From NCBI GenBank assembly GCA_016189025.1, contig JACPGS010000018.1:6921-70920 (forward strand): a DNA stretch of 64,000 nt. The letters run 5' to 3'. The notes below the pieces were generated by a model. The model worked only from the letters and a program-made list of their open reading frames with translations, was not told where the DNA came from and did not search any database. The translations under genes were made by a program, and so were the position numbers. Positions 1 to 64,000 of this stretch are shown here, piece after piece. Positions within the stretch are counted from its first letter, which is position 1, and the number at the start of each line of letters is the position of its first letter. This DNA is from Candidatus Magasanikiibacteriota bacterium (GTDB taxonomy: Bacteria > Patescibacteriota > Patescibacteriia > Magasanikbacterales > GWA2-37-8).

Positions 1-2
1 CG

Positions 3-335
3 GGAGCAGGTGACCTGTATGTGCGCGTGCACGTGCGGCCCTCCAAAATTTTTCACCGCGAGGGGTTTGACGTGTATACGGAAAGTGAAATTAATTTTGT
101 CCAAGCCACGCTCGGCGATACCATCCCGGTGGAAACGCTGGAAGGTACCGTGCAGGTAGTAGTGCCCGCGGGTACCGAATCCGGACAGCTCATTCGGCTG
201 CGGGGCAAGGGCATTCCCCAGCTGGGGCGCGGCGCCGGGCGCGGCGATCATTATCTGCGGGTAAAAATCCAGGTGCCGAAAAAAGTAAGCCGGAGCGCGC
301 GGAAATTACTAGAGGAGTTGCGCGCCGAGCTATAG
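3..335 (+). CDS. dnaJ: DnaJ chaperone, C-terminal part (5' end outside window)
   Basis: GDLYVRVHV...F.REG.D...I.F.QA.LG..I.V.TL.G...GT.SG...RLRGKG...RGD...V.VP matches the DnaJ C-terminal domain. Confidence 0.92.
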   Translation, partial: GAGDLYVRVHVRPSKIFHREGFDVYTESEINFVQATLGDTIPVETLEGTVQVVVPAGTESGQLIRLRGKGIPQLGRGAGRGDHYLRVKIQVPKKVSRSARKLLEELRAEL

Positions 336-338
336 CAT

Positions 339-440
339 TGTCATTCCCGTGTAAACGGGAATCTAGTCAATAAGACATTCGGCTTAAAAGCTGGATTCCT
401 ACTGGAGTTTACCCTCGCGAAAGCGGGGGCGGGAATGACA
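339..440. repeat. Palindromic REP/RPE-like element (family C, TGTCATTCCC...GGGAATGACA)
   Basis: Terminal inverted repeat with internal hairpins; related copies at 26175, 41409, 62030, 63213 and 63612. Confidence 0.85.
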
Positions 441-481
441 TTCCTTGCGTCGGCATACCAATATGGTATGCTGATTTTGTT

Positions 482-1003
482 ATGGCCTCGGGTGCTAAAA
501 ATTTTGAGCAGTTCTATACTCAACACTTTGGCAAAGTGTTCCGCTTTGTGTTTTTCCGTTGTAACGGCGATCGGGCGCTGGCCGAAGATTTAGTGTCGGA
601 AATTTTTCTGAAAGCGCTGAATCATTTTGCCGCTTACGACGAAGCGCGCAGCCGGAGCGCCTGGATTATGACGATTACCCGCCATCACCTGGCGAATTTC
701 TGGCGCGATCGCAAACCCACCGTCGCGCTGGATGCGTTCGGCGGCAGCGAGGCGGAGGGAGAGGGAACACCGGCTGAACCTTGGTCAGTGGCGACTTCCC
801 GTCTGGCGCAAGAACAAAAAGCAGCCACTCTAGAGGCGCAGGAATTTTTGGCTAAGCTTGCCCCCAACGAGCGGGAAATTGTAACTTTGCACTATTTGGC
901 GGGGTATAGTTATGCAGAAATTGCGGAGCTGGTCGGGAGTACTGCGGGCGCGGTCAAAGTGGCGGCGCATCGGGCGATCAAGCGGCTCCGTGATTTCTTG
1001 TAG
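482..1003 (+). CDS. ECF (sigma-70 family) RNA polymerase sigma factor
   Basis: Region 2 (AEDLVSEIFLKA...W..TI.R) and region 4 (L...ERE...L.Y..G.SY.EIA...G...G.VK...HRA). Confidence 0.92.
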   Translation: MASGAKNFEQFYTQHFGKVFRFVFFRCNGDRALAEDLVSEIFLKALNHFAAYDEARSRSAWIMTITRHHLANFWRDRKPTVALDAFGGSEAEGEGTPAEPWSVATSRLAQEQKAATLEAQEFLAKLAPNEREIVTLHYLAGYSYAEIAELVGSTAGAVKVAAHRAIKRLRDFL

Positions 1004-1004
1004 A

Positions 1005-1128
1005 TAGGGCTGGCGCGTTTGGCGCATTTCGGCGTTGTCACCTGCGCTACTCACTCGCCGTATTATTAAATACGTCTCGTTCCGTTGCTCGGTGCCGCCT
1101 TGAACTGCATCCAAACGCACCAGCCCTA
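1005..1128. repeat. Long imperfect inverted repeat between the sigma and anti-sigma genes
   Basis: TAGGGCTGGCGCGTTTGG ... CCAAACGCACCAGCCCTA arms around a structured core. Confidence 0.7.
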
Positions 1129-1157
1129 ATAGATTTTAGTACGGATTAATTAAAGAT

Positions 1158-2120
1158 ATGTCCTGGCGCGTGCGCTATTATTTGTGGCAAGAACGGCGGC
1201 GGTTGGCCCCCCGGCCGCGTTTTCAGCGTGCGCTAAAGGAGCGGCTGGCGGTAGTGGCAAGGGAGCGTTACGGCGAGAGACCGCGCTGGCGGTGGCGGTA
1301 TCGCCTGGTGCGCCTGGCCTCCGGGGCGCTCGCCGGGGTGATTGGCGTAGCTAGTGTTTCCACCGGCGCCTATGCCTATGTCAGCCCGGAGGTAACGCCA
1401 GCCTCGGCGCTCTACCCGGTGAAGCACGCTTTGGAGCGGGTGGCCGAACGCTGGCCGCGCTCGGATGAGAAACAGGCGCGTTTTTATGCGCGCCAACTAG
1501 AGCGCCGCGAAGCCGAAGCGCAGGTAGCGGCGATGCGGGGAGAATCGTCCGAGAGAATCGCCGAGCGGATCGAGCAGATTGAGCAGCGTCTGGTAGCAAT
1601 TGCCGAGAAATTAGCCGCTACCCAGAAACCGTTACCAGTGCCAGCACGCGTACGTCTAGAGCGTAAGCAAGAACGCCTGGAAAAGAAATACCAGCAATTG
1701 TTAGATCGGCAATCAGGGCCTGTTTCAATACCAGGAACGGCTAAGGCGGGGGCGACCACTGCTACTCCTGCCACCACCGAACGCACGCTACCCTCATCGG
1801 CTCGCTCCGTTCCCTGGCGGAAAAATAATAAACCGGATTCCGATTTGATACTTCCCCCGGCGGAGTCAGCCGCAGCGTTGCGATTGGGCGCGCCGGCAGA
1901 AAAAGTAAAACCATCTTCTCCCGATCAATCCACTAAAGCAAATCAGAGCCGACCAGATCAAGAAAAACCTGCCGCTCCTTCACTAGTGCCCACCTCTTCA
2001 GTTGAGCTCAATTCAGTAAACCTACCCGATTCGGTTGCCTCGGACCGGCGGGTAGCGCGTCCGCGTCTTAAACCAGCCGGCCGCCATGATGACACTGCTA
2101 AACAGATAAAGAAACCGTGA
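1158..2120 (+). CDS. Putative anti-sigma factor-like membrane protein (DUF5667-like, low-complexity tail)
   Basis: Follows the ECF sigma; single TM segment, then P...LYPVK.A.E motif, coiled coil and P/S/T-rich tail. Confidence 0.6.
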   Translation: MSWRVRYYLWQERRRLAPRPRFQRALKERLAVVARERYGERPRWRWRYRLVRLASGALAGVIGVASVSTGAYAYVSPEVTPASALYPVKHALERVAERWPRSDEKQARFYARQLERREAEAQVAAMRGESSERIAERIEQIEQRLVAIAEKLAATQKPLPVPARVRLERKQERLEKKYQQLLDRQSGPVSIPGTAKAGATTATPATTERTLPSSARSVPWRKNNKPDSDLILPPAESAAALRLGAPAEKVKPSSPDQSTKANQSRPDQEKPAAPSLVPTSSVELNSVNLPDSVASDRRVARPRLKPAGRHDDTAKQIKKP

Positions 2121-2126
2121 GCGGAC

Positions 2127-2528
2127 TTATGCCTGTTTGTCTAGCACCTTATTTACCTCGGCGTCCGCGGCGCGATTATTATGGCGCAAGGTGTGGCGGT
2201 AACTGACCTGCTTAAAAGCGGCCGCCGCGTTGAATACCGCCACGAATAATTTTTGCAAGGTTGGCTCTTTCACCCGATATTTGCCCAGCAGCTGCTTAAC
2301 CACCAGTTCGCTGTCCAAAATGCATTCCACTTCGGTTGCCCCGAGGTGCTTTGCTTTTTTGAGTCCGGAAAGCAAGGCGGAATACTCAGCAAAATTATTT
2401 GTCTGAATGCCCAGATATTCGCCGTAAGCGGCCAGAGTTTTACCGGCCGTATTTTTTATTACCACGCCCGTGGCCGCCGGACCGGGGTTGCCCCGGGCGC
2501 CGCCGTCGGTGTGAATGATTACTTTCAT
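2127..2528 (-). CDS. rnhA: Ribonuclease HI
   Basis: TDGGARGNPGPA, TNN.AEY, DSELVVKQ and N..AD motifs. Confidence 0.93.
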   Translation of the reverse strand: MKVIIHTDGGARGNPGPAATGVVIKNTAGKTLAAYGEYLGIQTNNFAEYSALLSGLKKAKHLGATEVECILDSELVVKQLLGKYRVKEPTLQKLFVAVFNAAAAFKQVSYRHTLRHNNRAADAEVNKVLDKQA

Positions 2529-2597
2529 AATCGCAATTGATGACGCCGGTTATTGGGCTAAAATATATCAATTTTCTCGCGGTCAAACTCCTTCACA

Positions 2598-3944
2598 TCA
2601 ATAATTCAATTCCCACAGCCCCTCCTGGTTTTGGTAAATTCCGGCAAAGAACAGGCGCCGGCGTTTGGGGTCAGCCGCTAATCGGCGCACTACGGCCGGA
2701 ATAAAATCATGGCTGACCTGATAATAGGGAAAGAAGGCGGTAACTCGATCCGGCAACACCAGCGCCAGCGTATTGTATTCATCCAGGGGAACGGCATCGG
2801 CATACGGCTCGCCCGAGCGCAACAGCAGCGTCGGCGCCGCGCCGTGGCGGTATTCCCTTAATTCCCAGGGGCTTCCCAATAGCCACCAGTCGTTAAACGG
2901 CGAGCGGCGGAAATAACTCCCTGGTATAGTAAATTCTGCGGCGGCGGTCAACAGGCGGCGCTCCGGCCCCGGCCGCTCCACCAGCACGCTGTCGGGGGCA
3001 GCCTGCACCAGGCGCCAGGGAAAACGCCGGGCATTATTATCGGCCGGTAAAGTTTTCCAGAGGGAACGGAACCCCAGCGCATTGCGGATTAATTCCCAGC
3101 GGTTAGCAGCCGGCGCCAGCCGCAGCAGCCATAACCCATTGGCGCTGGCCTGCCAGTCAGCGCCCGCGAGTTCTGTCAGCCGCAGCATTTTTCGGGTAGT
3201 AGGCGACCACTGGAAGAGTGTGGTGGAAGTGCTAAGATACAATATCGTTTCTTCCGGCAGCCATTGCCATTTGGTAATCGCGGCGCTGGTCGGGGTATTC
3301 AGTATGGTCGGCGGGCCGGGTTCTTTGGCGTTAATCAGCGCCAGCTGGCTGCTGGAGGGAGTAGTAATCGAGAGAATACCATATGGCTCGCGTTCCGCCC
3401 AGCGCCAATCAACTTCCGTTTCCCGGGCAAGGGCAGTTAACAGGGTAAGCTCTTCCTTTTTCAGGTCAGTGAGCCAGATTTCCTGCCGGTTCTGATTTTG
3501 GTTTACGGTGATCAGGTAATTGCCTCCCGGCGACAAAAATAGTTGGTCAATCCGGCCGCGCCGCCGCCGCCGCGGCGTTTGGTTTTTCAGCAGGCCGATG
3601 TCTTTAAAATAAATCGTTTGTTGATTATGCAGAGTTACCGCGGTTTGCCAGCGGTGGTAGCCGGTGGCATCCAGCACCAGGCTGTACTGGCGGGGCGTCA
3701 GATTATTAAGGCGATAAGGCATTTTCCCTTTGGCGGCCACGCCGTTGAGGATAAGTTTAGCGGTGGCGGGTTCAATATCCACGCTGATGCTGCCGGTGGT
3801 GCGCCAGATACCGCGCCGCCAGTCCAGCTGATAGCCGGCGGTGGAAAGTATCACCAGAGGAGCGATAATGAGAAAGGCAATGATGAAGCCACCCAGCAGC
3901 AGCAAGCGCAGCGGGCGGGTAAACCGGGTGCCGGGGTATTCCAT
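2598..3944 (-). CDS. PEGA-domain membrane-anchored protein
   Basis: N-terminal TM, then TG.I.V...P..A.L.LNG...L.NL.P..Y.L.L...GY..W, then a beta-propeller-like region; ATG at 3944 chosen as start. Confidence 0.7.
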   Translation of the reverse strand: MEYPGTRFTRPLRLLLLGGFIIAFLIIAPLVILSTAGYQLDWRRGIWRTTGSISVDIEPATAKLILNGVAAKGKMPYRLNNLTPRQYSLVLDATGYHRWQTAVTLHNQQTIYFKDIGLLKNQTPRRRRRGRIDQLFLSPGGNYLITVNQNQNRQEIWLTDLKKEELTLLTALARETEVDWRWAEREPYGILSITTPSSSQLALINAKEPGPPTILNTPTSAAITKWQWLPEETILYLSTSTTLFQWSPTTRKMLRLTELAGADWQASANGLWLLRLAPAANRWELIRNALGFRSLWKTLPADNNARRFPWRLVQAAPDSVLVERPGPERRLLTAAAEFTIPGSYFRRSPFNDWWLLGSPWELREYRHGAAPTLLLRSGEPYADAVPLDEYNTLALVLPDRVTAFFPYYQVSHDFIPAVVRRLAADPKRRRLFFAGIYQNQEGLWELNY

Positions 3945-4068
3945 AGTAGAAATTAGCAATTAGCAATTAGCAGCTTTGTTAATTGTTCATTGCTAATTAT
4001 TAAATATCGGTATATACTATTCAAACTCATCTCATCATACTCTAGCGCTTGTTTATCGTCAAAGTTGT

Positions 4069-5373
4069 ATGTCTTACCTGGTAATTAACGGCGGGAAACC
4101 GCTCCGCGGGAGCGTTACGGTGCAAGCCAATAAAAATTCAGCGCTCTCCATTATTGCGGCTAGTCTCTTGATTCGGGGGCGCACGGTTTTGCGCGACGTG
4201 CCGGTGATTGATGACGTGGAGCATTTATTGACGTTGTTGGTATCCCTGGGGGTGAAGGTGAAGCGGCAGGGACGCCGGGTGGTAATTGATGCGAAAGGTC
4301 CGCTTAAACTGTCAGCCTTAAGCAAACCCGCCGCGGGCGCCACGCGGGCGGCGCTTCTGCTCTGGGGGGCGCTGGCCTCCCGCGCCAGGCAGTATCGCCT
4401 GTATCGCGCCGGCGGGTGCCACCTGGGCGAGCGCACGGTGCGGCCGCATCTTTATGCTCTGGCTAAATTAGGTTTGCAGATTGCGGCGCAAGGCAATTAT
4501 TATACGGTGCGGGCGCCGGCCCGGTTGCGGGGGGCGTCCGTGGTGATGTACGAATCCGGCGATACCGCGACGGAAAATGTTATTCTGGCGGCGGTGCTGG
4601 CGCGGGGCACGACGATTGTTAAATTCGCCTCGGCCAATTATATGGTGCAGGATTTGTGTTATTTTTTACAGGCGGCCGGCGCCCAGATTGAAGGCATCGG
4701 CACCACCACGCTTACCATTCGCGGCGTCAGCGCGCTCCGGCCGGTGCAGAATTATCCTATCATGCCCGATCCGATTGTGGCGATGACTTTGCTCTCGGCC
4801 GGCATCGCTACCGGCTCACGCTTGACGGTGCGTAATTGTCCGTTGGAGTTTTTAGAGTTGGAGTTGGAGAAGTTGGCGGTGATGGGGCAGCGTTTTACCG
4901 TCAGCCACGGTCGCCCGTCGGGGAACGGCCAGTTCATGATCGGCGACATTACGATATTCCCCGGCCGTCTGCGGGCCCTGCCGGACAAAATTTACGGCCG
5001 TCCTTTCCCCGGTCTTAACATTGATAATCTGGTGCTGTTTATTCCCATTCTGGCCCGGGCCGCGGGCCGCACTCTGGTGCACGACTGGGCTTACGAAAAT
5101 CGCGCCCTGTACAGTCTGGAGCTGCAGAAGCTGGGAGTGCAGGTAACCCTGCTTGATCCGCATCGGTTGTTTGTAGAAGGCCCCACTAAATTTGAGCCGA
5201 ATGAAATCATCTGCCCGCCGGCGCTCCGGCCCGCGGTAAATATTTTAATCGGGATGCTGGCGGCGCCGGGTCGCTCGATTCTGCGTAATCACAGCATTAT
5301 TGACCGGGGTTACGAAAATTTATATGCGCTCTTGAATTCTTTGGGGGCCGATGTTACAATAGTTCGTAGTTAG
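4069..5373 (+). CDS. murA: UDP-N-acetylglucosamine 1-carboxyvinyltransferase
   Basis: I.GG.PL.G.V....NKNSAL, GGC.LG.R, ATEN, PFPG and IDRGYE motifs. Confidence 0.93.
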   Translation: MSYLVINGGKPLRGSVTVQANKNSALSIIAASLLIRGRTVLRDVPVIDDVEHLLTLLVSLGVKVKRQGRRVVIDAKGPLKLSALSKPAAGATRAALLLWGALASRARQYRLYRAGGCHLGERTVRPHLYALAKLGLQIAAQGNYYTVRAPARLRGASVVMYESGDTATENVILAAVLARGTTIVKFASANYMVQDLCYFLQAAGAQIEGIGTTTLTIRGVSALRPVQNYPIMPDPIVAMTLLSAGIATGSRLTVRNCPLEFLELELEKLAVMGQRFTVSHGRPSGNGQFMIGDITIFPGRLRALPDKIYGRPFPGLNIDNLVLFIPILARAAGRTLVHDWAYENRALYSLELQKLGVQVTLLDPHRLFVEGPTKFEPNEIICPPALRPAVNILIGMLAAPGRSILRNHSIIDRGYENLYALLNSLGADVTIVRS

Positions 5374-5398
5374 TAATTTATTTATTAGGGATTTTACT

Positions 5399-6640
5399 AT
5401 GCAGGCACGCACTACCCGCCGTCGGGTAAATTTTTCCCTGGGCATTTTGTTGTTTGTGGTTGCTTTCGGGTCGGGAGTATTGCTCGGCCAAGTAATGTAC
5501 GTGCGCGGCGGCACCGTAGCGGCCGTGGCAGAGGCCGAAGCGCCGACCCAGGTTTTTATTATTGATCGGCTGACCAACCGGTCGCCGGTAGTGGATTTTA
5601 ATCAATTTTGGTCAGTGTGGGATCGCGTCAAGTCAAAATTTGTCAAAACTGACGTGAAAGATGTTGATTTATTCTACGGCGCGGTGCAGGGAATGGTTTA
5701 TGCCTTAAATGATCCTTATTCCAGTTATTTCCCTCCTCAACCGGCAGCGGAATTTACCAAAAGTTTAGCCGGCGAATTCAGCGGCATCGGCATTGAAATC
5801 GGCATGAAGCAGAATCAGATTTTAGTAATTGCGCCCCTTCCCAATACGCCGGCAGAACGGGCGGGACTGCGGCCAGCCGATAAAATTATGGCGATAAACA
5901 AGCGGCCTACCGTGGGGATGGATTTGAACACGGCGGTAAACCTGATCCGGGGGCCAGAGGGCACCACCACCACGCTCACCATCGGGCGCGAAGGCTGGGC
6001 CAAACCGCGCGATTTTATCATCACCCGCAGCAAAATCAACGTGCCGGCGCTGATCTATTCGGTTAAGCCCGGCCGCGTCGGATATTTGCGGGTGATGCAG
6101 TTTAACGAGGATACCATGCGCGAGTTTGACCGCGTGGTGCGCCGGATTAAGCGCGACGGAATAACCGGCCTGATTGTTGACGTGCGCAATAACCCAGGGG
6201 GATTCCTGGATGCGGCGATTCAACTCTCTAGCGAATGGGTGCCCGAAGGGCGGATTGTCAGCGAACGTTTTCGCGATGGCCGCGAAAACGTGCACCAGAG
6301 CGTCGGGTTGCATCGCCTCTACGGGGTGCCGACCGTGGTGTTAGTGAACGGCGGTTCGGCTTCGGCTTCGGAAATTCTGGCCGGCGCCCTGGGCGACCAG
6401 GGGGCGGCTAAAATAATCGGCGAAAAAACTTACGGCAAGGGTTCGGTGCAGGATTTTGAAACTTTCCCAGACGGGTCGGCGCTCAAGCTGACGGTAGCCG
6501 AGTGGTATACGCCTAAAGGCACTAATATCAACGAGAAGGGAATTACGCCCGATATTGTGATGAAAATAGATTACGATAAAGAAAAAATCGGTACTGACGC
6601 CATGATTAACCGGGCGTTGCAGGAGCTGCGGAAGAAATAA
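5399..6640 (+). CDS. S41 family carboxy-terminal processing protease with PDZ domain
   Basis: DPYS, GIG, D.RNNPGG, SASASEI, GEKTYGKGSVQ and GI.PDI motifs. Confidence 0.93.
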   Translation: MQARTTRRRVNFSLGILLFVVAFGSGVLLGQVMYVRGGTVAAVAEAEAPTQVFIIDRLTNRSPVVDFNQFWSVWDRVKSKFVKTDVKDVDLFYGAVQGMVYALNDPYSSYFPPQPAAEFTKSLAGEFSGIGIEIGMKQNQILVIAPLPNTPAERAGLRPADKIMAINKRPTVGMDLNTAVNLIRGPEGTTTTLTIGREGWAKPRDFIITRSKINVPALIYSVKPGRVGYLRVMQFNEDTMREFDRVVRRIKRDGITGLIVDVRNNPGGFLDAAIQLSSEWVPEGRIVSERFRDGRENVHQSVGLHRLYGVPTVVLVNGGSASASEILAGALGDQGAAKIIGEKTYGKGSVQDFETFPDGSALKLTVAEWYTPKGTNINEKGITPDIVMKIDYDKEKIGTDAMINRALQELRKK

Positions 6641-6644
6641 GATA

Positions 6645-6674
6645 AAAGCCCCCCGACTAAGTCGGGGGGCTTTA
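6645..6674. terminator. Bidirectional intrinsic terminator built on the CCCGACTAAGTCGGG mini-hairpin
   Basis: AAAAGCCCCCCGAC-TAA-GTCGGGGGGCTTT between convergent genes. Confidence 0.75.
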
Positions 6675-6675
6675 G

Positions 6676-7560
6676 TTAAACTCGCTCCGGCCAATGGCGG
6701 TCTACTTCCACCTCCAGCTCCAGGTAGACTTTTTTACCCAGCGCCTGTTCCAGTTCGCGCCGCGCCGCCTGGCCGATTTCTTTAATCGCCCGTCCGCCGG
6801 CGCCGATGATCATTTGTTTATAGCGTTTATCGTTGGTCAGCACTTGCGCTTTAATCACGAAAATATCGGGTTTTTCTTCAATGCTTTCGGTCTCCACGGT
6901 GGTGGAATAGGGCACTTCTTTGCGCAGGGCCAGAAAAATTTTTTCCCGGATTAATTCCGCTACCCAGAATTCTTTGTCCACGTTGGTTAATTGCTCGGGC
7001 GGGTAAAGCGGTTCGCCGACGGGCAAAAGCGCAAAGACGCGGGCGATCAGCGGCTGAATATGGCGCGCCCGCAGCGCCGACAATTCAAACACGCCGTCAA
7101 ATTCCGGGACGAGCGCCCGGTAATCGGCCAGCCACTCTTTTTCCCCTTCGGGCAGGTCGCTTTTGTTAATCACCAGCAGTTTGGGAATTTTCAGTTTGCG
7201 CACCAGGGAGAGCAGGTATCTTTCTTCCGGGCCCAGGCTGCGCGTGGGGTCCGCGACATAAATAATCAAGTCAATTTCCTGCAGGGCTTCGTGCACTCGC
7301 GCTTCCAGCGTCCCGGACAGCGCGGTGCGGCGCTCTTTGAAGATGCCCGGCGTGTCAATAAATACGGCCTGGCCCGCCGGGTGGTTAAGCACGCCGTGAA
7401 TCAGGTGGCGGGTAGTCTGCGGTTTATGGGTAACGGCCGCGATTTTGGTGCCAATCAAGGTATTCAGCAGGGTGGATTTGCCGACGTTGGAGCGGCCGAC
7501 CAGGGTAACCAGGCCGGATTTAAGAGGAGCGGCAGCGGTGGATTTTGGCAAGGAGGGCAT
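6676..7560 (-). CDS. era: GTPase Era
   Basis: GRSNVGKSTL, KPQTTR, DTPG, NKSD and KH domain (IIG.GG..IK.IG). Confidence 0.96.
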   Translation of the reverse strand: MPSLPKSTAAAPLKSGLVTLVGRSNVGKSTLLNTLIGTKIAAVTHKPQTTRHLIHGVLNHPAGQAVFIDTPGIFKERRTALSGTLEARVHEALQEIDLIIYVADPTRSLGPEERYLLSLVRKLKIPKLLVINKSDLPEGEKEWLADYRALVPEFDGVFELSALRARHIQPLIARVFALLPVGEPLYPPEQLTNVDKEFWVAELIREKIFLALRKEVPYSTTVETESIEEKPDIFVIKAQVLTNDKRYKQMIIGAGGRAIKEIGQAARRELEQALGKKVYLELEVEVDRHWPERV

Positions 7561-7645
7561 AGATCAAGGTCAATTTTTAGCGGCTTGGCTAATTTTAGAG
7601 TATGTACTATAATATATCAAACCTGTTTAAGGCAAGAGCTAAGAT

Positions 7646-8086
7646 ATGAAAGTCATTCTCTTACAGCCAGTAGCCGGTTTAGGCGAATCAGATGAAATTA
7701 AGGAAGTAGCCGATGGTTATGCCCGGAATTTTTTGTTCCCGCGGCATCTGGCGGTACTGGCGTCGGAGCAGGCGGTGCAGGATTTAGCGGCGCGCCAAAA
7801 AAAAGCGGCCCGCGAGGCCGAGCGCGATTTGCGCGAGCAGCAGCAGCTGGCGGGGAAGGTGGATGGAGAAGAAATTGAAATTAGCGAGCGCGCCAGCGCC
7901 AAAGGCCAGTTGTATGCGGCAGTGGGTCCGGCCCGCGTTGCCCAGGCGCTCGCCGAGCGGAATTTGCCGGTTGCCCCCGAACAGATTGCAATGAAGCCGA
8001 TTAAGGAAGCCGGCACTTATCCGGTAAAAATTAAATTCCGCCACGGGCTGGAGGCGGAGGTGATAGTCATTATCAACACCGTCTGA
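7646..8086 (+). CDS. rplI: 50S ribosomal protein L9
   Basis: MKVILL..V.GLG.....[11 protein letters not shown]. Confidence 0.97.
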
Positions 8087-8221
8087 TAATTTTAAGGTTT
8101 ACCTTTACCATTTGGTCCGCTTGATATTTATTTAGTTATCAGCAATCAGCAGATTCAGCAGATTCAGCCAACAATCAATTACTGATTACTGAATTTGCTG
8201 ATTTCTGAATCTGCTATCATT

Positions 8222-9856
8222 ATGCTTCGCACTAAATACCTCTTTGTGGTCGGCGGCGTGCTGTCGGGGGTGGGGAAGGGGATTACCGCTGCTTCCATCG
8301 GCCGGATGCTCGCGAACCGCGGGCTGAAAGTGTCGGCGATTAAAATTGACCCCTACATCAACGTGGACGCCGGCACCATGAATCCGGTGGAGCACGGCGA
8401 GGTATTTGTCACCGACGACGGCGACGAAACCGACCAGGATATCGGCAATTATGAGCGTTTTTTGGATACGGACATTACTTCCGTCAATTACCTGACCACC
8501 GGCCGGGTGTACCAGTCGGTAATTCAGAAAGAGCGCAGCATGAAGTATCGCGGCCACTGCGTGCAGGTGGTGCCCCACATACCTTTGGAAGTAGTGGAGC
8601 GCATTAAAGCCGCGGCGGCGGCTACCCGCGCCCAGCTCGTGATTGTGGAAGTCGGGGGCACGGTCGGCGAATACGAAAACATTTTGTTTCTGGAGGCGGC
8701 GCGAATGATGAAGCTGGCTACCCCCGACGACGTGGGGTTTGTCTTAGTCAGCTACCTGCCAATCCCCAGCCACCTCGGCGAAATGAAGACCAAGCCCACC
8801 CAGCATGCGGTGCGCGCGCTTAACAACAGCGGCGTGCAGCCGGATTTTATTGTCGCCCGCGGCAAAGATGAGCTGGATAAACCGCGGCGGGAAAAACTGG
8901 CGTATTTCTGCTCGTTGCGCTCGGAGGATGACGTAATCGCGGCGCCGGATGTGGGCAGCATCTACGAAGTGCCGGCCTTGTTTGAACGGCAGCATTTTCC
9001 CGAGCTGTTGGCGAAGCGCTTGAAGCTGCGTTTGCGCGACAAGAAAAACCGGCAGTGGCATCACTTCCTGCAGCGTCTGCACGGCGCCGCCACGCCGGTG
9101 AAGATCGCGGTGGTCGGCAAGTATTTTGGTTCTGGCAATTATACCCTGGCGGATTCTTACATCTCGGTGATTGAGGCTATTAAACATGCGGCTTGGAGCT
9201 TGGGCGCGCGGCCGGAGTTAACCTGGATTGATTCGGAAGAGTTTGAAGCGAACAGCGGCCGGGTGCGGGAGCTGAAAAATTACCAGGCGGTGATTGTGCC
9301 CGGCGGATTTGGCACGCGTGGGATTGAAGGCATTATCAGCGCCATTAAATTTATCCGCGAACAGAGCATTCCCTATCTGGGGCTCTGCTACGGCATGCAG
9401 CTCGCCTGTATTGAGTTTGCCCGCCATGTTCTGCATTTTGAGGGCGCCCATACCGTGGAGTGCCGTCCGGATAGTCCATATCTCGTGATTAATGTCAATC
9501 CGGCGCAAGCCAAAAACATCCGCGAAGATCGTTACGGCGGCACCATGCGCCTGGGGGCTTACCGTTGCCAGCTAAAACCAAAGACTAAAGTACAAAAATT
9601 GTACCGCGCCACCGAAGTCAGCGAGCGCCATCGCCACCGCTACGAATTCAATAATGATTTTCGGACGAAAATGGAGGAGGCCGGGTTCGGGGTCGTCGGC
9701 GTTAATCCCGAAGCCAATTTAGTGGAGATTATTGAGCTCGCTAATCATCCCTATTTTGTCGGTACCCAATTCCACCCGGAATTCAAATCGCGCCCGCTGC
9801 ATCCGCATCCTCTGTTTGTGGGTTTGATTAAAGCAGCCTTGGTACGTCAGCAGTGA
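8222..9856 (+). CDS. pyrG: CTP synthase
   Basis: GGV.SG.GKG, DPY.NVD.GTM.P..HGEVFV, GLCYGMQ, ERHRHRYE, QFHPEF; ATG at 8222 chosen as start. Confidence 0.97.
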   Translation: MLRTKYLFVVGGVLSGVGKGITAASIGRMLANRGLKVSAIKIDPYINVDAGTMNPVEHGEVFVTDDGDETDQDIGNYERFLDTDITSVNYLTTGRVYQSVIQKERSMKYRGHCVQVVPHIPLEVVERIKAAAAATRAQLVIVEVGGTVGEYENILFLEAARMMKLATPDDVGFVLVSYLPIPSHLGEMKTKPTQHAVRALNNSGVQPDFIVARGKDELDKPRREKLAYFCSLRSEDDVIAAPDVGSIYEVPALFERQHFPELLAKRLKLRLRDKKNRQWHHFLQRLHGAATPVKIAVVGKYFGSGNYTLADSYISVIEAIKHAAWSLGARPELTWIDSEEFEANSGRVRELKNYQAVIVPGGFGTRGIEGIISAIKFIREQSIPYLGLCYGMQLACIEFARHVLHFEGAHTVECRPDSPYLVINVNPAQAKNIREDRYGGTMRLGAYRCQLKPKTKVQKLYRATEVSERHRHRYEFNNDFRTKMEEAGFGVVGVNPEANLVEIIELANHPYFVGTQFHPEFKSRPLHPHPLFVGLIKAALVRQQ

Positions 9857-9865
9857 TATTATGAG

Positions 9866-9973
9866 ACTGTAGAAGAATACCGACGATAATCGTTATCCGC
9901 CTGGTCGCTGTCGCTATTGTTAGGATTGCCTGGTCGGTCGCCCCGACTTAGTCGGGGCGCCCTGATGCTAACT
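9866..9973 (+). repeat. Dispersed structured repeat family B, short variant
   Basis: ACTGTAGAAGAAT...GGTCGCTGTCGCTATTG...GGTCGGTCG[CCCCGACTTAGTCGGGG]CGCCCTGATGCTAACT. Confidence 0.8.
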
Positions 9974-10000
9974 GATTTTTTTCATCCTCATCCCTAGTAC

Positions 10001-11383
10001 TTATCTCCCGGCCAAACGCACTAAAATGTTAAAGGTGCGCAGCACAATGGCCAGGTCAAGCAGGAAGCTGCGATTTTTGATATAGTACAGATCGTATTGC
10101 AGCTTGAACAGATTTTCTTCCAGGGTGCCGTAGTAGGCGCGGTGCAGCTGCGCCCAGCCGGTGAGTCCGGGTTTAATCAAATGCCGCAGCTGATAATAGG
10201 GCATTTGTTTGGTCAGTTCCGCTACAAATTCTGGCCGTTCGGGGCGCGGCCCTACCAGCCCCATTTCCCCGCGCAGAATGTTAATAAATTGGGGTAGCTC
10301 ATCCAGCCGGGTGCGGCGTAAGAAGCGCCCCACGGTGGTAATACGGGTATCCCCTTGTTGTGCAAACTGCGGCCCGGCAGTTTCGGCGCTGCCGTCGGGG
10401 GCAAGCGCCCGCATCGTGCGGTATTTATACAGCATAAACGGCCGGCCGCCGCGCCCCACCCGCTCCTGGCGGAAGAAAACCGGGCCGCGCGAGGTGAGGG
10501 CAACACCCAGGGCAATTAAGGGCAGGGTGGCCAGCCATACTGCCCCCATCAGGAGCGCCACCAGATAATCCGCCAGAATCCGCAGGCGGTCGTAAACCCT
10601 TTTTTCCTGCTCTTTAAGGTGGGCGACAAAATACGATTCCGAAAAAGTAAACGCCGGGACGCGGCCAAAAATATCTTCATAGAATTTTTCCAGGCTGGCA
10701 ATGCTGGCTTGCCGGAAGAGCGCCTGATATAAATCCTTCAGCAGCAATTCGTTATTGGCTGATTCCGGGGCAATCACGATAATATTAGGATAGCGGCCGA
10801 GAGCGCTCACTAAATCAGCCAGACGTTCGGCCCGCGGGTAAGCGGCCAGCGCCGCCGGCAGCGTCTCAGCCGTAGGCAGCAGCAAGCCTGCCACGGCAAA
10901 ACCGTGCTCCGGTTGTCTAGCCAGATAGTTCACCAATTCTTCTACCTCGCCGCGATATCCGGCAAATACCAGGTTCGTTTGCCAGATAGTTCGTGCTAAG
11001 AAGCGGTTATAGACGGCGCGCCACAGGGCCAGCAGGGTCCAGCCGCTGGCGGTAATTAACGCCAAAGTGGTCTTGGGAGTAACAATGGTGCGCGGGTTGG
11101 CGTAGAAGTAAAGAACGCCGATCGCTAGCCACGTACCGCTCCCAATCAGAAGTTTTTGGAAGAAAGTCCAGGAGTTTTTGGTCCGGCCAACGTCGTAGAG
11201 TCCGGCGACGAATAAAATCACCACTGCTGCCAGGAACAACAAAGTAAGCGGACCTGCTAGTAGCGCCAAGGTTCGCTCGGGGGCGGGCCACTGCCAGTGC
11301 CGGAGAGCGACTCCCAGATAGAGTCCGGCGTAGAGGCAAACCAGGTCGCCGAAGAGCAGCGTCAGTTGTTTCAGGCGGTACAT
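10001..11383 (-). CDS. Polyprenyl glycosylphosphotransferase (WcaJ/WbaP-type initiating sugar transferase)
   Basis: N-terminal TMs; KYRTM, D.RIT.VG.FLR.T.LDELPQ, GPRPE and KPG.TGWAQ motifs. Confidence 0.92.
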   Translation of the reverse strand: MYRLKQLTLLFGDLVCLYAGLYLGVALRHWQWPAPERTLALLAGPLTLLFLAAVVILFVAGLYDVGRTKNSWTFFQKLLIGSGTWLAIGVLYFYANPRTIVTPKTTLALITASGWTLLALWRAVYNRFLARTIWQTNLVFAGYRGEVEELVNYLARQPEHGFAVAGLLLPTAETLPAALAAYPRAERLADLVSALGRYPNIIVIAPESANNELLLKDLYQALFRQASIASLEKFYEDIFGRVPAFTFSESYFVAHLKEQEKRVYDRLRILADYLVALLMGAVWLATLPLIALGVALTSRGPVFFRQERVGRGGRPFMLYKYRTMRALAPDGSAETAGPQFAQQGDTRITTVGRFLRRTRLDELPQFINILRGEMGLVGPRPERPEFVAELTKQMPYYQLRHLIKPGLTGWAQLHRAYYGTLEENLFKLQYDLYYIKNRSFLLDLAIVLRTFNILVRLAGR

Positions 11384-11477
11384 ACCCTTTAATGCTACCC
11401 TAAAGTCAGCTAAAAATCAATCCCCTTTCCCCATTGCCAATGATTTGCCAGAGTAGTATAATATCAGGGAAATTATT

Positions 11478-12506
11478 ATGCCTACCACCCCCATTTTTGA
11501 AAAAAAGAACGTGCTGGTAACCGGCGGCGCCGGGTTCCTGGGCAGCCATCTGTGCGAGGAATTGCTGGCCGAAGCCAAAGTAATCTGCGTGGATGATTTT
11601 TCCAATTCTCATCCGCATAATATTGAGCACCTGCTGCAGTATCCTGATTTTGAATTTATCAAGCACGATGTTAACCGGCCGCTGGATTTATCGGGTTTTG
11701 CCGAACTGGACAAATTCAAAGTTAAGTTCCAAGGGATTCAGGAAATTTACCACCTGGCCTGCCCCACCAGTCCGCGGCGGTTTGACGAGCAGAAGCAGCA
11801 GATTTTGCTGTCTAATTCTGCCGCGGTGATTAACACCCTGGAGCTGGCGGTAAAGCACCGCGCCCGGTATTTGTTAGCTTCCAGCGCCGTGGTGTACGGC
11901 GATGATATCGGCGAGCGGGATCGGGTGCCGGAAACTGATCTCGGTGCCGTGAACCAGCTTTCCCCGCGCGCTTGCTACGACGAGGGCAAGCGGTTTGCCG
12001 AGGCCTGTGTGGCCACTTATCGCGAGCGATTACAGATTGACGCCAAAATTGCCCGGCTGTTTACTGCCTATGGCCCGCGCCAGCGGTTGTTTGAGCATCA
12101 GCTGATTCCGGATTTTATTATCAACGCCCTGGAGGGGCGGGAGCTGGTAATTTTCGGCGATGAGCAATTTTCCACTTCGCTTTGCTATATTACCGACCTG
12201 GTGGACGGCGTGCGCCGACTGCAGGCCGCGGCGACAAACACCTGGGTAGTGAATTTGGGCGGCGAAGAGCGGGTGCGCTACCGCGCGGTAGCCGAAATCA
12301 TTAAAAAAATGACCGGCTCCCAATCGGCGATAGTGTTCAAAGAGCCGCTTACTTTTTTGACCCGCAAAGGCACGCCGGACATTACCCGCGCCAAAGAAGA
12401 GTTGGGTTGGTTCCCTCTGGTCAGGCTGGAAGACGGCCTGCGCAAGACCATTGATTATGTATTAGCGCACAAAGAAGCATTGCTGATTAACAATCGGAAT
12501 ACTTAA
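11478..12506 (+). CDS. NAD-dependent epimerase/dehydratase (UDP-glucuronate decarboxylase-like)
   Basis: VTGGAGFLGSHL, IYHLACP.SP and R.CYDEGKR.AE motifs. Confidence 0.88.
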   Translation: MPTTPIFEKKNVLVTGGAGFLGSHLCEELLAEAKVICVDDFSNSHPHNIEHLLQYPDFEFIKHDVNRPLDLSGFAELDKFKVKFQGIQEIYHLACPTSPRRFDEQKQQILLSNSAAVINTLELAVKHRARYLLASSAVVYGDDIGERDRVPETDLGAVNQLSPRACYDEGKRFAEACVATYRERLQIDAKIARLFTAYGPRQRLFEHQLIPDFIINALEGRELVIFGDEQFSTSLCYITDLVDGVRRLQAAATNTWVVNLGGEERVRYRAVAEIIKKMTGSQSAIVFKEPLTFLTRKGTPDITRAKEELGWFPLVRLEDGLRKTIDYVLAHKEALLINNRNT

Positions 12507-12575
12507 TCCTTGCGTTGAATTGCGAAATTGCCCTCTTCTGGTCGCTCGGTCGTGGTATACATTCTTGGCAATGTT

Positions 12576-13268
12576 ATGCACCTGGTCATCATTGTGCCAG
12601 CCTATAACGAAACTCAACACCTTGGTCGCGTCTGTCGCGGCCTTTTTGAACAAAACTCAAGATTAACTGAATTAGGGTTTAAGAGAATTACGACAGTAGT
12701 GGTGGATGATGGCTCCACTGATGCCACCGCCGAGATTGCCCGGTGCGAGGGCGCGGTGGTAATCCGACATCCGCTTAACCGCGGGCAGGGGGCGGCCTTG
12801 GAAACCGGCGATGAATATGCGCGCGTTATTGGCGCGGATGTAGCGGTGCATTTTGACGCGGACGGCCAGTTTAATCCGGGGGATGTGGCGCCGGCGGTGC
12901 AAGCGCTGTTAACGTCAGGGAAAGAGGTAATTTTGGGCTCGCGTTGGTTAGGCCGCCCGGCGCGGGGGGTTCCCTTCGTTAAGCGTATTTTATTGCGCAC
13001 CGTCGGCCGCTGGTTTACTTATCTGCAGACCGGCGTTTGGCTGACGGATTTTCATAACGGCTTTCGCGTGTTTAACCGGCGGGCGCTCTCGCTCATCCGG
13101 CTGACCCACGACGGCATGGCGCATAATGCGGAAATTATCGCCGCGCTCCGGCGCCACCGGCTGACTTTTGCCGAATGGCCGGTGGAGGTTACTTACCACG
13201 AATACGGCCAGGGCGTGCGCGGCGGCGCCAAAATTTTTTGGGATTTATTGTGGGAAAATTTTCGTTAG
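12576..13268 (+). CDS. GT2 glycosyltransferase (DPM1-like polyprenol-phosphate glycosyltransferase)
   Basis: VPAYNE, VVDDGSTD, N.GQG.AL.TG, FDADGQ and TD..NGFR motifs; ATG at 12576. Confidence 0.9.
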   Translation: MHLVIIVPAYNETQHLGRVCRGLFEQNSRLTELGFKRITTVVVDDGSTDATAEIARCEGAVVIRHPLNRGQGAALETGDEYARVIGADVAVHFDADGQFNPGDVAPAVQALLTSGKEVILGSRWLGRPARGVPFVKRILLRTVGRWFTYLQTGVWLTDFHNGFRVFNRRALSLIRLTHDGMAHNAEIIAALRRHRLTFAEWPVEVTYHEYGQGVRGGAKIFWDLLWENFR

Positions 13269-13271
13269 TGT

Positions 13272-13628
13272 ATGTTGCTGATCCAAATTCTGTTAGTGGC
13301 GTTTTTTCTCTACGCCATCTATAAGGCAGGGGCGCGGCGGCGGGCCGGCGATTTGACTGCGCCGGGCGCGGTTTTTTGGCTGGTGTTTTGGACCGCCGGG
13401 ATTGCAGTAGTAATCTTCCCGGTGCCGATTACCTTTTATTTTGCCCGGCGGTTGGGCGTGGGGCGGGGCGCTGACCTGGTAGTGTATGCGGCTTTGGCGC
13501 TGTTATTTTTTTTGGTATTTAATCTGATGGTGCGGAGCGAGCGGCTGAACCGCGAAGTTACTAAACTGACCAGAACCATTGCCCTGGCGGAGGCCTTAAA
13601 GAAAAAAGAAGAAGACGTAAATCTGTGA
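13272..13628 (+). CDS. DUF2304-like membrane protein
   Basis: Three TMs, A..LGVGRG.D motif, typical partner of the GT2 upstream. Confidence 0.75.
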   Translation: MLLIQILLVAFFLYAIYKAGARRRAGDLTAPGAVFWLVFWTAGIAVVIFPVPITFYFARRLGVGRGADLVVYAALALLFFLVFNLMVRSERLNREVTKLTRTIALAEALKKKEEDVNL

Positions 13629-14764
13629 AGATTGCTCATGTAGTCGGCACTTTTCCGCCGCATCCGGGCGGCATGGGGCAGGTGGCGCTAGATGAGTGCC
13701 GGGAATTAGCAGCGCGCGGGCATCACGTTACGGTATTTACCATGCGCTATCCCGGCGCCAGTTATCAGCTGTCCTCCGGAGAGCCGTTTTCCGTAGTGCG
13801 GCTTCATCCCTGGCTTAAAGCGGGCGATGCGGGCGCGGTGCCGCAACTGTTATTCCGTTTGGCCGGGTTTGATCTGGTTCATCTCCATTATCCCTGGTAC
13901 GGCGGGGCCGAGTGGGTGTGGCTCGCTAAATGGTTGCGCCGGCAGCGCTATTTGGTTACTTATCATTTGTCGGCGCAGCCGGTAGGCTGGTTTAAGCGGG
14001 CGGTGCAAATAGGGTATGATTTAATTTGGGCGCGGACAATTTTAGGCAACGCGGAAAAATTATTAGTGGTAGACCAAGAATACTTTGCCAACTCTCCCTG
14101 GGGTTTAGCGTCTTGGCCGGCAAAAATTGTGGAATTGCCTAATGGCGTGGATACCGCGGTGTTTCAGCCGGCTAGCCGGACTGTGTCAGCCGAGAAGGGG
14201 GAGCGGACCATTTTATTTGTCGGCAATCTGATGCCGGTGAAGCGATTGGATTTATTGCTTTTAGCAATGCGGCAGTTGTCGCCGGATAACGTCAAATTAG
14301 TGGTGGTAGGCGGCGGGTATGATGAGAAGAAGTATCAAAAATTGACGGCAGACTACGGATTACAGACCGCCGTTCAATTTGCGGGGCGGTGTGATGACCG
14401 GGAAAAGCTCGCCGAATATTATCAGCAGGCGACTTGTCTAGTGGTGCCATCCGAGGCCGAATCATTTTCGTTAGTGGCGCTGGAGGCCATGGCCTGCGGC
14501 TGCCCGGTAATTGCCGCGGATATTCCCGGCCTGCGCGCTCGAATTATCGCGGGTCAAGATGGTTTTTTGTTCACCCCCGGCTCGGTGGCCGATTTAGTTG
14601 CCAAAATTAAATTGCTGTTAAGTTTAAGCGCCGCCGAGCGGCGGCAAATGGGAGAGCGCGGCCGGCAAAAAGTTTTGGCACAATACAGTTTAGAGCAGCA
14701 CGTTAACAGGCTAGAGGAAGTTTATCATCTGTTTCTTCAAACTGGGAAATCTGAATCGATTTAA
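13625..14764 (+). CDS. GT4 (GT-B) glycosyltransferase
   Basis: GG, G..VTV, PNGVD, FVG....K and E.F.LV.LEAMA.G.PV motifs. Confidence 0.92.
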   Translation: MKIAHVVGTFPPHPGGMGQVALDECRELAARGHHVTVFTMRYPGASYQLSSGEPFSVVRLHPWLKAGDAGAVPQLLFRLAGFDLVHLHYPWYGGAEWVWLAKWLRRQRYLVTYHLSAQPVGWFKRAVQIGYDLIWARTILGNAEKLLVVDQEYFANSPWGLASWPAKIVELPNGVDTAVFQPASRTVSAEKGERTILFVGNLMPVKRLDLLLLAMRQLSPDNVKLVVVGGGYDEKKYQKLTADYGLQTAVQFAGRCDDREKLAEYYQQATCLVVPSEAESFSLVALEAMACGCPVIAADIPGLRARIIAGQDGFLFTPGSVADLVAKIKLLLSLSAAERRQMGERGRQKVLAQYSLEQHVNRLEEVYHLFLQTGKSESI

Positions 14765-14774
14765 ATTACGCAAC

Positions 14775-14862
14775 GAGCGAGGGAGTGGTAGACGGGTTCC
14801 CTACGCGCGCACCCCCGCGTAGGCGGGGGGAGCACGGAGGGTGTCTACCACGACCGAGCGAC
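14775..14862 (-). repeat. Dispersed structured repeat family A
   Basis: Reverse complement of GTCGCTCGGTCGTGGTAGACACCCTCCGTGCTC-[hairpin]-GCGCGCGTAGGGAACCCGTCTACCACTCCCTCGCTC. Confidence 0.88.
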
Positions 14863-14881
14863 TATGCCATAGTTAAATACT

Positions 14882-15700
14882 GTGTTTGATTACGAGCAAT
14901 CTATCTGGGGCCGGGGAGAGGCGAGCAAGCGGTGGAGCGATCCGACGAGTTTCCGTCTGCGGCAGGCTTTGGCGGCCTTGCGCCGTCTCCCGGCCGGTTC
15001 CTTGGTGCTGGAGGTCGGGTGCGGAGCAGGGCAATTTATCCGGGCGATTAAGCAGGCGCGGCCGGAGTTAAATTGCCACGGCTCTGATATCAGCCAGGCC
15101 GCTATTACCCGGGCGCAAGAACAGCGGGATGGCGCTAGTTATGCTGTCAGCGCGCCTTACCAGCTGCCGCACCCGAGCGCCACTTTTGACGCCATAGTGT
15201 TTTTTGACGTGTTGGAGCACGTAGACAATCCGGCGCGGCTGCTGCAGGAAATCAGGCGGGTCCTTAAACCATCAGGCCTTCTCTACGGATTTGTTCCGTG
15301 CGAGGGCGACTGGACATCGCTGTGGTACTGGTTGGATAAATTCCAGCTAAAAAAAGATTTGACCAAAAAGTACGCCGGTCATCTGCAGTATTTTTCCCGC
15401 GCGGCGCTCCGGCAACTGTTAGCCGATAACGGTTGGCGCATTATCCGGCGCCGCTACAGCGAACATTTAGTAGGACAACTGGCAGGAGTAATAACATTTT
15501 TTTTAATGAATCGCCTGGCGAAACAGCAGGGCCTGGCGCAATTGAACAACGAACAATTTTTTGCTCCCGTAGGCAGTGGTTCTGCTTTCAGCCGATTTAA
15601 GCGCCTAGCCAATGTCATCATTTTTTGCGAATCCAGTTTATTACGTTTCCTCCCCTCGCCCAATGTTCATTTGGCAGCAGTGAAACAAAAATCCGCGTAA
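14882..15700 (+). CDS. Class I SAM-dependent methyltransferase
   Basis: VLEVGCGAG, FD.I...DVLEHV and R.LKP.G motifs. Confidence 0.88.
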   Translation: MFDYEQSIWGRGEASKRWSDPTSFRLRQALAALRRLPAGSLVLEVGCGAGQFIRAIKQARPELNCHGSDISQAAITRAQEQRDGASYAVSAPYQLPHPSATFDAIVFFDVLEHVDNPARLLQEIRRVLKPSGLLYGFVPCEGDWTSLWYWLDKFQLKKDLTKKYAGHLQYFSRAALRQLLADNGWRIIRRRYSEHLVGQLAGVITFFLMNRLAKQQGLAQLNNEQFFAPVGSGSAFSRFKRLANVIIFCESSLLRFLPSPNVHLAAVKQKSA

Positions 15701-15727
15701 TTCTCAATAATCTGGGTAATCCGTGTT

Positions 15728-16363
15728 ATGAAAGTGCTCCACCTCATTCCCGCGGCGTTTGATTATTTTGCCGATATTGAAGCCGGCGCTTTCCGCCTGG
15801 TAGAAGAGCTGTCCAAATTGGGAGTGGGAGCCGAGGCGTTTACCGTGCAGTTTGCCAAACCGCCGCGCGAGGTGACGCGGGAAAAAGCGCCGCCCGGGCT
15901 GCCGCCGCCGCACTACCGGGGCGCCGTTACCGTGTCGGAAGTAGAAACTCGGTTGGCAGAATTTGATCTGCTGCATGTCCATACTCCGCTCTTCGGCGCG
16001 GCCGGCCGGGTACTGCGCTGGCAGCAGCAGCACCCCCAGTTGCCGCTAGTGGTTACTTGGCACCGGGCACTGCCTACGCCGGATGCTTTTGCCCTGCTGA
16101 TTAAAATCTATAATCTGTATTATTTGCCTAAACTTTTTGCCGCCGCAGCGGTAATCGCCTGCCCCTCGCGCCAAGTATTTGGTAATTACTTTTGGCAGCG
16201 CGCCGGGCGTTATCAAAATAAAATCCAGGAAATTAACGAAACGCCGCCCTTTGGGGTGGGGGAACCAGAAGCCGAGAGCGAGTTGCCTTTGGCGGGACCG
16301 GAGCGACTGGCGTATCGGTACTTTTTGGTGTATACTGATTTAGTGGAAAAAGGTCAGCAATGA
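15728..16363 (+). CDS. GT4-like protein, N-terminal domain only
   Basis: MKVLHL, FDLLHVH.P and V.T.H; no C-terminal EX7E domain. Confidence 0.55.
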   Translation: MKVLHLIPAAFDYFADIEAGAFRLVEELSKLGVGAEAFTVQFAKPPREVTREKAPPGLPPPHYRGAVTVSEVETRLAEFDLLHVHTPLFGAAGRVLRWQQQHPQLPLVVTWHRALPTPDAFALLIKIYNLYYLPKLFAAAAVIACPSRQVFGNYFWQRAGRYQNKIQEINETPPFGVGEPEAESELPLAGPERLAYRYFLVYTDLVEKGQQ

Positions 16364-16390
16364 ATCCCGATTAGGAAATACATTATTTGA

Positions 16391-16517
16391 CTGGTCGCTG
16401 TCGCTAGTGCTTAAAATCCGCTGGGTCGGTCGCGGCAGACACTCTTTGGGTGCTCTCCCGACTTGAGATCGGGATGCGCGCCCAAAGACACTCGTCTGCC
16501 GCGCCCTGATTCTAACT
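16391..16517 (+). repeat. Dispersed structured repeat family B
   Basis: GGTCGCTGTCGCTA...GGTCGCGGCAGACACTCTTTGGGTGCTC-[hairpin]-GCGCGCCCAAAGACACTCGTCTGCCGCGCCCTGAT. Confidence 0.88.
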
Positions 16518-16570
16518 AGTTAAGCCTCTTTATATGGTTTTTAACCGTTAATTCTTGTTAATCACGGTAT

Positions 16571-16879
16571 ATGGGTCGCTTTAAAAAAGGTCTATTTTTA
16601 GGGGGGCTGTTGGGAGCGGCGTTGATGTGGCTGAACGCCACCCCGCGGGGCAAGGAAATGCGGGCCAAACTCCTGCTCCATCTGGAGCCGCTCTACAACG
16701 AGCTAAAGGAGAGCGTGAAAAAACTGGAGGGGCCCACCCGCGAGATGTACGAAGCGCTGGTGGAGCGCGCCGTGGAAGAATATGCCGAGCGCCGCGCCTT
16801 GGCGGCCGAGTTCAAGCAGATGCTAGCGCGGGAGCTGAAGAAGAAGTGGGTAGAGCTGGAGCGGGAGCTGCGGAAGTAG
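16571..16879 (+). CDS. YtxH-like protein
   Basis: F.KGL.LGGLLGAA......P..GKE.R followed by a coiled coil. Confidence 0.65.
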   Translation: MGRFKKGLFLGGLLGAALMWLNATPRGKEMRAKLLLHLEPLYNELKESVKKLEGPTREMYEALVERAVEEYAERRALAAEFKQMLARELKKKWVELERELRK

Positions 16880-18656
16880 GCGAGGGAGTTAACGCTAGAT
16901 CGCGCACTAACAGCTCCAGTTCGCGGTTGCCGTTCCATTCATTGACGCCGACAGAAAAGACCAGGTCAATGGTAACTCCGGGCCGTAAAATTGTTTTCCA
17001 GTCGCGGGGGTGCTTGGCAGTATCGCCGAACCCGAAGGCGATGGTTTTGCGCACTACGCTGGAGCGGTGCGATACCATAATGCGCAAATGTTTGCCGTCG
17101 CTGCCTACCGGCTCCCTGCCTTTAACCGTCAGGCCGCGGGCGGCGTACACCGGTTCCGGGTTGCCCACGCCGAAGGGGGCGAATTTTTCCAGTAAGTCAG
17201 CCAGTTTCCAGTTAATGTCGTCGAGGTCAACCTCGGCGTCAATTTTTAATTGCGGCGTTAAATCTAGTTCCATTTCCCGAGCGGCCACCGCGGCGCGCAG
17301 GCGCTGCCGCAGCTCGCCGAGGACTGTTTCGTCGGTCAGAGTAAAACCGCAGGCCTGGGGATGTCCGCCGAATTTAGTAAACAGCTCCGGCATGGTTTGG
17401 AGCGTGGCGATCAGATTAAAACCAGGGACGCTGCGACCCGAACCATTCAGCCCGTTGGCCGTGCGGCTGACGACGACTGTCGGTTTGCCGAATTCTTCGC
17501 GGATTTTTCCGGCAATCAGGCCTAAGAGTCCAGTCGGCCATTGGTCGCCGACCACGCAAATCAGCGGCTCCTCTTCCTGCGCTTCTTTTACCACCTGGTA
17601 GCGGGCGGCGGTTACCAGTTTATCGGTTAGGCGCTGGCGGTCGCTGTTATTTTTTTCCAGTTGGGCGGCCAGACGCTCGGCCTCGGCGGCAGTATCCGCC
17701 ATTAGCAGAGCATAGGCAACGTTGGCATGATCCATGCGCCCGGCGGCATTAATCCGGGGAGCGATTTTATAGGCAATGGTATCGGCGGTAAAAGAGCCGC
17801 GGCGCGGCCGCCCCTGTTCATCGGTTAAACCGGCGGAAGCCAGCAAGGCGCGCAGGCCGAGGTTCTGGGTTTTCCCCAGCACTACCAGCCCGTAGCGGGC
17901 CAGGGTGCGCGATTCGCCAAGGAGAGGCACCATATCGGCGACCGTAGAAATGGCCACCCGATCCAGCAGCCATTTTTCCCAGCCTTCCTGGGTTTGGCCG
18001 TGGGGCAGAGCCGGATTTTGTTCCCGGTGTTTTTTCAGCAGTGCCTGCGCCAGTTTAAATGCCACCCCGCCGCCGGAGAGCGTTTTATCAGGATAGCGTT
18101 CGCCGGGGCGTAGCGGGTGGAGGATGGCGTCGGCCGGCGGGAGTTCTGGCGGCAGCGTGTGATGGTCAGTAACAATTACCTGCATTCCCAGTTCTTTAGC
18201 GCGGTTAATTTCTTCCCGGTTGCTGATGCCGCAATCGCAGGTAATAATCAGGCGGGCGCCTTGCTGGTGCAGGTAGTCAATAGTTTTTAAGTTAAGCCCG
18301 TAGCCGTCTCGTTCGCGGTGGGGGATAAAAACATCAGCCCTGGCCCCCAGTTCCCGCAGGGTAGATACTAAAAGGGCGGCGGCGCAGACGCCGTCCGCAT
18401 CGTAATCGCCGTGCACGATAATCAATCGCTCCTGCCCGATGCAGTCAAAAATAATTGCCACGGCCCGCGCCATGTCGTTAAACAAAAACGGGTCGGGAAC
18501 ATCCTGCGAATAATCCGGGTTGAGGAATTCGTCAATTGCTTCCTGGGTGGTGAGGCCGCGGTTATAGAGCAGCTGGGCAACCAGCGGGGGGAGTTCCGGG
18601 TGGTTGGCCAAAAATGCCGGCGGCGCCGGCAGGGAAACCAGCCATGGTGAGGGCAC
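16812..18656 (-). CDS. recJ: Single-stranded DNA exonuclease RecJ
   Basis: GDYDADG, P.R..DGYG, DCG, TDHH, PRINAAGR, GS.RS, GGH..A.G and PFG.GN motifs. Confidence 0.96.
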   Translation of the reverse strand: MPSPWLVSLPAPPAFLANHPELPPLVAQLLYNRGLTTQEAIDEFLNPDYSQDVPDPFLFNDMARAVAIIFDCIGQERLIIVHGDYDADGVCAAALLVSTLRELGARADVFIPHRERDGYGLNLKTIDYLHQQGARLIITCDCGISNREEINRAKELGMQVIVTDHHTLPPELPPADAILHPLRPGERYPDKTLSGGGVAFKLAQALLKKHREQNPALPHGQTQEGWEKWLLDRVAISTVADMVPLLGESRTLARYGLVVLGKTQNLGLRALLASAGLTDEQGRPRRGSFTADTIAYKIAPRINAAGRMDHANVAYALLMADTAAEAERLAAQLEKNNSDRQRLTDKLVTAARYQVVKEAQEEEPLICVVGDQWPTGLLGLIAGKIREEFGKPTVVVSRTANGLNGSGRSVPGFNLIATLQTMPELFTKFGGHPQACGFTLTDETVLGELRQRLRAAVAAREMELDLTPQLKIDAEVDLDDINWKLADLLEKFAPFGVGNPEPVYAARGLTVKGREPVGSDGKHLRIMVSHRSSVVRKTIAFGFGDTAKHPRDWKTILRPGVTIDLVFSVGVNEWNGNRELELLVRDLALTPSPTSAAPAPALPTSSSAPALASA

Positions 18657-18671
18657 AGATTTTGAGATAAA

Positions 18672-18770
18672 TTAATACTGCAACGCCGGCAGGATAGTGA
18701 AGAACAGCATCGCCAGAATGCCGATAATCGCCACCAGCACCCAGAGGGATTTAATGGTTTTGTGCTTCAT
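18672..18770 (-). CDS. Small single-TM protein, 32 aa (MKHKTIKSLWVLVAIIGILAMLFFTILPALQY)
   Basis: Hand-translated; basic N-terminus plus hydrophobic helix; fills the gap upstream of recJ. Confidence 0.65.
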   Translation of the reverse strand: MKHKTIKSLWVLVAIIGILAMLFFTILPALQY

Positions 18771-18787
18771 AACACAGATTACGCAGA

Positions 18788-19180
18788 TTATTTATGATAG
18801 TAAACAACTCTTTGAAATTCAAGACTTGGGTTACCGAAGTTAAGAATTAATCCAACCTCGATGCCGGAAGCTTTTAAATAGGATATTAACTGAGCCTGAA
18901 ATATCTTTGGCATTTTTCCAGCGATCGCTTTAGTTTCAATAATGACTTTTTTGTTTACAATTAAGTCGGTTCTGAAATTTCCGATTTTGATCTTTTTCCA
19001 ATATACTATAAATGGTTTTTCAATTTCGATGTCATAGTTCATTTCCTTGGGTGATAGTATTATGCCTTTCTGGTAAATATTTTCTTTGAATCCAGGTCCT
19101 AACTCACGATGCAGCCTCATGGCAGCTCCAATGATACCCTCGGTTAAGCTTCCTTCTTTGAACATAATCTGCGAAATCAT
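18788..19180 (-). CDS. GxxExxY protein (PD-(D/E)xK nuclease-like)
   Basis: H.ELGPGFKENIY, D.IV..KVI.E.K, Q..SYLK and G..LNF motifs; AT-rich relative to neighbours. Confidence 0.88.
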   Translation of the reverse strand: MISQIMFKEGSLTEGIIGAAMRLHRELGPGFKENIYQKGIILSPKEMNYDIEIEKPFIVYWKKIKIGNFRTDLIVNKKVIIETKAIAGKMPKIFQAQLISYLKASGIEVGLILNFGNPSLEFQRVVYYHK

Positions 19181-19203
19181 GCATCACGTCTGCGTAATCT
19201 GTA

Positions 19204-21012
19204 TTATCGTTTCAGCACTGCCAGGTAGGCCTCGGGGGGAATGGCTATTTTGCCCCGCGCCTGCATTTTCTTTTTGCCTTTCTTTTGCTTCTTCAGCAGC
19301 TTCATTTTGCGCGTTACGTCGCCGCCGCTCATTTTGGCCAGCACATCTTTGCGCAGAGCCGGCAGACGTTCGGCAGCGATAATTTTACCGCCGATCGCCG
19401 CCTGAATTTTTAATTCAAACTGCTGGCGGGGAAGCGTTTCTTTAAGCGACGCAACGATTTTTTTGCCGGCTGCGTAGGCGCTATCGCGCCAGACCAGCAT
19501 CGCCAGGGCCTCTACCGGCTCTTCGGCCACCAGAATATCCAGCCGCACCACGTCGGTCGGCTCATATTCTTTCAGTTCATAATTCATGGAGCCGTAGCCG
19601 GAAGTGACGGTTTTTAGTTTATCATAAAAATCGGTTACCAGCGAGGCCAGGGGGATTTGGTAATGCAGCAGCGCGCGCTGATCGGCGCCGGCGCTTAAAT
19701 ACTCGGTATTTAGGTAGCGGCCTTTGCGTTCGGAGGCCAGCCCCATAACGGGGCCGACAAATTCCTTGGGCGCGATAATATCCAGCGCCATCCAGGGTTC
19801 GGCGATCGCGGCAAGATAATTTGACTCGGGCAGCTCTTGGGGGCTGCGCACCACCAGCTCCTCTCCCTTTTGGTTGGTTACCCGATAGGCGACGCTCGGC
19901 ACGGTAATGGTAATCGCCAGGCCGAACTCGCGGCGCAGCCGCTCCTGGAAAATGTCCAGGTGCAGCATTCCCAAAAATCCGCAGCGAAAGCCAAAACCCA
20001 GGGCCGGCGAATGTTCCGGCTCATAAATCAGCGCCGCGTCATTCAGTTTGAGTTTATTCAGGGCCTCGCGCAGTTCCTGGTAGGCATCGCCTTCCCGGGG
20101 GAAGACGCCGGCAAATACCATCGGTTTGACTTCGCGATAGCCGGGAAGCGGAGAGCGGGCGGGGTTAGCTGTTTGGGTAATAGTATCGCCCACCCGGCAC
20201 TCCGGCACATTTTTTAAGCCGGTCATCACATAGCCAATTTCGCCGTTCTGGAGTTTTCCGGCTGGGGTAAATTTAGGGGTATAGTACCCCAGCTCCAGAA
20301 TTTCTGCCATGGCGCCGGTCGCCATCAGGACAATCCGGTCGCCTTTGTTCAGCCCCCCGTCTACCACCCGCACCGAAGTTACCACCCCCTTATACTCATT
20401 AAACTGTGAGTCAAAAATCAGGGCGCGGGCGGGTTGGCTGCCGTGATCCGGCGGCGCAGGCACGCGTTCAATTACCGCTTGTAAAATATCGGCCACCCCG
20501 GCCCCGGTTTTTCCCGACGCCAAAATAATTTCTTCCGGCCGGCAGCCGAGCAGGTTAACTATTTCTTCTTTAGTTTTTTCCACGTTGGCAATCGCCAGAT
20601 CAATTTTGTTGATGACCGGAATAATCGTTAAATTTTGTTCCAGCGCCAGGTAGAGGTTGCCGATGGTTTGCGCCTGCACGCCCTGGGTGGCATCCACTAA
20701 AAGTATGGCGCCCTCTACCGCAGCCAGCGACCGAGATACTTCGTAGTTGAAGTCTACGTGTCCGGGAGTGTCAATTAAGTTTAAAATGTAGTCAGTTGTC
20801 ATTCCCGCTTGATATTTCATTCTTACCGGCGCTAGTTTAATGGTAATGCCGCGCTCCCGCTCCAGATCCATGGAATTCAACAGCTGTTCTTTCATTTCGC
20901 GCTTGGCCACCGTGCCGGTAATTTCCAAAAAACGATCAGCCAGGGTGGATTTGCCGTGGTCAATATGGGCAATGATGCAGAAGTTTCGGATGTGTTCAGT
21001 GGCGCTTGACAT
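19204..21012 (-). CDS. lepA: Elongation factor 4 (LepA)
   Basis: IRNFCIIAHIDHGKSTLADR, DTPGHVDF, GFRCGFLG.LH and GGD.TRK motifs. Confidence 0.97.
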   Translation of the reverse strand: MSSATEHIRNFCIIAHIDHGKSTLADRFLEITGTVAKREMKEQLLNSMDLERERGITIKLAPVRMKYQAGMTTDYILNLIDTPGHVDFNYEVSRSLAAVEGAILLVDATQGVQAQTIGNLYLALEQNLTIIPVINKIDLAIANVEKTKEEIVNLLGCRPEEIILASGKTGAGVADILQAVIERVPAPPDHGSQPARALIFDSQFNEYKGVVTSVRVVDGGLNKGDRIVLMATGAMAEILELGYYTPKFTPAGKLQNGEIGYVMTGLKNVPECRVGDTITQTANPARSPLPGYREVKPMVFAGVFPREGDAYQELREALNKLKLNDAALIYEPEHSPALGFGFRCGFLGMLHLDIFQERLRREFGLAITITVPSVAYRVTNQKGEELVVRSPQELPESNYLAAIAEPWMALDIIAPKEFVGPVMGLASERKGRYLNTEYLSAGADQRALLHYQIPLASLVTDFYDKLKTVTSGYGSMNYELKEYEPTDVVRLDILVAEEPVEALAMLVWRDSAYAAGKKIVASLKETLPRQQFELKIQAAIGGKIIAAERLPALRKDVLAKMSGGDVTRKMKLLKKQKKGKKKMQARGKIAIPPEAYLAVLKR

Positions 21013-21075
21013 AAAGCGATAATAGCGGTAGGATGTAAGTTTCTAGGAGGAAAACCAAGAAAGAGGAGGGGACCA

Positions 21076-21645
21076 ATGGCCCGCAAAAGAAAGGTATTTC
21101 CGGTATTCAGGCAAGATACTCGCCAGCTGGAGGCAGTAAAACCTAGAGGGAAGCAGGCCAGGCGGGCATTCAGAGCTCGATACAAACGGGTACGACGGGA
21201 TCTTAAGTCTGCTCTGAATTCGCTGCCGTCGCCTCCGGCAGCAGTCGGTTCTCGTTCCGCACCGCCGCTCCCATCCGCTCCCCAGCCGCCCGTAGCAGCC
21301 CCGCCTCCGCCGCCGGTGGCTTCCCGCGCACCGCGTTCCCCGGCGCTTCCCGCCTCCGCCATCCGCCCACTGGAACTGCCTGGGGAAACCGGCGTAGTTT
21401 GGTGGGGGCGCGAGGTTCCCTGGTGGTTGGCGGCGTATGCCATTACAGCAGCAGCAGCAGTATGTAGCCTGGTTTTGGTCGTCGTATCCTATGCCCATCC
21501 CTGGGCCGGGTACTTCGGCCTCGGCCCGGTCAGCGGACTGGCCGCTACCTGGGCAGCGGTTTATTCCTTGGTTTGGATCGGCAAGCGCCGGGTCCGGGCC
21601 AGAAAAACCGTTGCCCGCAGTAAACCGCGTTCTCGGCGTATCTGA
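21076..21645 (+). CDS. Hypothetical protein (basic, Pro-rich, two C-terminal TMs)
   Basis: 189-aa ORF preceded by GAGGAGG SD. Confidence 0.5.
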   Translation: MARKRKVFPVFRQDTRQLEAVKPRGKQARRAFRARYKRVRRDLKSALNSLPSPPAAVGSRSAPPLPSAPQPPVAAPPPPPVASRAPRSPALPASAIRPLELPGETGVVWWGREVPWWLAAYAITAAAAVCSLVLVVVSYAHPWAGYFGLGPVSGLAATWAAVYSLVWIGKRRVRARKTVARSKPRSRRI

Positions 21646-21771
21646 CCGCCGAGACCAGGTTTATCCCTTTTATGCCGGCGTTCGCGAATCATGCGGACGC
21701 CGGCGTTCTCGTTTTGGTTTGACTTTCTAAACCTATATGGTAGGGTTAAGCATAACAAGGAGGAGGTATCC

Positions 21772-21903
21772 ATGGCAACCTGGCGCGAATGGATTTTGGA
21801 CATCATCGCCCGGCGGGCCAGTTGGCCAGCGGGGTTCCTGGGGCTCATGGTGGCCACCGTGCTGTGGGCGCTCAACCCGCAGCGGGGAAAATTCCCCTGG
21901 TAG
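21772..21903 (+). CDS. Small hydrophobic protein, 43 aa
   Basis: AAGGAGGAGG SD before ATG; MATWREWILDIIARRASWPAGFLGLMVATVLWALNPQRGKFPW. Confidence 0.55.
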   Translation: MATWREWILDIIARRASWPAGFLGLMVATVLWALNPQRGKFPW

Positions 21904-21915
21904 GAGGGAGGAAAG

Positions 21916-22032
21916 ATGGCGATCATCGATCTGCTGATCGGTCTGGCCGAAGTCTTGCTCGGCCTTATCCGCGCCTGGTTCTATGCGGCCCGAGCGTGGG
22001 CGAATGAACCAGTGGTTTGGCGACCTGCCTAG
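21916..22032 (+). CDS. Small hydrophobic protein, 38 aa
   Basis: GGAGGGAGG SD; MAIIDLLIGLAEVLLGLIRAWFYAARAWANEPVVWRPA. Confidence 0.5.
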   Translation: MAIIDLLIGLAEVLLGLIRAWFYAARAWANEPVVWRPA

Positions 22033-22058
22033 AGCTGCGTCGCAAAAAGGAGAACGAG

Positions 22059-22172
22059 ATGGAAACGCTCCAGGAGTTATTGCAGACTAAGTTCATTGTA
22101 GTCACCCTGGTCATGTTGGTGATCGTGGGGATCATCTTCTTCTGGCCCCGGAGCGACCGGCGCATGAAGTGA
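22059..22172 (+). CDS. Small single-TM protein, 37 aa
   Basis: AAGGAG SD; METLQELLQTKFIVVTLVMLVIVGIIFFWPRSDRRMK. Confidence 0.6.
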   Translation: METLQELLQTKFIVVTLVMLVIVGIIFFWPRSDRRMK

Positions 22173-22263
22173 TCCTGGCGATCGGCAAGAAGGGGGACCA
22201 GCGCCCGAAAGGCGCCGCCGGCGTTCGTGATGTTCACGGGCGCCGGCAAGCTTTTTAAGCTGG

Positions 22264-23883
22264 CTATATTTGTTCCGCTTCGTCAATTCCCGCCGGCACC
22301 TGCCATAGCCGCAGCCAGCGCCGCTTTAAGCTCGCCTGCAACTGAATCATTTCTTCCAGTTTTAATATCCGGCACAGCAGAGCGTAAACAGCCAGGCCGC
22401 CGCTGCCGGCAAGCAATCCCCACCAGAATACGCCGGTCCAGCGCGTGGTATTCAGCAGGTAAGACAGCAGATATTTTAATAACTGGACCGTGAGGGCCAT
22501 TCCCAGTCCGGCGCCGGTAATTTTATACAACAAAGTAATTAATTTATCTTCCGCCAGCTCGCCGCGCTCCAGGCGCAGTCCGGCATAGAGTAGCACCGCA
22601 TTAATAATCGCGCCGAGGCTTCCCGCTAGCGCCAGCCCGGCCACTCCCAGCCGCCGCATCAGAAATACCGCGGCGGTGATGCTCCCGGCTTCGGCAATTA
22701 AACCCATCAGGAACGGAGTGCGGGTGTTGGCGAGGGCGTAAAAGGCGCGGGCCAGGAGCGGAATGAGTCCTTGGGCAAACAGTCCCAGGGCAAAAAACGC
22801 CAGGGCGTCGGCCGTGGCGATGGTGGCGTCCCAGTTAAATTGGCCGCTGCCCAAAACCACCCGCACAATTTGGGCGCGCAACAGGAGCAGCAGAATAGTG
22901 GCCGGAGCAGTAAGGAATAAAATTTGCCGGATGGTGCGGGCCAGATGCTCGCCGAAAGCGGCGCGGTCGCCCCCGGCGGCGGTTTGCGAGAGCAGAGGGA
23001 ACACGGCGAGAGCAAAAGGAATGGCAATTAAGCCGGTAGCCACGGCCTGCAGGTTATTGGCGAAGTTATATACGGCAACACTGCCGGAAGTCAAAAGTGA
23101 AGCCAAAAAGGTGATAATCACCGCATTGAACTGGGTCATTGCCAGGCCCAGGGTGCGCGGCAGCATCAGGCGCCCCACCCGGCGAGTAGCCGAATCGTAT
23201 AAATTAACAATTCCCTGCCAGCGCCAACCCACCCGCCAGGCGCCGTAGATTTGGCTTAACGCATGGAGGCTGGCGCCGCCCACCACCCCCCAGCCGAGCG
23301 CTACCGGCGCGAGCCGGAATTCGCCCACCAGCATGGCACCGGCAATAATTCCCAGATTATAAAGTACGGGCGCCAGCGAATAGATAACAAACCGGCGCAG
23401 CGACTGCAAAACCCCTCCCATTACCATGGCAATGCCGAATAAAATAGGGGAGAGCAGCATCAGGCGGGTCAGCTGGATGGTTAAGTTTTTGGTAGATTCG
23501 GCAAATCCCGGGGCGAGGAGCGGCACGAAGAGAGGCGCGGCAATCGCGGCAATTGCCGCGAGGATAATCAAAATCAAAACGCCCAGATTAAGGACGTTAT
23601 TCGCCAGCCGCCAGGCCGGCATTTTATTCGCGCCGGCGTAGAAGAGTTTAGTGAAAGTGGGGATGAAGCCGGCGGTGAGCGCGCCGACAATCAGCAGATT
23701 ATAGAGGAGATCAGGGATTTTGAAGGCGGCGTAGTAGGCGTCCAGTACGGGCCCGGCGCCGAAGTAATGGGCCAGCGCTCGGTCGCGCAGCAGCCCCACC
23801 AGGCGGCTCGCCAAGGTAGCGCCGCTAATTACCACCGCGGCGCCGGTAACGGACTTTGATTCGGCCGAAAGAAACTTCAACAC
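22264..23883 (-). CDS. murJ: Lipid II flippase MurJ
   Basis: SR..GL.RD..A..FGAG..DAY.AAFKIP and AFYA..NT.TP motifs; GTG at 23883 is the likely start. Confidence 0.94.
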   Translation of the reverse strand: MLKFLSAESKSVTGAAVVISGATLASRLVGLLRDRALAHYFGAGPVLDAYYAAFKIPDLLYNLLIVGALTAGFIPTFTKLFYAGANKMPAWRLANNVLNLGVLILIILAAIAAIAAPLFVPLLAPGFAESTKNLTIQLTRLMLLSPILFGIAMVMGGVLQSLRRFVIYSLAPVLYNLGIIAGAMLVGEFRLAPVALGWGVVGGASLHALSQIYGAWRVGWRWQGIVNLYDSATRRVGRLMLPRTLGLAMTQFNAVIITFLASLLTSGSVAVYNFANNLQAVATGLIAIPFALAVFPLLSQTAAGGDRAAFGEHLARTIRQILFLTAPATILLLLLRAQIVRVVLGSGQFNWDATIATADALAFFALGLFAQGLIPLLARAFYALANTRTPFLMGLIAEAGSITAAVFLMRRLGVAGLALAGSLGAIINAVLLYAGLRLERGELAEDKLITLLYKITGAGLGMALTVQLLKYLLSYLLNTTRWTGVFWWGLLAGSGGLAVYALLCRILKLEEMIQLQASLKRRWLRLWQVPAGIDEAEQI

Positions 23884-23890
23884 AAATTTT

Positions 23891-24514
23891 TCACCTCGGC
23901 ACCTGTACAATTAGCGTGGCGCGGGGGGTAAAAGTAGCGCGCTTTACTCCTTCCACGGTCAGCATGCCGGCGCCGCCGCCCGGGCGTTTGAAGGTAAGCT
24001 TGCGTGAGGGGCCCTTTTTTTCTGTTACTTCTACGGTATAATTGGCGCCGGTCAGATTTTTTTCGTAGTAAGAGAAAACAAAATCAGGATCCGCGGTCAT
24101 ATTTTTCCATTCAATGCGGATGGTGTCGGGGTATCCGGGCAGCGCCGGCCAATCCGGATCAAGCGTCAGCGCCGGCGCCACAAAAAATTGGGTAAACAGC
24201 GAGTGGAGCGGCGCGGGGAGGAGATTAGCAATCAACTGGGTGCGGTAGCGGTAAACCCCGGAAGTAAAAACAACGCGGCTGATGGAGTCGCGGTCATAGA
24301 GGGGGATAGTGCTGGGGAAGGCAGTAGGCGGATTGCGCGTAATTACTGCGCCCTTCCCAATAAACAGGCGGAGGCCGAGGGCCGCGGCCGCCGCCGAAAT
24401 AATCAGGCCGACCAAACCCAACAACAACCCTCTGGTCCAGGGGCGGTTGCGCTTGGTGAGCTCCTGAATCGGCGGCTCCACGATTTGCACTTTTTCTAAA
24501 TTCGGTTTTTTCAC
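23891..24514 (-). CDS. Hypothetical membrane-anchored protein
   Basis: 207-aa ORF with one TM, co-oriented with murJ. Confidence 0.6.
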   Translation of the reverse strand: MKKPNLEKVQIVEPPIQELTKRNRPWTRGLLLGLVGLIISAAAAALGLRLFIGKGAVITRNPPTAFPSTIPLYDRDSISRVVFTSGVYRYRTQLIANLLPAPLHSLFTQFFVAPALTLDPDWPALPGYPDTIRIEWKNMTADPDFVFSYYEKNLTGANYTVEVTEKKGPSRKLTFKRPGGGAGMLTVEGVKRATFTPRATLIVQVPR

Positions 24515-24545
24515 AGATTTTAATTACGGAACTACTATATTTCTG

Positions 24546-24634
24546 GTCGCTCGGTTGTGGTAGACACCCCCCCGTGCTCCCCCCGCCTACGCGAGGGTGC
24601 GCGCGCAGGGAACCCGTCTACCACTCCCTCGCTC
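24546..24634 (+). repeat. Dispersed structured repeat family A
   Basis: Near-identical to the copies at 14775, 29056, 34519 and 38460. Confidence 0.88.
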
Positions 24635-24714
24635 GGTTTCGTAATTCAAAGTAATGATACTCATTACGTTCACATATTCTAGCAGATGCCTGGCGGTTTG
24701 GCTAGAGGGCAAAC

Positions 24715-24744
24715 AAAAAATCCCGACTTAATCGGGATTTTTTG
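24715..24744. terminator. Intrinsic terminator
   Basis: AAAAAATCCCGA-CTTAA-TCGGGATTTTTT. Confidence 0.75.
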
Positions 24745-24877
24745 TGCTCATTCAGACCGTCTCGCTACTGTCATTCCCATCAAAATGGGAATCCATCGGA
24801 CAGTCGGAAAATTGCGTGCCGGGGAGAGTTTGTTGCTCGAGCCTCCCCCCGGCAGGCGGCTCGGCGCTGGCCAGGCG

Positions 24878-25606
24878 CTAATGCTTGGCCGTCTTTTTCT
24901 CCTTTGCTCCTTTGGGCACGGGGCAGAGCTCGGGCACGCTCACCCCGTTCACGGCATCGTAGCTGTTGTTGAAGTTCATTGCCCAGTCGGTGTGGTGCCA
25001 GTCCGTGGCCAGGTGCTTCTTGTGGAAGTAGATGACCACGTACTGTCCTGCGTGCTCTTCTCCATCCTCGCGGGCCGGTTCCACGGTCTGGACCAGACCG
25101 TTGGGAAGCTCGGCGAGCACCGGGAAGATACCGGCGTCGTAGGTGGTACCGTTCCAGACCCTGGCTTCGGCATCCAGGAAGGCCATCGCGTTGTAGCGCG
25201 CGACGTATCGGCACTTGACCTTGCTGCCCCGGTACTTCAGAACTTCGTCGCGCGTCAGGTACGTCTTGGCCGCTCTCTCTTCGATCTGGCTCGGCATCCC
25301 GAAGGCCGCGCGAAATTCCTCCTTCAGGTTGTCGCCGTCGAGCGTCGCGGTCTGCACCTCGCCGGTATTCGGATTCACGACCGCGAGGTTCACGCCGCCT
25401 GCGGGCGCCGGCTGTTCCGGGGCGGCCTGGAGCGCGCTGGCGTCCGGCGGCGTCCGGATCCGCGCCGCCTCGGGGATGCCCACGTTGCCGTTGCCCGAGA
25501 CCACCGGCGCCTGGGCGCACCTGCTGTCGAGGGCGAGCGCGAGGTACAGCATGAAGCCGCCCAGCACCAGCGTCGCCACGAACGGAGGCCAATTTGTCTT
25601 CTTCAT
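24878..25606 (-). CDS. Hypothetical exported or membrane-anchored protein (GC-rich orphan)
   Basis: AAGGAG SD, ATG at 25606, N-terminal hydrophobic segment, strong G/C third-position bias. Confidence 0.7.
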   Translation of the reverse strand: MKKTNWPPFVATLVLGGFMLYLALALDSRCAQAPVVSGNGNVGIPEAARIRTPPDASALQAAPEQPAPAGGVNLAVVNPNTGEVQTATLDGDNLKEEFRAAFGMPSQIEERAAKTYLTRDEVLKYRGSKVKCRYVARYNAMAFLDAEARVWNGTTYDAGIFPVLAELPNGLVQTVEPAREDGEEHAGQYVVIYFHKKHLATDWHHTDWAMNFNNSYDAVNGVSVPELCPVPKGAKEKKTAKH

Positions 25607-25704
25607 TGAAGTTCTCCTTTTTCTCCGGATTCCTTTCCGGTAGCAAGAAGCCACTGGACTTCCTCTTACCGGAGGGGAATGCCGGAATTGGCTAAAAAGA
25701 ACAA

Positions 25705-25756
25705 TAACAGCCTAGTTTAGCATAAAATTGCCTATTTGTCAAGCCCCTGGTACAAT
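25705..25756. promoter_or_regulatory. Overlapping divergent sigma-70-type promoters
   Basis: Minus strand TTGACA-17-TAAACT; plus strand TTGCCT-17-TACAAT ending 8 nt before the ATG at 25765. Confidence 0.65.
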
Positions 25757-25764
25757 GATCCGGT

Positions 25765-27210
25765 ATGTTTCTTACGTTTTACGGAGCGGCGCGGGAGGTG
25801 ACCGGGTCTTGCACTTTGGTTGAGGTAGGGGATAAGCGGTTTTTGGTAGACTGCGGCATGTTCCAGGGCGGGCATTTTAACGAGGTCAAAAACGCCGAGC
25901 CGTTTCCTTTTGATCCGGCGTCGTTAGACGCGGTTTTTGTTACTCACGCTCACCTTGACCATATCGGACGTTTGCCGCTACTCGTCAAGCAGGGATTCCG
26001 CGGCACGATCTATGCTACTGCCCCCACCATTGATCTCTTGGAGCTTATTTTAGAAGACGCCCATGCGGTGATGGAGTATGATCATCGCAAACTGGGTCAC
26101 CCGGTGCTTTATGAACGCGAGGATATTGCGCAAGTGCGCGGAGCCTGCCGGAAGGTGGAGTACGGCACTCCAGTTGTCATTCCTGCCCCCGATTTGTCAT
26201 CCCCGCGCAAGCGGGGATCCAGACGAGGGCAGGCTGCAGTAGGGATTTCATTGCTGGATTCCCGCTTACGCGGGAATGACATCAAAGTCGTCTTTCACGA
26301 CGTCGGCCACATCCTTGGTTCCGCTTTTATTGAGATTAGGGCCAACGGCAAACGCGTGGTATTTTCCGGCGATATCGGCAATGCTAATGCCCCCATTGTG
26401 CGCGATACCGAACCGCTGCCGCCGGAGCTGGATGCGCTGGTTTGCGAATCCACCTACGGCAATCGCATTCACGAGTCGGGGAGTCTGCGCCAGGAAATTA
26501 TTGAACGCGAGGTGCTGGCGGCTTTGCGCCGGGGCGGAGTATTGATGATTCCTTCGTTTTCGCTGGAACGCACGCAAGAGCTGATTTATGAACTCAATAA
26601 TTTAATTGATCGCGAGCATCGCCTGCCGGTGGTGCCGATTTTTCTGGATAGCCCCCTGGCTATCGGCGCCCTTAAAGTTTATCGCCAATATCATCAGTAT
26701 TATGATGAGGAGGCCACGCGTTTGTTCCAGGGCGGCGACGACCTGTTCCAATTCCCCGGACTGCAGCTGACCGCCACTACCGAGGAATCCAAACGCATCA
26801 ACCAAGTGCCGGCCCCCAAAATTATTATTGCCGGCGCCGGGATGATGAACGGCGGGCGCATCGTGCATCATGCGCTGCGCTATTTGTCGGATCCTAAAAG
26901 CACGCTCCTTATTATCGGCTACCAGGCCGCCGGGACTTTGGGGCGGGAAATTTTAGAGGGCAATTCGCCGGTGACGGTAATGGGGGAACGCGTTCCCGTA
27001 CGTTGTAGAGTGCGGGCAATCGGCGCCCTGTCGGCCCACGCTGACCAGGAAAAACTACTGGACTGGATCGGCGGCGGTCTGGCCACCCCCAAAAAAGTTT
27101 ATTTGAATCACGGCGAACCGCCTGCCAGCGAGGCGCTCGCCAAACGTCTGACCGCGGAGCTTGGCATTAAGGCGACGGTGGTGAACCATGGTCTTAAAGT
27201 GGAGGTGTAG
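25765..27210 (+). CDS. MBL-fold beta-CASP ribonuclease with in-frame palindromic insertion
   Basis: GAAREVTGS, THAHLDHIG, GHILGS, SGDIG, ESTYG, SAHAD and HGE motifs. Confidence 0.92.
   Translation: MFLTFYGAAREVTGSCTLVEVGDKRFLVDCGMFQGGHFNEVKNAEPFPFDPASLDAVFVTHAHLDHIGRLPLLVKQGFRGTIYATAPTIDLLELILEDAHAVMEYDHRKLGHPVLYEREDIAQVRGACRKVEYGTPVVIPAPDLSSPRKRGSRRGQAAVGISLLDSRLRGNDIKVVFHDVGHILGSAFIEIRANGKRVVFSGDIGNANAPIVRDTEPLPPELDALVCESTYGNRIHESGSLRQEIIEREVLAALRRGGVLMIPSFSLERTQELIYELNNLIDREHRLPVVPIFLDSPLAIGALKVYRQYHQYYDEEATRLFQGGDDLFQFPGLQLTATTEESKRINQVPAPKIIIAGAGMMNGGRIVHHALRYLSDPKSTLLIIGYQAAGTLGREILEGNSPVTVMGERVPVRCRVRAIGALSAHADQEKLLDWIGGGLATPKKVYLNHGEPPASEALAKRLTAELGIKATVVNHGLKVEV
26175..26281. repeat. 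Family C palindromic element inserted in frame in the CDS
   Basis: TGTCATTCC...GGGAATGACA, read as VIPAPDLSSPRKRGSRRGQAAVGISLLDSRLRGND. Confidence 0.85.
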
Positions 27211-27270
27211 GGTATTGACAAGTATTTTTGGGATGGTAAGATAAAATAGTCTTTTGAATATTTTTTAAGT

Positions 27271-27519
27271 ATGGATGAAGATAAGGTAATTTTAAAATTA
27301 TTGGAACACGATGATCGATTGGAGCGGATTGAGCAGCGGATGGCGACGAAGGATGATATTAGAGAGGTCATGAAAACTCTAGAGGTTGTTGTGACCGAAA
27401 TTAAACGAATCCGTGAGGATCATGTTTTTGCTATTGAATGGCTTAAACGTCTGCCATCGCAGGTGGAGCGGCAAGAAGATGATATCCGTCAGATTAAGTT
27501 GAAATTAGCGATGGCTTAA
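27271..27519 (+). CDS. Small coiled-coil hypothetical protein
   Basis: 82 aa, MATKDD motif, upstream TTGACA promoter-like sequence. Confidence 0.65.
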   Translation: MDEDKVILKLLEHDDRLERIEQRMATKDDIREVMKTLEVVVTEIKRIREDHVFAIEWLKRLPSQVERQEDDIRQIKLKLAMA

Positions 27520-27580
27520 GGGTAGTTATCCACAGTCCCGACCAAGTCGGGGCTTTTTTGTTTTGGTTGAGCGAAAAATA

Positions 27581-27656
27581 AAGTGGGGGGAGGTGGTTGA
27601 CGCGGTTATAGAAGTGGTGTAAAATGGATATTAGTGGGGAATTGTGGTGAAATGGT
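27581..27656 (+). promoter_or_regulatory. mraZ promoter with GTGG(G) repeats (putative MraZ operator)
   Basis: GTGGG/GTGGT repeats at about 10-nt spacing around TTGACG...TAAAAT. Confidence 0.7.
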
Positions 27657-27712
27657 AAAAATGCTTGTCTTACCATACTTGCCTCGCCGTTGCGGCTAGG
27701 CGTTTTTCCCCT

Positions 27713-28144
27713 ATGTTCATTGGCGAATACACTCACAATCGGGACGAAAAAGGGCGGGTGGCGATACCCGTTAAATTTCGCGCCGCTTTGCAAAAAGGGG
27801 CAGTGATCACCCGCGGCCTGGACAGCTGTTTGTTTCTCTTCACTAAATCCGAGTGGGAGAAACTGGCAGGTAAATTGGCTGCCCTGCCCTTAAGCCAGGC
27901 TAACAGCCGCGCTTTCGCCCGTTTAATGCTCGCCGGCGCCATGGCGGTTGAGGCGGATCGCCAGGGGCGGGTGATGCTGCCCGAGTACCTGCGTGACTTT
28001 GCGCGCCTCGGCAAGCAGGTAGTGATTGCCGGCTTGTACACGCGGCTGGAGATTTGGGATGCCGCCGCCTGGCAGCGGTATAAAGCAGAGACCGAAGCCG
28101 AGAGCGGACCGATTGCCGAGCAATTGGCAGAGCTGGGGGTATAG
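27713..28144 (+). CDS. mraZ: Transcriptional regulator MraZ
   Basis: MFIGEY.H..D.KGR..IP.KFR and D.QGR..LP motifs; ATG at 27713. Confidence 0.96.
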   Translation: MFIGEYTHNRDEKGRVAIPVKFRAALQKGAVITRGLDSCLFLFTKSEWEKLAGKLAALPLSQANSRAFARLMLAGAMAVEADRQGRVMLPEYLRDFARLGKQVVIAGLYTRLEIWDAAAWQRYKAETEAESGPIAEQLAELGV

Positions 28145-28149
28145 TTTTT

Positions 28150-29073
28150 ATGCCTCATGTGCCGGTCTTGGCGAGCGAAGTGATTACCGCGTTACAACTT
28201 TGCTCCGGGATGCTGGTAGTGGATTGTACTCTGGGAGACGGCGGACACGCCGAGGCAATTCTGGAAGCGATCGGCCCTAACGGGAAATTGCTGGGATTAG
28301 ATGCGGATGCCGAATCGTTAGCGCGCGCCGGCAAGCGGTTAGCGCGTTTCCGCAAGCAAATAACTTTGGTAAACGATAATTTTGCTCATTTAGAGAAGAT
28401 AATTCAGCAACAAAAATTCGGCCCGGTCAACGCTATCCTGATGGATTTGGGCTGGTCCTCTACCCAGTTTGCGGAGAGTGGTCGCGGGTTCAGTTTCCAG
28501 GGCGATGAGCCGCTGGATATGAGATATGATCCGGGAATGACACGAGAGACGGCGGCGGAGATTGTGAACCGATTCAGCGAGCCGGAGTTGATGAAAATTT
28601 TTAAACAGTACGGCGAGGAGAAGTTTAGCCAAGCCATTGCCGCGGCGATTGTAAAGGAACGTCAACGCCTCCCGATCGCGCGCACCGGGCAGCTAACAGA
28701 AATTATTTTGGCGGTTTATCGGAACCAATTAAAGAGTAAAAAAGAAGTTCCCTGGGTGGGCGGGTTGCATCCGGCAACTAAGATATTCCAGGCTTTGCGG
28801 ATTGCGGTGAACCACGAGCTGGAGGCGCTCCGACAAGCATTACCTCCAGCCGTGGCCGCGCTCGCCCCCTCGGGACGGCTGGCAATCATTACCTTTCATT
28901 CATTAGAAGATCGGATTGTAAAGCAATGGTTTGCCGCGGCGGCGCGGCGGGAAGAAGTGAAATTGATTACTAAAAAGCCGCTGGTGCCGAGCGCGGCAGA
29001 AATCGCCGCCAACCCTCGCGCCCGGAGCGCCAAATTGCGAGTAGTGGAGAAAGTTGTCGCTCGGTCGCGGTAG
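28150..29073 (+). CDS. rsmH: 16S rRNA m4C1402 methyltransferase
   Basis: HVPVL, DCTLG.GGH, DLG.SS.Q, PLDMR, FQALRIAVN, FHSLEDR and NPRARSAKLR motifs. Confidence 0.97.
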   Translation: MPHVPVLASEVITALQLCSGMLVVDCTLGDGGHAEAILEAIGPNGKLLGLDADAESLARAGKRLARFRKQITLVNDNFAHLEKIIQQQKFGPVNAILMDLGWSSTQFAESGRGFSFQGDEPLDMRYDPGMTRETAAEIVNRFSEPELMKIFKQYGEEKFSQAIAAAIVKERQRLPIARTGQLTEIILAVYRNQLKSKKEVPWVGGLHPATKIFQALRIAVNHELEALRQALPPAVAALAPSGRLAIITFHSLEDRIVKQWFAAAARREEVKLITKKPLVPSAAEIAANPRARSAKLRVVEKVVARSR

Positions 29074-29144
29074 ACACCCTCCGTGCTCTCCCGACTTGAG
29101 ATCGGGATGCGCGCGTAGGGAACCCGTCTACCACTCCCTCGCTC
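29056..29144 (+). repeat. Dispersed structured repeat family A, supplying the last codons and stop of rsmH
   Basis: Sequence identity to the other family A copies. Confidence 0.88.
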
Positions 29145-29179
29145 ATTGCGTAATTCAGAGTTATTACAAACTCAACGAT

Positions 29180-29542
29180 ATGACTTTTAGGCTCCGCCTA
29201 AAATATCAGCGCCGCGCCCTGCAGACTGCCTGGCATTCTTTAGGGATATTCCGTCTCCTAGGCGGCGCGAACGGCCGCGCCGGTTTGTTGCTCGCCATCA
29301 TTATGCTGACGGCTGGATACGTTTGGAAAACTAGCCAGCTTTCCACCGGCGGCTTTATTGCCCAAAAGCTGGAGCGCGAAATTAAAGAGGCCGGCCGCGC
29401 CGTGCAGGCAATGGAGAGCGAAGCAGCGCAGCTGCAGTCGCTTACCAGCATTGAGGAGCGCCTGCAGGGGACCAATTTAGTCGCGGTTACCAACATTCGT
29501 TATCTCAAAGCAGCGCCGTTGACGGCTCTCGCCGGTCGGTAA
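29180..29542 (+). CDS. Putative FtsL-like cell-division protein
   Basis: Directly after mraZ-rsmH; single TM plus coiled coil; ATG at 29180. Confidence 0.55.
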   Translation: MTFRLRLKYQRRALQTAWHSLGIFRLLGGANGRAGLLLAIIMLTAGYVWKTSQLSTGGFIAQKLEREIKEAGRAVQAMESEAAQLQSLTSIEERLQGTNLVAVTNIRYLKAAPLTALAGR

Positions 29543-29620
29543 AATCGGCCTTTAATCTGGCATACCAGAAACTGGTATGTTTTTTTATTTATTGCTATAA
29601 TGAGGGGGTAATTTCTTCCT

Positions 29621-29971
29621 ATGTTTCTAATTGTCTTAGAGCGCCTGGCGATTGAAGCAATTTTGGATTTATTTTATTTTCCCCTTTGGTGGTACAGCGG
29701 GGGGCTTAACTGGGCCGGACTGCAGTGCCTGGGATTATTGCGGCGCGGCAATCGGCGGCTCGCTCCCGGGCTGTGGCTGCGCAATATTTTCGTGCCGATG
29801 TACGGGCAGTACGACTGGCAGGGGCGGGCGATCAGCATTTTTATGCGTCTGGTAAATGTCATCGGCCGCAGCATTGCGCTGCTCGGCTGGCTAGTGGTAT
29901 GTTGGGGATTATTTTTAGTCTGGCTGCTTTTGCCGGCGGCGGCGATACTAGGTATTATTGGTAAATTTTGA
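29621..29971 (+). CDS. Hypothetical membrane protein
   Basis: Hydrophobic 116-aa ORF upstream of the Clp-like ATPase. Confidence 0.7.
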   Translation: MFLIVLERLAIEAILDLFYFPLWWYSGGLNWAGLQCLGLLRRGNRRLAPGLWLRNIFVPMYGQYDWQGRAISIFMRLVNVIGRSIALLGWLVVCWGLFLVWLLLPAAAILGIIGKF

Positions 29972-30001
29972 AGATAAAACTGTAAAATAATTACTCAACC
30001 A

Positions 30002-30157
30002 GGTAGCATCAGGGCGCGGCAGACGAGTGTCTTTGGGCGCGCACCCCGATTAAATAGGGGGAGCGCCCTATGAGTGTCTGCCGCGACCGACCAGGCAGGC
30101 CGGGCAAGAGCGACAGCGCCCTGACGAATAATAGTATTGTCGGCATTCTTTTCCAGC
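30002..30157 (-). repeat. Dispersed structured repeat family B
   Basis: Reverse complement of the family B consensus. Confidence 0.85.
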
Positions 30158-30190
30158 CTCAAAATATGTTAACTTCATTCGCAGTCACTT

Positions 30191-32953
30191 ATGTTATTTG
30201 AAAAACAACCTTCCCTGCCTTTGCTCGTCTGCGCTACCTGTCGCGGGGTGGGGCAGCTGCGCTTCCGGCGCTGCCCCGAGTGCCGGGGGCTGGCCGCTGT
30301 TTATGCGCCGCGGGGCCGCTTGCTGTTTTGGCACTACCCGCTGGAGCGGTATCATTTGGCGCTCGTGGGGGCACGCCGGGTATTCAATATCGTGCGCCTA
30401 ATCATCGTCGCGGTGGTAGGCGCCAATTTTTGGTTTTGGGCCGCGATGATTTTTTACCGGCGTCTCGGCGTCCTGGCCAACGTCAGTGTTAGTAGTCTGG
30501 CCAGCGCCCTGCGCAAATCCGACGACGTATCAGTATTATTCTGGCTGGGCTTATTAACTCTGCTTTATTTAGTCAGCCGGTTGATTCGGGAGCGGCAGCA
30601 CCCGGCAGTGGTAGAGCCTTACCACTACGGCAAAGAGCGGGAAGAGAAACGCCTGGCCGCCGAAAGCTGGAGCGCGGCGCGGCGGGTACCAAGCCGCCGG
30701 CGCCTGAATATCGCCCTCACCTTTACCGATGAGGCGCGCGCTGCCCTAGGGGCGGCCTATCGCTTGGCGGATCGCTATACTTATAATCAGGTTACCGCCC
30801 TCCATCTAATTTATGCGTTATTATCCTTCAACCGCATCAGCAACATCTTTATCCGGTTAGGCATTCCGGCGCGTTCCTTAGCCGAGGCGTTAAAGCCGTT
30901 ATTATCCCGCCGCACTACCACCACCGGCGGCCGCCATACGGCGCCGATAGCGGGCGAAGAATTTTTCCAGATTTTGTTTGCGGCGTATGAAGAAGCCTAT
31001 GCGGCGCGCCAGGACTATGTAAGCGTTACCGAACTTTTGGTCGCCGCCATCAAAGCCTCGTCCGAGATTCAGGAAATTCTTTACGATCTGAACGTAGTAA
31101 AACAGAGATTGCTGAACGTGGTGGAGTGGGCCAGAATCCGCGAGCGGCTGTGGCGCCAGTATCGCGAATTCCGCAAAGTGGCGCGCCGGCGCTCGGCTAA
31201 AGGAATGGACCGGGCAATGACGGCGGTGGCGACTCCGTACCTTAATCAATTCAGCGAGGACTTAACTTTGCTCGCTCAATTCGGCCACACCGAACCCTGT
31301 ATTGCCCGCGAGCGCGAGATTGAAGAAATTTTTCGCGTGGTGGAGGGCGGCCAGCAAAGCGTGCTATTGGTCGGCGATTACGGCACTGGCAAGCGCAGCG
31401 TGATTGAAGGGATTGCCGAGTTGATGGTGGCGGGCAAAGTGCCCGGGCGGTTGCGCGACAAGCGTTTGGTGCGCTTGAGCATCTCCACTTTGCTTTCCGG
31501 CACTACGCCCGCCGGCGCGGTAGAGCGGCTGATCAGAATAATGAACGAAATCGCCCGGGCGCGCAATATCATTTTGTTTATTCATAATCTGCACGAGCTG
31601 GTGGGGGTATCAGCCGGGGGGAAACAAAGTTTGGATGTGGCCGGCACGCTCGGCGAATACTTAAGCGGCGGCCGGTGGCTAACCCTTGCTACTACTTCTA
31701 CCGAGGCCTATGCCCAGCTGATTGCCCACACCCAGCTTGGTACCGTATTTACCAAAGTGGAAATTCCGGAAATGGACGAGAATCAGGCCATCCGCGTTTT
31801 GGAATCCAAGGTGGGTTATGTAGAACACAAACACCAGGTATTTTTTTCCTATGATGCGATTGAACGAGCCGCCACCCTGGCGCGTAAATTCCTGCGCGAC
31901 GTAACGCTGCCGGGGAGCGCCCTGGAACTGATGACCGAAGCCGCCAGTTTTACCCGCAGCCAGAAAGGAGCTAATTCTTTGGTAGCGGGCGAAGCAGTGG
32001 CCGCGGTGGTGGCGCAGAAAACCGGCATTCCCGTAACTAGCGTCGGCGCCGACGAAACCGCCAAACTCCTGGATTTGGAGCGCGAATTACACCGTCGCGT
32101 GGTAGGTCAGGACGAGGCGGTTACTTTAGTGGCCAATGCCCTGCGCCGGGCGCGGGCGGAAATCCGCTCCACCAGCCGCCCCATTGCCAACTTCCTTTTT
32201 CTGGGGCCGACAGGCGTCGGGAAGACAGAGCTCGCCAAGACCATTGCCGCCGTGTATTTTGGCGGCGAGGAGCGGATGATCCGGCTGGATATGAGCGAAT
32301 ACCAGGATAAGAGCAGCATTTACCGCTTAATTGGCGCGCCCGGGGAAAAAGGCACCGGAATTTTGACCGAAGCCGTGCGGGCGCGCCCGTTTGCCCTGCT
32401 TTTGCTGGATGAAATTGAAAAAGCGGATAAGGACGTGCTTAATTTGTTTCTGCAGGTGATGGACGACGGCCGCTTAACCGACAGCAGCGGCCGGGCAGTG
32501 GATTTTACCAATGTCATTCTGATTGCCACTTCCAATGCCGGCACCCAGTATGTGTTAGAGCAGCTGCGCCAGGGCGTGGCGACCGAAGCGATTAAAGAAA
32601 AATTGTTGCACGGGGAGCTGGCGCAATACTTCCGGCCGGAGTGGCTGAACCGGTTTGACGGCATTGTGCTGTTTAAATCGTTAAGCCGCGAGGATATTAG
32701 GCAGGTGGCGGGCCTGATGCTAAAGCGTCTGGCGCGCGATCTGGAGACTAAAGGCATTGAGTTGGTAGTGACCGACGCGGCGCTGGATTTTCTCTCCGAG
32801 GTGGGTTGGGATCCGGAATTCGGGGCGCGGCCGATGCGCCGGGCGCTGCAGGAGAAAGTAGAAAACGAGATTGCCGCTCTCTTGCTCGCCGGCAAACTAA
32901 AACGCCGCGATACGGTGGAATTGGGCGCGGGCGGCAAAATCGCCGTGCAGTAA
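30191..32953 (+). CDS. Membrane-anchored ClpA/B/C-family AAA+ ATPase
   Basis: CxxC..CxxC, two TMs, Clp-N, degenerate AAA1, and intact AAA2 (GPTGVGKT, DMSEY, LLDEIEKA, GARPMRR). Confidence 0.88.
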   Translation: MLFEKQPSLPLLVCATCRGVGQLRFRRCPECRGLAAVYAPRGRLLFWHYPLERYHLALVGARRVFNIVRLIIVAVVGANFWFWAAMIFYRRLGVLANVSVSSLASALRKSDDVSVLFWLGLLTLLYLVSRLIRERQHPAVVEPYHYGKEREEKRLAAESWSAARRVPSRRRLNIALTFTDEARAALGAAYRLADRYTYNQVTALHLIYALLSFNRISNIFIRLGIPARSLAEALKPLLSRRTTTTGGRHTAPIAGEEFFQILFAAYEEAYAARQDYVSVTELLVAAIKASSEIQEILYDLNVVKQRLLNVVEWARIRERLWRQYREFRKVARRRSAKGMDRAMTAVATPYLNQFSEDLTLLAQFGHTEPCIAREREIEEIFRVVEGGQQSVLLVGDYGTGKRSVIEGIAELMVAGKVPGRLRDKRLVRLSISTLLSGTTPAGAVERLIRIMNEIARARNIILFIHNLHELVGVSAGGKQSLDVAGTLGEYLSGGRWLTLATTSTEAYAQLIAHTQLGTVFTKVEIPEMDENQAIRVLESKVGYVEHKHQVFFSYDAIERAATLARKFLRDVTLPGSALELMTEAASFTRSQKGANSLVAGEAVAAVVAQKTGIPVTSVGADETAKLLDLERELHRRVVGQDEAVTLVANALRRARAEIRSTSRPIANFLFLGPTGVGKTELAKTIAAVYFGGEERMIRLDMSEYQDKSSIYRLIGAPGEKGTGILTEAVRARPFALLLLDEIEKADKDVLNLFLQVMDDGRLTDSSGRAVDFTNVILIATSNAGTQYVLEQLRQGVATEAIKEKLLHGELAQYFRPEWLNRFDGIVLFKSLSREDIRQVAGLMLKRLARDLETKGIELVVTDAALDFLSEVGWDPEFGARPMRRALQEKVENEIAALLLAGKLKRRDTVELGAGGKIAVQ

Positions 32954-32955
32954 AT

Positions 32956-33972
32956 ATGGCCTGGTATTTTGTTGCCTCCCTGGCGTTGTCCGCTTTGTTT
33001 ACTTATGTTGTTAAGGGAATAGCGGCGCGGCGGCAGATTGTTGACCGCCCGGATGCCGCGCGCAAGCAGCACCCGGCGCCGGTGCCGCTGTGGGGCGGCC
33101 TTGCCATCTGGTTGTCATTTTGGCTGCCGACGGTTTATCTGTTATGGCGTCCCCTGCTGGGGGTAGAATTAGTGGCCGGGAAATTATGGGCGGCGCTCCT
33201 CGCCAGCGCCATAATTATCGTGCTTGGAGCGATTGATGATATTAAGCCGTTATCAATCCGGCGGCGCTTAGCAGTTACCGCCGTGGCGGCCGGGGGGGCC
33301 GTGGTATTAGGTTTAGGATTAGAGCGGATTAATGTTCCGGGCGGAGTCTGGCTGCTGCCCTCGGCGGTGGGCGGCGGCATCGTCTTCAGCTGGCTGATGG
33401 GAATGATGTATACCACCAAAATTTTGGACGGTCTGGATGGTTTGGCGACGGGGATTGTTACGATTGGAGCATTAGCAATTTTTTTATTTACCCAGACCGC
33501 GCGCTATTATCAGCCCAATGTGGCGCTCCTCGCTTTAATCCTCGCCGGCAGCTGCCTGGGGTTTTTAGTGTGGAATTTTTATCCGGCGAAAATTTTTTTG
33601 GGAGAAGCCGGGAGTTTGTTTATTGGTTTTATGCTGGGGGTATTGGCGGTAATCTCGGGCGGCAAACTGGCGATTGCCGCGCTGGTAATGGCCGTGCCGG
33701 GGCTGGATTTGCTGCGGGTAATCTGGCGTCGGCACCAGCGCGGGCAGTCTATTTTTCAGGGCGATCGCGAGCATCTGCATTTTCAGCTGGTGGACCGGGG
33801 GTTCTCAGTTCGGCAAGCGGTTTTCCTCCTTTATGCGATCGCGGCGGCGCTGGGCGCTTTCACCTTGTTTCTTCAGAGTCAGGGGAAGGTGGCGCTCCTT
33901 TTGGTGGTGGTGATATTGATGGCTTTGGTGGGCTGGAGGCTGGAGCGCACGAAACCCGTGGCCAGTAGTTAG
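32956..33972 (+). CDS. MraY/WecA/TagO family glycosyltransferase
   Basis: D.P..RK.H..P.P..GG, DD, DGLDGLA, N..PAKIFLG..G and D.EHLH motifs; ATG at 32956. Confidence 0.9.
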   Translation: MAWYFVASLALSALFTYVVKGIAARRQIVDRPDAARKQHPAPVPLWGGLAIWLSFWLPTVYLLWRPLLGVELVAGKLWAALLASAIIIVLGAIDDIKPLSIRRRLAVTAVAAGGAVVLGLGLERINVPGGVWLLPSAVGGGIVFSWLMGMMYTTKILDGLDGLATGIVTIGALAIFLFTQTARYYQPNVALLALILAGSCLGFLVWNFYPAKIFLGEAGSLFIGFMLGVLAVISGGKLAIAALVMAVPGLDLLRVIWRRHQRGQSIFQGDREHLHFQLVDRGFSVRQAVFLLYAIAAALGAFTLFLQSQGKVALLLVVVILMALVGWRLERTKPVASS

Positions 33973-33988
33973 TAGCTTTCACCTTTTT

Positions 33989-34456
33989 ATGTCCTCGGAA
34001 CGCGAACTTAAACATTGGCACCTGGTGGTGCTGGCCATAATCATCGGCATCGCGCTGATTTATCGGGTGTATCAATCAGTTTGGCCTAAAGCAACGGTGG
34101 AGATTGGGGGGGCTACCCGGCGCGTTTTGGTGGCGGATAACTACCAGCGGCGATACCAAGGCTGGAGTAACCGCGATAGTATGGGGCGCTGGGGAGGGAT
34201 GCTGTTTTTATTCCCCGATCGCGGCGATCACCCCTTGGTGATGCGCGCCATGCAGTTTCCCCTGGATATTATCTGGCTGGATGGGAACACGGTAGTGGGG
34301 CTCGCGGAGCGGGCGCTGCCCGAAGCCGGGCGGCGCGAAGAGGATTTAACCGTATATCGCGCCGGCGCCCCCTCTGATGCAGTATTGGAATTGCCGGCTG
34401 GGTTTGTGGCGCGACAGGGAGTAAAGATTGGCGATCGGGTAAAGGTTGAGGATTAA
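33989..34456 (+). CDS. DUF192 family protein
   Basis: VAD...R..G.S.R, GMLF.F, M..M.FPLDIIW, VLEL.AG and GD motifs. Confidence 0.85.
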   Translation: MSSERELKHWHLVVLAIIIGIALIYRVYQSVWPKATVEIGGATRRVLVADNYQRRYQGWSNRDSMGRWGGMLFLFPDRGDHPLVMRAMQFPLDIIWLDGNTVVGLAERALPEAGRREEDLTVYRAGAPSDAVLELPAGFVARQGVKIGDRVKVED

Positions 34457-34518
34457 TGCCCTTGACTATTTGTTTAGGATGGTTCATAATCTACCCTGAT
34501 TAGAATTGCCTTAGTTAA

Positions 34519-34605
34519 GTCGCTCGGTCGTGGTAGACACTCTACGTGCTCTCCCGACTTAGTCGGGATGCGCGCGTAGAGTTCTCGTCTACCACTCCCT
34601 CGCTC
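34519..34605 (+). repeat. Dispersed structured repeat family A, in the rplU leader
   Basis: Variant with compensatory CTCTACG/CGTAGAG stem. Confidence 0.85.
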
Positions 34606-34638
34606 AGAGTCTCGTTCATAGTTTTTTCCTTATCCCTT

Positions 34639-34944
34639 ATGCTCGCTGTCATCGCCACCGGAGGCAAGCAATATCTGGTAAAAACCGGCAATATCCTAAA
34701 AATAGAAAAACTGCCCGCGGCGGCGGGAGCTTCGGCTACTTTTGATCAGGTATTATTGACTGCCAATGATGAGGGGGGCGAAGTTAAGGTGGGCACTCCT
34801 TATTTAGCAGGAGTAACCGTAGCGGGGAAAGTCCTGGCCCAGGGACGGGCAAAAAAAATGCGGGTGGAAAAGTTCAAGCGGAAGATCCGTTATCATAAAG
34901 TTTACGGTCATCGCCAGCCCTTCACCCAGGTACAGATTGTTTAA
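34639..34944 (+). CDS. rplU: 50S ribosomal protein L21
   Basis: AVI.TGGKQY.V, G.P and GHRQP.T motifs; ATG at 34639. Confidence 0.96.
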   Translation: MLAVIATGGKQYLVKTGNILKIEKLPAAAGASATFDQVLLTANDEGGEVKVGTPYLAGVTVAGKVLAQGRAKKMRVEKFKRKIRYHKVYGHRQPFTQVQIV

Positions 34945-34945
34945 G

Positions 34946-34974
34946 AAAAAAGACGCCCGCTCGGGCGTCTTTTT
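34946..34974. terminator. Bidirectional intrinsic terminator
   Basis: AAAAAAGACGCCCG-CT-CGGGCGTCTTTTT between rplU and recR. Confidence 0.8.
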
Positions 34975-35584
34975 AACGGGTAATGCGATGGCTTAAAGCA
35001 TTGCCGAGCGTGATATCATCGGCATAGCGCAGATCGGCGCCGAGCGGCAGGCCGCGGGCCAGGCGGGTGATGATTAGCTGGGGGTTGATCCGCTTTAATT
35101 CGCGCTCCAAGTAAAGCATGGTGGTTTCGCCCGGCAAGTCCGGATTCAGCGCCAGCACTACTTCGGAAATTTTGGTTTTCCCTTCGCCCGTTTTGACGCG
35201 GGCCAGCAGCTCTTTGATTTTAAGTTTGGGCAGATTTTCCGCCTCGGTGGCGTCAATTACGCCGCGCAGCACATGGTAGAGCCCGCGCCAGGCGCCGGTG
35301 CGCTCCAGGGCCGCGAGATCGGCCGGTTCAGCTACCACGCACACGGTGGTGCGGTCGCGTTTAGCATCGCGGCAAATCGGGCAAGGGGAAGCATCGCTAA
35401 AATTCCAGCAGCGCTCGCAACTCTTTACCGTTTCCATCAGTTTCTTCAGCGCCAGCACCAGTTCGCCCACTTCGCGCTTGCCGGATTTAAGCCAGTGGAA
35501 GATATAGCGCTCGGCCGTATGCGCTCCGACGCCGGGGAGTTTTTTCAGGGCAGTAAGGAGGCGTTCAATGGAGGGAGAGTACAT
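34973..35584 (-). CDS. recR: Recombination mediator RecR
   Basis: LPGVG..TAER, C..C zinc finger, YHVL.G and LARGLP.G.D..Y.D motifs; ATG at 35584. Confidence 0.96.
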   Translation of the reverse strand: MYSPSIERLLTALKKLPGVGAHTAERYIFHWLKSGKREVGELVLALKKLMETVKSCERCWNFSDASPCPICRDAKRDRTTVCVVAEPADLAALERTGAWRGLYHVLRGVIDATEAENLPKLKIKELLARVKTGEGKTKISEVVLALNPDLPGETTMLYLERELKRINPQLIITRLARGLPLGADLRYADDITLGNALSHRITR

Positions 35585-35590
35585 AAGCTG

Positions 35591-35753
35591 AAACTGCAGA
35601 AGAATGCTAACTGTATAGTTGTTCGCCCGGTCGCTATCGCTATTGCTAAATTTAACCTGGTTGGTCGCGGCAGACACTCTTTGGGTGCTCCCCCCGCCTA
35701 CGCGGGGGCTGCGCGCCCAAAGACACTCGTCTGCCGCGCCCTGATGCTAACTG
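35591..35753 (+). repeat. Dispersed structured repeat family B
   Basis: Full-length copy between ybaB and recR. Confidence 0.88.
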
Positions 35754-35784
35754 GTTATTTCTATTCTTCTACAGTCTTAAACTC

Positions 35785-36090
35785 CTAACTCATCCCGGGC
35801 AATTTGAAATCTCCGCTTTGCTGCATTTTGCCGGCCACCATCCGCTGCACCTTTTTCAGCGCTTCGTTGTGGGCGTCTTTAATCGCCGTTTCCAGCCGGG
35901 TTTTTTCCGCCGGCGCCAATAGCCCCGGGTCAATGGCAATGCCGCTCATCGCCAGGTTGCCGTCCAGGGTAATTACCACTTTATTGCCGGCGGCCTGGCC
36001 GGTGGCGGCCACCCCTTGCAGCAGACCCTGCATTTTTTTGCCCTGCTGGCGCAGGTCCTTGAATTGTTTGAGTTTGGTGACGAGAGACAT
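35785..36090 (-). CDS. YbaB/EbfC nucleoid-associated protein
   Basis: Upstream of recR; Q..KMQ..L, V.I..DG and I.IDP motifs. Confidence 0.88.
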   Translation of the reverse strand: MSLVTKLKQFKDLRQQGKKMQGLLQGVAATGQAAGNKVVITLDGNLAMSGIAIDPGLLAPAEKTRLETAIKDAHNEALKKVQRMVAGKMQQSGDFKLPGMS

Positions 36091-36122
36091 AGATAAAAAC
36101 ATTGGTAAATAATCTTGCCGTA

Positions 36123-36779
36123 TTATTTTTCTTTTATTAAGGCAACTCTAAATCCAGCTTTAAGCGCCTGCTCCTTAGAAATTATTTGACCATCGGCAAA
36201 TTCACAGTTAGTCAGAGGGGACGCGGACAAAAGCTTGGCGGCTGGATAAACTTTAACTAAAATTTTATGACCCAACGTTGGGTTGTAGGCAAAACATAAA
36301 AACGATCTGTTTACCGCCGGCGCCTCTATGTCGGCATGCAGAATAAAATTAATAATTGGCGGTTTTTCCATTGCCGCCCTGGTAGTCCTTGGGTGTTCAC
36401 GCCTAACTACTGTTAATTTTACGTCTTCCGGCAAAGCTGCGACCTCGGCACTACCGTCATAACCCGGTATGCTCGCTTCAAATACTTGCCAATCATCGTA
36501 GCCCTCGCCCCCCTTATCTCGATTGCTAAAAGCATTGGGAAACGGCAACTCTTGCCATTTGGCTCTCCTCACCTCTTCTACTGTGACTGGTTTAGAAAAG
36601 GACCAGGGTTTTGGCCTTTGACTATAACCAGTTTGGTCAAGTACTCGCTGTATCCCCTCATCACTTTCTCTAGCTAATCCCTCGTGCGCGTTATGATAAA
36701 AATCGTTGGGTCGGTTTCGCTGCGGCGGTTGGTCCCGCTTGCCTACCCACGAAAAAAACCTATGCAGTGTGTCGCTCAT
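36123..36779 (-). CDS. Hypothetical protein
   Basis: 218-aa AT-richer ORF with GGAGG-free start region; no recognised motif. Confidence 0.6.
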   Translation of the reverse strand: MSDTLHRFFSWVGKRDQPPQRNRPNDFYHNAHEGLARESDEGIQRVLDQTGYSQRPKPWSFSKPVTVEEVRRAKWQELPFPNAFSNRDKGGEGYDDWQVFEASIPGYDGSAEVAALPEDVKLTVVRREHPRTTRAAMEKPPIINFILHADIEAPAVNRSFLCFAYNPTLGHKILVKVYPAAKLLSASPLTNCEFADGQIISKEQALKAGFRVALIKEK

Positions 36780-36802
36780 ATTTGGAGGTTAATGTGTTAA
36801 TA

Positions 36803-38239
36803 CTAAAACTGCGGTTTGCCACCCCAGCGCGAGCCGGTTTCTGCCGGGGCCGGCGGCGGGGCCGAGGGCAGGGGCGCAAAAGTGCTGTCCAGATTGCGGA
36901 AAGAAACGTAGTTTTCGTTAAACGATAATTTCACCAGGCCGGTGGGGCCGTTGCGGTGCTTGGCAATGTGGATTTCGGCGACCGTGCGCTCGTCCGGCGC
37001 CACGTCTTCCAGGCGATAATTGCGGTCCGCGGCCTTGCGGTAAATGAACAGCACCACGTCCGCATCCTGCTCAATGGAGCCGGACTCGCGCAGGTGCGAC
37101 AGTTTGGGAATGGCGGGTTTGCTCTGTTCCACCACGCGCGCGAGCTGGGAAAGCGCGATTACCGGGATATTCAGTTCGCGGGCAATGCCCTTTAATCCGC
37201 GGGTGATTTGCGCCACCTCCTGCACGCGGTTCTCAAAACTAGTCTGCGATTCCATCAGTTGCAGGTAGTCCACTACAATCATCCCCAGGCCGTGTTCCAC
37301 CTGCAGCCGGCGCGCTTTGGTGCGAATCTGCATAATGGTGATATTGGGCGTGTCATCAATAAAAATCGGCGCTTCCGAGAGTATGCCAATCGCGTGGCCG
37401 ATGCGGGGGAAGTCGTCATCTTCGGGGCGGTCCGAAAGCCGCCCGGTGCGCATTTTCCACAAATCCACGTTGGCTTCGGCACACAACAGCCGGTCTACCA
37501 GCTGTTCTTTGCTCATTTCCAGGGAAAACAGCCCTACCGGCTGCTGCTCGCGCACCGCCACCTGGCGGACAATATCCAGGGCAAGCGAAGTTTTGCCGAC
37601 CGAAGGCCGGGCCGCAATAATTATCAAGTCCGAGCGCTGCAGGCCGGCCAGCAGATTATCGAGCGCCGCAAACCCGCTGGCAATGCCGCGCAGTTTGCCG
37701 CGGTGGCGGTGCAGCTCGTCAATGCGGTCGAATGCTTCGGTCAGTACGCCGCGAATGGGAATAAAACCTTGCTTGAAGTAAACCTGGGAAACCCCGAATA
37801 TCTGGCGTTGCGCTTCGTCCAGCACCTGCTCAATATCCTCGGTGGTTTCTTCAAAGGAAATTTTAGTGATTTCTTGCGCCGCGCCCAGCAGGCGCCGGCG
37901 GGTGGCTTTGCGGTGGACAATGTAGGCATAGTGCGCCACATTGGAGGCGGTGGGCACCGTATTGGTAAGCTCGGCCAGGTAGGTGCGCCCGCCAATGGCC
38001 GCCAGTTCGTTTTTTTCTTCCAGGCGGGTGCTTAAGGTAAGCAAATCAATGGGTTGGTTTTTTTCAAATAGCTCCAGAATCACTTCATAAATTTTAGTGT
38101 GGGCGTCTTTGTAAAAATCTTCCGGCCGCACGATGTCGGCGATTTTCAAGAGGGCGTCTTTATCAATCAAAAGCGAGCCGAGGAGCGACATTTCCGCTTC
38201 CAGGCTTTGGGGAGGGATTTTGCCGAGGTCGTCTGGCAT
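36803..38239 (-). CDS. dnaB: Replicative DNA helicase
   Basis: PPQS.EAE, AARPS.GKT, FSLEM, DYLQL, LRESGSIEQDAD and AK.RNGP.G motifs. Confidence 0.97.
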   Translation of the reverse strand: MPDDLGKIPPQSLEAEMSLLGSLLIDKDALLKIADIVRPEDFYKDAHTKIYEVILELFEKNQPIDLLTLSTRLEEKNELAAIGGRTYLAELTNTVPTASNVAHYAYIVHRKATRRRLLGAAQEITKISFEETTEDIEQVLDEAQRQIFGVSQVYFKQGFIPIRGVLTEAFDRIDELHRHRGKLRGIASGFAALDNLLAGLQRSDLIIIAARPSVGKTSLALDIVRQVAVREQQPVGLFSLEMSKEQLVDRLLCAEANVDLWKMRTGRLSDRPEDDDFPRIGHAIGILSEAPIFIDDTPNITIMQIRTKARRLQVEHGLGMIVVDYLQLMESQTSFENRVQEVAQITRGLKGIARELNIPVIALSQLARVVEQSKPAIPKLSHLRESGSIEQDADVVLFIYRKAADRNYRLEDVAPDERTVAEIHIAKHRNGPTGLVKLSFNENYVSFRNLDSTFAPLPSAPPPAPAETGSRWGGKPQF

Positions 38240-38459
38240 AGGGTGAGGATAGTAGGACGGTAGGAAAGTAGGATTGTAGAATGGTGTAAGACGGCAGGAG
38301 AGGCGGATATAGAGTAACCCAGAAGGGGCAGAACAGCAAGGGTGTACGATGGGGAGAAAATGTGGGCAGAATCAGGCGCTTCTTTTTTTGCCGCTCCTCG
38401 CGTATACTATTGGCTAGTATTCCCTTATGAGCTGTGAATTACGAAACTGCCATAACCTG

Positions 38460-38549
38460 GTCGCTCGGTCGTGGTAGACACCCTCCGTGCTCGATCCCGA
38501 CTTCGTCGGGACTGCGCGCGTAGGGAACCCGTCTACCACTCCCTCGCTC
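38460..38549 (+). repeat. Dispersed structured repeat family A
   Basis: Sequence identity to the other family A copies. Confidence 0.88.
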
Positions 38550-38569
38550 AGTTTAGTAATTCAAAGCTT

Positions 38570-40459
38570 ATGAGATTGTTGCGTTTAGTGGCCGCGGTCT
38601 ACCTGGTGTTGCTCGCAGCCGGTTTTTACCTCTTGGCGATTTCCCGCACCGGAGAATCAGTCGCTTCGCCCTGGCAGACCATCCGCCCGGCCTATCTTTA
38701 TGTATTTTTCGCCGCTACCCTGGCGCTCGGGGCATTGGTAATTTGGGGGCGGGGGAGAGTAAAGTGGCTGTTAGCGGCGCTGATTTTCTATTCCCTATTG
38801 CTCCACAGCTATTTGCCGTTGACTCATGAATTAGTGTACGGCGCGGATCAGTGGCGGCATATGGCGGTGGAGGCGCGTTTGGTGGCCGGGCAGCCGCTCT
38901 TAAAGCCGATGTTGCGGCAAGGTGTCAGCAGCTGGTTGAGCATCGGCGATTTTGCTTATAGCGGGCTTTGGAGTATCAGCGCGCTTCTTGCTAAGGCGTT
39001 TTCCGGCCGGGCGTATTTCTTGGTAAATTATAGCCTAATTCACATCAGCAAATGGCTGGTGCCGATTATCTGGTCGGCTGCTTTTCCTTTGCTGTTGTTT
39101 TATTTGGGCCGGAGTTTAGAGTGGAGCAATCGCCGCTCGTTATTTTTAGTCTGGTTAAGCGCCCTGCCTTTTGCTCTGCAGGCCACCGGCTCGCTGACGC
39201 TCCCCAGTAGCCTAGGATTTCTCTGGTGGCTGGGGGGGTTGGTGATTTTAGTCCGGCATTTTGCCCAGCCGACGCGGCGCCAGCTTTGGGCGCTCGGCGG
39301 CATTGGCTTGGTTTTGATTTTTAATCATACGCTTTATTTGATTCTTTTTATCTTAATTTGGGCGCTGGCAGAAATTCTGCGCTGGCGGGTGGCGGGAAAA
39401 TTTTTGCCGGCCTCGGTGATTATTCTTACTTTAGCGGTAGCGGTTACTTTACCAGCAGTGGAATGGGGGGCCGGTTATTTAGAGCAGGGGAGTGGCCGCC
39501 CGGCGTTTGCTTCCGTCAAACAGCTGCTAGGCAATTTGACTGCGGTCTATTTGGCGTCTGGCCCGCGGCCGCACGACATTGCTATCGGCAATATCCTATT
39601 TAATCAAATACCCGGCGGGGCTTTCGTGGCCAATTTTTTTACGGCCTGGCGCTGGTGGCTGCCGGTATTCGCCCTGTTGTTTTGGGCCGGGGTAATTTAT
39701 GGTTTGATAATTGCCTGGCGCAGTCAGCGGCGAGAATTATTATTAGTAATGATTTTGACAATGGGATTAAGTATCAGTTATGTTGCCGCCCGCTATTGGT
39801 TAGACGGCGAACAGATACTCAATCGCCGCCTGGATCCGGTGCTGGCATTTTTGTCTGTGGTTAGCATTATCATTGCGCTGCCGGCAGTAGCACAACGTTT
39901 TCCTTGGCGGCGTCAGCGAGCCGCCGGATTGGTCGGCTTAGTGATATTATCCAGCGCGATTACTGCCTCGTATTCGCTGGGCCCTGACCTGCCCACCGTC
40001 AGCCGCGATGAGTATCGCGCCATGCAGTATGTGGGGCAGCAGGAGGAGGGTAGTAAGCGCCATTGTGTGATTGCCGACACGATGCCGCTCTTGGCTTTAG
40101 AGGCGATTTCTGGGCGGGAAGTTATCGGGGGAGGATTCCCGATTGATCAATACTTTGCCCAGCCGGAGTTGGCGCGTTTTCGAGCGCAGCTGGATAAAGG
40201 ATTTTTTGAGTGGGATAGCGAAACCGCCTATCAGCTTACCGGCAGCCAGCAGTGTTGGTGGGTTAAAACTGATGCTAAAATGGCGGCCGGACTGGCGCGC
40301 GGCCCGGGGCCGGTTACTAACGTCAAAATATTTGGCAAAACCGTGGTTGTGCGCTATACTCAAGCCAACGCTTCCTACGCGCCGCCGGCGCCCCAAGATT
40401 TTTGGCCGGGGATTGTGCCGCTGGAGGTTGACGGACGCTCGATAAAAAGTAGTTTTTAG
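38570..40459 (+). CDS. Polytopic membrane protein (possibly GT-C fold)
   Basis: Many TMs with a G.D.W.H loop motif; ATG at 38570. Confidence 0.6.
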   Translation: MRLLRLVAAVYLVLLAAGFYLLAISRTGESVASPWQTIRPAYLYVFFAATLALGALVIWGRGRVKWLLAALIFYSLLLHSYLPLTHELVYGADQWRHMAVEARLVAGQPLLKPMLRQGVSSWLSIGDFAYSGLWSISALLAKAFSGRAYFLVNYSLIHISKWLVPIIWSAAFPLLLFYLGRSLEWSNRRSLFLVWLSALPFALQATGSLTLPSSLGFLWWLGGLVILVRHFAQPTRRQLWALGGIGLVLIFNHTLYLILFILIWALAEILRWRVAGKFLPASVIILTLAVAVTLPAVEWGAGYLEQGSGRPAFASVKQLLGNLTAVYLASGPRPHDIAIGNILFNQIPGGAFVANFFTAWRWWLPVFALLFWAGVIYGLIIAWRSQRRELLLVMILTMGLSISYVAARYWLDGEQILNRRLDPVLAFLSVVSIIIALPAVAQRFPWRRQRAAGLVGLVILSSAITASYSLGPDLPTVSRDEYRAMQYVGQQEEGSKRHCVIADTMPLLALEAISGREVIGGGFPIDQYFAQPELARFRAQLDKGFFEWDSETAYQLTGSQQCWWVKTDAKMAAGLARGPGPVTNVKIFGKTVVVRYTQANASYAPPAPQDFWPGIVPLEVDGRSIKSSF

Positions 40460-40479
40460 CTGACCTCAACTAATGCCTT

Positions 40480-40968
40480 ATGAAAATCAGAATATTCGTA
40501 ACCGGCGGGACTTTTGATAAAGAGTATAACGAGCTTGACGGTTTACTCTTTTTTAAAGATACCCACCTGCCGGAAATGCTTGCCTTAGGGCGGTCTCGCG
40601 TCCCGGTAGATATTCGCACTTTAATGATGATTGACAGTCTGGAAATGACCGACGCGGAACGAGAAATTATCGCCCAAAACTGTATTAAAACCGATGAAAA
40701 TAAAATTATCATCACCCATGGCACTGATACTATAGTGGAAACCGCCCGGGTGCTCGCGGCCGGGGTTATCGGCAAGACGGTCGTGTTGGTCGGTGCGATG
40801 ATTCCCTATAAATTTGGCAGTTCCGACGGCCTGTTTAATCTGGGTAGTGCGCTCGCCTTTGTCCAAATCTTACCGGCCGGCGTGTATATCGCCATGAACG
40901 GGCGCTACTTTACTTGGGACAATTGCCGCAAGAATAAAAAAACCGGAGAATTTGAGGAAATCAAGTAA
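40480..40968 (+). CDS. Asparaginase-domain protein, short form
   Basis: TGGT, DS, HGTDT and SDG.FNL motifs. Confidence 0.85.
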   Translation: MKIRIFVTGGTFDKEYNELDGLLFFKDTHLPEMLALGRSRVPVDIRTLMMIDSLEMTDAEREIIAQNCIKTDENKIIITHGTDTIVETARVLAAGVIGKTVVLVGAMIPYKFGSSDGLFNLGSALAFVQILPAGVYIAMNGRYFTWDNCRKNKKTGEFEEIK

Positions 40969-40977
40969 ATCATTTTT

Positions 40978-41388
40978 ATGCCCCCAGCTGATTGTCTTTT
41001 TTGTAAAATCATTGCCGGAGAAATTCCTAATTATACTGTGTATGAGGATACCCAGGTGCTGGCGTTTTTAGACATTAATCCTTGCGCTAAAGGTCATACC
41101 GTGATTGTGCCGAAAAAACACCTGGCGACCCTGATTGAAATGACCGAAACCCAGTGGCGCGCTACGTTAGAAGGCGTGCGCCAGGCCTTGCGGCGGGTAG
41201 AGGCGGCCTTGCAGCCCGATGGTTTTAACATCGGCATCAACGATCGGCCGGCCGGCGGCCAGGTAGTGCCGCACGTGCACTGGCACATTATTCCCCGCTG
41301 GCAGGGCGACGGCGGCGGCTCCATCCACTCTATCATTAAGGGCAAAGATGCGGGGGACGTTAAAGAGACAGCAAAGTTGTTTAAGTGA
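40978..41388 (+). CDS. HIT family nucleotide hydrolase
   Basis: C.FC.I..GEIP, AFLDI.P, GH and GQ.V.HVHWH motifs. Confidence 0.92.
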   Translation: MPPADCLFCKIIAGEIPNYTVYEDTQVLAFLDINPCAKGHTVIVPKKHLATLIEMTETQWRATLEGVRQALRRVEAALQPDGFNIGINDRPAGGQVVPHVHWHIIPRWQGDGGGSIHSIIKGKDAGDVKETAKLFK

Positions 41389-41408
41389 AATTACGGCTTT
41401 CGCGTCTT

Positions 41409-41530
41409 CTGTCATCCCGAGCGAAGCCCTGACTAAGTCGGGGCGAAGCCGAGGGATCCCTTGACAATTGGTGTAAGGGATTCCTCCGCTCCCCCGTACC
41501 ATTCTGGTACAGGGTCGGTCGGAATGACAG
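41409..41530. repeat. Family C palindromic element (CCCGAGCG...GAGGGATC subtype)
   Basis: CTGTCATCCCGA...TCGGAATGACAG terminal inverted repeat with nested hairpins. Confidence 0.82.
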
Positions 41531-41598
41531 TTGAATGACAATAGTAACAACCTCGTGGAGGTTGTTTTTTTAGGTTAAGCGCGCTATAATAAGCATAT

Positions 41599-43695
41599 AT
41601 GGATACAACAGATGCCAGCAAAGCCGCCCTGGCCGAGGCCGCGGCAGCGCCCGCGACCCCGCCCGGCAATCCGGAAATCAATTTTTTTGCCCTCACCAAT
41701 TACCGCAACCAAAACCGGCGGTTTGGCATTAAATTGGACGACCGGCGGCGGCACGTGTACGTGGTCGGCAAAACCGGGATGGGCAAAACCACCATGCTGG
41801 AAAACATGATTTTAAACGATATTTATGCTGGGCACGGCGTAGGCGTGGTGGACCCCCACGGCGATTTGGCCGAAAAAATCCTGGATTTTATTCCTCCCCA
41901 GCGCATCAATGACATTGTCTATTTTAACCCTTCGGACATTGATTATCCCATCGGCTTCAATATCCTGGAAACTATCCGTCCCGAGCAGAAGCACCTGGTG
42001 GCGTCGGGGCTGATGGGCGTCTTCAAAAAAATCTGGCCGGACGTGTGGAGCGCGCGTATGGAATATATCCTCAATAACACTATTCTCGCGCTGTTAGATT
42101 TCCCCGGCACCACGCTCCTCGGCATCAACCGGCTGCTCGCCGACCCCGATTACCGGCGCCGCGTAGTCAACAACGTCAAGGATCCCGTGATCAAGGCGTT
42201 CTGGGTTACCGAGTTCGCCAATTACCAGGACAAATTTCGCACCGAAGCGGTGGCGCCGATTCAGAACAAAATCGGGCAATTTTTATCTGCCTCGGTAATC
42301 CGCAATATCGTCGCCCAGGTGCGCTCGCGCATCAACATCCGCGAAATCATGGACAACAAAAAAATCTTTATCATGAATCTGTCTAAAGGGCGCATTGGCG
42401 AGGACAATTCGCGGCTCTTGGGCGGCATGCTCGTTACCCGCATCCAGCTCGCCGCCATGGAGCGGGTGGATATTCTGGAGCCGGCGCGCCAGGATTTCTT
42501 TTTGTATGTGGATGAGTTCCAGAATTTTGCCACCGAGAGTTTTGCCAACATTCTTTCCGAAGCGCGCAAATACCGCCTTAACCTGATTATGGCGCACCAG
42601 TACATGGAGCAGCTGGACGAAGAAGTGCTGGCCGCCGTAATCGGCAACGTGGGCACTTCCGTAGTATTCCGGGTAGGTTCTACCGACGCCGAGATTTTAG
42701 CCAAAGAGTTTATGCCGACCTTTGTGGAAGAGGATTTGGTGAATCTGCCTAAGTTTCATATTTATCTGAAATTGATGATTGACGGCGTGGCGTCGCGTCC
42801 GTTTTCCGCCACTACACTGCCGCCTTTGGCGCAAGTTACCGGGAGCGCCGCCAAAGTTATCCGCGTGTCGCGCGAGCGTTATGCTACGGCCCGCGATAAA
42901 ATTGAAGATAAAATTATGCGCTGGAGCGGGTTGGTGCCGATGGGAGCGGATGAGGCAGCCAGCCTAGAGGTGGACGAAGAGACGGCGCGCTATGTTACCA
43001 GCCGCCCGGCGCCTAGCTCCGAGCGTAGTCGAGGGGCGCCGGCGCCTAAACCAATTCCTCGCGCCAGCCCGCCGGCGGGGGCCAGGATGGCAACCAGAGG
43101 TCAGCCGTCTGCTACCACCGCGCTCCGAGTCAGTGCGCCGGCTACGCCGATGGTTCAGCCGAAACGCCAGGTAATAGCGTCGGATCAGGCGGCGCGCTTG
43201 CCGGCAGTAACGCCGGGGGCGGAGTTGCCGGCCTCGCCGGCGCCGCTGTCTTTAACCAAGCTATCCTCCCCGCCTGCTCCTTGGGGAGAGCAAAGAAGGA
43301 GAAAGAAAAAACGCCGGCGCGGCGGCTTAATTCCGCCGGGCGCGGTGGCGCCGGTGGTACGGGGCGAGCCGGGCGCGCGGGGAATGTCGCTTAGCGAGCT
43401 GGCGCCAAAATCTGCTCCCCCGGCAACTCGCCCCCCGGTAATTCCTCCGCCGGCAACCCGAATGCCTCCACCCGCCCCCGCCAGCCATCCTGCTCCGCCG
43501 CCAGTTTCTGTTCCCTCGTCTCCTCCCGCCCCATCTGCTCCGGCGAATGTCAGTCCGTCTCCCTCTCCTCTTGATTTAGGTTTTTTGCCTGCCCCGAATG
43601 CAGTCAAAGTGCCGCCTTCTCCTCCTCCCGCTGCCCCGCCTGCCAGGATCTCTCCCAAAACCATCCCGCCGGATCAGGTGATTGAGATTGAGTAA
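41599..43695 (+). CDS. VirD4/TrwB-like (type IV coupling protein family) ATPase with Pro-rich tail
   Basis: DRRRH.Y..GKTG.GKTT, DPHGD, YVDEFQNF and LSEARKY motifs. Confidence 0.88.
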   Translation: MDTTDASKAALAEAAAAPATPPGNPEINFFALTNYRNQNRRFGIKLDDRRRHVYVVGKTGMGKTTMLENMILNDIYAGHGVGVVDPHGDLAEKILDFIPPQRINDIVYFNPSDIDYPIGFNILETIRPEQKHLVASGLMGVFKKIWPDVWSARMEYILNNTILALLDFPGTTLLGINRLLADPDYRRRVVNNVKDPVIKAFWVTEFANYQDKFRTEAVAPIQNKIGQFLSASVIRNIVAQVRSRINIREIMDNKKIFIMNLSKGRIGEDNSRLLGGMLVTRIQLAAMERVDILEPARQDFFLYVDEFQNFATESFANILSEARKYRLNLIMAHQYMEQLDEEVLAAVIGNVGTSVVFRVGSTDAEILAKEFMPTFVEEDLVNLPKFHIYLKLMIDGVASRPFSATTLPPLAQVTGSAAKVIRVSRERYATARDKIEDKIMRWSGLVPMGADEAASLEVDEETARYVTSRPAPSSERSRGAPAPKPIPRASPPAGARMATRGQPSATTALRVSAPATPMVQPKRQVIASDQAARLPAVTPGAELPASPAPLSLTKLSSPPAPWGEQRRRKKKRRRGGLIPPGAVAPVVRGEPGARGMSLSELAPKSAPPATRPPVIPPPATRMPPPAPASHPAPPPVSVPSSPPAPSAPANVSPSPSPLDLGFLPAPNAVKVPPSPPPAAPPARISPKTIPPDQVIEIE

Positions 43696-43705
43696 TTTGA
43701 ATTGA

Positions 43706-43866
43706 AACTGTAGAAGAATACCAGCAAACTTGCTGTTTGGCTGGTCGCTATCGCTATTGCGGTAACTCACTTGGTTGGTCGCGGCAGACACTCTTTGGGT
43801 GCTCCCCCCGCTTACGCGGGGGTGCGCGCCCAAAGACACTCGTCTGCCGCTCCCTGATGCTAACTA
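43706..43866 (+). repeat. Dispersed structured repeat family B
   Basis: Full-length copy. Confidence 0.88.
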
Positions 43867-43898
43867 GTTGTTCCTATTCTTTTACAGTCTTAATATCT

Positions 43899-44705
43899 AT
43901 GCCTCCTGGCGTTCACGTCGTTCTTTTTTGTTTGCGTCAGTTGCACCGCCCGGCGCCGGAGAGCCACAAAGGCGACAACGGACGTCTCTTAATTATCGCC
44001 GGATCCAAAAAATATCACGGCTCGGTGGTGCTCGCCGCTACTATGGCGAGTAAATTGGTGGATTTAGTATACCTGGCCACCACGCCGGATAATTTTTCCC
44101 TGATTAAAAAAGTCCGGGAGCGTCTGGCCGAGTTTATTTACATTGCGCCCCGCGAGCTCCCCGCTACTCTTACCGAAGTTGACGCCGTGCTCATCGGCCC
44201 TGGGTTGTTACCCAACGCGGCCACGCGCCGCCTGGTGCAACGTCTGCTGCGCCAGTGGCCCGACAAAAAAATCATTCTGGACGCCGCGGCCCTGCGCGTG
44301 CTTGACCCGCGCTGGCTTCCTCGGCAGTGTATTATCACCCCCCACGCCGGCGAATTTCGCGCCTTGTTTCGCCTTGCCCCTACTCCCCCAAATGTCCAGG
44401 CGCTCTCGCGGCGTTACCCCGGCGTTATTGTCCTAAAAGGACGCGTAGATTATCTTGCTCAAGGCGGCCGGCTCTGGTATAACACTGCCGGCAATGCGGG
44501 AATGACCAAGGGCGGCACCGGCGATGTGCTGGCCGGTTTAATCGCGGCACTTGCCACAAAAAACGACCCGCTCCTCGCGGCGCAGGCCGGAGTGTATGTA
44601 AACGGCTTAGCGGGGGATAAGTTGTATAAAAAAGTTGGCTATCATTATAGCGCTTCGGAGTTAATGCCGGAAATTCGGAAAATTTTATCACGCTTTGATT
44701 ATTGA
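43899..44705 (+). CDS. nnrD: ADP-dependent NAD(P)H-hydrate dehydratase
   Basis: SHKG.NG..LIIAGS..Y.G, IGPG, DA.AL, TPH.GEF, LKG and GGTGDVLAG motifs; ATG at 43899. Confidence 0.9.
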   Translation: MPPGVHVVLFCLRQLHRPAPESHKGDNGRLLIIAGSKKYHGSVVLAATMASKLVDLVYLATTPDNFSLIKKVRERLAEFIYIAPRELPATLTEVDAVLIGPGLLPNAATRRLVQRLLRQWPDKKIILDAAALRVLDPRWLPRQCIITPHAGEFRALFRLAPTPPNVQALSRRYPGVIVLKGRVDYLAQGGRLWYNTAGNAGMTKGGTGDVLAGLIAALATKNDPLLAAQAGVYVNGLAGDKLYKKVGYHYSASELMPEIRKILSRFDY

Positions 44706-44751
44706 TAGTAATCGGAGAAGCAGTGATGATTATCATTAATGTCGAGTAATT

Positions 44752-46200
44752 ATGAAGAAGTTAGCTATTCGAGACCCATTTTTGTTCGGCGAATGGTTTG
44801 ACCTAGGATGGTTTCACAGCTGTCATATCTATGGCCATACGATCACCATCAAGGAACGGCTTGGCTATGGGTTAAGTCAGGAAGTGGTAGAACAGGCAGG
44901 CACCATAGAGCGAATTTATTTTTCTCGCTCGGAGTGGACCAGAATTGGTAAGAAATACTTAAGCGAAGTTATCGCCAAACCTGCCAAGTTAAAAAAATTG
45001 CTCTCCGACCTGCGACGCGCTTCGAATCAGCTGCTGGTTTTCTCGCAAAAATTATTCACGGCTGATCCCGCCACCTTTTCCGGACAGCGGTTGGTACGCC
45101 TATTTGAGGCTTATCACGCGCGCCATCACGCGGTGTGGGCGATCGGTCAGGTGCCAAATGTATTGGAATTTCAAAATGCTTTCCTTACTGATTACCTTAA
45201 ACATTGGCTCGCCGGGCAGTCCCTTGCCGGAGCGGAACCGGTTAAAGTTTTTCAAACCTTGGTCACCCCCCGCGAACTTTCGGCCGCCCAGCAAGAGGAG
45301 CGCGCTATGCTGCGTCTGGCAGCGCAAAAAAATCCGGCGGTCGCTTTGCGCAAACATTGGCGCCAATTCAAGTGGCTGCAATTCGGCTGGACCGGCCCTG
45401 ATTTAACCCCGGAGTATTTTATTGACGTGCATCAGCGACTCTATAATGAAGGCCGGGTAAAATCAATTTTAAGCAAAACTTTACTAGCTGACCGGCAATT
45501 GGTGCGCGATAAAGAGCGACTAACAAAACAATTGCACTGCCCGCCTAAGATTAAGACTTTATTCCGCTTGCTGGAAGAACTGCTGTTCCTCAAATCGCAT
45601 CGGATGGATGCTCTCTACACTAGCTATAGCGCTATCCAGCCCTATTTAAAGCACCTGGCCCGCCGACATTATCTGGCGCTGCCGCAGTTATATAATCTTT
45701 ATCTGCCGGAATTAATCGCTATGTTGCGGCAGGGAGCAATTGATGCGGACTATCTTAATAATTTAGCCAAGTATTCGGTACGTTATTACGATGGCAAGCG
45801 TTGGTATTTACTCTTTGGTCAGGAAGCACGGCAAATAACCGAGGCAATCAAGCGTCGTCTGCCGCCTACCCCACTGCTCTCGGAACTTAAGGGAGAATGC
45901 GCCTATCCGGGCAAAGTTACCGGCAAGGTCTATATTATCAATCGGGCCGGGGAAATGGGCAAGTTTGAGTCGGGAGCAATTTTAGTTTCTAATATTACCG
46001 ACCCCTCGCTGTTGCCGGCCATGAAGCGGGCGGCAGCTTTCGTTACCAATACCGGCGGACTCACCTGCCACGCGGCGATTGTGGCGCGTGAGGTGCAAAT
46101 ACCCGGCGTCATCGGCACCAAAATTGCCACGCAAGCGCTCCGGGATGGCGATTTGGTAGAGGTAGACGCGACGGCGGGAGTGGTAAGGAAAATTAACTAA
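44752..46200 (+). CDS. Phosphohistidine swivel (PEP-utilizer mobile) domain protein, paralogue 1
   Basis: C-terminal G..AYPG...G, GAILV, GGLTCHAAIVARE, IP.VIGT and DGD.VEVDA; uncharacterised N-terminal region. Confidence 0.9.
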   Translation: MKKLAIRDPFLFGEWFDLGWFHSCHIYGHTITIKERLGYGLSQEVVEQAGTIERIYFSRSEWTRIGKKYLSEVIAKPAKLKKLLSDLRRASNQLLVFSQKLFTADPATFSGQRLVRLFEAYHARHHAVWAIGQVPNVLEFQNAFLTDYLKHWLAGQSLAGAEPVKVFQTLVTPRELSAAQQEERAMLRLAAQKNPAVALRKHWRQFKWLQFGWTGPDLTPEYFIDVHQRLYNEGRVKSILSKTLLADRQLVRDKERLTKQLHCPPKIKTLFRLLEELLFLKSHRMDALYTSYSAIQPYLKHLARRHYLALPQLYNLYLPELIAMLRQGAIDADYLNNLAKYSVRYYDGKRWYLLFGQEARQITEAIKRRLPPTPLLSELKGECAYPGKVTGKVYIINRAGEMGKFESGAILVSNITDPSLLPAMKRAAAFVTNTGGLTCHAAIVAREVQIPGVIGTKIATQALRDGDLVEVDATAGVVRKIN

Positions 46201-46203
46201 ACT

Positions 46204-47277
46204 ATGCTGGACACGGAAGTAGAAAAAATTGTGGCGGCCCTTGACTGGGAAAAACGCTGGATGGAGCGTTTTACCCTTTTTGCCACATCATTAATCGGCG
46301 ACGTCTATTTTTTTGGCTGTCAGGAGCAATTGGGAGTGGCATTCAACCGGATGTTCTTTGTTTACCAGGAAGGGATGGTTACGTGTTATCAGCTGATTTC
46401 AGAAAATACGGTCTTTGGCAACGCGCTGGCGCGCCGTTTGGAGGCGGATCACCATCTGGTTGATGGGTGGAACCGGGAAGTTAAAGATAAAGTTGATGAG
46501 GTTCTTAGTTTGGTTGCCGCCTACGAAGGCACCCTTTTTGAAGAGTCACACTACCTGGCTTTTGAGCACGCTTTTCGCGCACTGCAGCCACCCTTCGTTC
46601 GCTTAACCAGAGTCGCCAATTATCTGGCGCCGTCTTGGCACAATACTTTGTTGCCGCCACTGAATGCCATGCGTCTGGCCACGGAAACGGTATACGGCCG
46701 CGTTGATTCGTTTGTGCAGCGATCATTACGGCAATTAGCCGGCCAGATTGGCCGCGATCCTGATTTGGTAGAACTATTATATCATTATGAAGTGAGGGAA
46801 TTTGTTAAGCAGGGCACTTTGCCACCGGATGCCGAATTAAGAAGCCGTGCGCCGGTTAGCGGATTATATTTTGAAAACGGACGGCAATTCTTTTGTGATA
46901 GTAAAGAAGTTGGCTTATTTCAACGCCTGGTTGCCGATAAATTTGGCTCCCAGGATGGTATTGTTCGCGGGGTCACTGCGGTTCCCGGATATGTGAAGGG
47001 TACGGCGCGAATAATTTTTGACCCCCAAAAACCGGGTGTCTTTAATGACGGCGATATTCTGGTGACTAACATGACGTATCCGGAGTTTGTGCCCCTGATG
47101 AAAAAAGCCGGGGCGATTGTTACCGATGGCGGCGGCATTTTGTGCCACGCGGCCATTGTTGCTCGAGAATTGGGCAAACCCTGCCTGATCAATACCCAGG
47201 TAGCCACCTCGACTTTTCACGATGGTGAGCAGGTGGAGGTAGATGCGACGCAAGGAACAATCAAGAGAGCGGCATAG
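46204..47277 (+). CDS. Phosphohistidine swivel domain protein, paralogue 2 (short)
   Basis: GDILVT.MT.P and GGILCHAAIVARE. Confidence 0.9.
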   Translation: MLDTEVEKIVAALDWEKRWMERFTLFATSLIGDVYFFGCQEQLGVAFNRMFFVYQEGMVTCYQLISENTVFGNALARRLEADHHLVDGWNREVKDKVDEVLSLVAAYEGTLFEESHYLAFEHAFRALQPPFVRLTRVANYLAPSWHNTLLPPLNAMRLATETVYGRVDSFVQRSLRQLAGQIGRDPDLVELLYHYEVREFVKQGTLPPDAELRSRAPVSGLYFENGRQFFCDSKEVGLFQRLVADKFGSQDGIVRGVTAVPGYVKGTARIIFDPQKPGVFNDGDILVTNMTYPEFVPLMKKAGAIVTDGGGILCHAAIVARELGKPCLINTQVATSTFHDGEQVEVDATQGTIKRAA

Positions 47278-47280
47278 CCT

Positions 47281-48804
47281 ATGGAGCCTAAATACCTGCA
47301 CGACAACGACCCCTGGCTGCTCGCCGAGGACATCCCCGGCAGCGATTTGTTTTTCTTTCAAATTCCCTTTTGGTGTTTTGCCAACCGTTTCGGGGAACAA
47401 ACCGGACGAGCGTATAAAAAAGTTTTGGCTCATTTTTCCGGGTATCAGATGTGGTTTTATTTTGGCGAGCAGGATTCTTATGAAGTAGGGGAACATATCG
47501 TTAATCGGATTGTGGAACAGCCAGGCTATGGGGCGGATATTAACCAAAATATCATAGCGATAGCCGACAAATTACGCGCTTGGTGCGCCACCATTCCCGT
47601 GGAAAAACTCAATAATCTTTCCGACGCCGAGTTGTGGGAAATATATCACACGCATTACCAGCTCCATTGCGAATTTTACACCTGGGTATGGATCGGCAAT
47701 GCGACGGACATGTTCCATGCTAATTTTACCAACCGGCTAAAGGCTTACTTAAAACAAATCGGCGTGGTAGAAGACAAGATTAATGAGTATCTGGTTACTC
47801 TGACTACTCCCACCGCGCGAACGCCGGTCTTTGTGGAACAGCAGGATTTGTTGTTGATTGCGGAGCAAATATACCAGGATCAGGCGATCAGGCAGTTGTG
47901 CGCTACTTCCACTCCGCTGGTATACGAAGACCTCCCGCGCCGCCTGCAAACAATGATCCAACAGCACTGGGAGAAGTATCACTATACCAAATTTATTTTT
48001 GTGGAGGGCGAATATACCATTAATGATTATCTCCGGCAGCTGCAAGATATATTGCGCGGCGAAACTGCGCCGCGGGCGATTATTGAGGGACAAATAGAAG
48101 CGCTGCAGGCGGCGGAAGAAAAAAAGCGAATTCTTTTGGCGCAGTTGCCCGTTGCCCCGGAGTGGCAGGAGATATTTGCGGTTTTTGGCGACTTCATGGT
48201 AACCAAAATTTATCGTCGTTATGCCCAGCTTTTTGCCTTGCATCGCATGGATAAAGTTCTTAAGGAAATTGCCCGGCGCAAGCAGCTTTCCCTGAAACAG
48301 GTAAAATTCATGTTGAAAAGTGAAGTAGAGCGGTTGCTCCTCAAAAATTCCTGTGATCCGGAACTGTTGCGGGAACGCGCAAAGCAGTGCGTGTATTATG
48401 TGGAAAAAGATGGCGAGGCAGTATACGTCGGCCCGGCAGCCGAGGCCCTTATTGCAAAAACCGTTCGCACTATTGATGCCTCAATCAGTGAATTGAAGGG
48501 CGAAGTCGGGTGCACGGGTTATGCCCAGGGACGAGTAAAAATTGTTATTCGCGCCGAAGAGATGGCCAAGATGAACGACGGCGATATTTTGGTTTCTATC
48601 GCCACTGACCCGGACATTGTGCCGGCGATGAAAAAAGCCGCGGCGATTGTTACCGAACAGGGCGGCGTTACCAGCCACGCCGCCATTGTCAGCCGCGAGC
48701 TTGGCATCCCTTGCGTCATCGGCACCAAAATCGCCACCAAAATATTTAAGGACGGGGATTTGGTGGAAGTAGATGCGAATAGGGGAGTGGTGAGAAAAAT
48801 ATGA
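47281..48804 (+). CDS. Phosphohistidine swivel domain protein, paralogue 3
   Basis: GGVTSHAAIVSRE. Confidence 0.9.
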   Translation: MEPKYLHDNDPWLLAEDIPGSDLFFFQIPFWCFANRFGEQTGRAYKKVLAHFSGYQMWFYFGEQDSYEVGEHIVNRIVEQPGYGADINQNIIAIADKLRAWCATIPVEKLNNLSDAELWEIYHTHYQLHCEFYTWVWIGNATDMFHANFTNRLKAYLKQIGVVEDKINEYLVTLTTPTARTPVFVEQQDLLLIAEQIYQDQAIRQLCATSTPLVYEDLPRRLQTMIQQHWEKYHYTKFIFVEGEYTINDYLRQLQDILRGETAPRAIIEGQIEALQAAEEKKRILLAQLPVAPEWQEIFAVFGDFMVTKIYRRYAQLFALHRMDKVLKEIARRKQLSLKQVKFMLKSEVERLLLKNSCDPELLRERAKQCVYYVEKDGEAVYVGPAAEALIAKTVRTIDASISELKGEVGCTGYAQGRVKIVIRAEEMAKMNDGDILVSIATDPDIVPAMKKAAAIVTEQGGVTSHAAIVSRELGIPCVIGTKIATKIFKDGDLVEVDANRGVVRKI

Positions 48805-48865
48805 AGAAACGAATCTGGCGAAAAAATTTTGTTATCAGGAGCAGGGAATTTTTAGCCTGAATAAT

Positions 48866-50374
48866 ATGGCCCAGGACTACACCATCTTCGTCCGCGATTT
48901 TCAGACCAGCCTGTTTCCGCAGTATATTTTAACGCACTTGTGGAACACCAGCGGCGTGGTGAATACCAAAGCGCAGATTGGCATGGCGAATCGGAACAAA
49001 GTGCTGGAGTACATTATTCCGCCGGGCGATTGGGAACATTTGCAAACGCAGGTACATGAGCGAACTGCCGCCGACCGAAATTTTATTCCCCAGGCCGTGC
49101 GCCAGGCGCGGGCGGCCGTAGATGCACTTAATGAGTATACAGAACAGCAAATAGCGCAGAAAGATTTGACCTGCGCCAGCAACGAAGAATTAGCCGAGAT
49201 TTACCGGCGCTATTTTGAGCTGAACATTCCCTGTTATGGTTACGGCAACATCATTTTTATTATTGAATTCGGCGAGCGCGCTTATTTTAGCAATCAAATC
49301 AAGCAGCTCTTGGCCGCGCGTGCGCCGGAACAGCCGGCAGCGTATTTTACTTTACTGACCACTCCGGCGGAACCGCACATTTTTCAGGAGCAAAGTTTGG
49401 CTCTGCTCCAGCTGGCCAGCGCCATTGAATTGCAAACCGAGATTAAAGATTGGTTTTTGGCAAACGCCGGCGCGGGCATTGAACATCAGCTATTAGCGAA
49501 ATATCCGGCAGTGCTTGAGCAGTTCCAAAAACATCGCGCTGCCTACTACTGGCTGTTTTACAGCTGGGAAGGCCCGGCGCTGACGGTGGGCGATTTTGTG
49601 ATGTTTGCCGTGGATATTTTACGGCGCGGGTCGGCCGGCGCGCAGTTAGCAGAAAAAAAGGCAGAACAGGCCACGCTCGGCACGCGTCAGGAAAAGATTA
49701 TGCAGGAGCTGCACTTTTCCGAAGAAGAGCGCTGGTGGGTAAAAATGGCGCAACTATGCGCCGCGTTCCAGCCCTATCGCAAAGCGCGGCAATTCAAATC
49801 CTGCAGCCACATGGAAAAGTATTTCCGGGAGGTAGCGCGGCGATTATATATCAGTCTGGATCAGGCGCGGTATCTTACTCATTACGAAGTTGCCGAGGCG
49901 CTACGCAAGGGCGAAGTAGACACTAACCTGCTAAACGAACGCCGCAAATTTTTTGTGTATATTTTTGATAATAACCAGCCGCGGTGTCTTACCGGTTCCC
50001 CAGCCGAAGCGTGGTATCAAGAACACGTGGCACAAGAGATGCATCAATTTTCCGGAGAACTACGCGGCACGGTCGCCTGCCCGGGCCGGGCCACGGGAAA
50101 AGTGCGGATGGTGAACAGTTACGAAGAAGGCCAACAGTTTCAGCCAGGTGAAATTTTAGTTTCATTTTCTACTAACCCCACCCTTCTGCCGGCGATGCGC
50201 CTGGCCGCGGCGATTATTACCGAAGAAGGCGGGCTCACCTGCCACGCGGCCATCGTCAGCCGCGAGCTCAACATCCCTTGCGTGGTGGGAATTAAGGGGA
50301 TTGTTTCCGGACTGCAAACTGGCGAAACAATAGAAGTGGATGCGATAAAAGGGTTAGTTAAAAAATTATCCTGA
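48866..50374 (+). CDS. Phosphohistidine swivel domain protein, paralogue 4
   Basis: GGLTCHAAIVSRE. Confidence 0.9.
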   Translation: MAQDYTIFVRDFQTSLFPQYILTHLWNTSGVVNTKAQIGMANRNKVLEYIIPPGDWEHLQTQVHERTAADRNFIPQAVRQARAAVDALNEYTEQQIAQKDLTCASNEELAEIYRRYFELNIPCYGYGNIIFIIEFGERAYFSNQIKQLLAARAPEQPAAYFTLLTTPAEPHIFQEQSLALLQLASAIELQTEIKDWFLANAGAGIEHQLLAKYPAVLEQFQKHRAAYYWLFYSWEGPALTVGDFVMFAVDILRRGSAGAQLAEKKAEQATLGTRQEKIMQELHFSEEERWWVKMAQLCAAFQPYRKARQFKSCSHMEKYFREVARRLYISLDQARYLTHYEVAEALRKGEVDTNLLNERRKFFVYIFDNNQPRCLTGSPAEAWYQEHVAQEMHQFSGELRGTVACPGRATGKVRMVNSYEEGQQFQPGEILVSFSTNPTLLPAMRLAAAIITEEGGLTCHAAIVSRELNIPCVVGIKGIVSGLQTGETIEVDAIKGLVKKLS

Positions 50375-50381
50375 TAACATT

Positions 50382-51947
50382 ATGGCGATGGCCAAGGCGC
50401 TACGGCGCGATCGCTGGATTGTCGGCAATGAAGAAGACGGCACTAATTTGTACGCGCTCGGTTTGTATACGCCGATGTTTATTGTTGATTTTCCCCGGCT
50501 GGCCCAAGCGCCGCCTTGCTATCACGTATTTGAATTCAAAGGCGGCCATATGCGCTGGCTGGTGCCGGAAAATCACTCGCTCGCAATCGCCCGGCTTTTG
50601 TTGGAGCGCGTCCTCCGGCGTCCTAATTATTTTGGCGAAATCAGGCAAAAATTGGCGCGCATTTGCCATCAGGCTTATGCTTTTGGCAGGCAAGTTTTGC
50701 GGCTGAAAGTAGGAACTATCAGCGACGCCAGGTTATTATCACTACTGATGCGTTTTCAAAAATTGCAACGCACCATTATCGCCTATGGCATGATTTCTAC
50801 TTTAGTTGAAATACCCCACAGCCAGTTTGTTAAGCACCTGGAGAATTTTCTGGCTGATCACGTCAGCAAAATTAGCGCGCCGCCTGGCGCCCCTGAATAT
50901 TTTAGTATTCTTTCGGCGATTCCCGAAGAGAGTAGGCAGCGCCAGGAAGCCAAAAGTTTGCTGCGGTTATTGCAGACGGTGAAAAAATCTAAAAAATTAT
51001 TTAACGCCGTCGCCTCACTTAAACCAGGGGAGGGTAGCAAAAAATTTTTACGGCCTCCAGGCGATCCGGCAATGTTATCCTTTTATCGGCAGCTCAATTA
51101 TCATGTCAAAGAATTCTGCTGGGCGTATTATGGCTACGAAGGACCGGCGTACGGTATTGACCGCCCCCTTTCCGAGCTTGCCCAACTGCTCTCCGATAAA
51201 GTAGACCCGGCGGCGGAGCTAAAGCGTTTAGCCCGGGAGCGGGCGCAAATCAGGCCGGCGACCAAAATAGCCGAGCGTACCCTGAAGCTATCGGCTTACG
51301 AGCGCGCCTTATTCCAGGCCCTGCGCGATACGGTGTTTATGAAGCTTTATCGCAAAGACGCCATGACTTTTGGGTTTTATTCCGCCGAGTCATTGCTTAA
51401 AGAATTGGCGCGCCGGGCCGGCATTGCTTTAGCCGCCGCTAAATGTTTGGCGCCGGGCGAATATGCGCGGGCATTGAGGCAGGACAAAAAATTGATTGCC
51501 GAACTCTATCGGCGGATTCCGTATGCCGTATATGCGGCGGATTCTCTTAAACCGCGGGTATTATCCGGTAGTCGCGCCCGCCGGTTTATTAAAAGTATTT
51601 ACCGCGAGGAAGCGGTCGGCGATGTCCGCGAGCTCAAAGGCCAGGTGGCCTGTTTAGGGCACGCTACCGGCGCGGTAAAAATTATCAACGTCGCGGCGGA
51701 AATGGGCAAAATGAATAAGGGCGATATTTTAGTGTCCATCGCCACGATTCCCGATATTGTGCCGGCGATGAAAAAGGCGGCCGCGATTGTTACCGAGCAG
51801 GGCGGCATTACCTCTCACGCCGCCATCGTCAGCCGCGAACTCGGCGTCCCCTGCGTCATCGGCACCAAAATAGCCACCAAAGTATTTAAGGACGGGGATT
51901 TGGTAGAGGTGGATGCCATTGAGGGAATTGTGTACAAGCTCAAGTGA
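50382..51947 (+). CDS. Phosphohistidine swivel domain protein, paralogue 5
   Basis: GGITSHAAIVSRE. Confidence 0.9.
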   Translation: MAMAKALRRDRWIVGNEEDGTNLYALGLYTPMFIVDFPRLAQAPPCYHVFEFKGGHMRWLVPENHSLAIARLLLERVLRRPNYFGEIRQKLARICHQAYAFGRQVLRLKVGTISDARLLSLLMRFQKLQRTIIAYGMISTLVEIPHSQFVKHLENFLADHVSKISAPPGAPEYFSILSAIPEESRQRQEAKSLLRLLQTVKKSKKLFNAVASLKPGEGSKKFLRPPGDPAMLSFYRQLNYHVKEFCWAYYGYEGPAYGIDRPLSELAQLLSDKVDPAAELKRLARERAQIRPATKIAERTLKLSAYERALFQALRDTVFMKLYRKDAMTFGFYSAESLLKELARRAGIALAAAKCLAPGEYARALRQDKKLIAELYRRIPYAVYAADSLKPRVLSGSRARRFIKSIYREEAVGDVRELKGQVACLGHATGAVKIINVAAEMGKMNKGDILVSIATIPDIVPAMKKAAAIVTEQGGITSHAAIVSRELGVPCVIGTKIATKVFKDGDLVEVDAIEGIVYKLK

Positions 51948-52360
51948 TTTGTGTTATGGAAAAAGCAGAGATGTGGTTAACTCGTTTTATTGCTTGGGCG
52001 AGAATTAAAACCAAAATTCATCTTGCCGAACGGGAAATATATTTTCGTGAGGGAGAAATTTGGTGGACTAGCTTAGGCGTGAACATTGGCCATGAGCAAG
52101 ATGGGAAGAATGAATATTTTGAACGGCCGGTATTGATTTTAAAGAAGTTTGGCAGGTATACTTTATGGGCTGTTCCTTTGTCGAGCCGCCTTAAGTATAG
52201 TCCTTATTATTTTCAATATACTTACCATGGGAGAAATTATTCTGCTTTACTTACCCAATTACGGTTGATTAGTAGTAAAAGGTTATTGAGAAAGGTTGGA
52301 GTGATTGATGTTATGGTATTTCGGGCTATTAAAGAAAAGATAAAAAAATTATTACAATAA
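51944..52360 (+). CDS. PemK/MazF-fold toxin-like protein
   Basis: GEIWW..LG.NIG.EQ.G...RPV.I..K, VPLS and Q.R.IS.KRL motifs; very AT-rich. Confidence 0.85.
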   Translation: MICVMEKAEMWLTRFIAWARIKTKIHLAEREIYFREGEIWWTSLGVNIGHEQDGKNEYFERPVLILKKFGRYTLWAVPLSSRLKYSPYYFQYTYHGRNYSALLTQLRLISSKRLLRKVGVIDVMVFRAIKEKIKKLLQ

Positions 52361-52452
52361 AAAACGATTCCCGCTCTTCTAGAGTGGGAATCTCGGAGCT
52401 TCTCTCGTAAAAGAGAAGCCATTTGACAGAAGCAGCTTACGCCACTTCGCCA
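52357..52452 (-). ncRNA. Candidate small RNA convergent on the toxin gene
   Basis: Minus-strand TTGACA-16-TAATAT with extended -10 TG at about 52455-52483, two hairpins (52366-52392, 52398-52419) and a U-tract. Confidence 0.45.
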
Positions 52453-52540
52453 GGTATATTACCAAAGTAAAAATATTTGTCAAGTAAACTATCCACATAG
52501 TCCAATCAAGGAATCTAAACTATAGTTTATAGTTCCTACT

Positions 52541-52822
52541 ATGGCACTGGGGCAGCTGACGTTAGCGGTATACGGCGACGTGCAGGGCGTGGGGTTCCGC
52601 TGGTTTGTGCAAGAGCAGGCGGTTAAGCTCGGTCTAGTCGGCTGGGTACGCAATAATCCGGATGGTACGGTCGGCGTCGTTGCCCAAGGAGTCGAGGAAA
52701 AGTTGCGTGAATTTTTGGCGCTCTGCCGCCACGGCCCGGGTTTTGCCCGCGTGCGCGAGGCGGTGGAAGAGTGGCAGGAAATTCCTAAACTGGACTTTGT
52801 CGATTTTGAGATTAAGTTTTGA
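52541..52822 (+). CDS. acyP: Acylphosphatase
   Basis: G.VQGVGFR, GWVRN..DGTV, GP..A.V and F.I motifs. Confidence 0.93.
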   Translation: MALGQLTLAVYGDVQGVGFRWFVQEQAVKLGLVGWVRNNPDGTVGVVAQGVEEKLREFLALCRHGPGFARVREAVEEWQEIPKLDFVDFEIKF

Positions 52823-52834
52823 TAGTGTTGCCAT

Positions 52835-54370
52835 ATGAATCAGCGACAGTTTAAGAAATATTTGGGCGAGGCAGAGGCGCTGCATAGTGAATTCGGGGTA
52901 ACACCGCTGACGATTACACTAATTCAGCACGGTTTTCATCATCCTTTGTTAAAGAAGTATTTGCGTGAATGGTATTTGCCGACGTCGGTAGTTGAATGTA
53001 TCGGCGATAAAATTAATTGGTTTATTAGTGCCGATTTTTTGCGTGCCCAGGAACATTTTGTCGTTGATACCATCAAAAGAGATCGTTCTCTGGTAAAAAC
53101 CGTCATCCGCGAGTCAAGACGACAAGGGAAGGCCATTGATTTAATTGTTCGTAAGATTGACACAGCGTCCAGCAAGGGAGTTACTGCTAAGCGAGCTGCC
53201 CTCTTATTGATCAAGTTATTTGCGGCCATGGAGCAGCTTTGTGCGTATGGTTTTATTGCAGTTTTAAGTGATTTATATTATTTTACTTTCACTCGCGAAC
53301 TAACTACGCTAATAGAACAATATGCCGCTTCGCAAGGATCAGCGCAACCCGTCAAAGAATACGTGAGCATCTTGATAACTCCTACTGTAAAGACCGTTAC
53401 CTGGAAATATAAGCAGGCCTTGTTTCAATTAGCACTGAAGATAGCAAGATTAGGGATAACCCGTCCCGCTAATCCGCCCAAATTAATTATCAGTAACAAA
53501 ATATTGTTAAAGCAAGCTCAACAAATCGTTCGTGAATTTTATGCCGTAAATTATGGTCATCGCGGTCCGGCACTGACTCTTAAAGCAATAATTTCTGAAG
53601 TCGCCGATCTCGTTAGCAAAAATAAAGTGCATCGCGCCTATCGCGCCTTTATATCCGAACATACCGCTATCCGAGCCAAACAATGTCGTTATATTCGCCG
53701 GTTAAAACTTAGCAAACAAGCGGTATATTTACTAGAAGCTGCCAAACAGTTTATCTATATTAAAGGATTTCGTTTAGAAAAACTTTATCAATCCTATGCC
53801 GCCATTGATCGGTTATTGTCTCAAGTGACTGATCATAAAATATCGTTAGATAATCTTAAACGTTGTTCTAAGTTTGAAGTACTGCGCTTCTTAAAAGATG
53901 GCAAGCTGCCGACAGCCCGCGAGTTAACCAGACGTACAAGACACTTGACGTATACGGCTTGGCAACATACCAAAGCCAAAATTCGCACTGGCGCCGCCGC
54001 TGGTCGTTATCTTCAGACTTTCGTCGCTAAAACCAAAGATAATAAAGTACGTTTTTCCGTTCACGGTAACATTGCCTGCGCGGGACGAGCGACCGGCACG
54101 GCAAAAATTGTCCAAAGCGGCAAAGATATGCAAAAAGTACGTGAGGGAGATATTTTAGTGGCGGTGCAAACTATTCCTGAATTGCTACCGGCGATGAAAA
54201 AAGCCGCTGCTTTTGTTACTGATATTGGAGGCATCACCTCCCACGCAGCAATCGTTAGTCGCGAAATGGGCAAGCCCTGTGTAATTGGCACGCGAGTGGC
54301 TACCCAGGTGTTTAAAGACGGAGATTTAGTGGAAGTAGATGCCATTAAAGGTATCGTGCAAAAGATATAG
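52835..54370 (+). CDS. Phosphohistidine swivel domain protein, paralogue 6
   Basis: GGITSHAAIVSRE; AT-richer N-terminal coding region. Confidence 0.9.
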   Translation: MNQRQFKKYLGEAEALHSEFGVTPLTITLIQHGFHHPLLKKYLREWYLPTSVVECIGDKINWFISADFLRAQEHFVVDTIKRDRSLVKTVIRESRRQGKAIDLIVRKIDTASSKGVTAKRAALLLIKLFAAMEQLCAYGFIAVLSDLYYFTFTRELTTLIEQYAASQGSAQPVKEYVSILITPTVKTVTWKYKQALFQLALKIARLGITRPANPPKLIISNKILLKQAQQIVREFYAVNYGHRGPALTLKAIISEVADLVSKNKVHRAYRAFISEHTAIRAKQCRYIRRLKLSKQAVYLLEAAKQFIYIKGFRLEKLYQSYAAIDRLLSQVTDHKISLDNLKRCSKFEVLRFLKDGKLPTARELTRRTRHLTYTAWQHTKAKIRTGAAAGRYLQTFVAKTKDNKVRFSVHGNIACAGRATGTAKIVQSGKDMQKVREGDILVAVQTIPELLPAMKKAAAFVTDIGGITSHAAIVSREMGKPCVIGTRVATQVFKDGDLVEVDAIKGIVQKI

Positions 54371-54377
54371 ATTTTCT

Positions 54378-54998
54378 ATGATTGCCAAAAAAAATATTAA
54401 ATTCATTATCTTTGACGCCTACGGCGTCTGCCTTACCGGCGGGTATCCGGATACCTGCCGGTATCTGGCCAAAAAGTTTAACCGCGATTGGCAAGATATT
54501 TACGCTGTCCTTTATACCAAATATTTCAATCAGGCCGCTACTAAGCAAATCACCCAACAGGCGGCCTGGGCCAAGGCGCTTAAAGAGCTTAATTTTCCCT
54601 TAACAGTGGCCGCGGTTAAGCGGATTCATTATCGTCTGATGGGTTTGAATTGGCCGGTACTGAAAATTGTGCAAAAAATAAGCGAAAAAGTTCCTGTTCT
54701 GTTGTTAAGCAAAAATACGCGGAGCCAATTCAAAGACATTAATAATAAATTTCCCCGGTTGAGGCAAATTTTTGGCCAGCACATTATTAATACCTGGGAG
54801 TATAACCTGCCTAAAGCCAGCCCGGAAACGCTAGCGATGATTTTTAAGCGATATCATATTACCGACCCGGCCACGGTAGTGAGCATTGATGACCAAGACA
54901 ATAATTTAGTGGCGGCGCGGGAATTGGGCGTTAATGCTATTTTGTATAGAAATTTTGGTCAATTCAAGCGCGAGCTTGCTCGGCTGATTAACATTTAG
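54378..54998 (+). CDS. HAD-superfamily hydrolase (phosphatase)
   Basis: IIFDAYGV motif I, LLS, K and IDD...N..AA..LG; ATG at 54378. Confidence 0.82.
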   Translation: MIAKKNIKFIIFDAYGVCLTGGYPDTCRYLAKKFNRDWQDIYAVLYTKYFNQAATKQITQQAAWAKALKELNFPLTVAAVKRIHYRLMGLNWPVLKIVQKISEKVPVLLLSKNTRSQFKDINNKFPRLRQIFGQHIINTWEYNLPKASPETLAMIFKRYHITDPATVVSIDDQDNNLVAARELGVNAILYRNFGQFKRELARLINI

Positions 54999-55002
54999 AG
55001 CT

Positions 55003-56529
55003 ATGCGCCAGAAATATCATCAGGGTGCATGGTCGCTCTTGTCGCAGCGCCAGCGAATGAGCCCGTTTCCCAATTACTTGTCCATGGAAGCGGTGTGCCG
55101 CGAGATGAAGCAGTTCGTCGGTATCGCGTTGCGCGACGTTATTTTATTTTTCCAGGGCAATATCATGTTTGCTTTTCAGCCTTTGCTGTCGCACCAGCGC
55201 GCGGCGCGCTTGATTGCCGACCGCGTGCAAAAAAATCCGCGCCTGTATGCTGGTTTGATTAAAAAACAACATGGCTACGGAAAAAATTTAGTAAACTTTG
55301 CCCGGCAGGCGGCGCGCCAGACTAGGCGGGGCAAGGCTTCTCCCCAGCAATTATGCGATTGGTTTACCGGCTACGCCCAGCGATATAAATTAGTTTATGC
55401 CTCGTACGGGTCGGTTTGGACAATGGAAGACGAGCTAGTCGGAGATCTTTATGCGCTGGTGGAAAAGCGAATAAAAGATCCGCTTGAGGCCAGCAATATC
55501 TTAAATACGCTCACCAAACAGCCGCTGGCGATGGTGGTCACCCGCGAACGCCAGGCATTATTGAAAATGGCAATGAGCATTGCTTTACATCAGGAATGGC
55601 AGCAGGCGGTGAGGGCCGGCGAGTGGTCAGGGATTAAAAAGTATCAGCCGCTCCTCCGACTGATTACCGCGCACCAGAAAAAATTTTACTGGATCACCCG
55701 CGATTATGAAGATCCAATTTTGACTAATGAAAAAATTATTGAGCGGCTGCGGCAGGTATTGGCAGGTGATGTTGCCCAAGAATATCGTCAATTAACAGAT
55801 GCTTTAGCCAATGACCTCGCGGCGAGAAAGCGCTATGAAAAAGAACTACGGCTCACGGCGGCAGAACGCCAACTCTTTGCCGCGATGCGCGATGCCGCCC
55901 ATCTTAAAGAGCTGCGCAAACAATATGTTTCATCATCGCTTTATCATTTTGATTCAGTACTGGCCGAGATCGGGAAACATTTGTATTTAAGCATCAAGCA
56001 AGTGCGCTTTATGCATACCGCAGATGTCGCCGCGGCCCTGCTTAAAGGTCGGGATTTAACCCGGGCGCTTAACGAGCGGATGAAACTATCAATGTGGCAT
56101 ACGGTGGATGGCCGCGATACCAAAGTCAGTGTCGGCCCGGAGGCCGCGGCAATGTTTGCCCGGTTTTGTACGGTGGATAAGAATACCAGAGAATTTACCG
56201 GCATGCCGGTTTCCCCTGGGTTGGCGCGCGGCCCTGCTAGGTTGGTGATGAATCCGGACGAGTGCGACAAGGTTCAGAAAGGTGATATTATTGTGAGCAT
56301 TCAGGTGGTGCCGAGTTTTTCCACCGCTATTATCAAATCCGCCGGCATGGTCTGCGACGGCGGGCACGGCATCACTTCGCACCCGGCCACCCTGGCCCGC
56401 GAAGCCAAAATACCCTGCGTTATCCAAACCCGCTTTGCGCGGGAGGTAGTGAAAGATGGTGATATTCTGGAGGTAGATGGGTATCAGGGTGTGGTACGAA
56501 TTATTGACAAAAAGGATGCCGGGAGATGA
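55003..56529 (+). CDS. Phosphohistidine swivel domain protein, paralogue 7 (variant His loop)
   Basis: DGGHGITSHPATLARE, IPCV and DGD.LEVDG. Confidence 0.88.
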   Translation: MRQKYHQGAWSLLSQRQRMSPFPNYLSMEAVCREMKQFVGIALRDVILFFQGNIMFAFQPLLSHQRAARLIADRVQKNPRLYAGLIKKQHGYGKNLVNFARQAARQTRRGKASPQQLCDWFTGYAQRYKLVYASYGSVWTMEDELVGDLYALVEKRIKDPLEASNILNTLTKQPLAMVVTRERQALLKMAMSIALHQEWQQAVRAGEWSGIKKYQPLLRLITAHQKKFYWITRDYEDPILTNEKIIERLRQVLAGDVAQEYRQLTDALANDLAARKRYEKELRLTAAERQLFAAMRDAAHLKELRKQYVSSSLYHFDSVLAEIGKHLYLSIKQVRFMHTADVAAALLKGRDLTRALNERMKLSMWHTVDGRDTKVSVGPEAAAMFARFCTVDKNTREFTGMPVSPGLARGPARLVMNPDECDKVQKGDIIVSIQVVPSFSTAIIKSAGMVCDGGHGITSHPATLAREAKIPCVIQTRFAREVVKDGDILEVDGYQGVVRIIDKKDAGR

Positions 56530-56545
56530 TTAATTATTGTGAATT

Positions 56546-56580
56546 AAAAAATCCGTTTGCCTAGACAAACGGATTTTTTA
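56546..56580. terminator. Bidirectional intrinsic terminator closing the paralogue array
   Basis: AAAAAATCCGTTTG-CCTAGA-CAAACGGATTTTTT. Confidence 0.82.
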
Positions 56581-56708
56581 GTCATCTCACAATTCTTCAG
56601 AGAATAATCGTAAGACGAACCGGGCGACGTGATGACAGTACATTGTCATCACGCCGCCCGAGCTCTGGGGATGAGTTGCCCCGGGCGGGGCAGAGGAGGG
56701 GAGGGGGG

Positions 56709-57389
56709 CTACTTGGTGGGGGTGGGGAAGGTTGCCGGCGGCGTGAACTTCTGGACGCTGATGACGTTGCCACCGTCATCCAGAAAGAACAGGAAGGCCT
56801 GGCACTCCTCCAGGCCGAGGAGCTCCGGCTTGGCGCCCACCTGCGCCGCGTACAGGCTGATCGCCGGCTCGTGGTCGAAGGTGATCACCAGTCTGCCCTC
56901 CGGGAATGCGTTGCGGACGAAGTCCGTGGCGTTCGCGAGCGCCCGGGCAACCGGCTGCGGGCCGAAGAGGCTGGGGTCGGCCGCGAGTCGCCGGAGCATG
57001 TCGCTGACCGACAGGCCCTCGGCCTTCCAGTGGGCGTGCAAGTTGGGGTGCTTGCTGCCCGCAGGAGCGGGCGCTTTCTTGACGCTCGCGTCGAGGTTGA
57101 GGCGCGAATCACGGACGATCTGCTCCGCGTTGGTCACGAGGAAAGTCGTGAGGAGCGACCGCGGGTACTCGCTGCACGCGTACATGCACTGGTGGCCGAA
57201 CTGGCGCATGAGCGACCCACCGATGAGTACCGCGTACTCATTGCGCACCGCGACGCACAGCGCGGCACCGCTGCTCGTCAGCGTCCGCGTCTCGTTCGGC
57301 CCGTCCTGGACCGAATGCGAGTGGCGGCCGCGCACCACGCAGCGAACCGCGTCTTCGGGGATCTGGATTTCGGAAGCCTTGGTCGCCAT
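56709..57389 (-). CDS. Hypothetical protein (GC-rich orphan)
   Basis: AAGGAGG SD before ATG at 57389; strong G/C third-position bias. Confidence 0.65.
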   Translation of the reverse strand: MATKASEIQIPEDAVRCVVRGRHSHSVQDGPNETRTLTSSGAALCVAVRNEYAVLIGGSLMRQFGHQCMYACSEYPRSLLTTFLVTNAEQIVRDSRLNLDASVKKAPAPAGSKHPNLHAHWKAEGLSVSDMLRRLAADPSLFGPQPVARALANATDFVRNAFPEGRLVITFDHEPAISLYAAQVGAKPELLGLEECQAFLFFLDDGGNVISVQKFTPPATFPTPTK

Positions 57390-57618
57390 GGCGACCCTCC
57401 TTTTTTGTGGTTTCCCGGCCATTTGTGCCTGCTGCCGAATCATTTCGGTTCAGGTGTGCCTTGGCCAAAGGCGAATAGGTTCTCAAGAGAAATTACTATC
57501 TCCCCTGGGAACCTACCGCCTTTGACTTATGGTAGCCCTTGATTGTAAAAGTACTCATCCGTTATGACTCTAGGATAGCAGCGCGTTAAGCACTGCTTTT
57601 TCATCATCATAACGTCAT

Positions 57619-57664
57619 ATAATAGCACATTTTCTTGCTTTTGTCAAGAGGGTGTGCTATAGTA
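57619..57664. promoter_or_regulatory. Overlapping divergent sigma-70-type promoters
   Basis: Minus strand TTGACA-17-TATTAT; plus strand TTGCTT-17-TATAGT. Confidence 0.65.
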
Positions 57665-57727
57665 TTTTGGCTAATTTCAGCAAAAATTTTATTCAATAAA
57701 ATGGCTTAAACTAGCCAAAATTTTTAT

Positions 57728-58600
57728 ATGCCTAGAGAATTATCAGCCGAACCACAACGGGAGCAAGAACGCCGGCCGGAAAATTTTATCACGGCCTATT
57801 ATATGCGCCACGGTGAAAGTTCATCTGATAAAAATGATCCGTTGCGCGGGTTAACCGATAAAGGGATAGAGCAGGTACGAAAGGCAGTAGAGCGGGTAGC
57901 GTCAGAAATTCCCGATAAGAATTCACAAATTCGGCTATATAGCAGTGGCAGCGAACGCACCCGGCAGCAGTGCATTGTGGCGGCTGCGGTGTTACGCGAT
58001 GCCAATTTTACCAATATCACGATTGATGCCAATTCTTTGCCCGAAAAGCGCGCCGAGTTAACCGGCAAGGGAGTGCGCTTCACCAAAATCCTTTCCGGCG
58101 ATGAATTAAAAGAAGCGCAGGCAGCGACGATTGCCCAGTTAGGTTTGCGCCAAGAGGGCCCCGGCATTGGCAAAAGAATCGCGGAACTCAAAGCGCCTAA
58201 AGAATATCCGACTAAACTTAGGGGGTTGGAGGCTGATACCGGGATTAGTGCGGTAGTCCATTGGCTAACGGATAAAGAAGTGCCGGCCGGAGCAGAATCG
58301 CGAGCGCAAAAAGCTGCCACGGTAGCTAAAGCAGTAGAGATTGCCAATCGCTGGGCAGAGCACATGCGCCGCGCTGCGGAAAAAGGCAAAGAAGTTAAGC
58401 CAATGGTGGCTTTAGCATTCGGTCATTCTTCGGCGCTCACTGCCTATGGCGCTGATGTTTTTGGCTGGCAAGGTGAAGAGTTGGCAGAGGTAGAAAACGC
58501 CGAAGGATTAAAAATAGATTTCTCTGGTATTGCCGACGAAACACCCCGTATTCAGCCATTCGGCGAGAAGATTGAGGCCAAGGTAAATCCTATCGGATAA
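57728..58600 (+). CDS. Histidine phosphatase superfamily protein
   Basis: RHGES, LT.KG..Q, SS...RT.Q and C-terminal GH motifs. Confidence 0.8.
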   Translation: MPRELSAEPQREQERRPENFITAYYMRHGESSSDKNDPLRGLTDKGIEQVRKAVERVASEIPDKNSQIRLYSSGSERTRQQCIVAAAVLRDANFTNITIDANSLPEKRAELTGKGVRFTKILSGDELKEAQAATIAQLGLRQEGPGIGKRIAELKAPKEYPTKLRGLEADTGISAVVHWLTDKEVPAGAESRAQKAATVAKAVEIANRWAEHMRRAAEKGKEVKPMVALAFGHSSALTAYGADVFGWQGEELAEVENAEGLKIDFSGIADETPRIQPFGEKIEAKVNPIG

Positions 58601-58756
58601 TCAAAGAGATTGTATCCAAAAATTCCCTTGATATTTATAAAACCCTGGACTTTTTGGTTCAGGGTCCTTTTTAATATCTCACTCGTGAGAAACTAAAGAG
58701 GGGTGCCGAGCGGGGGGAGATGAACTTCCCCCCGCTCGGTAGATTGGGTGAGGTTG

Positions 58757-59662
58757 TTAGCGGGCGCCGTTGGTCGCGCCGGCGTCCGTGGCCCGACGGC
58801 CGTTGCCCTGACGCCTCCGGTTCGACGGGGTGATGCGCGGCGGGTTGGAGAACGACGTCGTGGCCGGCGCGGGCGTGGGCGTGGGCGTGGGCTCCTGCGG
58901 CGGCTCCGCCGGCGCTGCCTCCGGCGCGGGGACGACGGGCGCGGCGGCGGCGGGGATGCGCTCGTCATCGGGCGACGGGAGCGGATCACTGCTCGCGCGC
59001 ACCTCGGGCGGCGGGGTGGGCGGGGCGGTGGCGAACGGCTCGGTCGTCTCCGGCGCCTGGACCGCCGGCTCGGGGATCGCCTGGAAGGCGAGGTTGGGAT
59101 TGGCGATCGCCTCGGCGGGGCGGCTGGCCTCGGTCTCGGTCAGCATGACCACGAGCGGCGCGTCGAAGTGCGTCAGCCCGGGGAAGCCGAGCTTCAGCCG
59201 GTGGGCCGGCGCGATGACGACGAGCGCCTGGGCCCCGGCCTCGGCCGCCGACTTCACGGCCTCGCTGATGGCGGCGCGTACCGTCTGCTCGAGCTGTTTC
59301 CACACCTGCCCCAGCGCCCGCGCGTCGCTCGGCTCCAGGTAGGAGACGCGGCGCGCGTAGGCCTCGTTGAGCGAGCCGTCCTGCGCCAGCAGGTGCTGGA
59401 GCAGGTCGTTGCCGTACCGGTGGCAGGCGTTGAACCGCTGGTCGCCGGCCACGCCGTCGTGCTCCACCCAGATGGGGTGGAGCCCGCGGCCGAGGGCGGC
59501 GTTGACCGGCTCGCTCTCGGCGATGCCGGTCGGACCGGTCCAGCGCAGCTGGGCGATGCCCTGCTGGTCGCAGTGGTCGTAGATGCGGGCGCTCGCCGCC
59601 CGCAGGGTGGCGAAGTCGATGACTTCGCCGAGGAGGGGGAGGGGAACGAGGAAGAGTTTCAT
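58757..59662 (-). CDS. Hypothetical protein with Pro/Ala/Thr-rich tail (GC-rich orphan)
   Basis: GGAG SD, strong G/C third-position bias, own promoter. Confidence 0.6.
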   Translation of the reverse strand: MKLFLVPLPLLGEVIDFATLRAASARIYDHCDQQGIAQLRWTGPTGIAESEPVNAALGRGLHPIWVEHDGVAGDQRFNACHRYGNDLLQHLLAQDGSLNEAYARRVSYLEPSDARALGQVWKQLEQTVRAAISEAVKSAAEAGAQALVVIAPAHRLKLGFPGLTHFDAPLVVMLTETEASRPAEAIANPNLAFQAIPEPAVQAPETTEPFATAPPTPPPEVRASSDPLPSPDDERIPAAAAPVVPAPEAAPAEPPQEPTPTPTPAPATTSFSNPPRITPSNRRRQGNGRRATDAGATNGAR

Positions 59663-59878
59663 TGGTATCTCCGCGCTTGGCCGTGGTATTGCTAGGTTCC
59701 TTCTCCGGCCGTTAAGAAGGTAGCTAGCCAGTGAAGATCTTCTTCACCGTTTAGCTACCTTCTTTAATCATTTTTTGGGGCGCTTTCGGAGTTAGGATGT
59801 CAAGGTACTCACCGGTTACGGCTGGCAGCCTAGCGCTTAAGTGGGGCGCCGGAATAGGCCGCACCGCCATAACTTTAC

Positions 59879-59922
59879 AGCTTACCCCCTGCCTTTACTT
59901 TCGTCAAGAGCTTGAGTATAAT
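59879..59922. promoter_or_regulatory. Overlapping divergent sigma-70-type promoters
   Basis: Minus strand TTGACG-17-TAAGCT; plus strand TTTACT-17-TATAAT. Confidence 0.65.
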
Positions 59923-59941
59923 GGCTTGTGCATAACTTAAT

Positions 59942-60955
59942 ATGTCGCATTTAAAATTTTTTCCCGATCTTACCAAAAAAGATGTGGCAATAGCCGGCGG
60001 CAAGGGCGCGTCGCTCGGCGAACTGACGCGAGCCGGAATTCCGGTGCCGCCCGGGTTTGTGGTGCTGGCGGCGGCTTGGGACAGATTTTTAGAAGAAACC
60101 GATCTTAATGCCGAAATTATGGCGCGACTCAAAGAGGTTAATCCGGCTGATACCAATTCAGTGGATCGGGCCAGCAATGTTTTGCGTGATGCGATTCATG
60201 ATCGGTCGCTGCCGGCTGATTTAGGCGAGGAGATTTTGGCGGCGTTTGACGAGTTAGGGAGTAAAAAGTCGGGGGCTCGGAATGACAGCGCGTGTTTGGT
60301 AGCGGTGCGATCGAGCGCGACCGCCGAGGACTCGGCAGTGGCGAGCTGGGCCGGTGAGCTGGAAACGTATTTGAACACCAGGCGGGAAAATGTTTTAGAG
60401 CGAGTGAAACTATGCTGGTCGTCGCTTTTTACCCCGCGCGCTATTTTTTATCGCCACGAAAAAAATCTGATTGATCATTATGTATCGGTCGCGGTAGTAG
60501 TGCAGCAAATGGTGCAATCAGAAATCTCCGGCATTGCTTTTACCGTGCATCCGGTAACCGAGGACCGGGACCAGATGATTATTGAAGCGGGATTTGGCCT
60601 CGGCGAAGCGATTGTCGGCGGCCAGATTACGCCGGACTCGTATGTAGTAAGCAAGAGCGAGATGAGTATTATTGATATTAATGTTAGTACCCAGACCAGA
60701 AAGTTAGTGAAAAAGGTAAAAGGGGGAAAGGGACAAACCGACGAGGAAAATAAGTCTAACGAATGGGTAGATTTGAGTGAAGCGGAAGGAGGCCGGCAAA
60801 AGTTAAGCGGCCAGCAGATTATTGAGCTGGCGGCGATTTGCCAGAGGATTGAAAAACATTACGGATTCCCCTGCGACATTGAGTGGGCGTATGAGGGGGG
60901 AAAATTCTACGTTACCCAAAGCCGGCCGATTACGACCTTAAAAATCCGCGGTTAA
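59942..60955 (+). CDS. Stand-alone PEP synthase/PPDK N-terminal ATP-grasp domain protein
   Basis: GGKGASLGEL, VP.GF, VAVRSSATAEDS, VVVQ.MV, GLGEA.V.G..PD and DIEWA...Q.RPITT, then stop; no His domain or PEP-binding barrel. Confidence 0.92.
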   Translation: MSHLKFFPDLTKKDVAIAGGKGASLGELTRAGIPVPPGFVVLAAAWDRFLEETDLNAEIMARLKEVNPADTNSVDRASNVLRDAIHDRSLPADLGEEILAAFDELGSKKSGARNDSACLVAVRSSATAEDSAVASWAGELETYLNTRRENVLERVKLCWSSLFTPRAIFYRHEKNLIDHYVSVAVVVQQMVQSEISGIAFTVHPVTEDRDQMIIEAGFGLGEAIVGGQITPDSYVVSKSEMSIIDINVSTQTRKLVKKVKGGKGQTDEENKSNEWVDLSEAEGGRQKLSGQQIIELAAICQRIEKHYGFPCDIEWAYEGGKFYVTQSRPITTLKIRG

Positions 60956-61031
60956 CAGCAATTGACACGTTGGTAATCAGTATTGTATTATTGAATAGTC
61001 GGGGAGGCTTAATTATTTAATTTTTTGCGGT

Positions 61032-61484
61032 ATGCCTCCAAGCAATACCAAACAGACAGCCGGGGAAAGTCAAACGCTCGGGGAGATTTTAGAAATCGTC
61101 CAATTTATTAAGGACAACGCGGCTAGCCAGGTTAGCGTGGATAAGTTAGACGAACGCGTTAGCTCTCTTGAGGACAAGGTGTCATCGCTTGACGATAAGG
61201 TGTCGTCACTTGATAGCAAGGTGTCATCGCTTGATAGCAGGGTGGCTGCTTTAGAAAATGCAGTAATCCAGGGATTTGCCGAAATGCACCGCCGTTTTTC
61301 TCAAGTGGATACGGAATTGGATTCTATTTATCGCGAATTGGAAACTATTAAAAAAGAATTACAGCAGTTAGATAAACGGGACGCCGAGGATGCCAATGCT
61401 TTGGCTCATGACGTGCTGACTTTAAGGGAGCGTTTGGAACAATTGGAACAGCGGCTGCGACAGCTGGAGTTAGCGCGTGCTTAG
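61032..61484 (+). CDS. Coiled-coil protein with 7-aa tandem repeats
   Basis: VSSLEDK-VSSLDDK-VSSLDSK-VSSLDSR, encoded by 21-nt repeats. Confidence 0.75.
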   Translation: MPPSNTKQTAGESQTLGEILEIVQFIKDNAASQVSVDKLDERVSSLEDKVSSLDDKVSSLDSKVSSLDSRVAALENAVIQGFAEMHRRFSQVDTELDSIYRELETIKKELQQLDKRDAEDANALAHDVLTLRERLEQLEQRLRQLELARA

Positions 61485-61491
61485 GCTTCTC

Positions 61492-61521
61492 TTGACAGCC
61501 AGGGCAAAAGTATGTTATACT
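61492..61521 (+). promoter_or_regulatory. Sigma-70-type promoter
   Basis: TTGACA-18-TATACT with TGn extension. Confidence 0.65.
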
Positions 61522-61644
61522 GTAGGTCAATATTGGGCAATCGCGTGGTAAATCAGCAAAAACCAAGCGTAGGTTCCCAAAAAGGTCGTTTCACTATAGT
61601 CGTTCTCAAACCACATTTTGGGAACCTAAACGCAAAAAAGAGTT

Positions 61645-61974
61645 ATGGCATTTGATTCTCCCCGGCAGATGTACCCGGTCAACGAGAAGTGCGCCGGTTG
61701 CGGCGTGGCGATTACCGAGCTGCCCTTCCAACCGACGGCGGGTCGCCCGGTGTACTGCACCGATTGCAATCGTCAGTATCGCGATCGGCGGCGCGGCGGT
61801 GGTGGCGGTGGCGGCGGCATGAGCCGCGGTCCGCGCCAGATGTACGCCGTAGACCTGCAATGCGCCGGCTGCGGCACGGCTATTACCGAGCTGCCGTTCC
61901 AGCCCACCGGCGATCGTCCGGTTTATTGCCGCACCTGCCTGGCCGCTAAACGCGGCAGCGCGATGGCAGCCTAA
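61645..61974 (+). CDS. Tandem CxxC-x17-CxxC zinc-ribbon protein
   Basis: Two copies of PRQMY.V..C..CG..ITELPFQP...RPVYC..C joined by a Gly linker. Confidence 0.88.
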   Translation: MAFDSPRQMYPVNEKCAGCGVAITELPFQPTAGRPVYCTDCNRQYRDRRRGGGGGGGGMSRGPRQMYAVDLQCAGCGTAITELPFQPTGDRPVYCRTCLAAKRGSAMAA

Positions 61975-61994
61975 AGTTGTCCATTGTCAAAAAC

Positions 61995-62029
61995 AAAAGC
62001 CCGCGGTATAATTACGGCGGGTTTTTTGT
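61995..62029 (+). terminator. Intrinsic terminator
   Basis: CCCGC...GCGGG followed by TTTTTTGTT. Confidence 0.7.
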
Positions 62030-62099
62030 TGTCATCCCCGCGTAAGCGGGGATCCATATTGAATTATGACTCTGGATTCCCGCTTTCGCGGGAATGACA
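62030..62099. repeat. Family C palindromic element
   Basis: TGTCATCCCCGCG...GGATCC...GGATTCCCGC...CGCGGGAATGACA. Confidence 0.85.
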
Positions 62100-62119
62100 G
62101 CGGTAGCGTCTTAATCATT

Positions 62120-62740
62120 ATGAGCACTCAAGAACAGCGTGCCTTAATCAGTTACACCAAACAAAAAGTAGCGCGGCATTTTCGCCATCATCGCGACCCC
62201 TCGCACGGCGCGGCGCATGCCGAGCGGGTGCGGCGATTGGCCGCCTATTTATCTGCCCGCGAGGGACAGCCGGCATTTTTAGCGGAACTCGCGGCGCTGC
62301 TGCACGACATCGGCCGTCGCGTAGAGCGCCGGCGCATTCCGCTAACGCACCACGAGCTTTCTTATCGGTTGTGTCGAGAGTGGCTTCGTGCCGATCGCCG
62401 GTTTGACGCGCTAACGCCGGCGCAAAAGCGCGAGGTGCTTTATGCCGTTCGTTATCACGGCAATGACGACGCCAACGATTACCGGAGCGCTGCTCTGGTG
62501 CGCGATGCCGATAAACTTGACGCCTTTGGTAAAATCGGGCTGCGGCGCTCGGTCATTCACTGCCAGACCTCGGAAGTTGCTTTGCCGCTTAACGTCAGTT
62601 TGCGCCTGCGCTACCATCTGCTGCATTTTTTTAAGACCGCGGCGGCGCGCCGTCTGGTGCGGCAGCGGCGCCTGATGGAGCCGATTGCCGATTATCTGCG
62701 CCGGCTGAATCGGAAATTGATTAAGCCGATCCGGTTGTAG
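62120..62740 (+). CDS. HD-domain phosphohydrolase
   Basis: SH...H..RV, ALLHDIG, HH, H and DADKLD motifs; ATG at 62120. Confidence 0.88.
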   Translation: MSTQEQRALISYTKQKVARHFRHHRDPSHGAAHAERVRRLAAYLSAREGQPAFLAELAALLHDIGRRVERRRIPLTHHELSYRLCREWLRADRRFDALTPAQKREVLYAVRYHGNDDANDYRSAALVRDADKLDAFGKIGLRRSVIHCQTSEVALPLNVSLRLRYHLLHFFKTAAARRLVRQRRLMEPIADYLRRLNRKLIKPIRL

Positions 62741-62752
62741 TCTGCCGCTGTT

Positions 62753-64000
62753 ATGGCGCCGCCCAAACGGATTAAAGTATTATGTGCCTTAAGCGGGGGG
62801 GTGGATTCCTCGGTCGCCGCGGCTTTATTGGTGCGCGCCGGTTACCGCGTCACGGCAGCCTTCATGGTGAATTATGACGACCAAGAACCCATTCGCTTCG
62901 CTCAGGGCAGGCAAGGAGCAATTAGCAATGAGCCGAGACCAGCGAGTTGTTGGCTGCCGGATTATCGCGATGCGGTGCGGGTGGCCGCCCGTCTGGAGAT
63001 CCCCATTATTAAATTAGATTTTACCAAAGAATACCGGAAGTTTGTTCTGAATTATTTATTCCGGGAATACGCCGCCGGGCGCACGCCGAATCCGGACATC
63101 TTATGCAATAAGTTTGTTAAATTCGGCGCCTGGCTTACTAAAGCGCGGGAATTAGGGTTTGATTATCTGGCGACGGGGCATTATGCGAAAGTCACTACGG
63201 TGAATAATTATTCGTCACCCCCGCGGAAGCGGGGGCCCAGAGAGGTAGATTTCCGCTGGCGCGGGAATGACGATAGGGCTGCCTTTCGTTTATTAGAAGC
63301 AAGAGATAAAAACAAAGACCAAACCTATTTTTTACACCAGCTTACTCAAGCGCAATTAGCGCCCGTGTTGTTTCCCCTCGGTGAATATACTAAACCAGAA
63401 GTGCGGCGGTTGGCCAAGCGTTGGGGATTGCCGACCGCGGAAAAAGAGGAGAGCATGGGTATTTGTTTTGTCGGCGAAGTGCCAATGAAGGAATTTTTGC
63501 AAACCAGAATCAAGCCGAAGCCCGGCAAAATTGTGCTAGCTGATGGTACGGTGGTGGGGAAGCACGACGGGTTGGCGTTTTACACGATCGGGCAACGCCA
63601 TTCTCTTAACCTGTCATCCCGAGCCGAGTCGAGGGATCCCATTCGGCAGGCTCAGGGCAGGCCCTCCGCTCCCCATTCGACTCGTCCTCCTACGGGGGAT
63701 TCGCTTCGGGGCGGTCGGGATGACGGTAAGCCATTATACGTTGTTGCTAAACGCTTGCCGGCTAACGAACTGGTGGTGGGCTACGAGAATGATCCGCTGT
63801 TGTATAAAAAAGAAACGGTGGTGGCCGAGGTGAATTGGATCAGTGGACACCCGCCTAAATTGCCGCTACAATGCTTAGTGCGGTTGAGGCACCGGCAGCC
63901 ACTCCAGCGATGCGTGGTTAGCTGTTATTCCAAGCGGAGCCTTTCCACTGCGCTCAGGGCAAACTCCGCGAAGTCGAGGAATCTCTTAACCGTTCGTTTT
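62753..64000 (+). CDS. mnmA: tRNA 2-thiouridylase MnmA (3' end outside window) with in-frame repeat insertions
   Basis: Hand-translated: SGGVDSSV, GRTPNPDILCN..VKFG, ATGHYA, KDQTYFL, ESMGICF.G, YTIGQR and RHRQ; absent from the ORF track because it runs off the window. Confidence 0.95.
   Translation, partial: MAPPKRIKVLCALSGGVDSSVAAALLVRAGYRVTAAFMVNYDDQEPIRFAQGRQGAISNEPRPASCWLPDYRDAVRVAARLEIPIIKLDFTKEYRKFVLNYLFREYAAGRTPNPDILCNKFVKFGAWLTKARELGFDYLATGHYAKVTTVNNYSSPPRKRGPREVDFRWRGNDDRAAFRLLEARDKNKDQTYFLHQLTQAQLAPVLFPLGEYTKPEVRRLAKRWGLPTAEKEESMGICFVGEVPMKEFLQTRIKPKPGKIVLADGTVVGKHDGLAFYTIGQRHSLNLSSRAESRDPIRQAQGRPSAPHSTRPPTGDSLRGGRDDGKPLYVVAKRLPANELVVGYENDPLLYKKETVVAEVNWISGHPPKLPLQCLVRLRHRQPLQRCVVSCYSKRSLSTALRANSAKSRNLLTVRF

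Follow-up and report, generated by a model that had tools for sequence, protein, structure and literature searches.

Organization of the locus

The window analyzed here, a stretch of 64,000 nucleotides, comes from a groundwater bacterium whose 1.2-Mb genome is 97% complete, and about 17 kb of it are given to a single system. Seven intact, co-oriented genes on the plus strand encode proteins ending in a His swivel domain (PF00391), as the initial annotation had claimed: H1 (44752–46200, 482 aa, a predicted RPH-type acceptor domain plus swivel), H2 (46204–47277, 357 aa, a short-type module), H3 (47281–48804, 507 aa), H4 (48866–50374, 502 aa), H5 (50382–51947, 521 aa), H6 (52835–54370, 511 aa) and H7 (55003–56529, 508 aa). 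This array is broken up by three further plus-strand genes, encoding a PemK/MazF-like protein (51944–52360; PF02452, E 1e-11; GC 36%), an acylphosphatase (52541–52822; PF00708, E 2e-25) and a HAD-family hydrolase (54339–54998; PF00702). Two histidine-phosphatase-fold genes follow, one divergent and devoid of Pfam matches (56709–57443, minus strand) and one with an RHG motif (57728–58600, plus strand; PF00300, E 2.5e-6). The stand-alone ATP-grasp subunit, of 337 aa, is encoded 3.4 kb from H7 (59942–60955, plus strand; PF01326, E 2e-95), with two opposite-strand ORFs intervening and a promoter-like site of its own.

The inventory of seven modules and one ATP-grasp given by the initial annotation stands, but the HAD, histidine-phosphatase and acylphosphatase genes had been missed, as had an eighth RPH-type module encoded on another contig of the same genome. 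Outside the window, on other contigs, lie an intact PEP synthase gene and, in addition to H1–H7, two genes of the swivel-only kind. Positions 43840–62000 were covered by three overlapping contigs of run X1, a possible source sample of the genome, with 0, 2 and 0 differing letters; the array is therefore not chimeric, and an assembly chimera was rejected. Neighbouring genes at the locus point to no pathway, and PADLOC matched no array gene, returning HerA-like matches for the upstream ATPase only. A repeat search revealed no cassette-end repeats, the sole similarity being swivel coding sequence. The PemK/MazF-like gene is probably a passenger; a homolog was also seen near a module gene in another locus (L016).

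The ATP-grasp subunit belongs to a clade separate from PEP synthase

PF01326 was the sole Pfam match of the 59942–60955 product, and the chain stops after RPITT, its C-terminus being RPITTLKIRG, in agreement with the initial description of an ATP-grasp-only gene. Its residues K21, R123 and T142, matched by motif and not by superposition, are counterparts of Lys22, Arg117 and Thr136 of rifampin phosphotransferase (RPH), which uses this Lys, Arg and Thr for ATP according to passages of PMC4844700. K21 and R123 were invariant in alignment A2, and position 142 was Thr or Ser.

An alternative to a dedicated subunit is that the gene is what remains of a ppsA split in two and has no connection to the array. 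The best NCBIfam score of the protein is indeed to PEP synthase (335 bits), and one genome (G215) contains a clade ATP-grasp with no swivel match besides its PEP synthase. Against this, the only PEP barrel of this genome (PF02896) sits in an intact 813-aa PEP synthase on contig C18, and the ATP-grasp shares 54–78% identity with 23 other clade members versus 38% with that enzyme. In the tree, these members form a clade (support 99) uniting free and fused forms from both bacteria and archaea (CPR/DPANN). Among the 150 best representatives, fused members showed the RPH domain order, with the first swivel at least 220 residues past the ATP-grasp, and none showed the PEP-synthase order. Intact PEP synthase, separate clade and domain order together refute the split-ppsA explanation at the level of sequence, leaving it barely credible. 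Public databases annotate parts of the system as PEP synthase or hypothetical.

The modules are strongly diverged and carry a predicted RPH-type acceptor fold

Each of H1–H7 gave a single Pfam match, to PF00391, which lies C-terminally and has E values from 3e-14 to 4e-27; Pfam detected neither an ATP-grasp nor a PEP barrel in any of them, as first proposed. The swivel motifs are, from H1 to H7, GGLTCH, GGILCH, GGVTSH, GGLTCH, GGITSH, GGITSH and GHGITSHP. The catalytic His is present in all seven and likewise in every one of 106 independent modules; the residue at His-2 is Thr in six window modules and Leu in H2, and Thr was kept at this position in 97 of the 106. The strong divergence reported for the N-terminal regions was borne out by pairwise identities of 11–22% (mean 17%), compared with 33–80% (mean 51%) for the swivels. 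H3 and H5 illustrate this, with swivel DNA 81% identical over 258 nt and N-termini 19% identical in amino acids.

The N-termini of all seven modules matched modules within fused chains (H3 with 32% identity over 390 aa). The H1 N-terminus is homologous to those of other modules, with 47% identity to a module in locus L063. H2 lacks the middle helical part of the acceptor domain; the acceptor profile matches positions 11–113 and 285–376 only, and its best match in the first 40 loci was module 7 of a fused protein of 3181 aa. H3 is a member of a widespread orthologous subfamily whose relatives often carry a fused winged helix, and H7 belongs to a conserved subfamily with an HPATLARE swivel and a K-E-L-R-K motif. 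An acceptor-domain tree (a quick version with long branches) supports a reading with old paralogs and with orthologs spread across genomes; recent tandem duplication was rejected as the origin of the array. Module swivels score highest against PEP synthase models, yet in the tree those of H1–H6 cluster with swivels of fused clade proteins, away from those of PEP synthase (support 81, 98).

The fold of the acceptor region was addressed with H3. A single-sequence prediction reached a pLDDT of 37.9 and was replaced by an alignment-based AlphaFold2 model with a pLDDT of 93.6. This model superimposed on residues 321–866 of RPH (5hv1) with Z 18.5, 436 aligned residues and an rmsd of 5.3, and its top six Foldseek matches were all RPH entries (E 3e-13 to 2e-11). 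The H3 family profile also aligned by sequence to RPH 521–866. The model contained no nucleotide fold. The comparison with the rifampin-binding domain called for at the outset thus supports, for the predicted structure of H3, an acceptor fold of the RPH rifampin-binding type, which the other six modules would share by homology.

At the acceptor site, basic residues were retained at the positions of RPH Arg666 and Lys670. The complete Arg-Glu-x-x-Lys motif of RPH is replaced by a variant, [K/Q]-x-x-R-[K/R/M/L], with R-L-A-T-E in H2. Glu667, described in sections of PMC4844700 as essential to the second transfer and conserved throughout RPH clades, has an acidic counterpart in one of the seven window modules (H7, K-E-L-R-K) and in 56 of 106 independent modules.

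ATP-grasp and modules co-occur across genomes

A sample of 201 genomes from the phylum contained the clade ATP-grasp in 28 cases. It was present in 15 of the 17 having at least four swivel matches versus 13 of the 184 others, a hand count over genomes that are kin and hence not independent; similarly, it occurred in 10 of 14 relatives having stand-alone swivel genes versus 0 of 27 without such genes. When loci were chosen by the ATP-grasp alone (n = 80), at least one swivel was found in 70, at least two in 53 and at least four in 22, whereas none of 20 control PEP synthase loci contained an extra swivel. One ATP-grasp was joined to at least two swivels in 39 of the 150 best representatives, the 3181-aa chain combining one ATP-grasp with seven modules. 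The anticipated co-occurrence of the two gene types was therefore observed for separate as well as fused forms.

Exceptions were also noted. The clade ATP-grasp was not found in three genomes with modules (G044, G137, G237) or in one with five swivel matches (G135); in G047 and G070 no module was detected within 5 kb of the ATP-grasp, and the sole stand-alone swivel gene of G012 belongs to another class. When a 370-aa swivel protein of another class was checked for an ATP-grasp of its own, hhalign gave a probability of 0.15, and Atlas leads remained below 0.9. A viral scan returned 80 loci whose matches were essentially confined to the swivel, and these loci were set aside.

Such exceptions bear on the proposal that charging by the ATP-grasp is confined to a cognate core, the most plausible one being H7 with its HAD and phosphatase, and that the other modules are inactive cargo or charged in trans by PEP synthase. 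Genomes combining modules and PEP synthase in which the clade ATP-grasp was not found fit this proposal, as do the frequency of broken module genes among relatives, the preference of swivel scores for PEP synthase models, and the conservation of the HAD-H7-histidine phosphatase group together with the acid kept in H7 alone. Nevertheless, in two genomes with eight-swivel arrays (G064, G127) the stand-alone ATP-grasp is the only PPDK_N match; the seven window genes are intact, with the His in each; H1–H6 swivels group with those of the fused clade; and multi-module fusions join one ATP-grasp to unlike modules. We regard service to a few modules only as rather improbable.

Phosphatases associated with the array

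Eleven homologs of the HAD protein (54339–54998) were retrieved at 36–64% identity, every one in array loci, and HAD homologs adjoin or are fused to six of nine H7 orthologs. By these sequence criteria the HAD represents an array-tied subfamily and a putative partner of H7. The 56709–57443 product matched a profile of array-associated histidine phosphatases (E 1e-5) and has homologs in four other array loci. The 57728–58600 product matched the SixA model with an E of 2e-4, below the cut-off, and its homologs come after H7 orthologs in five loci (L074, L094, L099, L115, L138). HAD, H7 and histidine phosphatase thus form a conserved sub-cassette near the ATP-grasp. Counted over the whole locus, histidine phosphatases were not clearly enriched (42/80 versus 7/20 PEP synthase controls); only close adjacency was, with 18/80 loci having one within 500 bp of the ATP-grasp versus 0/20 controls (p 0.02, by a profile built partly from the counted loci themselves).

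The histidine phosphatases could alternatively be the resets of a sensing phosphorelay, in which the shared ATP-grasp charges modules many of which act as ligand-gated phosphohistidine switches or as phosphate donors to proteins, and not as producers of phosphorylated small molecules. The genome contains two PF00300 genes, each flanking genes of the system and one having the weak SixA match. In addition, among the 14 top-ranking orthologs of H3 there are six of 625–634 aa that bear an N-terminal extension, identified by Pfam as HTH in both proteins scanned (L023, L032). The RPH acid is absent from six of the seven modules, and the Thr prevailing at His-2 corresponds to the regulatory site of PEP synthase as presented in parts of PMC12167813. 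By contrast, most modules contain no DNA-binding or output domain, their basic pocket residues are conserved as expected of catalysis, and a HAD joined in one chain with an ortholog of H7 suggests that the product is a phosphorylated small molecule. Neither a PF03618 regulator nor HPr (PF00381) was found in the 97% complete genome, and a PTS-type relay via HPr was rejected for lack of a PF00381 match. A sensing role is accordingly considered unlikely.

Comparison with known dikinases

Small-molecule dikinases of the two-component type are represented by HpeHI, CreHI, phenylphosphate synthase PpsAB and AcvAB (passages of PMC12167813 and PMC12624787). Like the array, they combine a free-standing ATP-grasp, roughly 340 aa long, with an RPH-type acceptor domain bearing a C-terminal His swivel, and the Hpe and Acv pathways also include a phosphatase. 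As covered in those passages, each pathway is described as having a single pair, the substrates are phenolic, and the 71-kDa His subunits resemble one another at about 45%. The system of this genome instead sets one ATP-grasp against eight RPH-type modules of 357–521 aa, less than 22% alike, and is devoid of carboxylase neighbours. Its His-2 residue is mostly Thr, not the Met reported for two-component phenolic kinases in sections of PMC12167813.

With RPH-Lm and the RPH family (PDB 5HV1, 5FBS–5FBU; excerpts of PMC4844700) the array shares acceptor fold, swivel position and the basic Arg666/Lys670 sites. It differs in being split into genes and multiplied, in a shorter acceptor domain of 15–16% identity, and in the absence of Glu667 from six of seven modules. 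Against NCBIfam rph (NF041857, cut-off 999) the modules scored 53–74 bits and the ATP-grasp 280, unlike a single-chain RPH. Against PRK08296.1-5 the modules scored 80–97 bits, and for similarity to the PRK08296 family, which we take to be the CreH/PpsA-like family, the range was 74–97 bits, over the swivel only (cut-off 578). PEP synthase (PpsA/PPS) resembles the system in the GGxT[S/C]H motif and in giving the best model scores for both ATP-grasp and swivel, but the array lacks a PEP/pyruvate barrel and the true PEP synthase lies elsewhere, in another clade. TalE and Cj1418, single-enzyme pathway kinases of the dikinase type described in part of PMC6482885, form N-P bonds and show that this class of enzyme can phosphorylate amines as well as amides, so that an acceptor is not necessarily a hydroxyl.

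No description of a one-to-many array was found in the literature searched, which consisted of main texts, largely from outside subscription journals; term searches of PMC8421398 and PMC8204110 yielded no relevant passage in the text covered. The novelty initially claimed thus holds for the one-to-many layout, recurring in ultra-small bacteria and archaea; the split architecture is an already published subfamily (PMC12167813, in the portion consulted).

A proposed mechanism and its implications

We consider it fairly probable that the locus encodes a hub-and-spoke two-component dikinase of the RPH/HpeHI type, in which one ATP-grasp charges several modules, each serving its own small-molecule acceptor. 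The ATP-grasp protein would likely move phosphate from ATP to the swivel His of each module; by analogy with RPH and HpeHI chemistry, the beta-phosphate would go to the His, with AMP and Pi leaving. The same analogy suggests transient docking via the conserved swivel face, which would allow one loader to serve partners less than 22% alike over the other 400 residues. According to passages of PMC12167813, HpeH does not associate with HpeI in a stable complex, and the rate increases linearly with HpeI, which makes sharing of a loader feasible. The swivel would then swing to a basic pocket, [K/R/Q]-x-x-R-[K/R], at the RPH Arg666-Lys670 site, from which each module likely hands the phosphate to a small molecule that serves as its particular acceptor. 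HAD, histidine phosphatases and acylphosphatase may dephosphorylate products or histidines, completing the cycle.

CPR bacteria lead an energy-poor lifestyle. This background invites the reverse reading, in which modules strip phosphate off phosphorylated host metabolites and the shared ATP-grasp makes ATP from AMP and Pi, or phosphate is swapped between acceptors. Conversion of ATP to AMP and 2 Pi is about as exergonic as the hydrolysis of PEP, so ordinary phosphate esters are too weak a driver for this, and the donors would be wasted by the co-encoded phosphatases, so that such flow appears highly improbable even though HpeH alone passes phosphate between substrates (part of PMC12167813).

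For the favoured forward, loader-and-module scheme, the weakest step concerns its role. Most likely, the modules would constitute a swappable library that tags diverse host- or environment-derived small molecules, trapping them for salvage or inactivating them, in a cell unable to afford an ATP-grasp per substrate. More tentatively, CPR bacteria and DPANN archaea might share a hitherto undescribed, programmable kinase platform. It would combine a single conserved protein for ATP loading with an ancient library of exchangeable acceptor modules, encoded as separate genes or as polyproteins containing as many as seven of them, and would include phosphatases dedicated to it as well as fusions to regulators; every module would phosphorylate a different host-derived metabolite or antimicrobial.

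The labels PEP synthase and hypothetical can lead reconstructions of metabolism in CPR and DPANN organisms astray. If one loader serves many modules, the system would be the kinase counterpart of a shared reductase feeding many oxygenases, nine soluble proteins would allow a direct test, and the RPH family would gain acceptors beyond the handful of known substrates. Should the platform reading be true, these organisms would offer a large and so far unexploited supply of small-molecule kinases, and possibly a layer of host-symbiont chemistry.

Array structure and genomic context

The seven genes H1–H7 (44752–56529, + strand) and the downstream ATP-grasp gene (59942–60955, +; 337 aa), whose product is here called the loader, are present in the window, and the array is a real feature. 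The stretch is evenly covered by contigs of four groundwater runs from one study, three of them possibly the source, and three overlapping contig pieces of one run, X1, span 43840–62000. At 46093 and 46105 the window carries G and all four runs carry T, which changes AREVQIPGVIG of H1 to the family-typical ARELQIPCVIG; the window letters may thus be consensus errors. The best named homologs of the array come from Candidatus Magasanikbacteria and other Patescibacteria.

As described in the initial annotation, H1–H7 contain neither an ATP-grasp nor a PEP barrel: each gave a single Pfam match, to the C-terminal PEP-utiliser mobile domain (swivel, PF00391), with the catalytic His intact in 7/7. 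The sole match of the loader was PPDK_N, in agreement with an ATP-grasp-only protein. The N-termini are indeed strongly diverged (11–22% pairwise identity), and the swivels share 33–80%. The proposed ratio of seven His modules to one ATP-grasp applies to the window and not to the genome (1.22 Mb, 34 contigs, 97% complete), since an eighth module of the rifampin phosphotransferase (RPH) type on another contig (C4:95570–96682), with the other PF00300 gene of the genome immediately after it, makes it eight to one. The possibility that the loader is half of a split ppsA with its partner elsewhere was not borne out, as the genome's only PEP barrel lies within an intact 813-aa PEP synthase. A further swivel gene, of 214 aa, has an N-terminus resembling, by inspection, a separate, conserved 370-aa class (G000 C4:45317–45994; L017, L018, L024, L031). 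The N-terminus of this class is unrelated to the RPH acceptor domain and its gene sometimes lies beside pyruvate kinase or PGI; it is possibly a divergent ATP-grasp.

Loader clade and co-occurrence with modules

The loader shares a WAG[E/Q]L signature and 54–78% identity with 23 other proteins from free and fused genes; its identity to the PEP synthase of its own genome is 38%. In a quick tree of 36 rows, from which HpeI and PpsB sequences were absent, these bacterial and archaeal proteins formed a clade (support 99) that excluded PEP synthases and RPH-like proteins. A survey of 201 genomes of the phylum returned 30 matches in 28 genomes at 477 bits or more, the next match scoring 393; about half of the 30 were already in the query alignment, and the remainder scored as high. 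Twenty-five were stand-alone (24 genomes) and five fused. The swivels of H1–H6 grouped weakly with those of fused clade proteins (support 81, quick tree), and that of H7 was an unplaced long branch.

Loader and module genes tended to occur together, with exceptions both ways. By hand count, the clade was present in 15/17 genomes with at least four swivel matches versus 13/184 with fewer (Fisher p 3e-13, overstated because the sampled genomes are kin). Swivel matches outside ATP-grasp-bearing ORFs were found in 14 of 41 relatives, ten of which have the clade (9 intact, 1 broken); the other four comprise G039, whose ATP-grasp is broken and of uncertain clade, G034, with a contig-edge fragment, and G001 and G038, with none. 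No free ATP-grasp was found in the 27 relatives devoid of such swivel matches. In genome G215 there is a loader, and no module was found; the reverse holds for G044, G137 and G237, where modules occur and no clade loader was found. Among 80 named loci picked by ATP-grasp alone, at least one swivel was found in 70, at least two in 53 and at least four in 22; the 20 PEP synthase loci used as controls had no additional one. Record titles of the ATP-grasp loci include, among others, many Patescibacteria lineages, Nanoarchaeota, Woesearchaeota and Iainarchaeum.

In G221, a single chain of 3181 aa contains one ATP-grasp and seven acceptor-swivel modules. Among the best 150 representatives, 92 proteins have one swivel, 39 at least two and 19 none, and all seven window N-termini match modules within such fused chains. 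The fusions thus place several unlike modules under a single ATP-grasp within one polypeptide, which is the strongest indirect support for loader sharing.

Acceptor-domain fold and active site

An alignment-based model of H3 (mean pLDDT 93.6) matched residues 321–866 of RPH (5hv1) at Z 18.5, with 436 residues aligned at 15% identity and rmsd 5.3, and six RPH entries headed the Foldseek list. The predicted N-terminal region of H3 thus resembles the rifampin-binding domain, and structure comparisons of the model revealed no nucleotide-binding fold in it. A profile built from 102 sequences of the H3 family and the window aligned to RPH residues 521–866. BLAST and an acceptor-domain profile link the other six modules to H3, H2 being without the middle helical part; the acceptor-domain profile also retrieved independent modules (best E 1e-75), matched two RPH-like comparators (E about 1e-5) and matched no PEP synthase.

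The RPH report (PMC4844700) describes an acceptor site using Arg666, Glu667 and Lys670, the first two essential for the second transfer. Among 106 independent modules the matching positions hold K/R/Q in 93, D/E in 56 and K/R in 84, the last immediately preceded by an extra Arg in 91. Within H1–H7 the acid is retained in H7 alone. In the 106 independent modules the swivel His is kept throughout, with Thr at His-2 in 97. These counts indicate a homologous but variant pocket, which may reflect a different acceptor chemistry or modules that are non-catalytic.

Module diversification

In a quick tree, acceptor domains formed deep branches, the window paralogs were not mutual nearest relatives, and H3 grouped with modules of three other genomes. 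Orthologs of H1, H3 and H7 exist at 47–58% identity. Among those of H3, six of the best 14 are extended N-terminally by about 100 aa, and the extension is HTH-like where scanned. Swivel DNA of H3 and H5 (48535–48792, 51675–51932) is 81% identical, their N-termini sharing 19% of amino acids, and module ends of the G221 polyprotein are near-identical; both sequence patterns suggest the swivel as a site of gene conversion or of module swapping.

A three-part version (L041:155–3581, L045:3182–5660, L027:5623–5937) consists of a free swivel of 104–124 aa, comparable to HPr as a free carrier, a histidine phosphatase, and a 363-aa protein that matched neither Pfam nor the acceptor profile; in L041 it adjoins a clade ATP-grasp. 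At L004:8825–10090 a GHKL/MORC-like ATPase is fused to a His swivel; downstream of it come a helical gene of unassigned kind, a histidine phosphatase and an ATP-grasp gene that is broken.

Neighboring genes

Interleaved among the modules are a PemK-like gene, an acylphosphatase and a HAD hydrolase, which the initial annotation had overlooked. The HAD gene is adjacent or fused to H7 orthologs in 6/9 cases, and all 11 close homologs lie within array loci. The interval from H7 to the loader gene contains a histidine phosphatase gene (57728) and, on the − strand, the gene of a divergent protein with the same fold (56709; E 1e-5 against a profile of array-associated phosphatases). Histidine phosphatases occurred in 42/80 ATP-grasp loci versus 7/20 controls, a difference that is not clear; counting only those no more than 500 bp from the ATP-grasp gives 18/80 and 0/20. 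An ORF at 58757–59662 (−) has 75% GC (genome, 53%), no Pfam match and no homolog among the fetched loci.

Directly upstream of H1 is a stand-alone NAD(P)H-hydrate dehydratase (43737–44705, PF01256), with a high-copy repeat at about 43760–43890. A HerA/TrwB-like ATPase, which has a Pro-rich tail, is encoded at 41599–43695; its gene marks, in relatives, the position of the array or of the ATP-grasp, so that the site behaves like a slot for variable cargo. Class I methyltransferases cluster by the clade ATP-grasp in L042, L048 and L049, hinting at wider small-molecule modification islands.

A probable shared loader

The split between ATP-grasp and His subunits is already known from published systems; the literature searched contained no mention of the one-to-many array, its polyproteins or its phosphatase partners. 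By analogy the window system would work like RPH and the two-component dikinase HpeHI; its proteins are members of neither the rph equivalog nor the phenolic kinase subfamily. The HpeHI report (PMC12167813) states that the subunits form no stable complex and that the rate depends linearly on the ATP-grasp subunit, behavior that would allow a free loader to visit many partners. We consider it fairly probable that a single free loader is shared by many modules in this way, making contact through the conserved swivel, and that the acceptors are small molecules.
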